DNA from: Carpediemonas membranifera BICM
Taxonomy: Eukaryota > Protista > Fornicata
Direction of reading: 5' to 3'
DNA length: 55,883 bases
Assembly (NCBI GenBank): GCA_019828565.1
Contig: JAHDYR010000019.1
Span: forward strand, 1-55,883
In this document: positions 1 to 55,883 of the stretch, piece after piece
How positions within the stretch are numbered: position 1 is the first letter of the stretch
How the letters are laid out: the number at the start of each line of letters is the position of its first letter
Translations under genes and position numbers: made by a program
The notes under the pieces: model-generated
The model's input: only the letters and a program-made list of their open reading frames with translations
Databases searched by the model: none
What the model was told of the DNA's origin: nothing

Positions 1-43
1 TGTTAAAATCGTTTTCCGATGCCTGAGGAAATCATGAGGAAGT
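1..43 (+). repeat. Left terminal inverted repeat (partial, noisy)
   Basis: tgttaaaa...cgatgcctgaggaaatcatgaggaagt matches the reverse complement of 13963-14006 and 27710-27753. Confidence 0.75.
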
Positions 44-398
44 CCATTATCGATGGTGAAAACATTAGATTCAGTGAAATCTTTTCACCATTTTCACAAG
101 GCGCGCAAGAAAACGAAAGAGATGGCACTGAACACCCCTGGATGTACAGGACATCACTATACACGACAAGCTTCCATGCATCTGTGAGCTTCTGCATTTT
201 TCACACATTTTCACGAAATGCTTCTCTGCACTGGAGACTACTGTTCGCCAAGCAAGAGAATCACTGAGGTTGTCGATAAATGCTATCCATAAGCTTACTC
301 CCTGTCTTTATTTCCGCTGCTGCTTCCCTCGTAGCGACGCACACAGGTAGCTGTCGCAAAATGCACTTTAAGATTGCATTTCGCACAGCTACCTGTGC

Positions 399-1742
399 AT
401 GGTGTTTCCGAGCTCGATAGTGAGAAGCTGGAGCAACAGACTTCCTCACGTGGTAATAGTAGACGGTATCTGCACGAGTTTGAGCCGACAAGCTGAAGGT
501 CGATCAAGATTGATGAGCACTACGATATGGAGGTTCCCACCCTGCTAGCGCTCAAGGACAGTCCGCATGTCCTCCCTGTCGTCGATACAGGCTTTGTGGT
601 GCATCATGTCCCAGCCTTCTCATGACTCCTCATGTCGACCAAATTGTCGACCTCTTCGTAAGGTTGAGCCCAGCCTTCAGTTCCGCTACGTTTCGCATCT
701 ACTGCAGTCTGTATAGTTTCCATGACTATTAATGAGTTGTTTATTATGATGTTAAGCCCGGACAACTTCTTTCTTTTAGCATTGTGACCAGGAAGCTACT
801 CTCATTGACTTTGGTTCTGCTATGACGGAAGCCGGCTTCGTAGCGACGAGAACTGGGTCATACAACTGAAATCAGCATCCGAATATCGCGGCACGCATGG
901 GTATTTACCCCCAGAGATAAAACACTAAGAGGTCTTCTGCTAAAAGGTTCGGTCATCTGGAAGTTCAAAGAGCGCCATACGAGACCTCCAAGCTCACGCG
1001 AATGACTGCATCGGCTCTTTCCCGCCTGTTCTTATGTCGTCACACCTGCCTCCGACATTTACTTCCGTGCGGTGTAGTCATTATGATGCTCTCTTTTACG
1101 GTCTCCCTAAGCCCTTTGCCGCGAAGGTGACTGACATGGGTGCAAACATGGCAGATCGACAACAAGCAGGAAGAAGAAGAAGATGCTGAAGCTTTTGGTA
1201 GCTTGCTGAACTGCCAATTCTATGTGGTGGGCAGTTGCAGTTGTCACCTCAGGCACAGACATATTTCAAAGATTGCCTCGAGTGTGTCAACGTGAACTCT
1301 TGAGCTCCTGATTCGCGGCACAACGCCACCTTAATTTGCCTCAGCCTGTACGACCTGGCAATGGTGATGCTCCACCGACCCAACAAAGTCCCACCATGCT
1401 GCCGGAATGTCTTGAAAAGCTTCAAGGTCATCATGCGCGTGCATGAATCGCGTCGCCGCGACCAGTCCGCTCCTCCTCTTGGATGATACTGAACAGGTCT
1501 TACTCTCTGTAGATCAGCATGAAAGAGAATGGTCGGACTCGCCGAAGCCAACGGGGTTCTGAGGGTCAAGTCTCTTCTATCGGCGCTTCGCATAGTGCGT
1601 GGTAGGAGACCTTCATGGACGCGAGAACGTCAGCTGTGACACATGCCACAAGGGATACAGGCAGGTGAGCACCAATAAGTGCGCAAAAGGTGTAAGCGGA
1701 AGACTCCACAGGCAGTTTATTGCGATGATTGATCGGAAGTAA
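399..1742 (+). CDS. Ser/Thr protein kinase (copy 1, many indels, probably sequencing errors)
   Basis: Nucleotide match to the intact kinase at 26052-27359. Frames are broken in the low-quality window end. Confidence 0.75.
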
Positions 1743-1813
1743 AGATTATTTGAAAACGTGTAAATTTTGTGTGAAAATTGTGTGAAAAACTGTGGCTAAT
1801 TCTGCACAGAGCG

Positions 1814-2120
1814 ATGCCAAGGACGAAACCAAGGCAGATCAAGAAGAGGCCTCTCAAGATTTAACTGCCCGGCGGTGCAGGTTCGTCAAGTGGCCGGAGA
1901 TGCCGCTTCCAGTAAGGCGTATGCCGTACAGCTCGCCGTATCCATCTCCGTGCCCGTCTCCATCCACCTCTTCGTCGTCAACGCCACTCTGACCCAACCT
2001 GCTCCCACTCAGCCGTCGTCTTCAGCCTCTGCCACGCCCGTTGGCAGTCCGCCTCTTCTCCTGGCCACCATTCTCCACTGAGTCAAGAGTCTCCACTACC
2101 ATGGACTGGATGATGATGTA
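1814..2120 (+). CDS. Small basic/Pro-Ser-rich protein starting MPRTKPRQIKKR (frameshifted here)
   Basis: ATG follows a TGTGAAA-rich upstream region. Second copy at 25673-25980. Reading frame uncertain. Confidence 0.35.
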
Positions 2121-2660
2121 ACACCTGTGGTGGCACAGCATTAAACGATCATCTGATGTGTTTTTGTTACATAATTTTGCGTTGATTGCTTCAAATTGTC
2201 ATGAATTGTCACAAAACAACGGTTCATCGACAGATTCAGCACAATCTCTTTTCTCATTTTCATGCGAGAACGTGAAAGAGATTGTGCTGAAGCAGCTTGA
2301 GGCGCTTAATGTGACCAATCAGGCTCATACAACCATGTTTCAAGCGTTAAGAGTTTCAACAATCTAAACGCAACTTTTTCAATTGAATTGTCCATTTTAT
2401 CAAACATCAGAGTTATGTAGCACAAGCAATAAAGCTTCTTTCGGAGATTTTCGATGCACAAAAACATGTCAGAGACTGTGTCGTCTAGCAAAGAAATGTC
2501 CAATTTGGCTTGAAAATTGTTTTCAAGCGGATCTTTTTGAGACTTTCTTCTATCTTACACACTTCATACATGTTCTTTACTGTTAATTCAGTAACATTGA
2601 TGCCTCCGCGCCGCAGTTCCATTTGGTGAAATTCGCAGTTTATGCGTCAGAATTTCGCGG

Positions 2661-3871
2661 ATGGACATTCCTGTAATACAAGAACCTGCGGCAGCTAAAC
2701 GCGTAACAGGAGATAAAGCCAAGGTATTTCCGGGCCAATCTTTATTCGGCATACCTCAATGCATTTTTTTGACACGACGGTCACCAGCGGCATGGGTCTT
2801 TCCACGGCCGACATGCACCAATGCCTGCGCATTATTCAGGAACGCCTTCTGAAACTGGTCCCAGACATCAAGGGCTATCTGTTCGCCGATAGGACCTCGC
2901 ACGCAGCGATTGCCGCAATCAAGACCTTCCAAAACGACCATTTTGGAACAGAGGAGGTCAATAACGGCGTAGCGCACAGGCTTTGTCTTGCCAGTCAACT
3001 CCTCAGCTCAGTAGCTTCCGCGCTCAGCTCGCTAGCATACCGGAAGGCGATCGACAAGCCTGACGTATCAAATCAAGTTCAGCTTGAGGGCATCACCTGG
3101 CCCACGCTTGTCACTTATCGTCCGCCCAGAGCCAAGAATGATCCTGATCCGTCCGCCGTTCCTCCCATTTCTTCTGGTTCCACCCCCCTCCTCTCGATCA
3201 AGGCCGAGCTACCATCTGCTCGCCAGGAAACGAAGCTATCTCAGATCATGGAGTACGAGATCTCAGACGAGGATGAAGCTCTGGTCACGACTGCTCGCCG
3301 AAGGCTTGAACTTCGTCTGGATGAGGTGGAGACGCAGCCAAAACGAGCCCGACTTGATCCAGAAATGCTTGCTGAGATAGTTTCGGCCGCTGTCATCAAG
3401 CGTATCAGTAATAAGTTCGGCCAGAGTCACACGGAACCCATCTCCGAGTCCGATCAGCCCCCCTCCGACGTACACTCTCTGGCTACTCTCTACCAGAGAT
3501 CGCTGATATATGCCTGCGTCGTGTGCCGTGCTCCCGACTGGTGGTGGAATCCAAATGTCCGCGACTTTGTAACTTGCAGCTCTTGCAAGCGTTTCATGCA
3601 CAAGCATTGCCACAGACCTGGCAAAGCTGGGTCTAAGGTCCAGTGCCCATGCTGCAAGCAGTCGAAGAACCGGTGCGAAGCGTGCACAAGTGATCACAAG
3701 ACTCAGAAGAAGACCAGCGAACTGATGTCATGCTATGCCTGCCTCAAGTGGATGTGCCCGACCCACATAACTGAACTAGAGGCAAGGCTTGATCAAAGAG
3801 TGTTCACGATTCGCCTGTGTAAGATGTGCAGAAGCGTCTATGACGATCATGTGGTCAAAATGAAGTGGTAA
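2661..3871 (+). CDS. PHD-finger plus second Zn-finger protein
   Basis: CVVC-x-CSSC-x-HKHC-x-CPCC gives C4HC3 PHD spacing, followed by CEAC/CYAC/CPTH/CKMC. The 5' part (2661) joins 2759-3871 by an indel absent in the 23941-25147 copy. Confidence 0.75.
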
Positions 3872-3886
3872 ACAAGTGTAGAACTT

Positions 3887-4938
3887 TTAATGGATCGTGC
3901 GAGTGGCATGTGCGTGTCTCTGCGTCATTTGAGTGATGAACCGCTCATCTAGAACAGTGGAAGGGTTTGTTTCCAGTGGTTTGTAGTCGGTAATGCCGGT
4001 ACAGTGGTCACGAATAGACGGTAGAGGCAGAGAAGATACATACTTGGTCGGACCCAGGATCTGCATCGGCGCATTGCAGCTACTTAATGAGCCATTTGCA
4101 ATCAGCCGTCTCCCAGCAGCCCCCGGCGCGTTGCGGTAGCCTGAGAAGTACCTCGACAGAAACAGCAGGGGGTTGTCCATGCACAGCGTACGATAAATCC
4201 AGAAGCAGTCTTGCAGGTGGAGCTCATTGGCCAGTACCTGCTCTGGAGTGAGGATGATGCAGGTGTGCCTGTACGGTTTCGTCGAAATCGTCTTCATCAG
4301 CTCGGTTGTCTCGGCCGTGTCGTTATCTCTAGTACACGTGGCGAAGTAAATCATACGCACACGTGTTTGATCGACGACTGTAGGCTCCTTGAATGCGGCC
4401 GTGATCAACTCCACAAAGTTGTGGAGGAACAGGGCATCGTTTGTGGCCGCATCAATGACCAAGCGAGAAGTACTAGTCTCCGTATGGCCAGAAATGACCC
4501 AATACGTGTCGAAGTTGGCGTAAAGATCGGCCAGGGTCCTCAATTTGGAAACCAAATCTGCTGTCGAGGAGAACGACACGGCCTCGATTGTGAGGTACTG
4601 GTCACCCATGGTCTCAAGGATCGTCTTGAGCTTGACATGGTACCCTGCCGCGTCTGGCATGTGCTCAAGGTGGAACACGGCGAATGAGTCGCGAGAGGAG
4701 GCGAACCCGTTCTCTGGCTCAAGAACAACGAGCACGCGACGGTTGACAAGGTTGTCCAGAGTGAGCGGGCAGGAGTGGAACCTTGTCAAGCTGTCCGGAG
4801 GGTGATGAGGGAGGATACCAATTCCTCGATAGCCGCGACGCTTGTCTCTTTGCCGCAAACACACTCAAGCACCTTATCAGAGCCTTCTACGGCTCTTACA
4901 GCGTTCTCATTGAACACAAGCGGCAGTTCTTCGCTCAT
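3887..4938 (-). CDS. Putative clan CD (caspase/CHAT-fold) cysteine protease
   Basis: YWVISGH (His after a hydrophobic strand) and RMIYFATC (Cys after a hydrophobic strand) about 50 aa apart. Start MSEELP taken from the intact copy at 22874-23926. Confidence 0.55.
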
Positions 4939-5176
4939 TTCACAAATTTCAGAATGTGCCACCATGAAAAAAAAATTGGCACAAGCACAGTACGGCCTGA
5001 TAGCTGAAGTTTTGGCCTATAACAACCTGGAATATGTTGTTTCATCTTTGCATAAATCCATTCCCATTCATGTGTACGTCAGCAATAGGCGTTTAGCAGT
5101 GTTTCAGAAACTTTCGCGATATTTTCACAAGATGTTTTTGCGAAAATTGGCTTTTTCGCATAACGAGAGGACTTCA

Positions 5177-5950
5177 ATGGCACGTAGTAAGGCACCAGCT
5201 CATCCCCCGATCGACAGCGACAATTCAAGCGCATCTGCTGATGCTAGCGAGCAGCTTGATGATCCGATGACGCTCCCGCAAAACGTTGTCCATCGAATTT
5301 ACCCAGGTGCCACTGATGAGGAGATATCCGATCTCCGGAAGAAGTGTCACGGCATCACCCGCGTCTATGTGATGCCTGACTGAGCTGCCGGCGGCCGAGT
5401 CTTGCTGCGCTCCCTTCCTCGAGGTCGTTAAGGAGCAACCAGCCCGTGACGCCGAGACTGGGCATGTTGGCAGAGGGATGATGGCTGTCCAGGAGGTCAA
5501 AGAGGGGACCTTCCTCGGCGTCTACTGTGGCCAGCTCCTCTCAGAGGAAGAATACCTCGCCAGCAACACGTCGATGGTGTTTGTTACCCTTTATTTCATT
5601 TACATAGAATCTCCTTTTGGAACAAGGTGCGTGTGGACTCCACTGAGCTATCCTACGCCAGTGGAGTCCACCTGATCAATCACAGCGATGACTATAACTG
5701 TGTATGCAGCGAGGGCGTGCTCTGCGGCCTCCCTGTTCTTGGTGTGTATGCCAATAAGCGCATCGAGAAGGATGAGTTCCTTCGCATTGACTATCAGGAG
5801 GACTACTGGAAGGATTCGGAGGTCAAGAAAGTCGAAGTGGCTCACTTTCGGGCCCTCGAAATGACTGACAAGCGGTACATCTCCAACTTGAAGAGGATGT
5901 ATCCCAGTTTACGTCAACCTCAGCGCGCGGGAATTAAGAAGAAGAAGTAA
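5177..5950 (+). CDS. SET-domain lysine methyltransferase
   Basis: GRGMMA..GTFLGVYCG, HLINHSDDYNC, IEKDEFLRIDY motifs. Probable intron 5579-5607. The stop at 5381 is an indel absent in copy 2. Confidence 0.85.
5579..5607 (+). other. Putative 29-nt spliceosomal intron in SET gene
   Basis: AT-rich GTTTG...CATAG. Removal gives in-frame SMVISFWNKVRVDS joining the two SET halves. Confidence 0.55.
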
Positions 5951-5978
5951 ATCATGTCTGATCAATCACTTTACTCTC

Positions 5979-7583
5979 TTAGAGTTTCTCCGAAGTCGTC
6001 GCACGGGCCTTGCTCTTACCATCGCGACGTAGGAATATATGCATAGGAGTAACATCGGCAGGAGATGAGTGCTCCTTGCTGCTCATATCTGGCGGCAGGT
6101 CGACCGCCGGAGAGTGCTGGTTGATGATAGCCTTCATCTCTGGCGACAGACCGAGGTCGAGGGGTGGGACCGTTATGAACTTCTGGCCCCCGTACCTCAT
6201 CATGGTGCTATTGATCCGAGTCCATAAGGCTCCAGTCACATTGTTCCTCTGGAACAGTACCATCAAGGCAGCGAGAGGAACGTAGCGGTCAAGCTCCACT
6301 GTTGCCTCCTCGGCGCGCCTGACAAGCTCAGCCCAGTTGTCCTCGAGTTCATCGGCGAGCGCTTCAAGCCCAGCCTCACTCGCCCGTGCCAACTCTTCTT
6401 GAGTAAACTGATGGATCGCCTGATCCTCGGCCTTCTGCTGACCTAACTCAGCTTCAAGTCTCTTCTGGGACTCCTCAGAATCTCTGTTAGCCTGTTCAAG
6501 CGCCTCCCTCGCCTCCCTCTCCTCAGCAAGCCGTTTCATCAAGGGCTCGTACTGCTCCAACAAGCGCACAGACTCGGGTACATCATCAAGGCCTGCACTG
6601 GTGTCGTCTAGCTGCTGAAGGAGAGAACCAACGGTGTCTGTGTCGTCCACATCGGACTCTACGTCGACGTCTTGATCAGTCTGGGGCAACGGAACGCCGT
6701 CACCATGCATGGCGGCCGGTTCAGAGTGGCCATCGGACTCGGACTCGTCAGTGTCGGAAAATTCCACGGCGTCGCTGGCGGGTGGTGTCACATAGGCATG
6801 CCCTGTATCTTGCGCATAGGATGCAGTAACGAGTTCAAGCGAGTGTATGGCTTCCTCGCGGTCATTCCTTGCCTGAATAGCTTCGGCGGCTGCCTTGGCA
6901 ACATCTCGACGCAACCGCTCAAGCTGGGCTGATGTCACATCGCTTCCCGGATCATTCTTGCAACCAGAAAGAATGTCCTCGTAGGGGGCATGCACGCGGC
7001 GGGCCTCGACAGTGCCCTCAGGGGCGACGAAGAGAGCGCGAAGGATCAGGTTGACTTGATCTGGAAGAAAGAGACGGCCTGTTCCTTCTAGATGAATAGA
7101 GCCACGATGTGACGGCATGACAGCCTCGCGGTTATCCTCAAAGGTGATCGCTGATCCGGTGTAGTGGTCAACAAACTGCTTCCGCACGATTTCAACCTGA
7201 TCATCCTCCATAAACAAGCCTGCAGGAACCTTAGACAGCTCGGGCCGGGCAAGGTCGTCACTAATGGCCATGAGCTCGGGAAGGGAAGCCTTGTTGATGA
7301 GATCCATTAGTGAAACTCGGCCAGCGAGACCAAACACATCACGAATCTCGTCAATGACGATGTGGTCGACCAGCGCGCATCTCAGGGCTGTCTTCGTTAT
7401 CACGTTGTGCTCCTTGAGGTACTCCAATCGGCTCTTATTCGTCCGGAGTGCGAACCATCTCTCGAACATACTCTTATCTGCTCGAATAGCCTTACGCTCT
7501 TGACCAGGTGCAGCAAAAGCAATCCTAACGGTCTTCTCATGATGCTCACGAATCCAGCTGCGTAGAATAGTGATATCTAGCAT
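5979..7583 (-). CDS. Acidic coiled-coil protein, unknown function
   Basis: Long ORF with E/A/R-rich heptads. C-terminal half nearly identical to 20495-21832. Confidence 0.7.
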   Translation of the reverse strand: MLDITILRSWIREHHEKTVRIAFAAPGQERKAIRADKSMFERWFALRTNKSRLEYLKEHNVITKTALRCALVDHIVIDEIRDVFGLAGRVSLMDLINKASLPELMAISDDLARPELSKVPAGLFMEDDQVEIVRKQFVDHYTGSAITFEDNREAVMPSHRGSIHLEGTGRLFLPDQVNLILRALFVAPEGTVEARRVHAPYEDILSGCKNDPGSDVTSAQLERLRRDVAKAAAEAIQARNDREEAIHSLELVTASYAQDTGHAYVTPPASDAVEFSDTDESESDGHSEPAAMHGDGVPLPQTDQDVDVESDVDDTDTVGSLLQQLDDTSAGLDDVPESVRLLEQYEPLMKRLAEEREAREALEQANRDSEESQKRLEAELGQQKAEDQAIHQFTQEELARASEAGLEALADELEDNWAELVRRAEEATVELDRYVPLAALMVLFQRNNVTGALWTRINSTMMRYGGQKFITVPPLDLGLSPEMKAIINQHSPAVDLPPDMSSKEHSSPADVTPMHIFLRRDGKSKARATTSEKL

Positions 7584-8550
7584 CTTTTCCAAAATTTCAC
7601 AGCAATGCAGTGTTATTTTCACAGTGAATATTTTGTTCTGTCGAAATAAGATGCAGGAAGAGCTTTAGTATTAGCACGTGCGACTGAAGGCATTTTAAGC
7701 ATGTTTATAGCATGTATATGCAGGTAGTTGATTGTAGGTACTGTCAAAATTTTCTGTTTACGCAAAGCAATATAAATATGCCAATTCATCACGTAAAACT
7801 TCTGGAGCCGTGTTCAGACAGTCAGAGAACCCACCAGACCGCTTTTCAGCCAGAATAGACTCAACCCTAATTTTGCTTTACGTATATCTCGGTAAATAGA
7901 CTCGAACGATATGTAAAAATCTTGGATCCGTCCTAACATATCAAATACTACACATATACCAAGTTTCAGCCAAATCCAAGCCGAGAAGATCACCCCCGTC
8001 AAGCCCATGGACAATGGTAGGTCAGCGTGGTTTTGGCGAAAATAACAGTGCATTGCTGTATTCCAAATGTATGACTTATAGTGCAATGCACTGTTATTTT
8101 CGCAGAGCCGAACTTGGAGGTGGCCAGAAACTGAAATCGCTGAAAAGCTCAGAGACGTCGTTATATCATCTATAACGGCATCTCTGAGCTTTTGGGCGCA
8201 CGGTTTCATCAGGACGTGGAGATCGATGCTTGTGAAAATGAAGAATCGACTAGGAGAGCTCTACGCTTGCATGCAGCCTTCTATTAGGTTGTTGATGTTG
8301 GTTATATGCTTATTTTTCGTTCTCGATGCGTGTGGATGAGTACTCTGTTGCAAGATTCATTTTGATGGACTTATGTTGGTTATAGAGGATAAAGGCATCA
8401 GAATGGATCATATGCATGCTATAAACCCGTTACATGCTGTTGTAATGGCGCTACTTGTTCTTCATCATCACTTTGCCCTGATGTTTCGCAGTTGTTTCCC
8501 TAAAGTGCAAAATTTCACTGAGATTTCACGCGCATTTTAAGGAAACAATC

Positions 8551-9306
8551 ATGGCAAGGAGTAATCCGAAGGCAAGAGTGCCGAAAAGGCCTAACGCGCA
8601 GAGAAGGAAGCTTGGTGCTCGCAACCAGAAGCAGTTGAACTTGTCGAAGAAGCAGCGCAAGATCACTATGGCTGCATTGGACCTTGTCCAATCCTTCATC
8701 AACTCTCTCGAGGATCCGGGCGAGATTGAGAGGGCAAACAAGATCGTGACGGAGGCAAACAACCTGGGGCGCGACCAGGACGTCCGTGACCTGAATCCCA
8801 CGTCAGCCCGCGACAACAACGATTACAGGCACGCCACCGTGAGGGATATTGAGGCGGCCTACACCGGAGATGGCGATAATGGCACCCTGAAGCGTTTTGC
8901 GGCTCTGGTCAGCCTCGACGGCGACGACGAAGACGAGCTTCGCCCTGATGACCCCCTCATGGCCTGCGTTAAGTCGCACAGGGATCTTTTCCTCAAGATT
9001 CCCGCTGGCCTGAGGGAGGAGGTGCACCAGTTCGTGTCTTCTCAGCTCGACATCCCCACGGAGACGATCCGGCACATCCTCCATGCCAACACCCAGTCCT
9101 CCGACGCCACTGAGATCTTCAAGCGACCCACACTGGTCCCGAAGAGGTCCTATTCTTCCGTGGAGGAGCTCGGTGATATCATTGTCGCGCAGAACCGGAA
9201 GCGTGTGGAGGCGGAGCGGCGCGATGCCATACGTCGCAAGATCTACGAGACGATCATGATGTTCTACATGATCCAGTCTACTAAGCAGACCCCAGAGACT
9301 GATTAA
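8551..9306 (+). CDS. Hypothetical protein with basic N-terminus (MARSNPKARVPKR)
   Basis: 251-aa ORF, GC3-rich, preceded by TTTCAC motifs, ends in TAAA. Confidence 0.7.
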   Translation: MARSNPKARVPKRPNAQRRKLGARNQKQLNLSKKQRKITMAALDLVQSFINSLEDPGEIERANKIVTEANNLGRDQDVRDLNPTSARDNNDYRHATVRDIEAAYTGDGDNGTLKRFAALVSLDGDDEDELRPDDPLMACVKSHRDLFLKIPAGLREEVHQFVSSQLDIPTETIRHILHANTQSSDATEIFKRPTLVPKRSYSSVEELGDIIVAQNRKRVEAERRDAIRRKIYETIMMFYMIQSTKQTPETD

Positions 9307-9321
9307 ATCATCATGTGACTT

Positions 9322-10300
9322 TTACTCATACTCAATATTCCACGCGGCTTCCCAGTAGTTATCTTTCTTGCGATCTGCGTGCGATCTGTAGTAAGACCGG
9401 AGAGCAGCCATCTTGATAACGAAGACGAGGTGACCCTCCTCGATATGCTTGAGGATCATCTTCCGCTGGGTGCTTCTCGTGGTGTTTGTGGACTTTTGCT
9501 TGCTCGCCTCCTTGATCGACTTGAGCTTCTTCTTCATTGCCATCGTCAAGTCATCCTCCGTCTGAGTCAGTGTGATGTACTCGTTCGGGCTTTCGGGCAT
9601 GGGGTGGGTTGGGGCGGGTTGTCGGCGAGATGAGGCAGGATCATTGGAAGGCTGGGGTGGGGAAATGAGGTGCCGCAAGCCCTGACGACGCCGATAAGCG
9701 TCACCCGCGCTGTGGAGAAATGTGGTGATCTCCCTCACACACCCAACACAGTCGGCAAGAGACTGACCCAAAGCCTCCCACTTGGTGCCAGAGAGCGCTG
9801 CCTCCAACGTGTAGCTCGGGCTGGAGGTATCCTCGATAGACTCCAATTCCGCTGCAGGTAGCGATGTCACGAATCCAAGCTCCTTGTAGAACTCCAGGAC
9901 AGTCTCATCACACTGGAGCCTGAGCTTGGCGCCGGCAGACGCAACAGCGAGCAGGATTGACGCATATCCCTTGCCTCGGTGGGCCACCTTCGTGCCAAGA
10001 GTAACGACGTACTTACTCTTGAAGTTCGGCACACCCGAAATGCCCTCCTGTACCATGAGCAGCATAGAGACGATGTCGTTGGTGGTGGTGCTGACAATGG
10101 CGATCATGCTATGTAAGAGCTTGGGGTGGGTCATACAGGGTGTTGTTCAGTTCAATGGCACTGAGCATTTCCGTAACATGAAATGACGACAGGAAGGACA
10201 GTACGCTGTGCACATACTGGCTGTTGTCGTCCAGTAGTACATATACTAGGTGACAACCATCCATGGCCAATATCGTGTTCTTCCAGTCGTCGTTAGGCAT
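9322..10300 (-). CDS. GNAT-family acetyltransferase
   Basis: Motif A VVTLGTKVAHRGKGYAS and FYKELGF. ORF 10109-10300 is probably its N-terminus, offset by one frameshift. Confidence 0.75.
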
Positions 10301-10510
10301 GTTTCACGCTTCTGCTGAAATTTTTCACACAGATTTCGCAAACTGCATTTGTGCCACCATGAAAAAAAATTGGCACAAAACGAATTGAAGTCAATTCACG
10401 ACTTATTCGACGAGTAGGGGGTCAGGCAAGTATTATGGGCGCATTATCTTTCCCGGCAAGCGAAATGTATTCTCATCAATCATGCTTTTACAATCTCAGC
10501 TTTTCTATCT

Positions 10511-13108
10511 CTACTCACGGCATAGACAGCAAAGAAGCTCAACCCCGTCATCATCTTCAGACAGCACGCACTCCATATAGTCTTCTTCCCACTCAAGCGA
10601 CGTGTGAGTTGTGATGAACCCGAAAATGTCCTGAATAAGCCGGGAAAACTGGTCAAGATGAGATCTACTGGGCGTGTACTCCTGCTGCGTGTCCTCCCGT
10701 ATGCTCATCCACTGCTCTGACTCAAGACAGCAGCAGTGAATGCGAACCCGCCGAAGGTTGTCAAGCCTTGGCACTCCGTAATCCTGTCTGCCGGGAGATC
10801 GGTTATCTGTCACCAGGATATGAGCCATAGATGCCTGCTCCGTGAGTATTACCTTCTCGAGAATAGCCTTACGACGTTCAGCAGACTTTGCCATCTGATT
10901 CTTGATGAAGTCCCTCTCAAAGTATTCCTCCAGAAGATAGAACATCGGAATCATCAAGTGTTGGTAGCTTAGCGGCTGAGCGGTGAGTCGGGTGCTGACG
11001 TATAATGTTTGTGCGCTTACCGAGACCTTGTCCACAAGGCTGGGAGGCAGTATCTTGAGAGATGAGCTGTCAGTCTGCTGAAGAGCCATAGTCACGTGGA
11101 GAAGGTGACACATGCCTGCAGCAAGGAAATGAAATGATACTACTGAGTCGGTCGGTTTGACAGTCGAGTAGTACAACGCCTGGAGATATCCGATAAGGCG
11201 CATTATATCTTGGACTGGCTCTGGAAGGGCGATATAGTCCTCTCTGACGAGATTTGCCATGCGGACCCTGGCTGCGGACTGCTCATTGCACCCGGTAGTG
11301 CGATCAACACTGGTCCCCGTGGACATGCGAAGCAGCTTATGGTTGAGATCTTGGTTCCTGAGCACGGTAGCTTGATCACGCCCGCGCAATGAGTAGCGCT
11401 TGAACTGATTGCACATCGCAGCGACTTGCTCCAGCAGGTTGTGCGAATCGTGCATGATGGGAGGACAGAGGACAATGCGATCCAGAGGAATCACTCGGTC
11501 AGACTCTTCAGTCTTCGCGAAGATGACAGGGTGGTCAGTGCCAAGGTGAAAGTCGCCATAAAGTGCAAACGGATCAGAGGTGCGGTGTCTATCAGCAACA
11601 AGTTCCGAGAAGGCCTTCTTGAAGCGTACCACGTCGGCTAGGGTGACCCTGTTGGTGTTTGCAATTGGGCGAAGAGCCTTGTCGGTCACCCGAACGGAGC
11701 TGAAAGGCGAAGGGTAGTGTGCTTGCCCTGTCTTGACCGAGATCATCTTGGCCATAGCAGGATGATCACCAAGGAGGATCACCTGGTCAAATGATGTGAC
11801 TTGGCCGGTGTTCCGGATCGGTACTCTTGCCATATAGAGAGCCTCGATGGCCTTCTCAATCTTGCCCAGAGTGTCTGGCTCAAAGAGATCTTTCTCCTGT
11901 TTCATAAACTCCATAACACGAAATGGGGGAGTGATCCGGTTGGGTAATGTGAAGCCGCTGGGGTCGTAGAGACGAATCTTAACGGCAGTCGTACCCCCCT
12001 TCCATCCGTCTAACCAGAAGATAATCTTCAATGGCTGCCAGTCGGCGCTGGGTTGAGTAAGCCTTCGCATGCAGGATTCGTACCCGGGCTTGTCAGTCTC
12101 GAGCCATTCCGGGTGGGTTACAGCCTGAGTCACAAACCTTACAGTGCTAAACCAGACCTCGACCATCGCGTCCCAGGTGCTACTGTGCATACGCTTAACC
12201 AACGATGTATGAGGGATCTGTTCCAGTGTAGTCCGATGCTCTGCTGCTTCCTGTTCGGAGGCATAGTGGATGATAAGCAGCGGCTTGTCGTATGTGTGTG
12301 TGATGATGAGGTCTGATGAGAGAGCAGTCGCCATCTGTCCGTCTTCGTTCAGCCTGATCGTGTTAGTGCACTCTAGAGGAGTCAGCTCTCCTTCTCGTGT
12401 CATGCGACCTGTGGTGTTGCTGATGCGTGTCTCAATCGGTACGAGATGAGTCAGGAAACGTGTTTCAGCGGGCGTAAGAGCTTGATGAAGACCGGAGACA
12501 TGAAGTATGTTGCACCTTAGCTCCTTGAGTATGACCCCGGCGGGTTTGTGTCGGGGTATAGGCAGGTTCATCCTTCTTGAGAGTCGATTAACAAACTTGT
12601 AGGAGTCCTGGGTGTTGTTGAAGCCAGCACGGATGTAGTCGAGGATCGACGTCAGCTCCAAGATGTTCATCAGGTTGTCAGAGCGACTCTGGAGGTCACT
12701 CAGCTCCGTTGATATGTCTGAAACTTGAGCATCGCGGCGAGTCACGTCCGTAGAAAACACGATAAAGCCCATACGGGCTTGGTAATGGGCATGTGCGGCA
12801 TTGCGTAGGTTTCGTCTATCGCTAGGGTCGACATAAAATCGATTGTCGGCTGCCTGAAGACCATCTTGACGCATTGCATGTGCTAGGTTGCTGAATTGTC
12901 GACGCTGCGCTGCCAGATTACTGCCTTGATTGCCAGACGGCACAATGGCATAGTATGTGCACGCGAGAAGGGTGTTCAGCCGTTCTGGTGAGTACGGTGG
13001 GGACGTGTCGTTGTAAACAGTGCCTATCGCTGATTGATAGACTATGTACATGCCCTGCCGAATTCTGAGAATTTTCGCAGTCGTTTCACGAGTCCCGTGA
13101 AATTTCAC
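10511..13108 (-). CDS. Transib/RAG1/Chapaev-like DDE transposase (unit 1)
   Basis: FWLDG (D1), LLGDHPAM..YPSPFS (D2 plus degenerate CxxC), PPIMH, YQH, LEEYFE (E). The order resembles the RAG1/Transib core. Homologous to 16421-18975. Confidence 0.6.
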   Translation of the reverse strand: MKFHGTRETTAKILRIRQGMYIVYQSAIGTVYNDTSPPYSPERLNTLLACTYYAIVPSGNQGSNLAAQRRQFSNLAHAMRQDGLQAADNRFYVDPSDRRNLRNAAHAHYQARMGFIVFSTDVTRRDAQVSDISTELSDLQSRSDNLMNILELTSILDYIRAGFNNTQDSYKFVNRLSRRMNLPIPRHKPAGVILKELRCNILHVSGLHQALTPAETRFLTHLVPIETRISNTTGRMTREGELTPLECTNTIRLNEDGQMATALSSDLIITHTYDKPLLIIHYASEQEAAEHRTTLEQIPHTSLVKRMHSSTWDAMVEVWFSTVRFVTQAVTHPEWLETDKPGYESCMRRLTQPSADWQPLKIIFWLDGWKGGTTAVKIRLYDPSGFTLPNRITPPFRVMEFMKQEKDLFEPDTLGKIEKAIEALYMARVPIRNTGQVTSFDQVILLGDHPAMAKMISVKTGQAHYPSPFSSVRVTDKALRPIANTNRVTLADVVRFKKAFSELVADRHRTSDPFALYGDFHLGTDHPVIFAKTEESDRVIPLDRIVLCPPIMHDSHNLLEQVAAMCNQFKRYSLRGRDQATVLRNQDLNHKLLRMSTGTSVDRTTGCNEQSAARVRMANLVREDYIALPEPVQDIMRLIGYLQALYYSTVKPTDSVVSFHFLAAGMCHLLHVTMALQQTDSSSLKILPPSLVDKVSVSAQTLYVSTRLTAQPLSYQHLMIPMFYLLEEYFERDFIKNQMAKSAERRKAILEKVILTEQASMAHILVTDNRSPGRQDYGVPRLDNLRRVRIHCCCLESEQWMSIREDTQQEYTPSRSHLDQFSRLIQDIFGFITTHTSLEWEEDYMECVLSEDDDGVELLCCLCRE

Positions 13109-13574
13109 ATTTCACATATTTTCACGAAACGAGATCAGTGCGATTGCGACAGCTGGGAGCTGAAAAGCGGCAGATATGCCTGTAACAAGGATCTATAACA
13201 CCTCCTGAAGTTAGACTGCTGATAGCTAGTCTCGTTGTCGAGTTCTGAGGTTGCACAAAAAAGTTGAATCTGAATTTCACGGTCAATATTGACCTAGATC
13301 GCGAAAGTGAAGGTGTAAGAAAAGGCTAACTCGCCAACGAGAGCAGCTAGAGGAAAATGGTAAAGGGTTTTGCAATCAGCATCCCCTGAGGAGTTCAGTT
13401 TCACACAGATGAGGATTTGAGAAAGCTCCCCTTTCACAACGTCTTTGGGCACCTTCGACGGCGTTGATTAACATGAAGCATACCAGTGGCCCTTATAGGC
13501 TATGATACACATCTACTGTTGGCGAAATGTTCTGCAATGTTGTCATCGACGAGATATGGTACCACATTTTTTAT

Positions 13575-13687
13575 ATCTCAAGATTGATGAGGTGCAATCA
13601 CTAACCGAGCATAGAAGGGTGCTGTATGAAGGTCATATAGCACCCCAGTATGTTCAGTTAGAGATTGCACCTCACCAATCCCGAGAT
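13575..13687. repeat. ~110-bp imperfect palindrome/hairpin
   Basis: Arms tgaggtgcaatc/gattgcacctca, gagcata/tatgttc and gtgctgtatga/tcatatagcac around a 3-nt loop. Confidence 0.85.
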
Positions 13688-13962
13688 CGTGTGATTGAAT
13701 CAATAGAACCCAGCGACTGTGACATCGCTGAGAGCTGAAACCAAGAGAGGATGTATAAACAGTAGTACTGAGCTTGCTTACAGACCAGCTTGTCATGTCG
13801 ACCACTTTTCACCAACTACATAAAATGCGTTTCCCTATTTACTCGCCGATGAGCAAAGCAATGCTCGACAACGATGTAAGATATGCGTTATTCATCTATA
13901 AAGCACCTGCTGTAGTATTTAAATCGGCTTCAGGGGTTCTAGTTTCGGATATCGCCATTTTC

Positions 13963-14011
13963 ACTTCCTCATGATTTCCTCAGGCATCGAAACCCCGTTT
14001 TTAACAGTATG
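13963..14011 (+). repeat. 49-bp terminal repeat (right end of unit 1)
   Basis: acttcctcatgatttcctcaggcatcgaaaccccgtttttaacagtatg, identical to 27710-27758, with unrelated flanks. Confidence 0.9.
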
Positions 14012-14497
14012 ACCACGCGGCGCCCAACGATCCTCGATCTCAACCCGGAGATCCGAAGCTCTGCCGACCTGGTGCCGCCGATGCTCGATGACTGGCTTTA
14101 CAACAGGCTCAAGGCCAGAATGATCGAGCTTCACGATACTAAGAAGAAAGAGAGGCAAAGCGAGGCTGACAAGGAGGCGGAGTTCGGCTCGCCGACTCGC
14201 GAGACAGAGATGCCAGAGGGCGAGAGAGAGGGCGATACTGACGAGGAGGCGGTGTCCGACGAGCCAGCTTACCAGGCAGAGTGGATGCACTACGAGGTGC
14301 CAGCTCGCGAGGAGAGCGCCTTTGGTGAGGAGGTGGACTTATGCAAGAGTGCCGATGAGGAACCAAAGATCGACCACGACGAGCATGGCGGGGAGGTGGC
14401 GGGCAGAGATGGTGATGGGGAGATTCAAGAGAACGTGATTGATGAGGAGCGCTCAGAGAGCGATATTGCCGACAGTATCGTCTTTTCCTTCATCTGA
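14009..14497 (+). CDS. Acidic hypothetical protein, possibly the 3' part of a gene interrupted by unit 1
   Basis: E/D-rich 162-aa ORF whose ATG is the last 3 nt of the terminal repeat. Confidence 0.4.
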   Translation: MTTRRPTILDLNPEIRSSADLVPPMLDDWLYNRLKARMIELHDTKKKERQSEADKEAEFGSPTRETEMPEGEREGDTDEEAVSDEPAYQAEWMHYEVPAREESAFGEEVDLCKSADEEPKIDHDEHGGEVAGRDGDGEIQENVIDEERSESDIADSIVFSFI

Positions 14498-14661
14498 CAT
14501 TGTAAAGAGGAAGAGTTTATGATTGGAGCATAGCTGATGTCCATAAACACCATTCATAAGCCAGTCCTGTCTTGTTTTCCACTGCTACTTCTCTCGTTGC
14601 GACGCACAGCTAGCTGTCGCGAAATGCACTTTAAGACCAATTTTCACACAGCTACCTGTGC

Positions 14662-15957
14662 ATGGTGTTCGAGCTAGATAGCGACAAGCTGGAGCGACTT
14701 ACTTCCTTACCTGGTAATAGTAGACAATATCTGCACGACTTTGAACCTGAAAAGCTGCAGGTCGTGATCAAAGTTGATGAGCATTATGATATGGAGGTTC
14801 CCACCCTGCTAGCGCTCAAGGACAGTCCGCATGTCCTCCCTGTAGTCGATACAGGTTTTGTCGACCGTGATCCAGCCTTCATGGCTCCTTTGGTCAACTG
14901 TACCCCCTTCGCTGACATCTGCCAGGCTCACTCCAGCGTGCAGTTCCGCTATGTTTCGCATCTGCTGCAGGCAGTATGCTACATGCATGACCACGGGGTT
15001 GTCCACTGCGATATTAAGCCAGACAACTTCCTCTTCAGCAAGAGTCAGAAGGGATACCTCATTGATTTTGGGTCTGCAATGAGGAAGCCGGCTAATGGCG
15101 ACGACAGGTGGGCCATACAACTGAGATTTGTATCCGAGTATCGCGGCACCCATGGATATTTGCCCCCAGAGCTGTTCTACGAGTACCTTGTCTCGCGCTC
15201 AGTGATTACTGCTGCACGCGACACCTCCAAGCTCGCGCGCATGACGGCAGGGGCTCTTTCCGTCACTTCTTATGTCGTGACACCTGCATCGGACATTTAC
15301 TCTTGCGGTATTGTCATTATGATGCTCTTTTACGGTCTCCCCAAGTCCCCCTTTGCCGCGAAGGTGACTGACATGGGTGCAAACATGGCGCAGATCGACA
15401 ACAAGAAGAAGAAGAAGATGCTGAAGCTTGGTAGCTTGCTGAACTGGTGCCACTTCTATGGTGGGCAGTTGCAGTTGTCACGTAAGACACTCGAACCGCT
15501 CAGAGATTGTCTCAACTTCGTGAACGTGAACTCTGCACTACCGATTCGCGGCACCACGCCACCCACTTGCCTCGGAATGTACGACCTGGCAATGCAGATG
15601 CTCCACTTCGACCCAACAAAGCGTCCCACTGCTGCCGAATGTCTTGAAAAGCTCAAGGTCATCATGCGCGTGCATGAATGCGTCGCCAAGACCAGTCCGC
15701 TCCTCTTGGATGATACTGAACAGGTCTTACTCTCTGTAGATCAGCGAAAGAGAATGGTCGACTGCTGCCAACGGGGGTTTGAGGGTCAAGTCTTCTATCG
15801 GCGCTGCATAGTGTGTGGTAGAGACCTTCATGGACGCGAGAAAGTCAGCTGTGACACATGCCACAAGGGATACAGGCAGGTGAGCACCAATAAGTGCGCA
15901 AAAGGTGTGCGCGGAAGACTGCACAGGCAGTTTATTGCGATGATTGAGCGGACGTAA
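14662..15957 (+). CDS. Ser/Thr protein kinase with C-terminal CxxC..CxxC
   Basis: VVIK, HCDIKPDNFL, DFG, GTHGYLPPE, SDIYSCG, RPTAAECL. Confidence 0.92.
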   Translation: MVFELDSDKLERLTSLPGNSRQYLHDFEPEKLQVVIKVDEHYDMEVPTLLALKDSPHVLPVVDTGFVDRDPAFMAPLVNCTPFADICQAHSSVQFRYVSHLLQAVCYMHDHGVVHCDIKPDNFLFSKSQKGYLIDFGSAMRKPANGDDRWAIQLRFVSEYRGTHGYLPPELFYEYLVSRSVITAARDTSKLARMTAGALSVTSYVVTPASDIYSCGIVIMMLFYGLPKSPFAAKVTDMGANMAQIDNKKKKKMLKLGSLLNWCHFYGGQLQLSRKTLEPLRDCLNFVNVNSALPIRGTTPPTCLGMYDLAMQMLHFDPTKRPTAAECLEKLKVIMRVHECVAKTSPLLLDDTEQVLLSVDQRKRMVDCCQRGFEGQVFYRRCIVCGRDLHGREKVSCDTCHKGYRQVSTNKCAKGVRGRLHRQFIAMIERT

Positions 15958-16420
15958 AGAGATTGATACTTTCTGTGATGCAGGAATGAGATCAATGCTG
16001 CTGACAGGTCTCGAGATGGCAGAGGTGCTGGAGAAGAGAGAGCAGAAAAGGCATCAGAAGTAAATGAACGAGGTAAATTCCAGTTCGCCGGAGATGATAT
16101 CCTTCCTCGTACGCGGCATGTGTCTTGGGTCTTAAGTTCGCCATTTTAATCTCGTTGCGAGCATAAAATGCACACTTGTGCATTCGAGTACAATGACGAA
16201 ATCCCTCAATATGCTACCAGCAGTGCATTTAATAACCAATATCAACGCCGAAACGCGTGTAGTTCGGAGCCATGTAGTTGTTTGCGCTCGTTTGTCCCCC
16301 TATTACCGAAACTGGTGCTGTACTCTAGAAAATCACTAACAACATCAACTCCTTTTCTCCGCAATGCAGATGAGAATGCCTATTCTCGCGATCTATAACT
16401 ACCAATCATGTTTTCATTCT

Positions 16421-18975
16421 TTACTCATACTTGCCACAGATGCACACATCCAGTGAGATCTCTCCTTCCTCATGGACATCGATGTCTAACCATTGCCCGT
16501 CAAACACGAGCCCTACCTGCCTCAACACCTTCTTCCATAGACCATCCACTTGACCTTCAAACAGAGGTAACAGTTTCTGACAGTCTCCCTCGTCCAATGT
16601 TCCAGTGCCCTCGCTCCGAATACGGATCCAGTGTTTGGCGTCCTTGCAGCAGCGATGAACGCGCATTGTCTTCAGACGTATTTGGTGGGGAACGTCTGTT
16701 GACTGTCGCCCATACGAGACGACGCCACGGAGGAATCGGTAAAACAACTCGACCTGCTCCTTCAATATCGTTCTCTCAAGGACCATCTGGTTGCGCCTTA
16801 AGTGTACTCTACTTTCCTGATTGCCAATAAAGTCGCGCTCGAATGACTCCTCAATAATCCGGCCAAGTGGGACTCGGATTTTTGACTGAATCTCCGGCAA
16901 CACAGCAACTCGCGCTAAGCCATGAAGTGTGTCGATGGAGGGAGCCTTCTTGGCTACCTTAGACGGCGGCCGGATTGGAATAGACTCCGACACGGTGCTG
17001 GTCGTGCTCAGACACATTGTCAGTGAAAAGAGGTGAACAAGCAACGCTGTCAGTCGATGCCAGGTGATAATGTCATCTGTGGCCTCCTCGTGAGAGTAAT
17101 AATGCTCTTGCAGGTAGGCAACGAGTCTGAAAAGTGGCTGAACGGGGGAGGGAATGCCATGTAGAGACCGTTTCCAATTGACGCGATCATCTTCCTCCCC
17201 TTCACTTGCTCATTACAGCCAGTCGTGCGACTGGGAGGTTCAAACTTAGCCAGCCTGGCGAGGTCAGCGTTTCTGGCCTTCTTGGTCTTGATTTCCTCCG
17301 GGGTAGAGTCTGGGTCGACCTCAATTGGCTTGAACATCCGACAAATGTTGTGTATCAAGGAGACGAAGTCATGACTGAGGTGCATGATCGGCGGGACAAG
17401 GAAGATTTTGCCCCTATCGAGAGTTGGGTCATCCGAGTTCTCGAATAGGCTGGGCATGATGCACTTATTCTTCTTGTTGTAGAACGACCCCCACTTCTTC
17501 TCTCTATCCAGGACTGTCTTGTCCTCAACAGACATCTTCTTCGCATACATCACGTCTGCAATCGTGTTTCGTGGGGTGAGACCGAATGGGCTCCAGGCCT
17601 TGTTGTCAGCATGTACCGAGCTGAATGGAGAGGGATAGCTGCCGCCAATCAAGGTTCCACAGACTTTTGACATCGCTGGGTGGTCTGCGATGAACATAAC
17701 GCGAGTGACACGGCACAGGAGACCGGTATTTCTCACCTCAAGTGACTCGCGATGGGTACTCTCGACTGAGCGCTCGATGAAGTCGAAGAATTCTCCAATG
17801 CGCTTCTCTGGTCCGTTGTACTCGAGTATGCGGAAGGGTGGTGTTCCGCCTGACGGGAAGACTTTGCCGGAGACATCGATAAACCGAACCTTCACAGATG
17901 TAGTCAACCCTCGCCATCCATCGACCCAGACGAGAAGATCAAGCGGCACTGTCTGAGTCTCTTCAGCTTGAGTCTGCGCTGTCAACTGCTTGCCCACGTT
18001 CTTACGAGCAGCCCTTGACCTCTCGAGATCGATAGGCGAAGCCACCGCCTGGCGATAGTACCGCATGAGGTCAAACTCAGCGTGTTGCACATGGGAATAC
18101 CTGCCGCTAGACTGGAGACGCGGGTTGAGACCGGCTCTCTTCATCACGTCATTATGTGCAGTTCGCTTCATTGCCGATTCGTAGAAGATGCACACCGTCG
18201 TACCTCTGAGCACTTCAGTGTTATAGTCGTCGCCGTCGAATGTAGCGTTGACTTGTTCGAGGTCTGCGTCGACGTGGGTAATCAGGTCGAGGTCATACTC
18301 GCGGTGATCCTTGTCCGTCCTCTTTGCTCGTGTCTCTTGAGTGATCGCCATGGGTATGTAGCCCTTTAGGGCCTTTTTCAAGTTCCTATGCGACTTGACA
18401 ATGGTCTCAACGTCTGCGATGTTCCGAATGCTGCACTGAAGCGACTTGACTTGGTTTGTGACCTGATTGATGTTGATAATGTCAAGGTTGAGTCTCTGTG
18501 CAAGGGCTTGCATGATGTGAATCTCGTCATTGACTGCATTCACGCCGATCGTGATGGCCCTGAGCTCGTTGGACACCTGCAGAAGACGTTCAGTGTCAGC
18601 AATACGCTTACGTAGACGAGCATTCTCTGCCTCGAGGCCGAAGCTATCAGAATGCAGAACATATGCACCAACGTAAAGGTGACTGGGACCAGAGCGGTGT
18701 GCCTTCTTCTCCTTTGAGATGCTAGTGGATGATGGCGCTGGGTAGAGATTGCTAGAAATAGCCTCACGCGATACAGCGCCGATATTGATTAGTTCCTGCG
18801 CGATGCGGGCTAGCTCGAGCCTTTGCTGGTGTTTGGAGGTATCAAATCCGTTAATACGGCGATCCACTGCGTCAATCGAGAGCCAGACGCTGCAAAGGAT
18901 GGTATTGATGTCATCAGTGCCCTCCGGAGCATAGATAGATCCGTTAGACAGTTTCCACTTCAGTTGAAGCGCCAT
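16421..18975 (-). CDS. Transib/RAG1/Chapaev-like DDE transposase (unit 2), one frameshift
   Basis: VWVDG, FIADHPAM..YPSPFS, PPIMH, TTGCNEQ, IEESFERDF. A shift near the G-run at ~17145 restores QPLFRLVAYLQEHYY, which aligns with unit 1. Confidence 0.6.
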
Positions 18976-19040
18976 CTGTCAGTCGCTCTTTCAAGAATTC
19001 TAAAGATCCTAAAAATGCGTGACTTCGAGAAGATCATCTA

Positions 19041-20276
19041 ATGCCAGCCACGGAACTAGAGATGAAGCGTGGAAATGAAGGAACTACTCCGGACACCCGA
19101 GAGACGAACTCTCAGAAACGCAAGCCGATGGTCAGGTGGAATGACGCCGCAAAGAGCGAATGCAGGTCGGCTCTCATGATTGGTATGCTCAAGGCATTCT
19201 TTTGCATCACCGTTGATGTGTTTGGAACGGATATGACTGGTCTATCTGTCCGTAAGGTGGCGAATGCCTACAATCACATCATCTCGGTGTACTTGCAGCC
19301 CTGCCACCCTGATCCGACATTCTTTGATGGTATCAAGTCCCTCACGGCTGTATCGCAGGGTAGGCTTGTCATTGGGCATGTTAAGGAGTGGGCAACCCAG
19401 TCTTGCCACTGCAACATCGGCATTTCTGATCAGGCTCCTTCGAGAGTGTTTCATAACCTTTCTCGGGCCCCCAACCCGGTGCGATCGGAGCTTCTGACCG
19501 CGATGAAGAAGATTTTCACGAGAGTTGGCCTGGACGTCCCCCAGAATTTTGATTCGCGTCCTCTGTCCCTTAATCTGGTGGACCTTTCGGCACCCGACAT
19601 ATTTACTGGTCGGACGAAGACGTTTTTCAAGACAGCAGAAATCCCCCATTCCGTGCCGCAAGTGAAGCAGGAGGTGAAGGTTGACCCCGTTCGACCCTCT
19701 GAGTCTATCTCTAAGCGTAACGTCATGCTACTCGATGACGTCCATCGCATGACACAGCGCATGTCGGAAGATCTCTCTCAGCTCAAAGAACGGCCGGTAA
19801 CCGCTGATTCAGACTCTGACGATGATGGAGAGAACCTCCTTGACTTGCAGAAGAGGATGCTTGCCTTCTGTTGCGGCCATTGCCACAGCTTGGACTGGGT
19901 TGGCAATCTCAACACGTCAAAGTTTGTCTCGTGTGGAGAGTGCGGCAGGAACTTTCATGACAATTCCGTTTGCGTGCCTGCTCGTCCGGAGAAATGTTCA
20001 AAGACTGCCAACTGGACGAAAGAAGCCAACAGAAAGAAGTCCTCGTGGAAGTTCACATGCCAGGCTTGTGTCCAGGAGAAGACTTGTTTCGCATGCCAGA
20101 AGAACGCCTCGGTATATCATTGTCGGATGTGTGGGCACTGGTTCTGTGGTAACAAGGGCTGTATGGGCACCACTGCCGTGAAGGTCGTCATTGACGGCGT
20201 GAATATTCCCAAGATCCGTCTTTGTGACGATTGCCTTGAGAACTTCAAGTCGGTGGTTCAACAGTCGGAGCAGTAA
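19041..20276 (+). CDS. PHD-like plus second Zn-finger protein (paralogue of 2661-3871)
   Basis: CGHC..CGEC..H..C..CQAC then CFAC/CRMC/C..C/CDDC. Same architecture and shared DW..N..FV.C pattern. Confidence 0.75.
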   Translation: MPATELEMKRGNEGTTPDTRETNSQKRKPMVRWNDAAKSECRSALMIGMLKAFFCITVDVFGTDMTGLSVRKVANAYNHIISVYLQPCHPDPTFFDGIKSLTAVSQGRLVIGHVKEWATQSCHCNIGISDQAPSRVFHNLSRAPNPVRSELLTAMKKIFTRVGLDVPQNFDSRPLSLNLVDLSAPDIFTGRTKTFFKTAEIPHSVPQVKQEVKVDPVRPSESISKRNVMLLDDVHRMTQRMSEDLSQLKERPVTADSDSDDDGENLLDLQKRMLAFCCGHCHSLDWVGNLNTSKFVSCGECGRNFHDNSVCVPARPEKCSKTANWTKEANRKKSSWKFTCQACVQEKTCFACQKNASVYHCRMCGHWFCGNKGCMGTTAVKVVIDGVNIPKIRLCDDCLENFKSVVQQSEQ

Positions 20277-20494
20277 AGATACAATTGAATCTTTTCAACC
20301 ATATTTTCATGAAGATAGATCCAATGAAACTATGTACCATGAGCCCGATTGCTCAGTGATTATGTGATAATCCTGTGTGACCCAGGACAGCGTGCTCCTG
20401 GAATCAACAGGGCACAAAACACCCTGCGTATTCCGGTAGCACACCGTTCTGACTCATACGTCCGTCTCTGGTTGTCGTATACAGGTCTATTTAC

Positions 20495-21832
20495 GTGTTT
20501 GGCGATGGCGCTCCCTTAAATCTGCTTGAACGGCGTGTCGTGGCTGTCTGCGAGGTCGACTTTGACTCTCCCGACACAATTGAGGCATTCCGACGGAAGT
20601 TTTGTGACCACTTCACCGCCAAATCTGTTCATAAGGCTCTAGTCGGCGTCGACTCGCTCCCTGTTGAGAAGCAGGTTGAGATTTACCGCGCATTCCACCT
20701 TGTGTTGCGCCACAAGGACTCGAAGAAACTCGATTCTCGTGTTCCGGCAGGCCAATTTGGCCAGTTTATCGCCCACGCCCAGCTCAGCAAGAAGCTGTCC
20801 TTCGCTGGCTCAGAGAAGCTGACCGAGGAGTTGGCTAAGATCGGTTCGCTCGATCCGTCAGCTCCTCTGAAGAGGAAGATCGCTCGTCTTGAGAAGGAGC
20901 TCGCCTCATCGACTGCTGCTCTGATGAAGGTCCAAGAGGAGTTAGTCCGGGCCCAGAACCACTCAGCAGCAGCCACCAAGCCTTCTGCCGTCGTTGCTGC
21001 CCCTCAGCCGCTTCCGGTTGTCGACGCAGAGTCCACGACACACGATGAATTTTCCGACACTGACGAGTCCGAGTCCGATGGCCACTCTGAACCGGCCGCC
21101 ATGCAGGGTGACGGCGTTCCTTTGCCCCAGTCTGATCAAGACGTCGACGTAGAGTCCGATGTGGACGACACAGACACCGTTGGTTCTCTCCTTCAGCAGC
21201 TAGACGACACCAGTGCAGGCCTTGATGATGTACCCGAGTCTGTGCGCTTGTTGGAGCAGTACGAGCCCTTGATGAAACGGCTTGCTGAGGAGCGGGAGGC
21301 GAGGGAGGCGCTTGAACAGGCTAACAGAGATTCTGAGGAGTCCCAGAAGAGACTTGAAGCTGAGTTAGGTCAGCAGAAGGCCGAGGATCAGGCGATCCAT
21401 CAGTTTACTCAAGCAGAGTTGGCACGGGCGAGTGAGGCTGGGCTTGAAGCGCTCGCCGATGAACTCGAGGACAACTGGGCTGAGCTTGTCAGGCGCGCCG
21501 AGGAGGCAACAGTGGAGCTTGACCGCTACGTTCCTCTCGCTGCCTTGATGGTACTGTTCCAGAGGAACAATGTGACTGGAGCCTTATGGACTCGGATCAA
21601 TAGCACCATGATGAGGTACGGGGGCCAGAAGTTCATAACGGTCCCACCCCTCGACCTCGGTCTGTCGCCAGAGATGAAGGCTATCATCAACCAGCACTCT
21701 CCGGCGGTCGACCTGCCGCCAGATATGAGCAGCAAGGAGCACTCATCTCCTGCCGATGTTACTCCTATGCATATATTCCTACGTCGCGATGGTAAGAGCA
21801 AGGCCCGTGCGACGACTTCGGAGAAACTCTAA
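20495..21832 (+). CDS. Acidic coiled-coil protein with alternative N-terminus
   Basis: Near-identical to 5979-7583 from EFSDTDESES onward. True start may lie upstream. Confidence 0.7.
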   Translation: MFGDGAPLNLLERRVVAVCEVDFDSPDTIEAFRRKFCDHFTAKSVHKALVGVDSLPVEKQVEIYRAFHLVLRHKDSKKLDSRVPAGQFGQFIAHAQLSKKLSFAGSEKLTEELAKIGSLDPSAPLKRKIARLEKELASSTAALMKVQEELVRAQNHSAAATKPSAVVAAPQPLPVVDAESTTHDEFSDTDESESDGHSEPAAMQGDGVPLPQSDQDVDVESDVDDTDTVGSLLQQLDDTSAGLDDVPESVRLLEQYEPLMKRLAEEREAREALEQANRDSEESQKRLEAELGQQKAEDQAIHQFTQAELARASEAGLEALADELEDNWAELVRRAEEATVELDRYVPLAALMVLFQRNNVTGALWTRINSTMMRYGGQKFITVPPLDLGLSPEMKAIINQHSPAVDLPPDMSSKEHSSPADVTPMHIFLRRDGKSKARATTSEKL

Positions 21833-21860
21833 GAGAGTAAAGTGATTGATCAGACATGAT

Positions 21861-22635
21861 TTACTTCTTCTTCTTAATTCCCGCGCGCTGAGGTTGACGT
21901 AAACTGGGATACATCCTCTTCAAGTTGGAGATGTACCGCTTGTCAGTCATTTCGAGGGCCCGAAAGTGAGCCACTTCGACTTTCTTGACCTCCGAATCCT
22001 TCCAGTAGTCCTCCTGATAGTCAATGCGAAGGAACTCATCCTTCTCGATGCGCTTATTGGCATACACACCAAGAACAGGGAGGCCGCAGAGCACGCCCTC
22101 GCTGCATACACAGTTATAGTCATCGCTGTGATTGATCAGGTGGACTCCACTGGCGTAGGATAGCTCAGTGGAGTCCACACGCACCTTGTTCCAAAAAGGA
22201 GATTCTATGTAAAATGAAATAAAGGGTAACAAACACCATCGACGTGTTGCTGGCGAGGTATTCTTCCTCTGAGAGGAGCTGGCCACAGTAGACGCCGAGG
22301 AAGGTCCCCTCTTTGACCTCCTGGACAGCCATCATCCCTCTGCCAACATGCCCAGTCTCGGCGTCACGGGCTGGTTGCTCCTTAACGACCTCGAGGAAGG
22401 GAGCGCAGCAAGACTCGGCCGCCGGCAGCCAGTCAGGCATCACATAGACGCGGGTGATGCCGTGACACTTCTTCCGGAGATCGGATATCTCCTCATCAGT
22501 GGCACCTGGGTAAATTCGATGGACAACGTTTTGCGGGAGCGTCATCGGATCATCAAGCTGCTCGCTAGCATCAGCAGATGCGCTTGAATTGTCGCTGTCG
22601 ATCGGGGGATGAGCTGGTGCCTTACTACGTGCCAT
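21861..22635 (-). CDS. SET-domain lysine methyltransferase (copy 2)
   Basis: Same motifs. Split at the same AT-rich GT..AG segment. Confidence 0.85.
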
Positions 22636-22873
22636 TGAAGTCCTCTCGTTATGCGAAAAAGCCAATTTTCGCAAAAACATCTTGTGAAAATATCGCGAAA
22701 GTTTCTGAAACACTGCTAAACGCCTATTGCTGACGTACACATGAATGGGAATGGATTTATGCAAAGATGAAACAACATATTCCAGGTTTTTATAGGCCAA
22801 AACTTCAGCTATCAGGCCGTACTGTGCTTGTGCCAATATTTTTTTCATGGTGGCACATTCTGAAATTTGTGAA

Positions 22874-23926
22874 ATGAGCGAAGAACTGCCGCTTGTGTTC
22901 AATGAGAACGCTGTAAGAGCCGTAGAAGGCTCTGATAAGGTGCTTGAGTGTGTTTGCGGCAAAAGAGACAAGCGTCGCGGCTATCGAGGAATTGGTATCC
23001 TCCCTCATCACCCTCCGGACAGCTTGACAAGGTTCCACTCCTGCCCGCTCACTCTGGACAACCTTGTCAACCGTCGCGTGCTCGTTGTTCTTGAGCCAGA
23101 GAACGGGTTCGCCTCCTCTCGCGACTCATTCGCCGTGTTCCACCTTGAGCACATGCCAGACGCGGCAGGGTACCATGTCAAGCTCAAGACGATCCTTGAG
23201 ACCATGGGTGACCAGTACCTCACAATCGAGGCCGTGTCGTTCTCCTCGACAGCAGATTTGGTTTCCAAATTGAGGACCCTGGCCGATCTTTACGCCAACT
23301 TCGACACGTATTGGGTCATTTCTGGCCATACGGAGACTAGTACTTCTCGCTTGGTCATTGATGCGGCCACAAACGATGCCCTGTTCCTCCACAACTTTGT
23401 GGAGTTGATCACGGCCGCATTCAAGGAGCCTACAGTCGTCGATCAAACACGTGTGCGTATGATTTACTTCGCCACGTGTACTAGAGATAACGACACGGCC
23501 GAGACAACCGAGCTGATGAAGACGATTTCGACGAAACCGTACAGGCACACCTGCATCATCCTCACTCCAGAGCAGGTACTGGCCAATGAGCTCCACCTGC
23601 AAGACTGCTTCTGGATTTATCGTACGCTGTGCATGGACAACCCCCTGCTGTTTCTGTCGAGGTACTTCTCAGGCTACCGCAACGCGCCGGGGGCTGCTGG
23701 GAGACGGCTGATTGCAAATGGCTCATTAAGTAGCTGCAATGCGCCGATGCAGATCCTGGGTCCGACCAAGTATGTATCTTCTCTGCCTCTACCGTCTATT
23801 CGTGACCACTGTACCGGCATTACCGACTACAAACCACTGGAAACAAACCCTTCCACTGTTCTAGATGAGCGGTTCATCACTCAAATGACGCAGAGACACG
23901 CACATGCCACTCGCACGATCCATTAA
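22874..23926 (+). CDS. Putative clan CD cysteine protease (copy 2, intact)
   Basis: VISGH and IYFATC motifs. Confidence 0.55.
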   Translation: MSEELPLVFNENAVRAVEGSDKVLECVCGKRDKRRGYRGIGILPHHPPDSLTRFHSCPLTLDNLVNRRVLVVLEPENGFASSRDSFAVFHLEHMPDAAGYHVKLKTILETMGDQYLTIEAVSFSSTADLVSKLRTLADLYANFDTYWVISGHTETSTSRLVIDAATNDALFLHNFVELITAAFKEPTVVDQTRVRMIYFATCTRDNDTAETTELMKTISTKPYRHTCIILTPEQVLANELHLQDCFWIYRTLCMDNPLLFLSRYFSGYRNAPGAAGRRLIANGSLSSCNAPMQILGPTKYVSSLPLPSIRDHCTGITDYKPLETNPSTVLDERFITQMTQRHAHATRTIH

Positions 23927-23940
23927 AGTTCTACACTTGT

Positions 23941-25147
23941 TTACCACTTCATTTTGACCACATGATCGTCATAGACGCTTCTGCACATCTTACACAGGCG
24001 AATCGTGAACACTCTTTGATCAAGCCTTGCCTCTAGTTCAGTTATGTGGGTCGGGCACATCCACTTGAGGCAGGCATAGCATGACATCAGTTCGCTGGTC
24101 TTCTTCTGAGTCTTGTGATCACTTGTGCACGCTTCGCACCGGTTCTTCGACTGCTTGCAGCATGGGCACTGGACCTTAGACCCAGCTTTGCCAGGTCTGT
24201 GGCAATGCTTGTGCATGAAAACGCTTGCAAGAGCTGCAAGTTACAAAGTCGCGGACATTTGGATTCCACCACCAGTCGGGAGCACGGCACACGACGCAGG
24301 CATATACCAGCGATCTCTGGTAGAGAGTAGCCAGAGAGTGTACGTCGGAGGGGGGCTGATCGGACTCGGAGATGGGTTCCGTGTGACTCTGGCCGAACTT
24401 ATTACTGATACGCTTGATGACAGCGGCCGAAACTATCTCAGCAAGCATTTCTGGATCAAGTCGGGCTCGTTTGGCCGCGGTCTCCACCTCATCCAGACGA
24501 AGTTCAAGCCTTCGGCGAGCAGTCGTGACCAGAGCTTCATCCTCGTCTGAGATCTCGTACTCCATGATCTGAGATAGCTTCGTTTCCTGGCGAGCAGATG
24601 GTAGCTCGGCCTTGATCGAGAGGAGGGGGGTGGAACCAGAAGAAATGGGAGGAACGGCGGACGGATCAGGATCATTCTTGGCTCTGGGCGGACGATAAGT
24701 GACAAGCGTGGGCCAGGTGATGCCCTCAAGCTGAACTTGATTTGATACGTCAGGCTTGTCGATCGCCTTCAGTATGCTAGCGAGCTGAGCGCGGAAGCTA
24801 CTGAGCTGAGGTTGACTGGCAAGACAAAGCCTGTGCGCTACGCCGTTATTTACCTCCTCTGTTCCAAAATGGTCGTTTTGGAAGGTCTTGATTGCGGCAA
24901 TCGCTGCGTGCGAGGTCCTATCGGCGAACAGATAGCCCTTGATGTCTGGGACCAGTTTCAGAAGGCGTTCCTGAATAATGCGCAGGCATTGGTGCATGTC
25001 GGCCGTGGAAAGACCCATGCCGCTGGTGACCGTCGTGTCAAAAAATGCATTGAGGTATGCCGAATAAAGATTGGCCCGGAAATACCTTGGCTTATCTCCT
25101 GTTACGCGTTTAGCTGCCGCAGGTTCTTGTATTACAGGAATGTCCAT
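23941..25147 (-). CDS. PHD-finger protein (copy 2, one indel near 24218)
   Basis: Inverted copy of 2661-3871. Confidence 0.75.
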
Positions 25148-25672
25148 CCGCGAAATTCTGACATAAACTGCGAATTTCACCAAATGGAACTGCGGCGCGG
25201 AGGCATCAATGTTACTGAATTAACAGTAAAGAACATGTATAAAGTGTGTAAGATAGAAGAAAGTCTCAAAAAGATCCGCGAAAACAATTTTCAAGCCAAA
25301 TTGGACATTTCTATAGACGACACAGTCTCTGACATGTTTTTGGCCATCGAAAATCTCCGAAAGAAGCTTGTGCTTGTGCTACATAACTCTGATGTTTGAT
25401 AAATGGACAATTCAATTGAAAAAAGTTGCGTTTAGATTGTTGAAACTCTTAACGCTTGAAACATGGTTGTATGAGCCTGATTGGTCACATTAAGCGCCTC
25501 AAGCTGCTTCAGCACAATCTCTTTCACGTTCTCGCATGAAAATGAGAAAGAGATTGTGCTGAATCTGTGTTGAACCGTTGTTTTGTGACAATTCATGACA
25601 ATTTGAAGCAATCAACGCAAAATTATGTAACAAAAACACATCAGATGATCGTTTAATGCTGTACCACAGGTG

Positions 25673-25980
25673 TTACATCATCATCTGATCCATGGTAGTG
25701 GAGACTCTTGACTCAGTGGAGAATGGTGGCCAGGAGAAGAAGGCGGACTGCCAACGGGCGTGGCAGAGGCTGAAGACGACGGCTGAGTGGGAGCAGGTTG
25801 GGTGGGGGGTGGCGTTGACGACGAAGAGGTGGATGGAGACGGGCACGGAGATGGATACGGCGAGCTGTACGGCATACGCCTTACTGGAAGCGGCATCTCC
25901 GGCCACTTGACGAACCTGCACCGCCGGGCAGTTAAATCTTGAGGCCTCTTCTTGATCTGCCTTGGTTTCGTCCTTGGCAT
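25673..25980 (-). CDS. Small protein starting MPRTKPRQIKKR (copy 2)
   Basis: Inverted copy of 1814-2120. Confidence 0.35.
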
Positions 25981-26051
25981 CGCTCTGTGCAGAATTAGCC
26001 ACAGTTTTTCACACAATTTTCACACAAAATTTACACGTTTTCAAATAATCT

Positions 26052-27359
26052 TTACTTCCGATCAATCATCGCAATAAACTGCCTGTGGAGTCTTCCGCTT
26101 ACACCTTTTGCGCACTTATTGGTGCTCACCTGCCTGTATCCCTTGTGGCATGTGTCACAGCTGACGTTCTCGCGTCCATGAAGGTCTCTACCACACACTA
26201 TGCAGCGCCGATAGAAGACTTGACCCTCAAACCCCCGTTGGCAGCAGTCGACCATTCTCTTTCGCTGATCTACAGAGAGTAAGACCTGTTCAGTATCATC
26301 CAAGAGGAGCGGACTGGTCTTGGCGACGCATTCATGCACGCGCATGATGACCTTGAGCTTTTCAAGACATTCGGCAGCAGTGGGACGCTTCGTTGGGTCG
26401 AAGTGGAGCATCTGCATTGCCAGGTCGTACATTCCGAGGCAAGTGGGTGGCGTGGTGCCGCGAATCGGTAGTGCAGAGTTCACGTTCACGAAGTTGAGAC
26501 AATCTCTGAGCGGTTCGAGTGTCTTACGTGACAACTGCAACTGCCCACCATAGAAGTGGCACCAGTTCAGCAAGCTACCAAGCTTCAGCATCTTCTTCTT
26601 CTTCCTGTTGTCGATCTGCGCCATGTTTGCACCCATGTCAGTCACCTTCGCGGCAAAGGGGGACTTGGGGAGACCGTAAAAGAGCATCAAAATGACTACA
26701 CCGCACGAGTAAATGTCGGAGGCAGGTGTGACGACATAAGAACAGGCGGGAAGAGCCGATGCAGTCATTCGCGTGAGCTTGGAGGTCTCGTATGGCGCTC
26801 TTTGAACTTCCGGAATGACCGAACGCGCAGCGAGACACTCTTTGAACATCTCTGGGGGTAAATACCCATGCGTGCCGCGATATTCGGATGCTGATTTCAG
26901 TTGTATGACCCAGTTCTCGTCGCTACAAGCCGGCTTCGTCATAGCAGAACCAAAGTCAATGAGGTATCCCTTCTGGTCTGTGCTAAAAAGAAAGTTGTCG
27001 GGCTTAATATCGCAATGAGCAACTCCGTGGTCATGCATGAAGCATACAGACTGCAGTAGATGCGAAACGTAGCGGAACTGAAGGCTGGGCTCAGCCTTAC
27101 AGAGGTCGACGAAGAAGATTTGGTCGACATGAGGAGTCATGAAGGCTGGGACATGGTCTACAAAGCCTGTATCGACGACAGGGAGGACATGCGGACTGTC
27201 CTTGAGCGCTAGCAGGGTGGGAACCTCCATATCGTAGTGCTCATCAATCTTGATCACGACCTTCAGCTTGTCAGCTCCAAACTCGTGCAGATACCGTCTA
27301 CTATTACCACGTGAGGAAGTCTGTTGCTCCAGCTTCTCACTATCGAGCTCGAACACCAT
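26052..27359 (-). CDS. Ser/Thr protein kinase with C-terminal CxxC..CxxC
   Basis: HCDIKPDNFL, DFG, GTHGYLPPE, SDIYSCG. Intact 435 aa. Confidence 0.92.
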   Translation of the reverse strand: MVFELDSEKLEQQTSSRGNSRRYLHEFGADKLKVVIKIDEHYDMEVPTLLALKDSPHVLPVVDTGFVDHVPAFMTPHVDQIFFVDLCKAEPSLQFRYVSHLLQSVCFMHDHGVAHCDIKPDNFLFSTDQKGYLIDFGSAMTKPACSDENWVIQLKSASEYRGTHGYLPPEMFKECLAARSVIPEVQRAPYETSKLTRMTASALPACSYVVTPASDIYSCGVVILMLFYGLPKSPFAAKVTDMGANMAQIDNRKKKKMLKLGSLLNWCHFYGGQLQLSRKTLEPLRDCLNFVNVNSALPIRGTTPPTCLGMYDLAMQMLHFDPTKRPTAAECLEKLKVIMRVHECVAKTSPLLLDDTEQVLLSVDQRKRMVDCCQRGFEGQVFYRRCIVCGRDLHGRENVSCDTCHKGYRQVSTNKCAKGVSGRLHRQFIAMIDRK

Positions 27360-27709
27360 GCACAGGTAGCTGTGCGAAATTCGGTCTTAAAGTGCATTTT
27401 GCGACAGCTACCTGTGCGTCGCTACGAGGGAAGCAGCAGCGGAAATAAAGACAGGAGTAGCTTATGGATAGCATTTATCGACAACCTCAGTGATTCTCTT
27501 GGCGAACAGTAGTCTCAGTGCAGAGAAGCATTTCGTGAAAATGTGTGAAAAATGCAGAAGCTCACAGATGCATGGAAAGCATGTATAGTGATGTCCTGTA
27601 CATCCAGGGGTGTTCAGTGCCATCTCTTTCGTTTTCTTGCGCCTTGTGAAAATGGTGAAAAGATTTCACTGAATCTAATGTTTTCACCATTTTTTTTTCG
27701 TGAAAACGG

Positions 27710-27758
27710 ACTTCCTCATGATTTCCTCAGGCATCGAAACCCCGTTTTTAACAGTATG
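27710..27758 (+). repeat. 49-bp terminal repeat
   Basis: Identical to 13963-14011. Outer end reads 5'-CATACTG on the minus strand. Confidence 0.9.
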
Positions 27759-28346
27759 GTCAGTATGCTGCAAATGTCGCAGCGAGAAAGGAGTCACCAA
27801 TCGCGTTCAGCTTTCTTGTTTCTCGCCTGATACTGCTCGTAATATCGTTCAAGCGTGAATCTATGAAGTAATGGGACTGAATGGCCTCTATTGCGTCAAT
27901 TTCTTGCGTAATCGTTGTTGAATGGCCTAGAATAGATGTTGCAGCTGCTTCCAGCTCCTGTTGCATGCTAAATGCTGTGTTTTGGACAATTGGTCGTGTT
28001 CAGGCAGATTTTTTTCGTGCAAAGTGCAGGCTAATACGCGCCCTTAAACTGTGGGATCAGCCGCTGGGTAAATATACTGAGAAAAAACCATATAGCTGAG
28101 TTCACTGTCTTGTGCTGAATACGGTGGCGCCATTTATTTCTCTGAATCGCTAAGTTTTGTCAGCGTTGACCGCGCACGACCGGTCGTCCTTACGCGATGA
28201 CACCCAGCCCATCTTGTAGGTCGGGTGGCCATACCTCGCGGCCTTGCTTGCTTTTCTTTGACGAGCAATATTCCCTGAGTAATAGCCTCTCCTTTTCTTC
28301 AATTCGACTCTAGCCAAGTCAAAAAACAAGAAATCGACCATATCTC

Positions 28347-28450
28347 AAAATCTAACAGGTAGATTCACTCTGAAAGTGATTATGCGCATATGTACCTCCT
28401 TTCAACTACTCACATAATCACTATCGTAGTGAATCTACCTGTTAGATTTT
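28347..28450. repeat. 104-bp fold-back (MITE-like or hairpin RNA)
   Basis: Perfect 23-bp IR aaaatctaacaggtagattcact plus inner agtgattatg/cataatcact. Confidence 0.85.
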
Positions 28451-28707
28451 CTGTTATTGTCCATTTTATCGTTTCGTCTTAACCTGCACGGCGAAATGCT
28501 CAAACCAGGCAAGGAGTCAGAGCCAGAGCTTCTTTCCATGCTCTAAGTACATCATATGGACTCTCAAGAAGACCTTCGTTTATCTCTAAATAGCTTAAAT
28601 TTAATGAATACTTCATTTCTGAGCAAGAAATTGTAGATTATCTAGCGTTTTGAGGTCGAAGATAATCTAGGGTTTAGCAAAGATAATCTAGGGATGTTGA
28701 CAGCATG

Positions 28708-28796
28708 TAGAGTGACGTCTTCGCTGCGCTCAGGCTCGGGAAGCTCGGCTGCGCCTCGCCGCTCGCAATACAGTTCGTCCAAAAGGCAATAAACTG
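28708..28796 (+). mobile_element. 3'-UTR remnant of family A retrotransposon
   Basis: Matches 32161-32249 with a few substitutions. Followed by the 12-mer at 28797-28808. Confidence 0.85.
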
Positions 28797-28808
28797 TGCT
28801 CCCTCCCG

Positions 28809-31800
28809 AAATGGAAATGTCGTCATTTTCTGTGCCCCAGGCTGATCCTGGAGGCCAGATGGTGACTCGACGACGTACGAGACTCGTATGGCGCGAAAGC
28901 GTCTTCGCCGAGGATGTTCGTGCTCTTCTTACCGAAGTTCATAGCACCTACGCGAAGTTCGTCGACATAAGCCTAATTGACAGACTGTGGTGCGATACGG
29001 ACACGGTGTTCAACACATTGTGCTCTGAAACTGCGGTTGTCGAGCTCATGCGCGACGTCCAGAACAAACACATCGTACGCTTTACCGTGAAAGCCCTGAA
29101 GGCGATTGCTGACAGCTTCAAGGACCTCCTTAAGGCCCACAGCATCACCACACAGGCGCTGCCAACGGCAACTTCGTTGCGTTCTGCAAACACAGCCCCC
29201 AAGTCCATTGCGATTATCGCCTGCACGATACGAGACAACGCTATGCGTCCAGAGACCGCTGCAAATGTCCCTCCCTCTGCAGTAGAGATCGCGACGGACG
29301 ACGAGGGTCTGTCATCGCAGCCTGTTGACGAAGAGGTCCAGGCAGACACGGCAGCTCACGTTTCGGCGGTTGGTTTCCCCTAACCCCGCCATCAGCACCT
29401 CCCACTACCCCTGCTCATCGACCCGATGTCTTCCTTCCCCCGGGTCAGGCCTTGTTCCTCGGAAAGATCGCTCCGCCCAAGCGCGGGCGCGAGAAGTTCA
29501 CACGAGGCCTTATTGAACGATTGAGGGAGGTGAACAACGCGACAGGTGACGACGCCAAGCGGGCTGAGGCTCTTAAGGTTGTAGACTACCCCAAGACGCT
29601 GTACGCACCGCCGTCGGACCGAGGCGGACGACGCGCTAGCGCGAGCAAGTGGCGTCGGACGCTGAACCTGATTCGCCACGGGTTTGTCTCGAAGGCCGCC
29701 ACGTCCATGGTAGCCAATGAGACTGACCTGACACCGACTGAAATCGACGCTCAACTGCGGGACCTCCAGGTTGGGTTCAACGGGCTTTGTCCCGACGTCC
29801 CCATGCGAGACGTCCCCGAGAACCCCCTGCAGTGTGTCGAAGTTTCCTCTAAGACTCTGAAGACCATCCTCAACACACTCAAGTCTGAGGCGGCCCCGGG
29901 GCCCTCCGGGCTATCGTTCCTTCACCTGGAGATCGCCTACAAGACATCAAGGCGCGAACTAGTCCAGGCTCTGCTCCCGCTGGTTCAGGACATCCTGAAC
30001 GGAGAAGCTTACACTGATGTGTTCAGTCATTGCATTCTCGTCCCTGTGCCGAAAGGTGAAGGGAAGGTCCGAGGGGTCGCGATCGGCGACTCTATTCGCC
30101 GTGTGGCGGCAAAGGCACTCGCCTGGTCCGTCCGTAAGCGGCTGGTTGACGTCGATCGTGCCCTGAAGGACCAGTTCGGAGTAGGTGAGAAGTGCGGCTT
30201 GGAGAGGTTGGGAGAGGAGGTGAGTGCAGTCTACCGAAGTGGCGGTACAGTGCTCACACTCGACCTTTCCAACGCCTATGGATGCTTGTCGAGGGCCTTC
30301 GCCATGAAGGTGGTGGCGGCCTACATGCCGGCGCTCATCCCATACCTGTCGACCATGTACCGACGGGGCTTACTTTTCTCTACCTCCGGCATCACCATGA
30401 GGTCGGCTGAAGGCATTCACCAAGGGGACCCGCTCTCGCCAATTCTTTTCAGCTTAGGCGTTAAGCCCATTCTGGACGTCTTGCGCGAGGCTTTCCCTGG
30501 GTGGTGCATCCGTGCCTACCAGGATGACATTGTAGCCACCACTACCCGCCCGCTACAGTCGCCTGGGGTCGGCCGTGAGGCCAACAATCTCACAGAACTC
30601 GCCGCTCAGAAGTTCAACGAGGTTGGCCTCCGCCTCAACCGTGCCAAGTGCGTGCTAGCCCATAAGGATGTCGTTGACGGCAACACAACTGGTGGCGTCC
30701 CACGGAGACGCGATACCAAGCTGGTTGGTGTTCCAATCGGCTCCGCCACGCACATCATGCGGGAGCTAGGCTCTGCTAACCGCAAGGTTATGGAGCTGCT
30801 TGACGCTGCTGCATCGATGGTCTCTGACATTGGCGCGGAAGCCGTCGCCCCTGCCCTCCTAGTGACGAAACTGTGTGCCCTCACCAAGTGGGAGCACTTC
30901 TTCCGCAATGTTTCGCCGGGCGGGGGTGACATGTTCGAGTCGCAACTGGACTTCGAACAGCAGAAGGTGGTCCCCGCCATCCTGAAGCTGCTCCAGTCCA
31001 GCGCAGAGACTGACAAGGACTTCGCCGCAAGGCTCTGTCTGCCGGTCAGTCAAGGCGGGCTCGGATTGGCCATGCCCTCTGTTGTGTGGGCCCCAGCCTA
31101 TCTGGGTGCCGCACGACAACTCATAGAGCTGAAGGTCGAAAGGCCCGAGGCTCTCATCCAAGACGCACTGCCATGCATCCCGGCTCTCGCCGCGACGCCC
31201 AAGGATTGGCCGACATCATATGGCGATGTCAGAAAGCTCTCACTCGAGAGCACGCAGAAGAAGTTGGTACGCCTCCTGCAGGATAACATTTCCAGCCAAC
31301 TGACTGTTTCAGTCGACTCGCCAAACGTGATCAGGTCTCTACTCGCGGCTGATCCAGCCGCTATGGGTCGTAACCCCTGTGACGAGGGTGCTGCACCGAT
31401 GCTTCGCAACCATGTCGGCCTTCCTGCCTTTGAGACAGGCCACGACGTCTGTCCGCTATGCCTGGCCCGTAGTGTTAACCACCGGTCTGTCCCCTGCTCA
31501 GCCGAGCATTCTCTTACCTGTCCCTTCCTGAGGGAGGGGCTGGGATCGGAGCGGCACGACCAAATTCGCGACACGCTCGCCAAACTGCTGCGCGGGCACC
31601 CCTGGCGCGTAAGAGTTGAGCATTGGCTCGGACGGGGCAGCGAGTGGACTGTGGACCGGACCAAACGGGTCAAGGCGCGGGCGGACCTCCTCTTGACCAG
31701 ACCGGGCCATACCGAACCCGTTGTGCTTGACGTAGTGGTGAGCAATCACGCGTCTGCATCTATGCGGAGCAAGAAGGAGCAGTACGCCAACTGGAACGTC

Positions 31801-32249
31801 CGGGTTATTCCCGTGGTCGTTCGCCAGAGTGGTGGTGTTGGTGCTGTGCATGGGAGAGGATGGACCGACGAGATGCGCGACGTTTTGGGCCTTGATGCCG
31901 AAACTGTTGGGCAGATTGCCGACGCGGTCATGATGGCCTGTATGCGGCAGCAAGTTCATGTGTTCCATGCGTTCATGCGCCAGGCGGATGCTGCGCACCG
32001 TCAAGCTGAGGCTAATGGCCTCAACCACTAATACTGATGTTGTTTCTGTACTTTGAGCGTGATCTGCGCGTTATTCGCGTTCGCGTTCGTTGTGACTGAG
32101 TGGAGAGTCGAAAGGGAGATTTCGGAGCGAGCAGTGCCTCAAACCCGGCATACTGACCACTAGAGTGACGTCTTCGCTGCGCTCAGGCTCGCGAAGCTCG
32201 GCTGCGCCTCGCCGCTCGCAATACAGTTCGTCCAAAAGGCAATAAACGA
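28809..32249 (+). mobile_element. CRE-clade non-LTR retrotransposon, family A, full length
   Basis: Single ORF 28811-32031 flanked by tgctccctccc(g/a). Confidence 0.9.
28811..32031 (+). CDS. RT-CCHC-RLE polyprotein, family A (frameshift in C-run near 29380)
   Basis: APGPSG, PVPKG..RGVAIG, QFGVG, LDLSNAYG, QGDPLSP, AYQDD, CPLC..HSLTC, RHD, RAD..LDV. Confidence 0.92.
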
Positions 32250-32261
32250 TGCTCCCTCCCA

Positions 32262-35200
32262 AAATGGAAATGTCGTCATTTTCTGCGCCCCAGGCTGATC
32301 CTGGAGGCCAGATGGCGATGAGAGTTTCCATAACGTCCGATTGGCGCGAAAACGCGCTTGCTCGGGACGTACAGCTTCTGCTGCAGACTGTTCGTACCGA
32401 CTACGCGAAATTCGTCAATGCTGAGTTCATTGACGCACGTTGGTGCAATGTAGAGACAGTGTTTGATACGCTGTGCTCCGAAGCGGCCATCGTCGAGCTG
32501 ATGAAGGACGTGAACAACAAGAAGATTGTGCGTTTGACGGTGAGAGCACTGAAGGACATCGTAGATTCATTCAAGCGGCTCTTAGACGCGGCGGGTGTTA
32601 CTCTTAGCAGTACTCCCAAAGCAACACCGCTGCGTTCTGCCAAAACAGCTCCGTCGGTGGCGGCCGAATTCTTCCGAGAGATCAGGAGAAACGTGATGGG
32701 CAACAACGACCCTGCCAGTCTCCTTCCATCTGTCGAAGAGGTCCACGCCCCTGGTAGCCAGCTGTCATCGCAGCCGAGCGCAGCAGCGCACGTCACCGCG
32801 GTGGGCTTCACCGCAAGCCCCCCGACTGCCCCTCCCGCTCACCCAGCCCATCGACCCGACGTGTTCCTACCACCGGGACAGGCTCTCTTCCTTGGCAAGA
32901 TCGCTCCCCCCAAGAGGGGACGCGAGAAATTCGCCAGAGGCCTGATCGAGAAGCTCAAGCGGGTGGCCCTCGTGGAGAGCGAGGACGAGAAGCGCGCGGC
33001 CCTGAGGACGGTACTCGAGTACCCGAAGGCGCTGTACGCACCGCCGGTTGCATCGAAAGGCCCCAAGCGCCGCCCGTCCAAGTGGCGTAAGGTGATGCGA
33101 CTGGTTCGCCACGGGTTCGTGTCCAAGGCAGCCACTGCGCTGGTAGCTGAGGATGCGGGCCTGTCACCACAGGAGGTGGATGTAGAGCTGAAGAGACTGC
33201 AGGAGGATTACAGTGGCCTGCGCCCAGATGTTCCGTTTAAGGACGTCCCCGCAGAGCCACTGCAGTCAGTTGAGGTGTCCGCTAGGACCCTCAAGACTGT
33301 ACTACACGCTCTAAAGGCCGAGGCGGCCCCAGGGCCGTCGGGCTTGTCCTTCCTCCATATCAGAATAGCAGCGAAGGTGGCCAGACATGACCTCATCGCC
33401 GCATTGATGCCGATCGTACAGGACATCCTGAACGGCGAGACCTACACCGCGGTATTGAGCCACTGCATCATTGTCCCGGTCCCCAAGGGGGCTGGGAAGA
33501 TCCGAGGAGTGGCCATCGGGGACTCGCTTCGGCGGGTTGCGGCGAAGGCTCTCGCCTGGGCTGTGAGGGCCCGCCTGGTCGACGTCGACCGGACCCTCAA
33601 GGATCAGTATGGGGTGGGGGAGAAGTGCGGCCTGGAGAGGCTGAGTGACAGCGTGACAAGGGTCTACAAGGAGGGAGGGACTGTTGTCTCCCTCGACTTA
33701 TCGAACGCTTATGGATGCCTATCTAGGGCGTTCATGTTCGACGTGGTACGCGCTTACATGCCTGCTCTCATGCCCTACCTGTCTACGATGTATCGCCAAG
33801 GGCTCCTATTCTCCACGTCAGGAGGAGTGATAAGGTCAGCTGAGGGCATACATCAAGGAGATCCCCTGTCCCCTATTCTGTTCAGCCTGGGCATCAAGCC
33901 CATTCTGGACGTTCTGCGCGAGGCGTTCCCGGGTTGGCACCTCCAAGCGTACCAAGACGATCTAGTCGCCACGACTGATCGGCCTTTGCAGACGCCCGGT
34001 GTCGGCCGAGAGGCTAACAACCTTGTCGAGATCGCGAGGGAGAAGTTCCTCGAAGTCGGCCTGCGGCTCAACAAGTCGAAGTGCGTTGTGGCGCACAGAG
34101 ACGTTACCGACGGCAACACCTCGGGAGGCGTCCCAAGAAGACGCAGCCTAAACCTCGTGGGCGTTCCGGTTGGGTCCGCTGCTCATGCGATGGGTGAGTT
34201 GGCCAAGGTCAACAGTCGCGTGATGCAACTCCTTAACGCTGCCGGAGAGATGGTGGCCAAGGAGGGGCCGGAGGCAACTGCCCCTGCGTTGATCATTGCG
34301 AAGTATTGTGCGCTCACAAAGTGGGAGCACTTCTTCCGAAACGTTCCCCCCGCAACGGGTGGAGTCGGCAACGGTCTCTACGAGGCTGAGCTCGGATTTG
34401 AGAAGAAAGAGGCGGTCCCGGCCATCCTCCGAATCCTGTCGAGCGAGGCTGAGGTCGATGACGACTTTGCTCTCCGCCTGAGTATGCCGGTAGAAAGACG
34501 CGGGCTTGCGCTGGCAATGCCATCAGTCGTGTGGGCTCCCGCGTTCCTCGCGGCCACGAGACAACTGGCAGGGCTGGGTGTTACACGCTCACCTGACAGC
34601 GTGACGGGTGCCATCAAGTGTCTCCCGCCCCAGCTCAACACGCCGTCGAACTGGCCTAGTGGCTTGGACGATGTGAAGGCTCTTGACGCCGACCACACGC
34701 AGAAGAACTTGGTTCGCCTCGTTGAGGAATCTATTGCCACCAAGCTCTCTGTGAGTGCCGCCGTCTCGCCCAACGTCGTTCGGTCGTTCATGATGGTCGA
34801 CCCGACCTCTCTTGGGCGCTCGGTAACCGATGCCGCTGTTGCCCCCATCTTCCGCAATCACCTGGGCCTCCCCGCATTCACGCCCGGATTTGACGTCTGC
34901 CCTCTCTGCAGGGTACGCACCGTGAACCACCAGTCCGTTGTGTGCAACGCTACTCACACCCTGTGCTGCCCATGCCTCCGTGGAGGCCTGGACGACGAGC
35001 GTCACAACGCTATCAAGGACGGGCTGGTGAGAGACCTGAAGGGTTATGGCTGGAGAGTCCAGTCCAAGGTGTGGTTGAACAAGGCCAGTGAGTGGACCAT
35101 TGACCGGACCAAGCCTATGAAGGCGCGGGCGGACATCCTCCCTCACGAAACCTGGCGTGAAGGCAATCGTCATTGACAACGTCGTCAGCAACCACGTGTC

Positions 35201-35696
35201 TCAGGCCATGACGAGCAAGCGCGCCCAGTACTCCAACTGGGACGTCAAGCTCATACCCGCGGTGACGCTTCACAACGGTGACGTTGGAAGAGTGCACGGA
35301 AGGGGCTGGACGGACGATTTGCGCGATGAACTTGGTCTTAAGGCTGAGCAGGTCCGCGAGATGGCTGATAACGCTTTCTTGGCGTGCATGAGAGGGCAAG
35401 TGCACACATATGCAGCGTTCATCAAGCAATGCGACGCAGCACATGCTGCAGCAGAGGATTTGGGCCTCTCCCACTAATTGTTACTCAATTCTGATATTGG
35501 TGTAGCAATCGGCTCGTGCAGAGCGCTTCAGAGTGTTCTTGTTGGTTTTGTTGACTCGCCAGCGACTCACTGGATGGAGCGACGGAGGACCCCGACGCAC
35601 CCCATAGCCTCAAACTGCTTCGCTGCGCTCAGGCTCGCGAAGCTCGGCTGCGCCTCGCCGCTCGCTAGACAGTTTGTCGTTGATTACATAAAAGTT
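32262..35696 (+). mobile_element. CRE-clade non-LTR retrotransposon, family B, full length
   Basis: ORF 32264-35477 plus family-specific 3' UTR, flanked by the 12-mer. Confidence 0.9.
32264..35477 (+). CDS. RT-CCHC-RLE polyprotein, family B (indel near 35141)
   Basis: QYGVG, QGDPLSP, AYQDD, CPLC..HTLCC, RHN, RAD..IDN. Confidence 0.92.
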
Positions 35697-35708
35697 TGCT
35701 CCCTCCCG

Positions 35709-38700
35709 AAATGGAAATGTCGTCATTTTCTGCGCCCCAGGCTGATCCTGGAGGCCAGATGGCGATGAGAGTTTCCATAACGTCCGATTGGCGCGAAAAC
35801 GCGCTTGTTCGGGACGTACAGCTTCTGCTGCAGACTGTTCGTACCGACTACGCGAAATTCGTCAATGCTGAGTTCATTGACGCACGTTGGTGCAATGTAG
35901 AGACAGTGTTTGATACGCTGTGCTCCGAAGCGGCCATCGTCGAGCTGATGAAGGACGTGAACAACAAGAAGATTGTGCGTTTGACGGTGAGAGCACTGAA
36001 GGACATCGTAGATTCCTTCAAGCGGCTCTTAGACGCGGCGGGTGTTACTCTTAGCAGTACTCCCAAAGCAACACCGCTGCGTTCTGCCAAAACAGCTCCG
36101 TCGGTGGCGGCCGAATTCTTCCGAGAGATCAGGAGAAACGTGATGGGCAACAACGACCCTGCCAGTCTCCTTCCATCTGTCGAAGAGGTCCACGCCCCTG
36201 GTAGCCAGCTGTCATCGCAGCCGAGCGCAGCAGCGCACGTCACCGCGGTGGGCTTCACCGCAAGCCCCCCGACTGCCCCCTCCCGCTCACCCAGCCCATC
36301 GACCCGACGTGTTCCTACCACCGGGACAGGCTCTCTTCCTTGGCAAGATCGCTCCCCCCAAGAGGGGACGCGAGAAATTCGCCAGAGGCCTGATCGAGAA
36401 GCTCAAGCGGGTGGCCCTCGTGGAGAGCGAGGACGAGAAGCGCGCGGCCCTGAGGACGGTACTCGAGTACCCGAAGGCGCTGTACGCACCGCCGGTTGCA
36501 TCGAAAGGCCCCAAGCGCCGCCCGTCCAAGTGGCGTAAGGTGATGCGACTGGTTCGCCACGGGTTCGTGTCCAAGGCAGCCACTGCGCTGGTAGCTGAGG
36601 ATGCGGGCCTGTCACCACAGGAGGTGGATGTAGAGCTGAAGAGACTGCAGGAGGATTACAGTGGCCTGCGCCCAGATGTTCCGTTTAAGGACGTCCCCGC
36701 AGAGCCACTGCAGTCAGTTGAGGTGTCCGCTAGGACCCTCAAGACTGTACTACACGCTCTAAAGGCCGAGGCGGCCCCAGGGCCGTCGGGCTTGTCCTTC
36801 CTCCATATCAGAATAGCAGCGAAGGTGGCCAGACATGACCTCATCGCCGCATTGATGCCGATCGTACAGGACATCCTGAACGGCGAGACCTACACCGCGG
36901 TATTGAGCCACTGCATCATTGTCCCGGTCCCCAAGGGGGCTGGGAAGATCCGAGGAGTGGCCATCGGGGACTCGCTTCGGCGGGTTGCGGCGAAGGCTCT
37001 CGCCTGGGCTGTGAGGGCCCGCCTGGTCGACGTCGACCGGACCCTCAAGGATCAGTATGGGGTGGGGGAGAAGTGCGGCCTGGAGAGGCTGAGTGACAGC
37101 GTGACCAGGGTCTACGAGGAGGGAGGAACTGTTGTCTCCCTCGACTTATCGAACGCTTATGGATGCCTATCTAGGGCGTTCATGTTCGACGTGGTACGCG
37201 CTTACATGCCTGCTCTCATGCCCTACCTGTCTACGATGTATCGCCAAGGGCTCCTATTCTCCACGTCAGGAGGAGTGATGAGGTCAGCTGAGGGCATACA
37301 TCAAGGAGATCCCCTGTCCCCTATTCTGTTCAGCCTGGGCATCAAGCCCATTCTGGACGTTCTGCGCGAGGCGTTCCCGGGTTGGCACCTCCAAGCGTAC
37401 CAAGACGATCTAGTCGCCACGACTGATCGGCCTTTGCAGACGCCCGGTGTCGGCCGAGAGGCTAACAACCTTGTCGAGATCGCGAGGGAGAAGTTCCTCG
37501 AAGTCGGCCTGCGGCTCAACAAGTCGAAGTGCGTTGTGGCGCACAGAGACGTTACCGACGGCAACACCTCGGGAGGCGTCCCAAGAAGACGCAGCCTAAA
37601 CCTCGTGGGCGTTCCGGTTGGGTCCGCTGCTCATGCGATGGGTGAGTTGGCCAAGGTCAACAGTCGCGTGATGCAACTCCTTAACGCTGCCGGAGAGATG
37701 GTGGCCAAGGAGGGGCCGGAGGCAACTGCCCCTGCGTTGATCATTGCGAAGTATTGTGCGCTCACAAAGTGGGAGCACTTCTTCCGTAACGTTCCCCCCG
37801 CAACGGGTGGAGTCGGCAACGGTCTCTACGAGGCTGAGCTCGGATTTGAGAAGAAAGAGGCGGTCCCGGCCATCCTCCGAATCCTGTCGAGCGAGGCTGA
37901 GGTCGATGACGACTTTGCTCTCCGCCTGAGTATGCCGGTCGAAAGACGCGGGCTTGCGCTGGCAATGCCATCAGTCGTGTGGGCTCCCGCGTTCCTCGCG
38001 GCCACGAGACAACTGGCAGGGCTGGGTGTTACACGCTCACCTGACAGCGTGACGGGTGCCATCAAGTGTCTCCCGCCCCAGCTCAACACGCCGTCGAACT
38101 GGCCTAGTGGCTTGGACGATGTGAAGGCTCTTGACGCCGACCACACGCAGAAGAACTTGGTTCGCCTCGTTGAGGAATCTATTGCCACCAAGCTCTCTGT
38201 GAGTGCCGCCGTCTCGCCCAACGTCGTTCGGTCGTTCATGATGGTCGACCCGACCTCTCTTGGGCGCTCGGTAACCGATGCCGCTGTTGCCCCCATCTTC
38301 CGCAATCACCTGGGCCTCCCCGCATTCACGCCCGGATTTGACGTCTGCCCTCTCTGCAGGGTACGCACCGTGAACCACCAGTCCGTTGTGTGCAACGCTA
38401 CTCACACCCTGTGCTGCCCATGCCTCCGTGGAGGCCTGGACGACGAGCGTCACAACGCTATCAAGGACGGGCTGGTGAGAGACCTGAAGGGTTATGGCTG
38501 GAGAGTCCAGTCCGAGGTGTGGTTGAACAAGGCCAGTGAGTGGACCATTGACCGGACCAAGCCTATGAAGGCGCGGGCGGACATCCTCCTCACGAAACCT
38601 GGCGTGAAGGCAATCGTCATTGACAACGTCGTCAGCAACCACGTGTCTCAGGCCATGACGAGCAAGCGCGCCCAGTACTCCAACTGGGACGTCAAGCTCA

Positions 38701-38865
38701 TACCCGCGGTGACGCTTCACAACGGTGACGTTGGAAGAGTGCACGGAAGGGGCTGGACGGACGATTTGCGCGATGAACTTGGTCTTAAGGCTGAGCAGGT
38801 CCGCGAGATGGCTGATAACGCTTTCTTGGCGTGCATGAGAGGGCAAGTGCACACATATGCAGCGT
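35709..38865 (+). mobile_element. Family B retrotransposon, 3'-truncated
   Basis: ORF 35711-38867 (indel near 36280). Identity to family B stops at cacatatgcagcgt, so the last codons and 3' UTR are lost. Confidence 0.9.
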
Positions 38866-40000
38866 AGCGGACTCTGGCCGGCGGGGGATCGCTCTGCAGG
38901 ACAGCAAGCGGCAGAAGTACCTCTCACGAGTCAGGGAGGCCTTGGCATCGGGGGCCACGACACACAGCATGCAGCGGTTGTTGGGCAATCTCGGCTTTGC
39001 AGCCATCATTTGGCCGGAGGGCCGAGCCGCTATCAGACCCCTCCAGAGAGCCCAACTGAAGGACCGCTACCGCACACTCATATCCGGCGAAGCGAGAGAA
39101 GCACTGATCCAATGGGAGCGCCGCTTATCACGGCCATCTCCGATAAGGTCCTTCCAAGAGCTGCTTCACCTGTGGGGTCTGTCTCCGACGCTCCACATCA
39201 CAGCGATGACAGACGCCTCTCTCTCAGGACTCGGCGGAGTGATCACAATCCCGGGCCGTCAACCCTTCACCTTCACCAGGCCGGCCCCGGTGGACGAGCA
39301 CATCACATTGCTCGAGTTCCGAGCAGTGGAACAAGCAGTGAGACTGATCCTAGCAGAGCCGTTGACAGACGCGGAGGTCACCATCTACTCCGACTCGGTG
39401 GCAGCAGTCAGCTGGTGGAACAAGCAAGGCTCAACCAAGGCTCCGCAGTTTGTAGACTCAGTCATACGGGACCTGCTACCCACACTGAGCGAAAGGGCCA
39501 TCAGGATAAGGCTCCTTCACGTCTCTGGTCACTTGAACGTCCAAGCCGACGCATTGTCGAGGTCCGAAACGCTCTCAGCGCCTCGTCGGATCATCGACAG
39601 GATCACAGCCGAGTGGGGTCCCATGCAGAAAGAGATCTGGCCCTCCGAGTGGCTTGGAGCTCGAGTAGAACACAGCCCGTCGACGGTCGACGACAGCAGG
39701 TTCATAGACATGGACTGGTCGACAGGAAGGTGGCTAGCAGTGACACCCTTCGCGCTCCTATCAGCAGTATATGCAAAGCTGTGCCACCTCCACATTGCAA
39801 GGACCACACAGCCGAGATCCCTACCAAGTGCCCTCGTCCTGCTAGTGTCCGACTGCAGATCGCCGACGGCAGTTGCGCTGAGAGAGCTGACTCCGCACCG
39901 CATGTTCTTCAGAGTCAAAGCGGAGGACGCGGACCTATCAGCGATCACCCCCTGCAGGCGGACGGCACATACCGATTGGCGGCCCTGTTTGTGGGAGTGA
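38866..40000 (+). pseudogene. DIRS-type pol fragment: RT thumb, RNase H, degenerate methyltransferase-like domain
   Basis: TDASLSG, HITLLE, YSDS, HVSGHLNVQADALSR, then WGP..DW..TPFALL. Confidence 0.85.
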
Positions 40001-40028
40001 CATCTTCACCATCTCCCTCGAGGGTGAC

Positions 40029-40893
40029 ATGTTAAGTGGATTCGTAGACAAGCGCCACGTCGCGGGTGTGCTCCAACAGTTCTCGGGTTTCTGGGGTGCC
40101 CTTCCACCTGACACTAGCAGCATCGAAGTCATAAGAGCATGGGCCAAGGACCAAGCCTCGAGGGTCACCAAGGATACAATCACCTCGAAGTGGAGCCTAA
40201 TCCGTCGCTTCTTCGGCCGGGTGTCATCATGGGAACCACCGCTGGACGCCGACGCAGTCATCAAAGAGCAGGCAAGGAACGCTCTTGGGAAGCTTAGAGG
40301 GCCTGCTCTCCCGATTCGCGCGCACACTCTGGTTGACAGGCTTCGGGCTGCCCACCCTCAGTCTCGAGACGACGACCTTTGGAAGGAGGCTTTCGCCTTT
40401 GCACTGACCACCTACGCCACGACCTCCAGGCCAGGAGAGATCTATGCCCTGCATGTTGGTGACGTTAGAGCGGAGAGCGCGCCGCGGGCTAAGAATCTCC
40501 ATCCACGGCACTAAGACCCGGCGAGTGGTCGTTGAGAAGCTCGTCCCGAGAGTCGACGGGGAGCTAGACCCGGCTCACTGGCTATCTGAGGTCCTAGTCA
40601 ATAGGATAGATGCAGGCGCGGTGGCCGAAGACCCTCTCTGGTCGCACCCCTACTCAGTCATTGAGGACCAGGTGAAGGGCATCATCTCCACGCAGGCTCG
40701 GCTGCACGGTCTGCGCCGCGGGAGCGCGGCTGACCTGGTTCTGATGGGTATCCCTATCCCGGTTGTTGCGGCGAAGGGCACATGGGCTGACCAGAACTCA
40801 TTGATCCGTTATGTGGAAGACGTGCTTCGCCTGGACTACAGCACGTCCGTAGCCCCGTTCAGAGCCTTATTAGAGAAGGATAAGAAGAGATAA
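40029..40893 (+). CDS. Tyrosine recombinase (frameshift near 40470)
   Basis: SRPGE (R), GTKT (K), HGLRRG (HxxR), GTW, IRY (Y). Confidence 0.88.
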
Positions 40894-41253
40894 GCCCCTC
40901 AAAGCCATTGAGGAGTGGCTGCGAGGGGTATGATTGTGGGCCTTAGTGAGGCTAATCATAAACCTTGATGGACAAGGTGATATTGGCTATTTGGAAGCCG
41001 TTAAGGCTTTAGAGTCTCTTTTAGGCTCGATGGTTCAATAATTGCGCATCAGATGAAGAAATTGCGCAACAAAAGTGAAAAATCGCTAGAACTCCTCAAC
41101 GAAGCGCCGTTGAGGGCTATAGACCTCGTTTTGAGCTCTTTGTGTTGGCATATGCAATGAATTGCAGCCGGGGCACAGCTTGCATGAAAGACATCGAGAG
41201 TGTCTTAAAGTGCACCGATCGGCTGCAATCGCTTGGGCGGCGACTGGTTCCCT

Positions 41254-41606
41254 GTGGGAATGGACGGAGTCTACCGGATCGTCAGCCTGTCTGACTGGCA
41301 AGGCCAGCGGAGCCAAAACTTCGGCGCGAGAGGTCGAGGATGATTCGATACGATCTCAAAGACGGGATCGTGCGTCTCATAAGGGCGGTTCAGTTGTTCA
41401 AGAGCGAACTGAAACCGCGGGGCAGCCTTGCTCCCGATCCCCTCCTTCGGAGGGTGACGCTCGGCATTACGTAAGGTCGAGCGAGGTAATTTACTCCGGC
41501 TTACACAGAGATAGACCCGGGACGATGCGAGAACGCGACACAATAAATTACCTACCCCCCCCCCGTGGGAATGGACGGAGTCTACCGGATCGTCAGCCTG
41601 TCTGAC
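41254..41606 (+). repeat. 42-bp direct repeat pair (41254-41295, 41565-41606)
   Basis: gtgggaatggacggagtctaccggatcgtcagcctgtctgac occurs twice. Confidence 0.9.
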
Positions 41607-41886
41607 CCGAGACCAACGGCGACGTGACAATTCCGCGACGGGGCGGAGACACGCCAAGTGCGGCGTCCTGGGCAAGCCTCCTGTTGGTTCATCAATAGAT
41701 TATTTAATAGTCTTGAGTCGTCCAGCTCGACACATGGGTGTCGAGCTCTATTCTTTGTAAAGCTTTGTTCTCACGAACCCACACTCCGAGATCCGGGAGA
41801 TCCGAGGTGAATCTTTATGAGATTTGATAGGCGATTTGATTGATGATTCGTTTGGCGGGAGGAGATCGAATCAGGCAGAAGGAGAG

Positions 41887-42530
41887 ATGGAAGGAGAAGC
41901 AGAAGAAGTCAGAGCCCCTGACGAGCAGGGGAACGTCCAACCAGTCGAAGAAGATGAGCTTAAGGTCCTACGCAAGGAACTACTCCTCATGAACGCTCGT
42001 GTGCAGGAGCTGCAGAGGAACGCCCGCAACGAGGGCTGGTGTGGTGAGGCGCAGTTTAAGGTTTTGGTTTTTGACCATTTTCACCACTGCGGTTTCCAGG
42101 AGTAAATCAGTTCTCATCCATTAATTGGAAAGTTCCCTTCAAGGCCAAACCAAGCACACTGGTCCAAGCCTCAGTCCTCCTCAATGCGCGAGGAAGCTGA
42201 TTGGATCGAGCGCATATACCGTATGATGCGCTACAAGGAGCCGATCGACATCGACGTCATCTTGCTCGAGCTCTACGCACGCCACCGATCTCTCGACATC
42301 AAGGACCGTTACGGCTACCAGGCAGCCGCAGCTGTGAGCATCGCTTCAAAGGCTTTCATCGCCACCCCGCCGAGAGACGCCCAACACGCCGATGTTGCCA
42401 CGCGCCAACTGGAGCTCGAGCAGCGCATTCTTCACACGCTGGCAAAATTTCCCCGTCTGGCTCAGCAAGAGCGCTCCGCCTTCAAGGCGGGCAAGCCCGG
42501 ACCGAAAAGAAGTGTGCCGGACCCGCAGTT
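41887..42530 (+). pseudogene. Possible DIRS-type gag/ORF1 fragment
   Basis: Coiled-coil N-terminus and RHRSLDIKDRYGYQAA resemble DIRS ORF1. Interrupted by 72 nt (42061-42132). Confidence 0.4.
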
Positions 42531-42699
42531 TAGCGTTATGGGGTTTTGCCTTTTTCGCCACAATAGGGTTCATTGGAGTAAACACTTTTCCGCCTTTGCT
42601 TTGTTTCGCCACAATATCGATATTAGGCACAGATGAACCATCTTCAGCTTGTTACACCGCCTTTTTTGGCGAACTTATATGACGAGCCTGCTTTTCTGC

Positions 42700-43140
42700 G
42701 CTGGAACGAGGCCTATGAAACTTATGCCGCAACCGTGCAAGGTCGATGTCGGCTCTCGTAAGGCTGTAGATCTTCTTGCCGCGCGACATTGTCACGTAAC
42801 ACATCACGCCGAACAGGCACCACTGTCTGCGGATCTCGTCTGAGGTGTTGAAACCCTGGAGGGCCTTCTGCAGCTCCCCCCTCCGGATAGGAGTTGCGCC
42901 TCCCGTCATGTGCTCAGTAGTCGCGTGTCGTTGTGCCTCCTTGGTGACTCGGTCGGCCTGAGTCGGGCTAGTCCAGGTGCAGTATAAAGGTGCCAGTTTC
43001 TGGATCCAGTGGCTCTTGAGAGATAGCGTGTTTGGGGTGGTAGCTTCTGGGAAAGGAGGGAGACCCAATGTCTCAGCGCGTCGATCTTCTCCTTCGGCAG
43101 GACATAGGAGGGTACGAGTGGGTCTGGCATGTCCTTCTGG
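42700..43140 (-). pseudogene. Fragment of a second, diverged tyrosine recombinase
   Basis: WTSPTQADRVTKE..ATPIRRGEL..CYVTMSRGKKIYSL aligns by eye with WEPPLDADAVIKE..ALPIRAHTL..TYATTSRPGEIYAL of 40029. Confidence 0.65.
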
Positions 43141-43196
43141 AGTGGTCGTAGGGAGAGCATGGCCTGCTGCGAGAGTCCTCCGGAGTGAACACCACA

Positions 43197-43269
43197 GCTC
43201 CTTTAGCTCAGTTGGTAGAGCGTGTGATTAGTAATCACAAGGTCCTCGGTTCGAATCCGGGAGGGAGCA
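43197..43269 (+). tRNA. tRNA-Thr(AGT)
   Basis: GCTCCTT/AGGGAGC acceptor, GCTC-AGTTGGTA-GAGC D arm, TGTGA-TTAGTAA-TCACA anticodon arm, CTCGG-TTCGAAT-CCGGG T arm. No encoded CCA. Confidence 0.97.
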
Positions 43270-43401
43270 AACTTTTATGTAATCAACGACAAACTGTCTA
43301 GCGAGCGGCGAGGCGCAGCCGAGCTTCGCGAGCCTGAGCGCAGCGAAGCAGTTTGAGGCTATGGGGTGCGTCGGGGTCCTCCGTCGCTCCATCCAGTGAG
43401 T
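43270..43401 (-). mobile_element. 5'-truncated family B insertion (132 bp)
   Basis: Matches the end of the B 3' UTR. Flanked by cgggagggagca at 43258 and 43402. Confidence 0.92.
43273..43276 (+). terminator. Probable Pol III terminator (TTTT) supplied by the retroelement 3' end
   Basis: T4 run 3 nt after the discriminator base, within family B terminal sequence. Confidence 0.5.
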
Positions 43402-43413
43402 CGGGAGGGAGCA

Positions 43414-46400
43414 TCGTTTATTGCCTTTTGGACGAACTGTATTGCGAGCGGCGAGGCGCAGCCGAGCTTCGCGAGCCTGAGCGCAGCGAAGACGTCACTC
43501 TAGTGGTCAGTATGTCGGGTTTGAGGCACTGCTCGCTCCGAAATCTCCCTTTCGACTCTCCACTCAGTCACAACGAACGCGAACGCGAATAACGCGCAGA
43601 TCACGCTCAAAGTACAGAAACAACATCAGTATTAGTGGTTGAGGCCATTAGCCTCAGCTTGACGGTGCGCAGCATCCGCCTGGCGCATGAACGCATGGAA
43701 CACATGAACTTGCTGCCGCATACAGGCCATCATGACCGCGTCGGCAATCTGCCCAACAGTTTCGGCATCAAGGCCCAAAACGTCGCGCATCTCATCGGTC
43801 CATCCTCTCCCATGCACAGCACCAACACCACCACTCTGGCGAACGACCACGGGAATAACCCGGACGTTCCAGTTGGCGTACTGCTCCTTCTTGCTCCGCA
43901 TAGATGCAGACGCGTGATTGCTCACCACTACGTCAAGCACAACGGGTTCGGTATGGCCCGGTCTGGTCAAGAGGAGGTCCGCCCGCGCCTTGACCCGTTT
44001 GGTCCGGTCCACAGTCCACTCGCTGCCCCGTCCGAGCCAATGCTCAACTCTTACGCGCCAGGGGTGCCCGCGCAGCAGTTTGGCGAGCGTGTCGCGAATT
44101 TGGTCGTGCCGCTCCGATCCCAGCCCCTCCCTCAGGAAGGGACAGGTAAGAGAATGCTCGGCTGAGCAGGGGACAGACCGGTGGTTAACACTACGGGCCA
44201 GGCATAGCGGACAGACGTCGTGGCCTGTCTCAAAGGCAGGAAGGCCGACATGGTTGCGAAGCATCGGTGCAGCACCCTCGTCACAGGGGTTACGACCCAT
44301 AGCGGCTGGATCAGCCGCGAGTAGAGACCTGATCACGTTTGGCGAGTCGACTGAAACAGTCAGTTGGCTGGAAATGTTATCCTGCAGGAGGCGTACCAAC
44401 TTCTTCTGCGTGCTCTCGAGTGAGAGCTTTCTGACATCGCCATATGATGTCGGCCAATCCTTGGGCGTCGCGGCGAGAGCCGGGATGCATGGCAGTGCGT
44501 CTTGGATGAGAGCCTCGGGCCTTTCGACCTTCAGCTCTATGAGTTGTCGTGCGGCACCCAGATAGGCTGGGGCCCACACAACAGAGGGCATGGCCAATCC
44601 GAGCCCGCCTTGACTGACCGGCAGACAGAGCCTTGCGGCGAAGTCCTTGTCAGTCTCTGCGCTGGACTGGAGCAGCTTCAGGATGGCGGGGACCACCTTC
44701 TGCTGTTCGAAGTCCAGTTGCGACTCGAACATGTCACCCCCGCCCGGCGAAACATTGCGGAAGAAGTGCTCCCACTTGGTGAGGGCACACAGTTTCGTCA
44801 CTAGGAGGGCAGGGGCGACGGCTTCCGCGCCAATGTCAGAGACCATCGATGCAGCAGCGTCAAGCAGCTCCATAACCTTGCGGTTAGCAGAGCCTAGCTC
44901 CCGCATGATGTGCGTGGCGGAGCCGATTGGAACACCAACCAGCTTGGTATCGCGTCTCCGTGGGACGCCACCAGTTGTGTTGCCGTCAACGACATCCTTA
45001 TGGGCTAGCACGCACTTGGCACGGTTGAGGCGGAGGCCAACCTCGTTGAACTTCTGAGCGGCGAGTTCTGTGAGATTGTTGGCCTCACGGCCGACCCCAG
45101 GCGACTGTAGCGGGCGGGTAGTGGTGGCTACAATGTCATCCTGGTAGGCACGGATGCACCACCCAGGGAAAGCCTCGCGCAAGACGTCCAGAATGGGCTT
45201 AACGCCTAAGCTGAAAAGAATTGGCGAGAGCGGGTCCCCTTGGTGAATGCCTTCAGCCGACCTCATGGTGATGCCGGAGGTAGAGAAAAGTAAGCCCCGT
45301 CGGTACATGGTCGACAGGTATGGGATGAGCGCCGGCATGTAGGCCGCCACCACCTTCATGGCGAAGGCCCTCGACAAGCATCCATAGGCGTTGGAAAGGT
45401 CGAGTGTGAGCACTGTACCGCCACTTCGGTAGACTGCACTCACCTCCTCTCCCAACCTCTCCAAGCCGCACTTCTCACCTACTCCGAACTGGTCCTTCAG
45501 GGCACGATCGACGTCAACCAGCCGCTTACGGACGGACCAGGCGAGTGCCTTTGCCGCCACACGGCGAATAGAGTCGCCGATCGCGACCCCTCGGACCTTC
45601 CCTTCACCTTTCGGCACAGGGACGAGAATGCAATGACTGAACACATCAGTGTAAGCTTCTCCGTTCAGGATGTCCTGAACCAGCGGGAGCAGAGCCTGGA
45701 CTAGTTCGCGCCTTGATGTCTTGTAGGCGATCTTCAGGTGAAGGAACGATAGCCCGGAGGGCCCCGGGGCCGCCTCAGACTTGAGTGTGTTGAGGATGGT
45801 CTTCAGAGTCTTAGAGGAAACTTCGACACACTGCAGGGGTTCTCAGGGACGTCTCGCATGGGGACGTCGGGACAAAGCCCGTTGAACCCAACCTGGAGGT
45901 CCCGCAGTTGAGCGTCGATTTCAGTCGGTGTCAGGTCAGTCTCATTGGCTACCATGGACGTGGCGGCCTTCGAGACAAAACCCGTGGCGAATCAGGTTCA
46001 GCGTCCGACGCCACTTGCTCGCGCTAGCGCGTCGTCCGCCTCGGTCCGACGGCGGTGCGTACAGCGTCTTGGGGTAGTCTACAACCTTAAGAGCCTCAGC
46101 CCGCTTGGCGTCGTCACCTGTCGCGTTGTTCACCTCCCTCAATCGTTCAATAAGGCCTCGTGTGAACTTCTCGCGCCCGCGCTTGGGCGGAGCGATCTTT
46201 CCGAGGAACAAGGCCTGACCCGGGGAAGGAAGACATCGGGTCGATGAGCAGGGGTAGTGGGAGGTGCTGATGGCGGGGTTAGGGGGAAACCAACCGCCGA
46301 AACGTGAGCTGCCGTGTCTGCCTGGACCTCTTCGTCAACAGGCTGCGATGACAGACCCTCGTCGTCCGTCGCGATCTCTACTGCAGAGGGAGGGACATTT

Positions 46401-46855
46401 GCAGCGGTCTCTGGACGCATAGCGTTGTCTCGTATCGTGCAGGCGATAATCGCAATGGACTTGGGGGCTGTGTTTGCAGAACGCAACGAAGTTGCCGTTG
46501 GCAGCGCCTGTGTGGTGATGCTGTGGGCCTTAAGGAGGTCCTTGAAGCTGTCAGCAATCGCCTTCAGGGCTTTCACGGTAAAGCGTACGATGTGTTTGTT
46601 CTGGACGTCGCGCATGAGCTCGACAACCGCAGTTTCAGAGCACAATGTGTTGAACACCGTGTCCGTATCACACCACAGTCTGTCAATTAGGCTTATGTCG
46701 ACGAACTTCGCGTAGGTGCTATGAACTTCGGTAAGAAGAGCACGAACATCCTCGGCGAAGACGCTTTCGCGCCATACGAGTCTCGTACGTCGTCGAGTCA
46801 CCATCTGGCCTCCAGGATCAGCCTGGGGGCACAGAAAATGACGACATTTCCATTT
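43414..46855 (-). mobile_element. Family A retrotransposon, full length (ORF 43632-46853, indels)
   Basis: Near-identical to 28809-32249. 12-mer on both sides. Confidence 0.92.
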
Positions 46856-46867
46856 CGGGAGGGAGCA

Positions 46868-49800
46868 AACTTTTATGTAATCAACGACAAACTGTCTAGC
46901 GAGCGGCGAGGCGCAGCCGAGCTTCGCGAGCCTGAGCGCAGCGAAGCAGTTTGAGGCTATGGGGTGCGTCGGGGTCCTCCGTCGCTCCATCCAGTGAGTC
47001 GCTGGCGAGTCAACAAAACCAACAAGAACACTCTGAAGCGCTCTGCACGAGCCGATTGCTACACCAATATCAGAATTGAGTAACAATTAGTGGGAGAGGC
47101 CCAAATCCTCTGCTGCAGCATGTGCTGCGTCGCATTGCTTGATGAACGCTGCATATGTGTGCACTTGCCCTCTCATGCACGCCAAGAAAGCGTTATCAGC
47201 CATCTCGCGGACCTGCTCAGCCTTAAGACCAAGTTCATCGCGCAAATCGTCCGTCCAGCCCCTTCCGTGCACTCTTCCAACGTCACCGTTGTGAAGCGTC
47301 ACCGCGGGTATGAGCTTGACGTCCCAGTTGGAGTACTGGGCGCGCTTGCTCGTCATGGCCTGAGACACGTGGTTGCTGACGACGTTGTCAATGACGATTG
47401 CCTTCACGCCAGGTTTCGTGAGGAGGATGTCCGCCCGCGCCTTCATAGGCTTGGTCCGGTCAATGGTCCACTCACTGGCCTTGTTCAACCACACCTCGGA
47501 CTGGACTCTCCAGCCATAACCCTTCAGGTCTCTCACCAGCCCGTCCTTGATAGCGTTGTGACGCTCGTCGTCCAGGCCTCCACGGAGGCATGGGCAGCAC
47601 AGGGTGTGAGTAGCGTTGCACACAACGGACTGGTGGTTCACGGTGCGTGCCCTGCAGAGAGGGCAGACGTCAAATCCGGGCGTGAATGTGGGGAGGCCCA
47701 GGTGATTGCGGAAGATGGGGGCAACAGCGGCATCGGTTACCGAGCGCCCAAGAGAGGTCGGGTCGACCATCATGAACGACCGAACGACGTTGGGCGAGAC
47801 GGCGGCACTCACAGAGAGCTTGGTGGCAATAGATTCCTCAACGAGGCGAACCAAGTTCTTCTGCGTGTGGTCGGCGTCAAGAGCCTTCACATCGTCCAAG
47901 CCACTAGGCCAGTTCGACGGCGTGTTGAGCTGGGGCGGGAGACACTTGATGGCACCCGTCACGCTGTCAGGTGAGCGTGTAACACCCAGCCCTGCCAGTT
48001 GTCTCGTGGCCGCGAGGAACGCGGGAGCCCACACGACTGATGGCATTGCCAGCGCAAGCCCGCGTCTTTCTACCGGCATACTCAGGCGGAGAGCAAAGTC
48101 GTCATCGACCTCAGCCTCGCTCGACAGGATTCGGAGGATGGCCGGGACCGCCTCTTTCTTCTCAAATCCGAGCTCAGCCTCGTAGAGACCGTTGCCGACT
48201 CCACCCGTTGCGGGGGGAACGTTACGGAAGAAGTGCTCCCACTTTGTGAGCGCACAATACTTCGCAATGATCAACGCAGGGGCAGTTGCCTCCGCCCCCT
48301 CCTTGGCCACCATCTCTCCGGCAGCGTTAAGGAGTTGCATCACGCGACTGTTGACCTTGGCCAACTCACCCATCGCATGAGCAGCGGACCCAACCGGAAC
48401 GCCCACGAGGTTTAGGCTGCGTCTTCTTGGGACGCCTCCCGAGGTGTTGCCGTCGGTAACGTCTCTGTGCGCCACAACGCACTTCGACTTGTTGAGCCGC
48501 AGGCCGACTTCGAGGAACTTCTCCCTCGCGATCTCGACAAGGTTGTTAGCCTCTCGGCCGACACCGGGCGTCTGCAAAGGCCGATCAGTCGTGGCGACTA
48601 GATCGTCTTGGTACGCTTGGAGGTGCCAACCCGGGAACGCCTCGCGCAGAACGTCCAGAATGGGCTTGATGCCCAGGCTGAACAGAATAGGGGACAGGGG
48701 ATCTCCTTGATGTATGCCCTCAGCTGACCTTATCACTCCTCCTGACGTGGAGAATAGGAGCCCTTGGCGATACATCGTAGACAGGTAGGGCATGAGAGCA
48801 GGCATGTAAGCGCGTACCACGTCGAACATGAACGCCCTAGATAGGCATCCATAAGCGTTCGATAAGTCGAGGGAGACAACAGTCCCTCCCTCCTCGTAGA
48901 CCCTGGTCACGCTGTCACTCAGCCTCTCCAGGCCGCACTTCTCCCCCACCCCATACTGATCCTTGAGGGTCCGGTCGACGTCGACCAGGCGGGCCCTCAC
49001 AGCCCAGGCGAGAGCCTTCGCCGCAACCCGCCGAAGCGAGTCCCCGATGGCCACTCCTCGGATCTTCCCGGCCCCTTGGGGACCGGGACAATGATGCAGT
49101 GGCTCAATACCGCGGTGTAGGTCTCGCCGTTCAGGATGTCCTGTACGATCGGCATCAATGCGGCGATGAGGTCATGTCTGGCCACCTTCGCTGCTATTCT
49201 GATATGGAGGAAGGACAAGCCCGACGGCCCTGGGGCCGCCTCGGCCTTTAGAGCGTGTAGTACAGTCTTGAGGGTCCCTAGCGGACACCTCAACTGACTG
49301 CAGTGGCTCTGCGGGGACGTCCTTAAACGGAACATCTGGGCGCAGGCCACTGTAATCCTCCTGCAGTCTCTTCAGCTCTACATCCACCTCCTGTGGTGAC
49401 AGGCCCGCATCCTCAGCTACCAGCGCAGTGGCTGCCTTGGACACGAACCCGTGGCGAACCAGTCGCATCACCTTACGCCACTTGGACGGGCGGCGCTTGG
49501 GGCCTTTCGATGCAACCGGCGGTGCGTACAGCGCCTTCGGGTACTCGAGTACCGTCCTCAGGGCCGCGCGCTTCTCGTCCTCGCTCTCCACGAGGGCCAC
49601 CCGCTTGAGCTTCTCGATCAGGCCTCTGGCGAATTTCTCGCGTCCCCTCTTGGGGGAGCGATCTTGCCAAGGAAGAGAGCCTGTCCCGGTGGTAGGAACA
49701 CGTCGGGTCGATGGGCTGGGTGAGCGGGAGGGGCAGTCGGGGGGCTTGCGGTGAAGCCCACCGCGGTGACGTGCGCTGCTGCGCTCGGCTGCGATGACAG

Positions 49801-50300
49801 CTGGCTACCAGGGGCGTGGACCTCTTCGACAGATGGAAGGAGACTGGCAGGGTCGTTGTTGCCCATCACGTTTCTCCTGATCTCTCGGAAGAATTCGGCC
49901 GCCACCGACGGAGCTGTTTTGGCAGAACGCAGCGGTGTTGCTTTGGGAGTACTGCTAAGAGTAACACCCGCCGCGTCTAAGAGCCGCTTGAATGAATCTA
50001 CGATGTCCTTCAGTGCTCTCACCGTCAAACGCACAATCTTCTTGTTGTTCACGTCCTTCATCAGCTCGACGATGGCCGCTTCGGAGCACAGCGTATCAAA
50101 CACTGTCTCTACATTGCACCAACGTGCGTCAATGAACTCAGCATTGACGAATTTCGCGTAGTCGGTACGAACAGTCTGCAGCAGAAGCTGTACGTCCCGA
50201 GCAAGCGCGTTTTCGCGCCAATCGGACGTTATGGAAACTCTCATCGCCATCTGGCCTCCAGGATCAGCCTGGGGCGCAGAAAATGACGACATTTCCATTT
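46868..50300 (-). mobile_element. Family B retrotransposon, full length (ORF 47087-50298, indels)
   Basis: Near-identical to 32262-35696. 12-mer on both sides. Confidence 0.92.
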
Positions 50301-50312
50301 CGGGAGGGAGCA

Positions 50313-53300
50313 TCGTTTATTGCCTTTTGGACGAACTGTATTGCGAGCGGCGAGGCGCAGCCGAGCTTCGCGAGCCTGAGCGCAGCGAAGACGTCACTCT
50401 AGTGGTCAGTATGTCGGGTTTGAGGCACTGCTCGCTCCGAAATCTCCCTTTCGACTCTCCACTCAGTCACAACGAACGCGAACGCGAATAACGCGCAGAT
50501 CACGCTCAAAGTACAGAAACAACATCAGTATTAGTGGTTGAGGCCATTAGCCTCAGCTTGACGGTGCACAGCATCCGCCTGGCGCATGAACGCATGGAAC
50601 ACATGAACTTGCTGCCGCATACAGGCCATCATGACCGCGTCGGCAATCTGCCCAACAGTTTCGGCATCAAGGCCCAAAACGTCGCGCATCTCGTCGGTCC
50701 ATCCTCTCCCATGCACAGCACCAACACCACCACTCTGGCGAACGACCACGGGAATAACCCGGACGTTCCAGTTGGCGTACTGCTCCTTCTTGCTCCGCAT
50801 AGATGCAGACGCGTGATTGCTCACCACTACGTCAAGCACAACGGGTTCGGTATGGCCCGGTCTGGTCAAGAGGAGGTCCGCCCGCGCCTTGACCCGTTTG
50901 GTCCGGTCCACAGTCCACTCGCTGCCCCGTCCGAGCCAATGCTCAACTCTTACGCGCCAGGGGTGCCCGCGCAGCAGTTTGGCGAGCGTGTCGCGTATTT
51001 GGTCGTGCCGCTCCGATCCCAGCCCCTCCCCTCAGGAAGGGACAGGTAAGAGAATGCTCGGCTGAGCAGGGGACAGACCGGTGGTTAACACTACGGGCCA
51101 GGCATAGCGGACAGACGTCGTGGCCTGTCTCAAAGGCAGGAAGGCCGACATGGTTGCGAAGCATCGGTGCAGCACCCTCGTCACAGGGGTTACGACCCAT
51201 AGCGGCTGGATCAGCCGCGAGTAGAGACCTGATCACGTTTGGCGAGTCGACTGAAACAGTCAGTTGGCTGGAAATGTTATCCTGCAGGAGGCGTACCAAC
51301 TTCTTCTGCGTGCTCTCGAGTGAGAGCTTTCTGACATCGCCATATGATGTCGGCCAATCCTTGGGCGTCGCGGCGAGAGCCGGGATGCATGGCAGTGCGT
51401 CTTGGATGAGAGCCTCGGGCCTTTCGACCTTCAGCTCTATGAGTTGTCGTGCGGCACCCAGATAGGCTGGGGCCCACACAACAGAGGGCATGGCCAATCC
51501 GAGCCCGCCTTGACTGACCGGCAGACAGAGCCTTGCGGCGAAGTCCTTGTCAGTCTCTGCGCTGGACTGGAGCAGCTTCAGGATGGCGGGGACCACCTTC
51601 TGCTGTTCGAAGTCCAGTTGCGACTCGAACATGTCACCCCCGCCCGGCGAAACATTGCGGAAGAAGTGCTCCCACTTGGTGAGGGCACACAGTTTCGTCA
51701 CTAGGAGGGCAGGGGCGACGGCTTCCGCGCCAATGTCAGAGACCATCGATGCAGCAGCGTCAAGCAGCTCCATAACCTTGCGGTTAGCAGAGCCTAGCTC
51801 CCGCATGATGTGCGTGGCGGAGCCGATTGGAACACCAACCAGCTTGGTATCGCGTCTCCGTGGGACGCCACCAGTTGTGTTGCCGTCAACGACATCCTTA
51901 TGGGCTAGCACGCACTTGGCACGGTTGAGGCGGAGGCCAACCTCGTTGAACTTCTGAGCGGCGAGTTCTGTGAGATTGTTGGCCTCACGGCCGACCCCAG
52001 GCGACTGTAGCGGGCGGGTAGTGGTGGCTACAATGTCATCCTGGTAGGCACGGATGCACCACCCAGGGAAAGCCTCGCGCAAGACGTCCAGAATGGGCTT
52101 AACGCCTAAGCTGAAAAGAATTGGCGAGAGCGGGTCCCCTTGGTGAATGCCTTCAGCCGACCTCATGGTGATGCCGGAGGTAGAGAAAAGTAAGCCCCGT
52201 CGGTACATGGTCGACAGGTATGGGATGAGCGCCGGCATGTAGGCCGCCACCACCTTCATGGCGAAGGCCCTCGACAAGCATCCATAGGCGTTGGAAAGGT
52301 CGAGTGTGAGCACTGTACCGCCACTTCGGTAGACTGCACTCACCTCCTCTCCCAACCTCTCCAAGCCGCACTTCTCACCTACTCCGAACTGGTCCTTCAG
52401 GGCACGATCGACGTCAACCAGCCGCTTACGGACGGACCAGGCGAGTGCCTTTGCCGCCACACGGCGAATAGAGTCGCCGATCGCGACCCCTCGGACCTTC
52501 CCTTCACCTTTCGGCACAGGGACGAGAATGCAATGACTGAACACATCAGTGTAAGCTTCTCCGTTCAGGATGTCCTGAACCAGCGGGAGCAGAGCCTGGA
52601 CTAGTTCGCGCCTTGATGTCTTGTAGGCGATCTTCAGGTGAAGGAACGATAGCCCGGAGGGCCCCGGGGCCGCCTCAGACTTGAGTGTGTTGAGGATGGT
52701 CTTCAGAGTCTTAGAGGAAACTTCGACACACTGCAGGGGGTTCTCGGGGACGTCTCGCATGGGGACGTCGGGACAAAGCCCGTTGAACCCAACCTGGAGG
52801 TCCCGCAGTTGAGCGTCGATTTCAGTCGGTGTCAGGTCAGTCTCATTGGCTACCATGGACGTGGCGGCCTTCGAGACAAACCCGTGGCGAATCAGGTTCA
52901 GCGTCCGACGCCACTTGCTCGCGCTAGCGCGTCGTCCGCCCTCGGTCCGACGGCGGTGCGTACAGCGTCTTGGGGTAGTCTACAACCTTAAGAGCCTCAG
53001 CCCGCTTGGCGTCGTCACCTGTCGCGTTGTTCACCTCCCTCAATCGTTCAATAAGGCCTCGTGTCGAACTTCTCGCGCCCGCGCTTGGGCGGAGCGATCT
53101 TTCCGAGGAACAAGGCCTGACCCGGGGAAGGAAGACATCGGGTCGATGAGCAGGGGTAGTGGGAGGTGCTGATGGCGGGGTTAGGGGAAACCAACCGCCA
53201 GAAACGTGAGCTGCCGTGTCTGCCTGGACCTCTTCGTCAACAGGCTGCGATGACAGACCCTCGTCGTCCGTCGCGATCTCTACTGCAGAGGGAGGGACAT

Positions 53301-53756
53301 TTGTAGCGGTCTCTGGACGCATAGCGTTGTCTCGTATCGTGCAGGCGATAATCGCAATGGACTTGGGGGCTGTGTTTGCAGAACGCAACGAAGTTGCCGT
53401 TGGCAGCGCCTGTGTAGTGATGCTGTGGGCCTTAAGGAGGTCCTTGAAGCTGTCAGCAATCGCCTTCAGGGCTTTCACGGTAAAGCGTACGATGTGTTTG
53501 TTCTGGACGTCGCGCATGAGCTCGACAACCGCAGTTTCAGAGCACAATGTGTTGAACACCGTGTCCGTATCACACCACAGTCTGTCAATTAGGCTTATGT
53601 CGACGAACTTCGCGTAGGTGCTATGAACTTCGGTAAGAAGAGCACGAACATCCTCGGCGAAGACGCTTTCGCGCCATACGAGTCTCGTACGTCGTCGAGT
53701 CACCATCTGGCCTCCAGGATCAGCCTGGGGCACAGAAAATGACGACATTTCCATTT
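50313..53756 (-). mobile_element. Family A retrotransposon, full length (ORF 50531-53754, indels)
   Basis: Near-identical to 28809-32249. 12-mer on both sides. Confidence 0.92.
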
Positions 53757-53768
53757 CGGGAGGGAGCA

Positions 53769-55883
53769 AACTTTTTATGTAATCAACGACAAACTGTCTA
53801 GCGAGCGGCGAGGCGCAGCCGAGCTTCGCGAGCCTGAGCGCAGCGAAGCAGTTTGAGGCTATGGGGTGCGTCGGGGTCCTCCGTCGCTCCATCCAGTGAG
53901 TCGCTGGCGAGTCAACAAAACCAACAAGAACACTCTGAAGCGCTCTGCACGAGCCGATTGCTACACCAATATCAGAATTGAGTAACAATTAGTGGGAGAG
54001 GCCCAAATCCTCTGCTGCAGCATGTGCTGCGTCGCATTGCTTGATGAACGCTGCATATGTGTGCACTTGCCCTCTCATGCACGCCAAGAAAGCGTTATCA
54101 GCCATCTCGCGGACCTGCTCAGCCTTAAGACCAAGTTCATCGCGCAAATCGTCCGTCCAGCCCCTTCCGTGCACTCTTCCAACGTCACCGTTGTGAAGCG
54201 TCACCGCGGGTATGAGCTTGACGTCCCAGTTGGAGTACTGGGCGCGCTTGCTCGTCATGGCCTGAGACACGTGGTTGCTGACGACGTTGTCAATGACGAT
54301 TGCCTTCACGCCAGGTTTCGTGAGGAGGATGTCCGCCCGCGCCTTCATAGGCTTGGTCCGGTCAATGGTCCACTCACTGGCCTTGTTCAACCACACCTCG
54401 GACTGGACTCTCCAGCCATAACCCTTCAGGTCTCTCACCAGCCCGTCCTTGATAGCGTTGTGACGCTCGTCGTCCAGGCCTCCACGGAGGCATGGGCAGC
54501 ACAGGGTGTGAGTAGCGTTGCACACAACGGACTGGTGGTTCACGGTGCGTGCCCTGCAGAGAGGGCAGACGTCAAATCCGGGCGTGAATGTGGGGAGGCC
54601 CAGGTGATTGCGGAAGATGGGGGCAACAGCGGCATCGGTTACCGAGCGCCCAAGAGAGGTCGGGTCGACCATCATGAACGACCGAACGACGTTGGGCGAG
54701 ACGGCGGCACTCACAGAGAGCTTGGTGGCAATAGATTCCTCAACGAGGCGAACCAAGTTCTTCTGCGTGGTCGGCGTCAAGAGCCTTCACATCGTCCAAG
54801 CCACTAGGCCAGTTCGACGGCGTGTTGAGCTGGGGCGGGAGACACTTGATGGCACCCGTCACGCTGTCAGGTGAGCGTGTAACACCCAGCCCTGCCAGTT
54901 GTCTCGTGGCCGCGAGGAACGCGCGGGGAGCCCACGACTGATGGCATTGCCAGCGCAAGCCCGCGTCTTTCTACCGGCATACTCAGGCGGAGAGCAAAGT
55001 CGTCATCGACCTCAGCCTCGCTCGACAGGATTCGGAGGATGGCCGGGACCGCCTCTTTCTTCTCAAATCCGAGCTCAGCCTCGTAGAGACCGTTGCCGAC
55101 TCCACCCGTTGCGGGGGGAACGTTACGGAAGAAGTGCTCCCCACTTTGTGAGCGCACAATACTTCGCAATGATCAACGCAGGGGCAGTTGCCTCCGGCCC
55201 CTCCCCAGCCACCATCTCTCCGGCAGCGTTAAGGGAGTTGCATCACGCGACTGTTGACCTTGGCCAACTCACCCATCGCATGAGCAGCGGACCCAACCGG
55301 AACGCCCACGAGGTTTAGGCTGCGTCTTCTTGGGACGCCTCGAGGTGTTGCCGTCGGTAACGTCTCTGTGCGCCACAACGCACTTCGACTTGTTGAGCCG
55401 CAGGCCGACTTCGAGGAACTTCTCCCTCGCGATCTCGACAAGGTTGTTAGCCTCGGCCGACACCGGGCGTCTGCAAAGGCCGATCAGTCGTGGCGACTAG
55501 ATCGTCTTGGTACGCTTGGAGGTGCCAACCCGGGAACGCCTCGCGCAGAACGTCCAGAATGGGCTTGATGCCCAGGCTGAACAGAATAGGGGACAGGGGA
55601 TCTCCTTGATGTATGCCCTCAGCTGACCTTATCACTCCCTCCTGACGTGGAGAATAGAGAGCCCTTGGCGATACATCGTAGACAGGTAGGGCATGAGAGC
55701 AGGCATGTAAGCGTACCACGTCGAACATGAACGCCCTAGATAGGCATCCATAAGCGTTCGATAAGTCGAGGGAGACAACAGTTCCTCCCTCCTCGTAGAC
55801 CCTGGTCACGCTGTCACTCAGCCTCTCCAGGCCGCACTTCTCTACATGCTTACTGATCGCTCGCGGGTCCGGTCGACGTCGAC
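53769..55883 (-). mobile_element. Family B retrotransposon, runs off window end
   Basis: RT-to-RLE portion and 3' UTR of family B, error-rich. Confidence 0.9.

Follow-up and report, generated by a model that had tools for sequence, protein, structure and literature searches.

We analyzed a 55,883-bp stretch of contig JAHDYR010000019.1 of Carpediemonas membranifera, hereafter the window. A 14-kb unit, named X, occupies positions 1-14011 and is framed by inverted 49-bp repeats, which agrees with the earlier note, where a transposase and its cargo had been placed between such repeats. A second unit follows at 14012-27758. The surroundings in the window are retroelement arrays, and its first 1.5 kb is rich in errors. 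Scans with Rfam and ARAGORN revealed one tRNA only, located outside the element. Unit X and its right boundary contain the following features:

1..43, minus strand: left terminal inverted repeat of X, noisy, with about 5 bases clipped; 89% identical to 13963-14006, inverted
271..1745, plus strand: kinase region, X type, with the frame broken by many small indels; inverted copy of 26049-27483
2759..3871, plus strand: PHD-like and FYVE-like zinc-finger protein (PHD1)
3887..4660, minus strand: copy 1 of the caspase-like alpha/beta protein, its 5' part being out of frame
5177..5950, plus strand: SET-domain gene, copy 1, interrupted within an AT-rich patch and again by another indel
5979..7583, minus strand: 534-aa acidic protein (CC1), probably coiled-coil by composition
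8551..9306, plus strand: 251-aa protein with a basic N-terminus, an annotated protein forming a single-member cluster
9322..10134, minus strand: GNAT-like acetyltransferase
10511..13051, minus strand: transposase T1, intact, with D348-D429-E712 (fold prediction and family alignment)
13575..13687, no strand: imperfect palindrome with 55-bp arms in the non-coding right end of X
13963..14011, plus strand: right terminal inverted repeat of X, 49 bp (repeat comparison)
14009..14497, plus strand: 162-aa acidic ORF whose start falls in the repeat's last 3 bases

The repeat at 13963-14011 is identical over exactly 49 bp to a copy at 27710-27758, with abrupt divergence into unrelated flanks on either side. 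The third copy, at 1-43, is inverted. The ends at 1 and 14011, as well as those at 1 and 27758, form inverted pairs, and those at 14011 and 27758 form a direct pair. The terminus sequence is CATACTG, which begins with CAT, and the repeats of X possess the 5'-CA..TG-3' termini characteristic of the CMCT clade. Scored as a single sequence, the X repeat matches the Transib heptamer and nonamer at 5 of 7 and 6 of 9 positions with a 23-bp spacing. At 23 bp, this score of 11/16 occurs at 25 of 57,302 window positions, and at 111 with six spacings allowed; the chance of such a fit is about 1 in 500-2300. A 19-base repeat pattern seen at four metagenome loci was rejected as chance (5-11 of 30 further bases agree, and protein likeness is absent). 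The exact sequence of the 162-aa ORF was not found in the protein collection searched; this ORF may be what is left of a gene that X split on inserting.

Transposase T1 and its family

The T1 ORF encodes 846 aa counted from the ATG (866 from stop to stop). Sequence searches of the PDB with T1 and family profiles gave nothing significant, and the sets of 38 and 37 family proteins matched no transposase family in Pfam. The AlphaFold2 model of the T1 core (pLDDT 91, pTM 0.91) has 47 Foldseek matches at E≤0.001, and among the matches listed all 34 of 34 are RAG1, BbRAG1L or HzTransib. The best VIA Z scores of the model were obtained for RAG1 (13.1), the P element (12.8), RAG1L (11.9), Transib (8.9) and ISCth4 (7.0), the next being 5.1; the P element aligned at 292 positions with an rmsd of 4.6 and gave a Foldseek E of 0.03. 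In the family alignment of 37 rows, D348, D429 and H534 are each conserved in 34 of 34 rows, and E712 is kept in all 28 rows bearing a residue there. The second D and the E are separated by 283 aa in T1. The model, its structural matches and the invariant triad suggest a DDE-like transposase of the RAG1/Transib type, as had been proposed; the RNase H fold, on which that reading of the ~865-aa ORF depended, is present in the prediction.

[quoted passage not shown] Among the 37 rows, C-x2-C occurs in three and H-x3/4-H in three, both together in P0044. In the Atlas, Plavaka and CACTA families are among the neighbors of the transposase, with a weak score equal to that of RAG1; the score to Plavaka/EnSpm (0.90-0.91) is flagged as weak, and none of the 37 members has a Pfam hit.

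In C. membranifera, 23 annotated family genes are distributed across 15 contigs other than this one. The copies are 98.8-100% identical within subfamilies and were therefore recently mobile; since several subfamilies multiplied recently, active elements may exist. Dispersed copies, which the earlier note made a condition of its reading, appear at the sequence level as near-identical transposase genes on many contigs. Protein P0008, listed in a transposase cluster, lacks similarity to the family and was dropped. The metagenome and viral contigs searched contained no related locus, and the viral structure library contained no match to the transposase at E≤0.001.

Accessory genes of unit X

The kinase and SET genes, both expected in the unit, are firmly identified. 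Two kinases match Pfam Pkinase (E 8e-24 and 1e-20); the kinase belongs to no clear subfamily and has a degenerate glycine loop, and its dN/dS is 0.39 (225 codons, p 3e-6). The SET domain scores 30.6 and 30.3 bits in Pfam versus a cut-off of 22.4, and all its PDB matches have E>0.1. The SET gene is split in both copies; in copy 1 the AT-rich patch is likely a short intron, and the start likely lies at a Met-Ala-Arg-Ser-Lys N-terminus. Both SET and the 251-aa ORF begin with an Ala-Arg-Ser resembling the histone H3 tail, a likeness noticed post hoc.

The PHD plus FYVE-like, GNAT and caspase-like identities are likely. The putative PHD finger displays a Cys4-His-Cys3 pattern, with a cysteine pattern common to four paralogs, and gives only E 0.037 in Pfam. 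It is followed by a FYVE-like finger (profile search, FYVE of Vps27, E 7e-4). The GNAT-like protein matches Acetyltransf_7 at E 3.6e-4, under the Pfam cut-off, and PDB entry 4m85 at E 0.035; a 99.6% identical copy (J8273_5137) adjoins a transposase copy on another contig. The caspase-like His and Cys motifs are present in four of four rows and lie after strands 3 and 4 of a low-confidence model (pLDDT 45). In the Atlas, 5 of 10 rows are C11, C14 or CHAT, all below the naming bar; in Foldseek, a CHAT protease ties with an alpha/beta hydrolase on this model, and VIA does not discriminate. A caspase fold is likely but not proven. Neither CC1 nor the 251-aa protein has a Pfam or PHROG family. FYVE is a membrane-type fold, and the caspase-like protease has no obvious chromatin role.

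The second unit and cargo at other loci

The second unit includes the following features:

14662..15957, plus strand: Y-type Ser/Thr-type kinase bearing Cys fingers at its C-terminus, its 3' half homogenized with the X type
16421..18975, minus strand: transposase T2, with one frame break near 17150; 58-66% to J8273_8438/8658
19041..20276, plus strand: PHD-like and FYVE-like protein (PHD2; cysteine pattern)
20453..21832, plus strand: chimeric coiled-coil gene, whose Y-type 5' part passes in frame into an X-type 3' part at about 21047
21861..22635, minus strand: SET-domain gene, copy 2 (Pfam SET)
22847..23926, plus strand: caspase-like protein, copy 2, intact, with Ser-Gly-His and Tyr-Phe-Ala-Thr-Cys motifs
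23941..25147, minus strand: PHD1, copy 2, with one frame break near 24219
26052..27359, minus strand: kinase, X type, intact (Pfam Pkinase)
27710..27758, plus strand: terminal repeat at the left end of the second, inverted X arm (repeat comparison)

At its left end, this unit lacks its own repeat. Positions 1-6764 are a 96% identical inverted copy of 21047-27753, with 85-89% matching columns in the kinase region copy within 1-1500. T2 is 27% and 31% identical to T1 over two frame-shifted pieces, the 3' half of its Y-type kinase is 96-100% identical to the X type, and gene order is unlike between X and Y. The stretch 14012-27758 is likely a recombinant, in which a diverged relative (Y) was joined to the left arm of X, in inverted orientation, within the coiled-coil gene that both share. 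The earlier view of a diverged sister unit applies to the transposase, kinase, PHD and coiled-coil paralogs, but half of the unit is an inverted X copy. As a recombinant, it is weaker as independent evidence, and better evidence comes from other loci. A fold-back artefact, considered as an explanation for the 6.8-kb inverted repeat, was rejected, since the 14-kb middle is not palindromic. The whole of 1-27758 was also rejected as a single native element, since its middle holds an internal terminal repeat and the chimeric gene, although it could move as a composite.

We measured linkage by accession-number distance rather than on DNA, searching three cargo types other than the kinase, SET and coiled-coil genes. 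Six of 18 cargo clusters have a family transposase at most 7 accession numbers away (0.75 expected, p 1.5e-4). Within the T1/T2 clade, 7 of 13 transposases are accompanied by such a cargo neighbor, compared with 0 of 10 outside it. On the other hand, 7 of 16 caspase-like genes have no family transposase within 50 accessions, and the J8273_6817 subfamily became amplified with all three searched cargo types missing nearby; therefore, not every relative requires the cargo. The proposed conserved cargo set survives as a cargo that recurs near T1/T2-clade transposases, with weakened support from the sister unit.

Interpretation and comparison with known systems

In our view, X is probably an autonomous cut-and-paste DNA transposon with a transposase of predicted RAG1/Transib-type fold, whose accessory genes are likely kept and would act on chromatin. 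T1 would cut at the 49-bp repeats; a T1 dimer would bind the heptamer-like terminus and the nonamer-like motif 23 bp inside, and excise the unit. SET, GNAT and the kinase may place marks on the tails of histones or on proteins of the element itself, marks that the PHD protein may read. By such histone modification and anti-silencing, the cargo may sustain expression of the element or direct where it inserts.

A possible but markedly less likely alternative holds that the same transposon carries loose, exchangeable accessory genes regulating the transposase or cell signaling (phosphorylation, proteolysis, membrane traffic) and not host chromatin. The distant caspase-like genes, relatives amplified without detected cargo, the FYVE-like finger and the unlike gene order in X and Y are in line with it, as is the kinase/zinc-finger cargo of TBE elements, which has no known function. 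It is opposed by the presence of SET, GNAT, kinase and PHD all in one unit, by cargo tracking one transposase clade and by the two H3-tail-like N-termini, noticed post hoc. More doubtful still is a superfamily-level, zinc-less RAG1-fold lineage with RSS-like ends, one clade of which would carry a self-contained histone H3-tail kit: kinase, SET and GNAT as writers, PHD as a reader, a caspase-like protease, and SET and 251-aa N-termini mimicking the H3 tail, used for overriding host silencing or gating transposition.

It is improbable that the repeats do not bound a transposon, with the 49-mer being the relic of a promoter or of recombination and the pattern arising from segmental duplication or mis-assembly in a repeat-rich region. 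One repeat ends in the ATG of the 162-aa ORF, the first 1.5 kb is error-rich, retroelement arrays lie around and no target duplication is seen, the left flank of X lying outside the window, but in the other two copies the ATG opens no useful frame, an intact DDE gene sits between inward-facing repeats with Transib-like motif spacing, and near-identical transposases occur on many contigs. SET, kinase and protease genes are known from large viruses, and the genes here are dense, on two strands and mostly intronless, with four ORFs lacking an assigned family and 6.8-kb inverted arms around 1-27758; still, the least credible origin is that of a fragment from an endogenous DNA virus or from a Polinton-like element integrating via T1, as recombination within a single gene accounts for the arms, the transposase search against viral structures and contigs was negative, and viral genes, which would have refuted the reading of the earlier note, were not found among the ORFs with Pfam, PHROGs and viral structures (capsid, packaging ATPase, protein-primed polymerase, retroviral-type integrase or other viral families).

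The transposon that we favor would extend RAG1-fold transposases to a metamonad, the free-living protist Carpediemonas, and to at least 40 unannotated proteins unrecognized by Pfam. The loss of a zinc site considered clade-defining is relevant to how RAG and Transib arose. The X cargo combines more protein-modifying activities than accessory genes in the literature examined, and offers four purifiable enzymes for testing whether a transposon rewrites histone marks.

Among known systems, Transib, RAGL/ProtoRAG and RAG1 are the best structural matches to the T1 model. The long D-to-E distance of T1 is shared with RAG1 (253) and Transib (206-214) (PMC1131882), and the heptamer-like and nonamer-like motifs 23 bp apart may resemble Transib ends. 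However, Transib termini begin with CAC in all 21 families (PMC1131882), whereas X has CAT, and T1 lacks the Cys-x2-Cys and His-x3/4-His zinc ligands and any sequence-level hit. Given the CAT terminus and the lost CMCT-defining ligands, membership of X in Transib or RAGL is not supported, contrary to the initial assignment; Pfam scans of the ORFs also revealed no RAG2-like (kelch) gene. Autonomous Transib elements are 3-4 kb, whereas X has 14 kb and about eight genes. Target-site duplications measure 5 bp in Transib and RAGL and 2-5 bp in the CMCT clade.

The P element, whose transposase fold has a GTP-binding insertion and whose termini are CA..TG as in X, ties with RAG1 in VIA, but it is much weaker in Foldseek with a shorter aligned length, and distant T1-family members retain the Cys-x2-Cys of the CMCT clade. 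VANDAL (Mutator-like) elements share the concept of element-encoded anti-silencing that is reported for them (PMC10398659), but belong to another transposase superfamily, and their VANC proteins act on DNA methylation, with no such gene in X. TBE elements of Oxytricha are likewise protist DNA transposons, and purifying selection maintains their kinase/zinc-finger gene (PMC4724952), but they have a Tc1/mariner transposase, three genes and a role in programmed rearrangement.

Giant Plavaka elements of red algae (EnSpm/CMCT clade) are large multi-gene DDE elements with a SET domain (bioRxiv 10.1101/2025.02.11.637652). Like these and the TET/JBP-carrying fungal CMCT elements, X combines a DDE transposase with accessory genes that may modify chromatin or DNA; T1 also has a weak Atlas likeness to Plavaka, and the CAT start is shared with PlavakaB termini (PMC12730594). 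T1 differs in lacking a Pfam Plavaka or Transposase_21 hit and the zinc motifs, and the kinase, GNAT, stand-alone SET, PHD/FYVE and caspase-like cargo of X is unlike the adenine methylase, ParB or 2OG oxygenase of the giant Plavaka and fungal CMCT elements. With 17-19-kb Plavaka elements bearing a SET gene, TET-carrying fungal transposons and the kinase-carrying TBE already in print, the suggestion of an undescribed class is not supported; as large CMCT-type transposons with SET or TET cargo are known, X is a new variant and not a class apart.

Architecture of unit X and its surroundings

Unit X lies between inverted copies of a 49-bp repeat. Sequence comparison revealed identical 49-bp sequences at 13963-14011 and 27710-27758, with abrupt loss of match on either side; a third copy at 1-43 is inverted, clipped and noisy. 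The features are:

1-14011: unit X, in the order repeat, kinase, PHD1 (zinc finger), caspase-like, SET, coiled-coil (CC1), ORF251 (251 aa; 8551-9306, forward strand), GNAT, transposase T1 (846 aa; 10511-13051, reverse strand), 900 bp non-coding, repeat
14012-21046: relative Y, with an acidic ORF, kinase, transposase T2 (16421-18975, reverse strand), PHD2 and a coiled-coil gene represented by its 5' part
8036-8198, 13575-13687, 25508-25563, 28331-28466: imperfect non-coding palindromes with 26-55-bp arms
38866-40893: DIRS-like fragment, with Pfam matches to RNase H at E 0.0016 and to a tyrosine recombinase at E 0.002, that splits a retroelement copy at its 3' end
43197-43269: tRNA-Thr(AGT), with ~20-130 bases separating it from where the right-hand retroelement array ends

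The earlier note took 14012-27758 for a diverged sister unit. Y answers to this description in its gene content, but 21047-27753 is an inverted 96% copy of 1-6764 (error-rich in the first 1.5 kb, 99-100% identical beyond 3 kb), and the whole is a chimera in which a Y-type coiled-coil 5' part is fused in frame to an X-type 3' part at ~21047. The X and Y 5' parts share faint homology, and the chimera probably arose by recombination inside this gene. Identity between the Y and X kinase genes, scored per 100 bp, is 75-91% up to 15337 and 96-100% over 15338-15937, a jump at 15338 that suggests gene conversion of the Y kinase. Since no other 12-base piece of the repeat occurs within the window, Y has no end of the 49-bp type there. 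Single-base indels may be sequencing errors, as the published C. membranifera genome (69 contigs, 8,300 proteins) was assembled from Nanopore and Illumina reads, according to the available portion of its report (PMC8516963), in whose main text, to that extent, the string 'transpos' is absent.

Two opposed tandem arrays of ~3.45-kb non-LTR retroelement units occupy 28708-38865 and 43403-55883. Their types A and B (64% protein identity; copies 98-99.6% identical; a common 155-bp 5' end) are ordered A-B-B on the forward strand and A-B-A-B on the reverse strand, an arrangement resembling mutual site-specific insertion; targeting next to the tRNA is possible.

Transposase family, fold and terminal repeats

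By sequence, T1 has no match in Pfam or PDB. Among 1.84 billion representatives searched by profile, 47 proteins scored E<=0.001, of which 18 reached <=1e-30, and a profile from 14 distant relatives alone recovered T1 (E 4e-21, residues 261-778) but not its reverse, so the wide family is genuine. About 25 unnamed proteins of up to 1,448 aa (P0040-P0067) represent a wider Pfam-dark DDE family sharing its motifs. Dispersed copies are represented by 23 named C. membranifera family genes on 15 contigs besides that of the window, which form several subfamilies with 98.8-100% identity within each. J8273_5138, a hypothetical protein of this free-living metamonad, is 99.8% identical to T1 residues 1-558, and relatives from other assemblies (P0004, P0013, P0028-P0031, P0034) interleave with the C. 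membranifera genes in the tree.

AlphaFold2 with a 37-row alignment modelled T1 residues 278-846 at pLDDT 91. Foldseek returned 47 matches at E<=0.001, all 34 listed being RAG1, BbRAG1L or HzTransib, followed by the P element (E 0.03). By the structure aligner VIA, RAG1 (Z 13.1, rmsd 6.8, 392 aligned) and the P element (Z 12.8, rmsd 4.6, 292 aligned) effectively tie on this model, with lower scores for RAG1L (Z 11.9), Transib (8.9) and ISCth4 (7.0). In the Atlas, unnamed clusters rank top, and Plavaka, CACTA and RAG1 clusters score 0.90-0.91, flagged weak. D348, D429, H534 and E712 are invariant wherever the residue is present (34, 34, 34 and 28 of 37 rows); D348, D429 and E712 form the predicted catalytic triad, assigned by position and fold. 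The zinc ligands described by Kojima (PMC12730594, available portion) as common to RAG1 and the CMCT clade are absent from T1, T2 and all close relatives in the alignment; each motif is kept in three of the 37 rows, all distant relatives, and both in P0044.

Read inward, the terminal repeat starts CATACTG. Compared with the Transib consensus in the accessible part of PMC1131882, this one sequence matches 5/7 heptamer positions and, at exactly 23 bp spacing, 6/9 nonamer positions. Equal or better scores occur at 25 of 57,302 positions in 1-28700, the repeats themselves included, and at 111 positions with six spacings allowed (shuffles, 0.03%). This single sequence is suggestive of a Transib-like heptamer-23-nonamer layout, but the CAC start is invariant in Transib and the repeat differs at the third base (CAT). 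The nine bases immediately outside the repeat (27759-27767) echo its last seven bases, perhaps as a relic end or a target preference.

The RAG1/Transib-like label of the earlier note thus survives for the predicted fold, but not for the zinc ligands or the terminus, and the best reading of T1 is a derived zinc-less lineage of the CMCT/RAG1 clade, outside every named superfamily. We consider it very probable that these elements constitute a large, recently active DNA transposon family with a predicted RAG1-type fold.

Accessory genes and their linkage to transposases

The proposed chromatin and signalling toolkit holds up unevenly. The kinase assignment in Pfam is firm, with visible catalytic motifs, a degenerate glycine loop and no clear subfamily; X and Y kinases show dN/dS of 0.39 (codons 1-225, p 3e-6). 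SET scores over the Pfam cut-off, and its structure-database matches (KMT2D, chlorovirus vSET, SETD8) are weak, all E>0.1. In each copy of the gene the reading frame is broken within AT-rich sequence, a candidate short intron: GT-AG introns of 29-52 bases (five candidates per copy) could mend it. GNAT is weaker (Pfam E 3.6e-4). The PHD proteins combine a Cys4-His-Cys3 finger with a following FYVE-like finger; the former lacks the aromatic-cage Trp that is usual in PHD fingers. The caspase-like protein has His and Cys motifs in all four alignment rows. Its structure model is poor, SAVED-CHAT tying with a hydrolase in Foldseek and VIA being undiscriminating, and five of ten Atlas structure rows are C11, C14 or CHAT (the first is DUF6642); the identity is likely, not proven. 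On another contig, P0074 (J8273_6694) carries a 93% piece of this gene fused downstream of a HEPN-like domain.

Base composition (GC rising from 0.38 to 0.58) places the SET start at 22635 on the reverse strand (other copy, 5177, forward), giving Met-Ala-Arg-Ser-Lys, and ORF251 starts (8551, forward) with Met-Ala-Arg-Ser-Asn-Pro-Lys-Ala-Arg; both are similar to the histone H3 tail. Such four-letter words, a pattern spotted post hoc, number two, both at probable starts, against ~0.1 expected in 4,937 residues, and ORF251 alone starts so among 83 fetched proteins.

Linkage was measured through accession numbers, available for 21 named proteins of the cargo types caspase-like (16), PHD (4) and GNAT (1). 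The window's own proteins, P0074 and an unnamed copy in the cluster of P0071 had no usable number and fall outside this set, as do the kinase, SET and coiled-coil genes. Six of the 21 are at most 10 numbers away from a transposase of the family (expected 1.1); after collapsing to 18 clusters, six lie within 7 (expected 0.75; p 1.5e-4, under a null that assumes the accession span and ignores clustering of repeats). The six closest pairs fall on contigs of matching size. In the T1/T2 clade (support 100/99; J8273_8991 placed separately), 7/13 transposases have a cargo neighbour; outside it none of 10 does. Counting against linkage, 7/16 caspase-like genes lie >50 numbers from a family transposase. 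Protein look-ups gave no exact sequence match for the kinases and CC1. The cargo probably represents functional accessory genes retained in one clade; given such retention, a putative action on chromatin has an even to slightly better than even chance.

Comparison with known systems

RAGL is known from a unicellular alga, and Transib-like proteins occur across eukaryotes and bacteria (Tao et al., PMC9435367). The literature searched (Repbase, subscription journals and supplements excluded) contained no account of the T1 family or its cargo combination; additional transposases, T1 relatives possibly among them, are catalogued in the supplements of PMC9435367 and PMC12730594. In the accessible portions of the respective reports, TBE elements carry a kinase/zinc-finger gene as cargo (PMC4724952), EnSpm families of 16-20 kb have 4-5 ORFs (PMC6431247), and transposon genes are often fused to PHD, SET and other chromatin domains (bioRxiv 10.1101/2021.11.30.470311). 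Likewise, giant 17-19-kb Plavaka elements have a SET/adenine-methylase gene aboard, and SET genes also occur in HarbingerS and Helitrons (bioRxiv 10.1101/2025.02.11.637652, in part), while TET/JBP is carried by eleven lineages of fungal DNA transposons. The suggestion of a possibly undescribed class is accordingly not supported: large DDE transposons with SET or TET/JBP genes are already published.

Follow-up and report, generated by a model that had tools for sequence, protein, structure and literature searches.

The window, by which is meant the whole stretch of DNA analysed (55,883 nt), corresponds to contig C19 of the Carpediemonas membranifera assembly and holds one tRNA-Thr(AGT) gene, which is complete and identical to four other genes in the genome. 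Two stacks of 3.44-kb elements converge in the window. Behind the tRNA, the elements of the right stack lie in antisense orientation to it, and the base after tRNA position 73 is already the 3′ end of the first copy (Table 1). The original prediction held that the last 12 nt of the tRNA recur at every junction and that the element 3′ ends abut the discriminator base of an intact tRNA in antisense orientation. Both claims are confirmed, with all junction positions of both arrays recovered. At each junction the 12-mer sits between neighbouring elements, one contributing its 5′ end and the other its 3′ end. Allowing up to one mismatch, the window contains nine matches to the 12-mer compared with 0.36 expected, and none of 100 shuffles reached nine; one of the nine, at 36274, is an internal near-match that does not mark a junction. 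The stacks described in that prediction are real, although their two subfamilies, A (3444 nt) and B (3435 nt), were left unseparated there.

Table 1. Features of the tRNA-Thr(AGT) locus and of the left (L) and right (R) element stacks in the window.
Feature	Position	Strand	Basis or remark
tRNA-Thr(AGT), complete, target gene	43197..43269	+	ARAGORN; Rfam RF00005, 69.3 bits
Target 12-mer CGGGAGGGAGCA, tRNA positions 62-73	43258..43269	+	Last 12 bases of the gene
12-mer duplicates, right stack	43402-43413, 46856-46867, 50301-50312, 53757-53768	+	
12-mer duplicates, left stack	28797-28808, 32250-32261 (one mismatch), 35697-35708	-	
R0, subfamily B, 5′-truncated, last 132 nt	43270..43401	-	Between tRNA end and 12-mer; 2 nt microhomology at break point
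R1, subfamily A, full length	43414..46855	-	BLAST to reference copy, 99.6%
R2 (copy of right stack), subfamily B, full length	46868..50300	-	
Conserved 3′UTR block of copy R2	about 46886-46946	-	Within 46868..50300
Conserved 5′ hairpin region of copy R2	about 50244-50300	-	Within 46868..50300
R3, subfamily A, full length	50313..53756	-	
R4, subfamily B, 3′ 2.1 kb	53769..55883	-	Continues past window end
3′ fragment of subfamily A, 89 nt, left stack	28708..28796	+	Left edge cut by end of CATGCTGT-ended DNA transposon
L1, subfamily A, full length	28809..32249	+	900-aa open frame at 29329-32028
L2, subfamily B, full length	32262..35696	+	975-aa open frame ending at 35176; RT at its residues 412-638
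L3, subfamily B, without last 278 nt	35709..38865	+	Followed by unrelated sequence

The elements, of 3.44 kb each, possess neither LTRs nor a poly(A) tail and contain one ORF for a protein of about 1070 aa, the ATG of which is located 3 nt from the junction. There is essentially no 5′UTR, and consequently transcripts would start upstream of the element. The A and B proteins are 63% identical, and synonymous sites are saturated (dN 0.32, dS 2.3). The first 57 nt and a 50-nt block in the 3′UTR are nevertheless identical in A and B, making these ends candidate RNA signals that are probably bound by the element protein. The conserved 5′ end folds as a stable hairpin (z -3.8), although A and B do not preserve the pairing of its first bases, and the fold of the 3′UTR block is not significant (z about 0 and +1.5). 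A ribozyme at the 5′ junction was considered and rejected, as Rfam searches at E values up to 5 matched only tRNA. Copies are nearly identical across the genome, with 0-5 private substitutions per 3.4 kb.

The encoded protein was analysed using the naturally intact 1070-aa ORF of the tRNA-proximal copy on contig C39 (L001:1523-4732, minus strand), with no consensus building or frame repair. This is the one intact ORF among the copies fetched. The other copies mostly have frame breaks, which sit at C4/C5 homopolymers whose run length varies between copies and may represent assembly noise. A two-ORF or frameshift layout for subfamily A was rejected on the same grounds. The protein has an N-terminal region of approximately 200 residues, followed by an R2-like RT with thumb and linker, and then by a CCHC motif and a PD-(D/E)xK RLE. 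The RT domain is matched by Pfam RVT_1 (6e-15), and the C-terminal motifs are CPLC..H..C, RHN, RADIL, IDNVV, and K..Y, with C879, C882, C902, H914, D957, and D971 each at least 90% conserved among 36 relatives. In the AlphaFold model (pLDDT 82.9) the N-terminal region is disordered or helical; no recognisable fold or zinc finger was found in the first approximately 200 residues, and no C2H2 motif, CCHC motif, or Pfam match in the first 340. The best folds are R2 proteins, endonuclease included (Foldseek E 4e-22), with a VIA Z of 25.5 for the R2 match over 696 residues (model 233-1057) and Z values of 25-28 for the model against R2 and LINE-1 RTs. The model aligns with the R2 RLE up to residue about 1060 and has no counterpart to R2 residues before about 260. 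The predicted R2-like fold spans from about residue 230 to the protein end. A Pfam search gave no match to the APE endonuclease family Exo_endo_phos; the endonuclease is the C-terminal RLE. Judged by these sequence features and the predicted fold, the elements are site-specific non-LTR retrotransposons with a C-terminal RLE, as had been proposed.

The arrangement seen in the window recurs throughout the genome. The element 3′ end is located at +1 in all five identical tRNA-Thr(AGT) genes (C39, C24, C19, C6, and C1) and likewise in both tRNA-Thr(CGT) genes (C68 and C3), and at all seven the element is antisense to the tRNA and joined directly after base 73. The search for empty tRNA-Thr loci suggested at the outset accordingly returned none among the five AGT and two CGT genes of the assembly. 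A tRNA-Thr(TGT) gene that could serve as an unoccupied control was not found (63 of 497 tRNA candidates scored); candidates with 78% identity proved to be tRNA-Phe and tRNA-Ala, and no TGT gene was present in 16 additional tRNA groups. A genome census based on the conserved 3′UTR block identified 69 copies. Mapping all of them, another of the suggested checks, showed that 62 carry the 12-mer or a variant of it at the expected offset of 47-49 nt, while the other seven are cut or truncated copies or old, decayed relics.

Two observations indicate that the 12-mer is a real 12-bp target-site duplication (TSD), as originally inferred. The end of tRNA-Thr(CGT) differs by one base, and nearby junctions, as seen on C68, show the same local variant CGGAAGGGAGCA. 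Furthermore, 5′-truncated copies keep the 12-mer at the break point. The 5′ junctions comprise 29 that are exact and full-length, three with an extra T, and six that are truncated with 0-3 nt of microhomology. The elements therefore display the hallmarks of target-primed reverse transcription (TPRT), namely 3′ junctions that are precise, 5′ truncation of varying extent, and a TSD.

The stacks very probably represent subfamilies A and B of one site-specific RLE non-LTR retrotransposon that inserts serially at tRNA-Thr by TPRT. The junction geometry points to a first nick on the tRNA-sense strand just after the discriminator base, between base 73 and +1. The freed 3′-OH would prime cDNA synthesis starting from the 3′ end of the RNA, and a nick in the other strand would lie 12 bp upstream, separating tRNA positions 61 and 62. 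Once filled in, this stagger would yield the 12-bp duplication and thereby rebuild the tRNA gene intact. The original prediction had proposed priming from an RLE nick after the discriminator base; the 12-bp TSD and the geometry fit this proposal, with the nick position itself deduced from sequence. Stacks would lengthen chiefly through fresh insertions into whichever target copy lies nearest the tRNA. The last bases of subfamily B are ...AAAAGTT, such that a tRNA occupied by B is followed by AACTTTT, with a T4 run at +4. Among 29 host tRNA genes sampled, 20 show a run of at least four T within 8 nt of their 3′ end. The B end thus places a T4 run at the usual position of the Pol III terminator, and the element appears to supply a terminator to the occupied gene, which should still be expressed. 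Three bare exact 12-mers outside a tRNA context (C6:935250, C36:198014, and C54:1236487) are all empty, indicating that recognition needs more than the 12-mer; the additional determinant is probably the adjoining T-arm/B-box.

It could be argued that, following one or a few insertions, unequal crossing-over or segmental duplication of a unit made up of element and 12-mer accounts for most of the stack growth. In keeping with this, A and B alternate in the right stack with a 6.9-kb period and 99-100% identity, copies across the genome are nearly identical, and the 5′ flanks of the tRNA are common to C39 and C1 and to C68 and C3. Some junctions also carry 12-mer variants unlike the local tRNA, an outcome expected if stacks recombine with one another: GGGA-type junctions occur distally in the C68 stack, behind a GGAA-type tRNA, and the stack at C1:53-55 kb has one GGAA-type junction. 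Such mixing of both variants is not predicted by simple serial insertion at one tRNA. However, the order of A and B varies by stack (B-B-A on C39, B-A on C68), the paralogous loci on C68 and C3 differ in their proximal element (B and A, respectively), truncated copies of many lengths each have their own 12-mer, and at least five independent types of occupied flank are present. Recombination probably contributes, yet it cannot create junctions, and we consider it rather unlikely to be the main route of growth. The view that the arrays are an assembly artefact, consisting of mis-joined or collapsed repeats, would draw on the varying homopolymer lengths, which suggest imperfect polishing. It is highly improbable, as nine contigs that differ in their unique flanks and in their truncated copies all show this junction structure.

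A further explanation, and a less likely one than crossing-over, dispenses with the staggered nick: the 12-mer would be carried on the element RNA by read-through from a neighbouring unit and joined by annealing. For R2, a comparable use of target sequence transcribed together with the element has been proposed. The high precision of the 5′ junctions of full-length copies agrees with this explanation, as does the position of the ATG, since a transcript that must start upstream could include the 12-mer. The non-local 12-mer variants, moreover, adjoin full-length copies. The truncated copies, on the other hand, retain an intact 12-mer even though their cDNA never reached the 5′ end of the RNA, and the 12-mer at the truncated copy on C68 is the local variant. 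The two processes are not exclusive, and annealing may aid the joining of full-length copies on top of a true 12-bp stagger. Serial insertion by TPRT with a 12-bp TSD thus remains the preferred reading.

The original prediction assigned the elements to the CRE clade (CRE1/2, SLACS, CZAR, and MoTeR), which would imply a switch from a spliced-leader or telomere target to a tRNA. In agreement with this placement, the element comes from a protist and encodes RT and RLE in a single ORF, and one of the nearest ESM Atlas clusters, which is a lead only, is mostly Euglenozoa. Against it, the RT tree groups the family only with two unnamed sequences and another Carpediemonas family, with 100% local support, and all named neighbours are Carpediemonas proteins. 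This tree was built from the 106 best RT relatives among 1.84 billion proteins and includes no named CRE sequence. The target found is the 3′ edge of tRNA-Thr rather than a spliced-leader RNA gene or, as for MoTeR, a telomere. No less plausible as a relative is NeSL-1_TV, which is specific for tRNA-Pro and comes from another metamonad (PMC4640811). CRE membership is consequently doubtful. Protein, cluster, and ESM Atlas searches returned only relatives from Carpediemonas, Cafeteria, Closterium, and Spirometra and unnamed metagenome or protist proteins, with no named CRE, NeSL, R4, HERO, Genie, or Giardia element among them. The closest foreign relatives, P0009 (run SRR31444219) and P0010 (GCA_002919055.1), are also tandem, with the short junction CACCG; no tRNA was found on their contigs.

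RLE families specific for tRNA genes are already known, so that only part of the suggestion of an undescribed system stands. According to Kojima and Jurka (2015, PMC4640811), NeSL-1_TV of Trichomonas vaginalis targets tRNA-Pro, and LIN15_SM and LIN25_SM, both of Schmidtea, target tRNA-Arg and tRNA-Glu, respectively. As described there, these elements resemble the tRNA-Thr elements in encoding an RLE and in their specificity for one tRNA gene, NeSL-1_TV also being from a metamonad, and differ in the tRNA targeted. The accompanying premise that tRNA-associated non-LTR elements use APE endonucleases was on that account incomplete. What may be new, in comparison with the descriptions of these three families, is the tRNA-Thr target, the exact 3′-edge insertion that leaves the gene intact, the full occupancy of the target, and the presence of sister families. 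NeSL/Utopia proteins usually have one to three N-terminal zinc fingers, and some an Ulp1 protease, whereas the tRNA-Thr element protein has no zinc fingers.

R2 (structures 8gh6, 8ibw, 9nl3, and 9dou) is the best match to the model over the RT, thumb, linker, CCHC motif, and RLE, and is similar in its single ORF, its strict specificity for a site in a multicopy RNA gene, the precision of its 3′ junctions, and its often truncated 5′ ends. In contrast to the tRNA-Thr elements, R2 disrupts the 28S gene and renders it inactive, and its target-site duplication is small or absent. R2 also has zinc finger and Myb domains at its N-terminus, together with an HDV-like ribozyme; searches here found neither these domains nor the ribozyme. 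CRE1/CRE2, SLACS, CZAR, and MoTeR are likewise protist or fungal RLE elements with a strict multicopy target, which is the spliced-leader gene or, for MoTeR, the telomere instead of a tRNA gene. GilM and GilT of Giardia, a fornicate relative, are reported (Arkhipova and Morrison, 2001) to be RLE-type elements that also form head-to-tail tandem arrays, and by description these are located at telomeres rather than at tRNA genes. The use of tRNA genes as safe landing sites is shared with Dictyostelium TRE5/TRE3, yeast Ty3/Ty1, and Dada. The TRE elements rely on an APE endonuclease and integrate tens of bp upstream or downstream via Pol III factors, and the Ty elements are LTR elements with an integrase. 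To our knowledge, no TRE, Ty, or Dada element integrates through a sequence-exact nick made at the discriminator base. The Dada group consists of DNA transposons (PMC8869645).

The tRNA-Thr elements are part of a set of related RLE elements carried by this genome, and coordinate and pattern searches identify at least two further families with the same tRNA-3′-edge geometry and a duplication of 12-13 bp, at tRNA-Arg(ACG) and tRNA-Met(CAT). The former occupies all five genes and shares 13 nt with internal junctions at a distance of about 3.6 kb; the latter occupies all four genes and shares 12 nt with an internal junction at a distance of 3754 nt. Asn(GTT) was the negative control. It is conceivable, albeit a long shot, that all these Carpediemonas families share a protein 'ruler' that docks on the invariant T-arm/B-box present in any tRNA gene and cuts after base 73 and, on the other strand, 12 bp upstream, with the choice of tRNA determined largely by pairing of the 12-nt acceptor-strand overhangs with target sequence on read-through RNA. 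If so, changed RNA flanks could change specificity, and re-targeting would be a natural property of this RLE retrotransposon.

RLE retrotransposons with site specificity, R2 among them, are under development as tools for writing genes into safe positions in a genome, and mechanistic work on RLE elements has been almost entirely on one target, 28S rDNA. This genome holds several closely related, apparently young families that appear to cut the same tRNA position at Thr, Arg, and Met targets. As these related families differ in target and lack the R2-type zinc-finger/Myb domains, target reading and its change can be tested through domain and site swaps. The locus also illustrates an extreme case of tolerated parasitism, in which every tRNA-Thr(AGT) and tRNA-Thr(CGT) gene found is occupied yet intact.

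The retrotransposon found at tRNA-Thr is a strict, non-destructive element with a restriction-like endonuclease (RLE) that targets the edge of the tRNA gene, and the finding is real. In the 24.2 Mb assembly of Carpediemonas membranifera, a free-living metamonad, the window (contig C19) contains a single tRNA gene, a tRNA-Thr(AGT) identified by ARAGORN and Rfam. The last 12 bases of this gene, CGGGAGGGAGCA (tRNA positions 62–73, the 12-mer), occur nine times in the window at no more than one mismatch (0.36 expected by chance), and eight of these matches are the sites given in the original prediction, every coordinate of which is correct. A repeat analysis, together with BLAST searches against two reference copies, separated two subfamilies of one element, A and B, whose copies form two stacks in the window. 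One 12-mer lies between all neighbouring elements in both stacks, and the 3' end of the first right-stack element starts 1 base past position 73 of the tRNA. Both stacks converge on the one tRNA; the left stack no longer has a target of its own. Two A copies from opposite stacks, L1 and R1, are 100% identical over 2437 nt, where 99.5–99.7% is usual. Just left of the stacks lies a 435-aa ORF whose product has a kinase domain (Pfam Pkinase, 1e-20); it looks like an ordinary host gene.

Features of the tRNA-Thr element, its stacks and related loci (C, assembly contigs; L followed by three digits, individual loci)
Feature	Location	Strand	Description
tRNA-Thr(AGT)	window 43197-43269	+	sole tRNA gene of the window
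Subfamily A			3444 nt; 3' end ...GGCAATAAACGA
Subfamily B			3435 nt; 3' end ...CATAAAAGTT
Right stack	window	-	outward from tRNA: 132-nt 5'-truncated B, A, B, A, B running off contig
Left stack	window	+	89-nt A fragment, A, B, then B without last 278 nt
L1/R1 identical stretch	window 29824-32260 and 43403-45839
Kinase ORF	window 26052-27359	-
ORFs after L3	window 38866-40900
Stack outer ends cut by CATACTGT/CATGCTGT insertions	window 28560-28707 (left edge, left stack); L056:3834-, L026:5120-, L055:2904-, L057:1632-
Integrase-domain ORFs in stacks	L005:6666-9998 (C68); L004:3760-6651 (C1)
Empty 12-mers	C6:935250; C36:198014; C54:1236487
Mini-insert	L010 (C4:535507-535560)
Arg(ACG) family loci	C1:64519-72083; C5:356510-363823 and 395132; C24:40862-44471; C26:1243926-1249475; C47:18252-22044
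Met(CAT) family loci	C44:85901-89678; C16:56281; C16:734042; C44:59558
tRNA-Ala(AGC) loci	L029 (C63:891000-891700); L030 (C48:64100-64900); C6:8860/11625; C26:100740/99624; C8:221026/223792
Foreign relatives' junction	L047:6030-6060; L048:140-165
RVT_1/Dam gene, foreign contig	L047:3291-4853

The 3' end of an A or B copy is found at +1 of all five identical tRNA-Thr(AGT) genes (C39, C24, C19, C6 and C1) and of both tRNA-Thr(CGT) genes (C68 and C3), and upstream of these occupied loci there are at least five distinct flanks. In the CGT genes, the end reads CGGAAGGGAGCA, 1 base off the AGT 12-mer, and the next junctions of the C68 stack have the same variant, so the local target is the source of the 12-mer. 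Furthermore, in six 5'-truncated copies with various break positions, the 12-mer is intact at the break and microhomology is 0–3 nt. Target-primed reverse transcription classically leaves just this combination of an intact duplication and short microhomology at the break. The proposal that the 12-mer is a target-site duplication is thus borne out by occupancy of all seven Thr genes, by the local variant at C68 and by the 12-mers at the six truncation breaks. In a genome census, 69 element 3' regions matched a 24-nt core taken from the conserved 3'UTR block, and 62 of them are located 47–49 nt from the 12-mer or a variant; in the other seven, the 3' tip has been removed by another insertion or the copy is an old relic at 80–93% identity. 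The predicted dependence on the 12-mer holds, as the many copies at sites without it that would speak against it were not found. The search for empty loci proposed earlier found no unoccupied tRNA-Thr(AGT) or tRNA-Thr(CGT) gene in the assembly and, because of this, the occupied genes are probably the working ones. At a further site (L010), a 21-nt mini-insert made of the element 3' tip and a 5'-end piece lies between two 12-mers, with TTTTT following and no upstream tRNA. It looks like what is left of a copy after extreme deletion, and it may preserve an original tRNA trailer.

The elements are antisense to tRNA-Thr, and therefore the strand ending ...GGGAGCA-3' that runs into the complement of the element 3' end is the tRNA-sense strand. 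Because of this continuity, the first nick would fall on the tRNA-sense strand, between base 73 and +1, while the second would fall on the opposite strand between positions 61 and 62, as the 12-bp duplication requires. Two 12-nt 3' overhangs would remain and then be filled in, and the duplication would rebuild the tRNA 3' end, so that the gene stays whole. The sequence directly after the tRNA is AACTTTT if the proximal copy is a B, as in six of the seven tRNA-Thr genes, and TCGTTTATTGCCTTTT if it is an A. Since B gives AACTTTT and a T4 run lies no more than 8 nt from the tRNA end, mostly at +1 to +4, in 20 of 29 other sampled tRNA genes of this genome, the element appears to supply a Pol III terminator at the expected place.

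Three exact 12-mers outside tRNAs and stacks are empty, and thus the 12-mer alone is insufficient as a target; the adjoining T-arm/B-box is the obvious candidate for the additional determinant. If it is needed, the tRNA-proximal 12-mer would be the sole favourable target, and the youngest element of a stack would be the proximal one. Three points are consistent with this: other transposons, with CATACTGT or CATGCTGT ends, have cut into the distal side of five stacks; the one intact ORF among the copies seen belongs to a proximal element; and private substitutions are rare in all copies (0–5 per 3.4 kb). Serial proximal insertion does not explain why some stacks contain both GGGA-type and GGAA-type 12-mers; this calls for either recombination between stacks or a 12-mer arriving on read-through RNA. 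The CATACTGT and CATGCTGT starts are the termini of large DNA transposons of this genome, and the tRNA-Thr stacks are a landing zone for other mobile elements. Directly after the truncated left-stack copy L3, ORFs with weak RNase H and tyrosine-recombinase matches (E 0.002 each) suggest a fragment of a DIRS-like element, and the C68 and C1 stacks are interrupted by large ORFs that carry a Phage_integrase domain.

The reading frame is broken in the majority of copies. The tRNA-proximal B copy on C39 has a natural open frame of 1070 codons, which was analysed unaltered. The encoded protein contains a Pfam RVT_1 domain and a C-terminal motif series (CPLC..H..C, RHN, RADIL, IDNVV and K..Y) that reads as a typical RLE of non-LTR elements. 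Aligned with 35 relatives, the protein shows at least 90% conservation of the cysteines, the histidine and the two aspartates (D957 and D971). The top PDB matches of its AlphaFold model (mean pLDDT 82.9, 51 input sequences) are R2 proteins captured in target-primed reverse transcription (Foldseek E 4e-22), and VIA-align superimposes residues 233–1057 on R2Bm 262–1107 with Z 25.5 over 696 residues. Residues 1–200 are poorly predicted, and searches of this region for a zinc finger, a Myb motif and any Pfam family found none. Based on the R2 fold match and this N-terminus, the protein is predicted to be an R2-like reverse transcriptase (RT)-RLE enzyme with a different N-terminal module.

Comparison of A and B gives a saturated dS of 2.3, a dN of 0.32 and a ratio of about 0.13, so both have long been under purifying selection. 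They are identical in the first 57 nt, which form a stable hairpin (z -3.8 and -3.9), and in a 50-nt block 20–25 nt from the 3' end, where no significant fold was found. These identical ends are probably protein-binding RNA signals of the kind that R2 RNA has in its 5' and 3' binding motifs. Because the ORF begins 3 nt past the junction, the upstream unit would have to contain the start of transcription. Rfam detected no known ribozyme.

A protein search with a related Carpediemonas RT revealed dozens of related RT genes in the genome, many of which adjoin other tRNA genes; the evidence for the Arg, Met, Ala and Glu families consists of coordinates and short patterns. All five tRNA-Arg(ACG) genes continue into ATTTTATATC, and the last 13 nt of the tRNA joined to this sequence are found again at internal junctions ~3.6 kb away, with RT genes antisense to the tRNA. 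Likewise, each of the four tRNA-Met(CAT) genes runs from its last 12 nt into TCCTTTTACT, and this combination returns a single time at an internal junction 3754 nt downstream, beyond an intervening antisense RT gene. These patterns suggest that both families share the tRNA-Thr insertion design. The flank of tRNA-Asn(GTT), a negative control, is unique. The tRNA-Ala(AGC) genes share at least 360 nt of identical upstream sequence, in the same orientation, that ends at the tRNA, with RLE-type RT genes ~1.1 kb further upstream, and the tRNA-Glu(CTC) loci have a similar layout by coordinates. The Ala and Glu families seem to follow a design other than the tRNA-Thr type, and the repeated unit of the Ala family seems to include the tRNA.

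Site-specific RLE elements include R2, CRE/SLACS/CZAR, NeSL, Utopia and R4. The original prediction held that tRNA-associated non-LTR elements use APE endonucleases, which is incomplete, as Kojima & Jurka list the RLE families NeSL-1_TV of Trichomonas (tRNA-Pro) and planarian LIN15_SM (tRNA-Arg) and LIN25_SM (tRNA-Glu) (PMC4640811). The system is not of a new kind. The tRNA-Thr element is a distinct variant, characterized by insertion at the discriminator base, a 12-bp duplication predicted to rebuild the gene and an apparently element-supplied terminator. It is further distinguished by occupancy of all target genes, the lack of a zinc-finger/Myb module and sister families at other tRNAs with a seemingly identical geometry. 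A literature search gave no paper on Carpediemonas non-LTR elements. The CRE clade named in the original prediction is a candidate placement. In a FastTree phylogeny of the best 106 RT relatives, the family, another Carpediemonas family and two unnamed sequences (a Logan-run sequence and one from GCA_002919055.1) fall into a single group with 100% support; the neighbours are unnamed metagenome proteins. The closest foreign relatives (GCA_002919055.1 and run SRR31444219) encode proteins that are 35–38% identical and are also arranged head-to-tail. Their junction reads ...GCAATAAA(G/A)ACGA CACCG ATGGAA..., with a 3' tip that resembles subfamily A. On one foreign contig, another gene matches RVT_1 and, weakly, Dam methyltransferase, which fits the Dam-carrying retrotransposons reported in Carpediemonadida (bioRxiv 10.64898/2026.05.21.726589).
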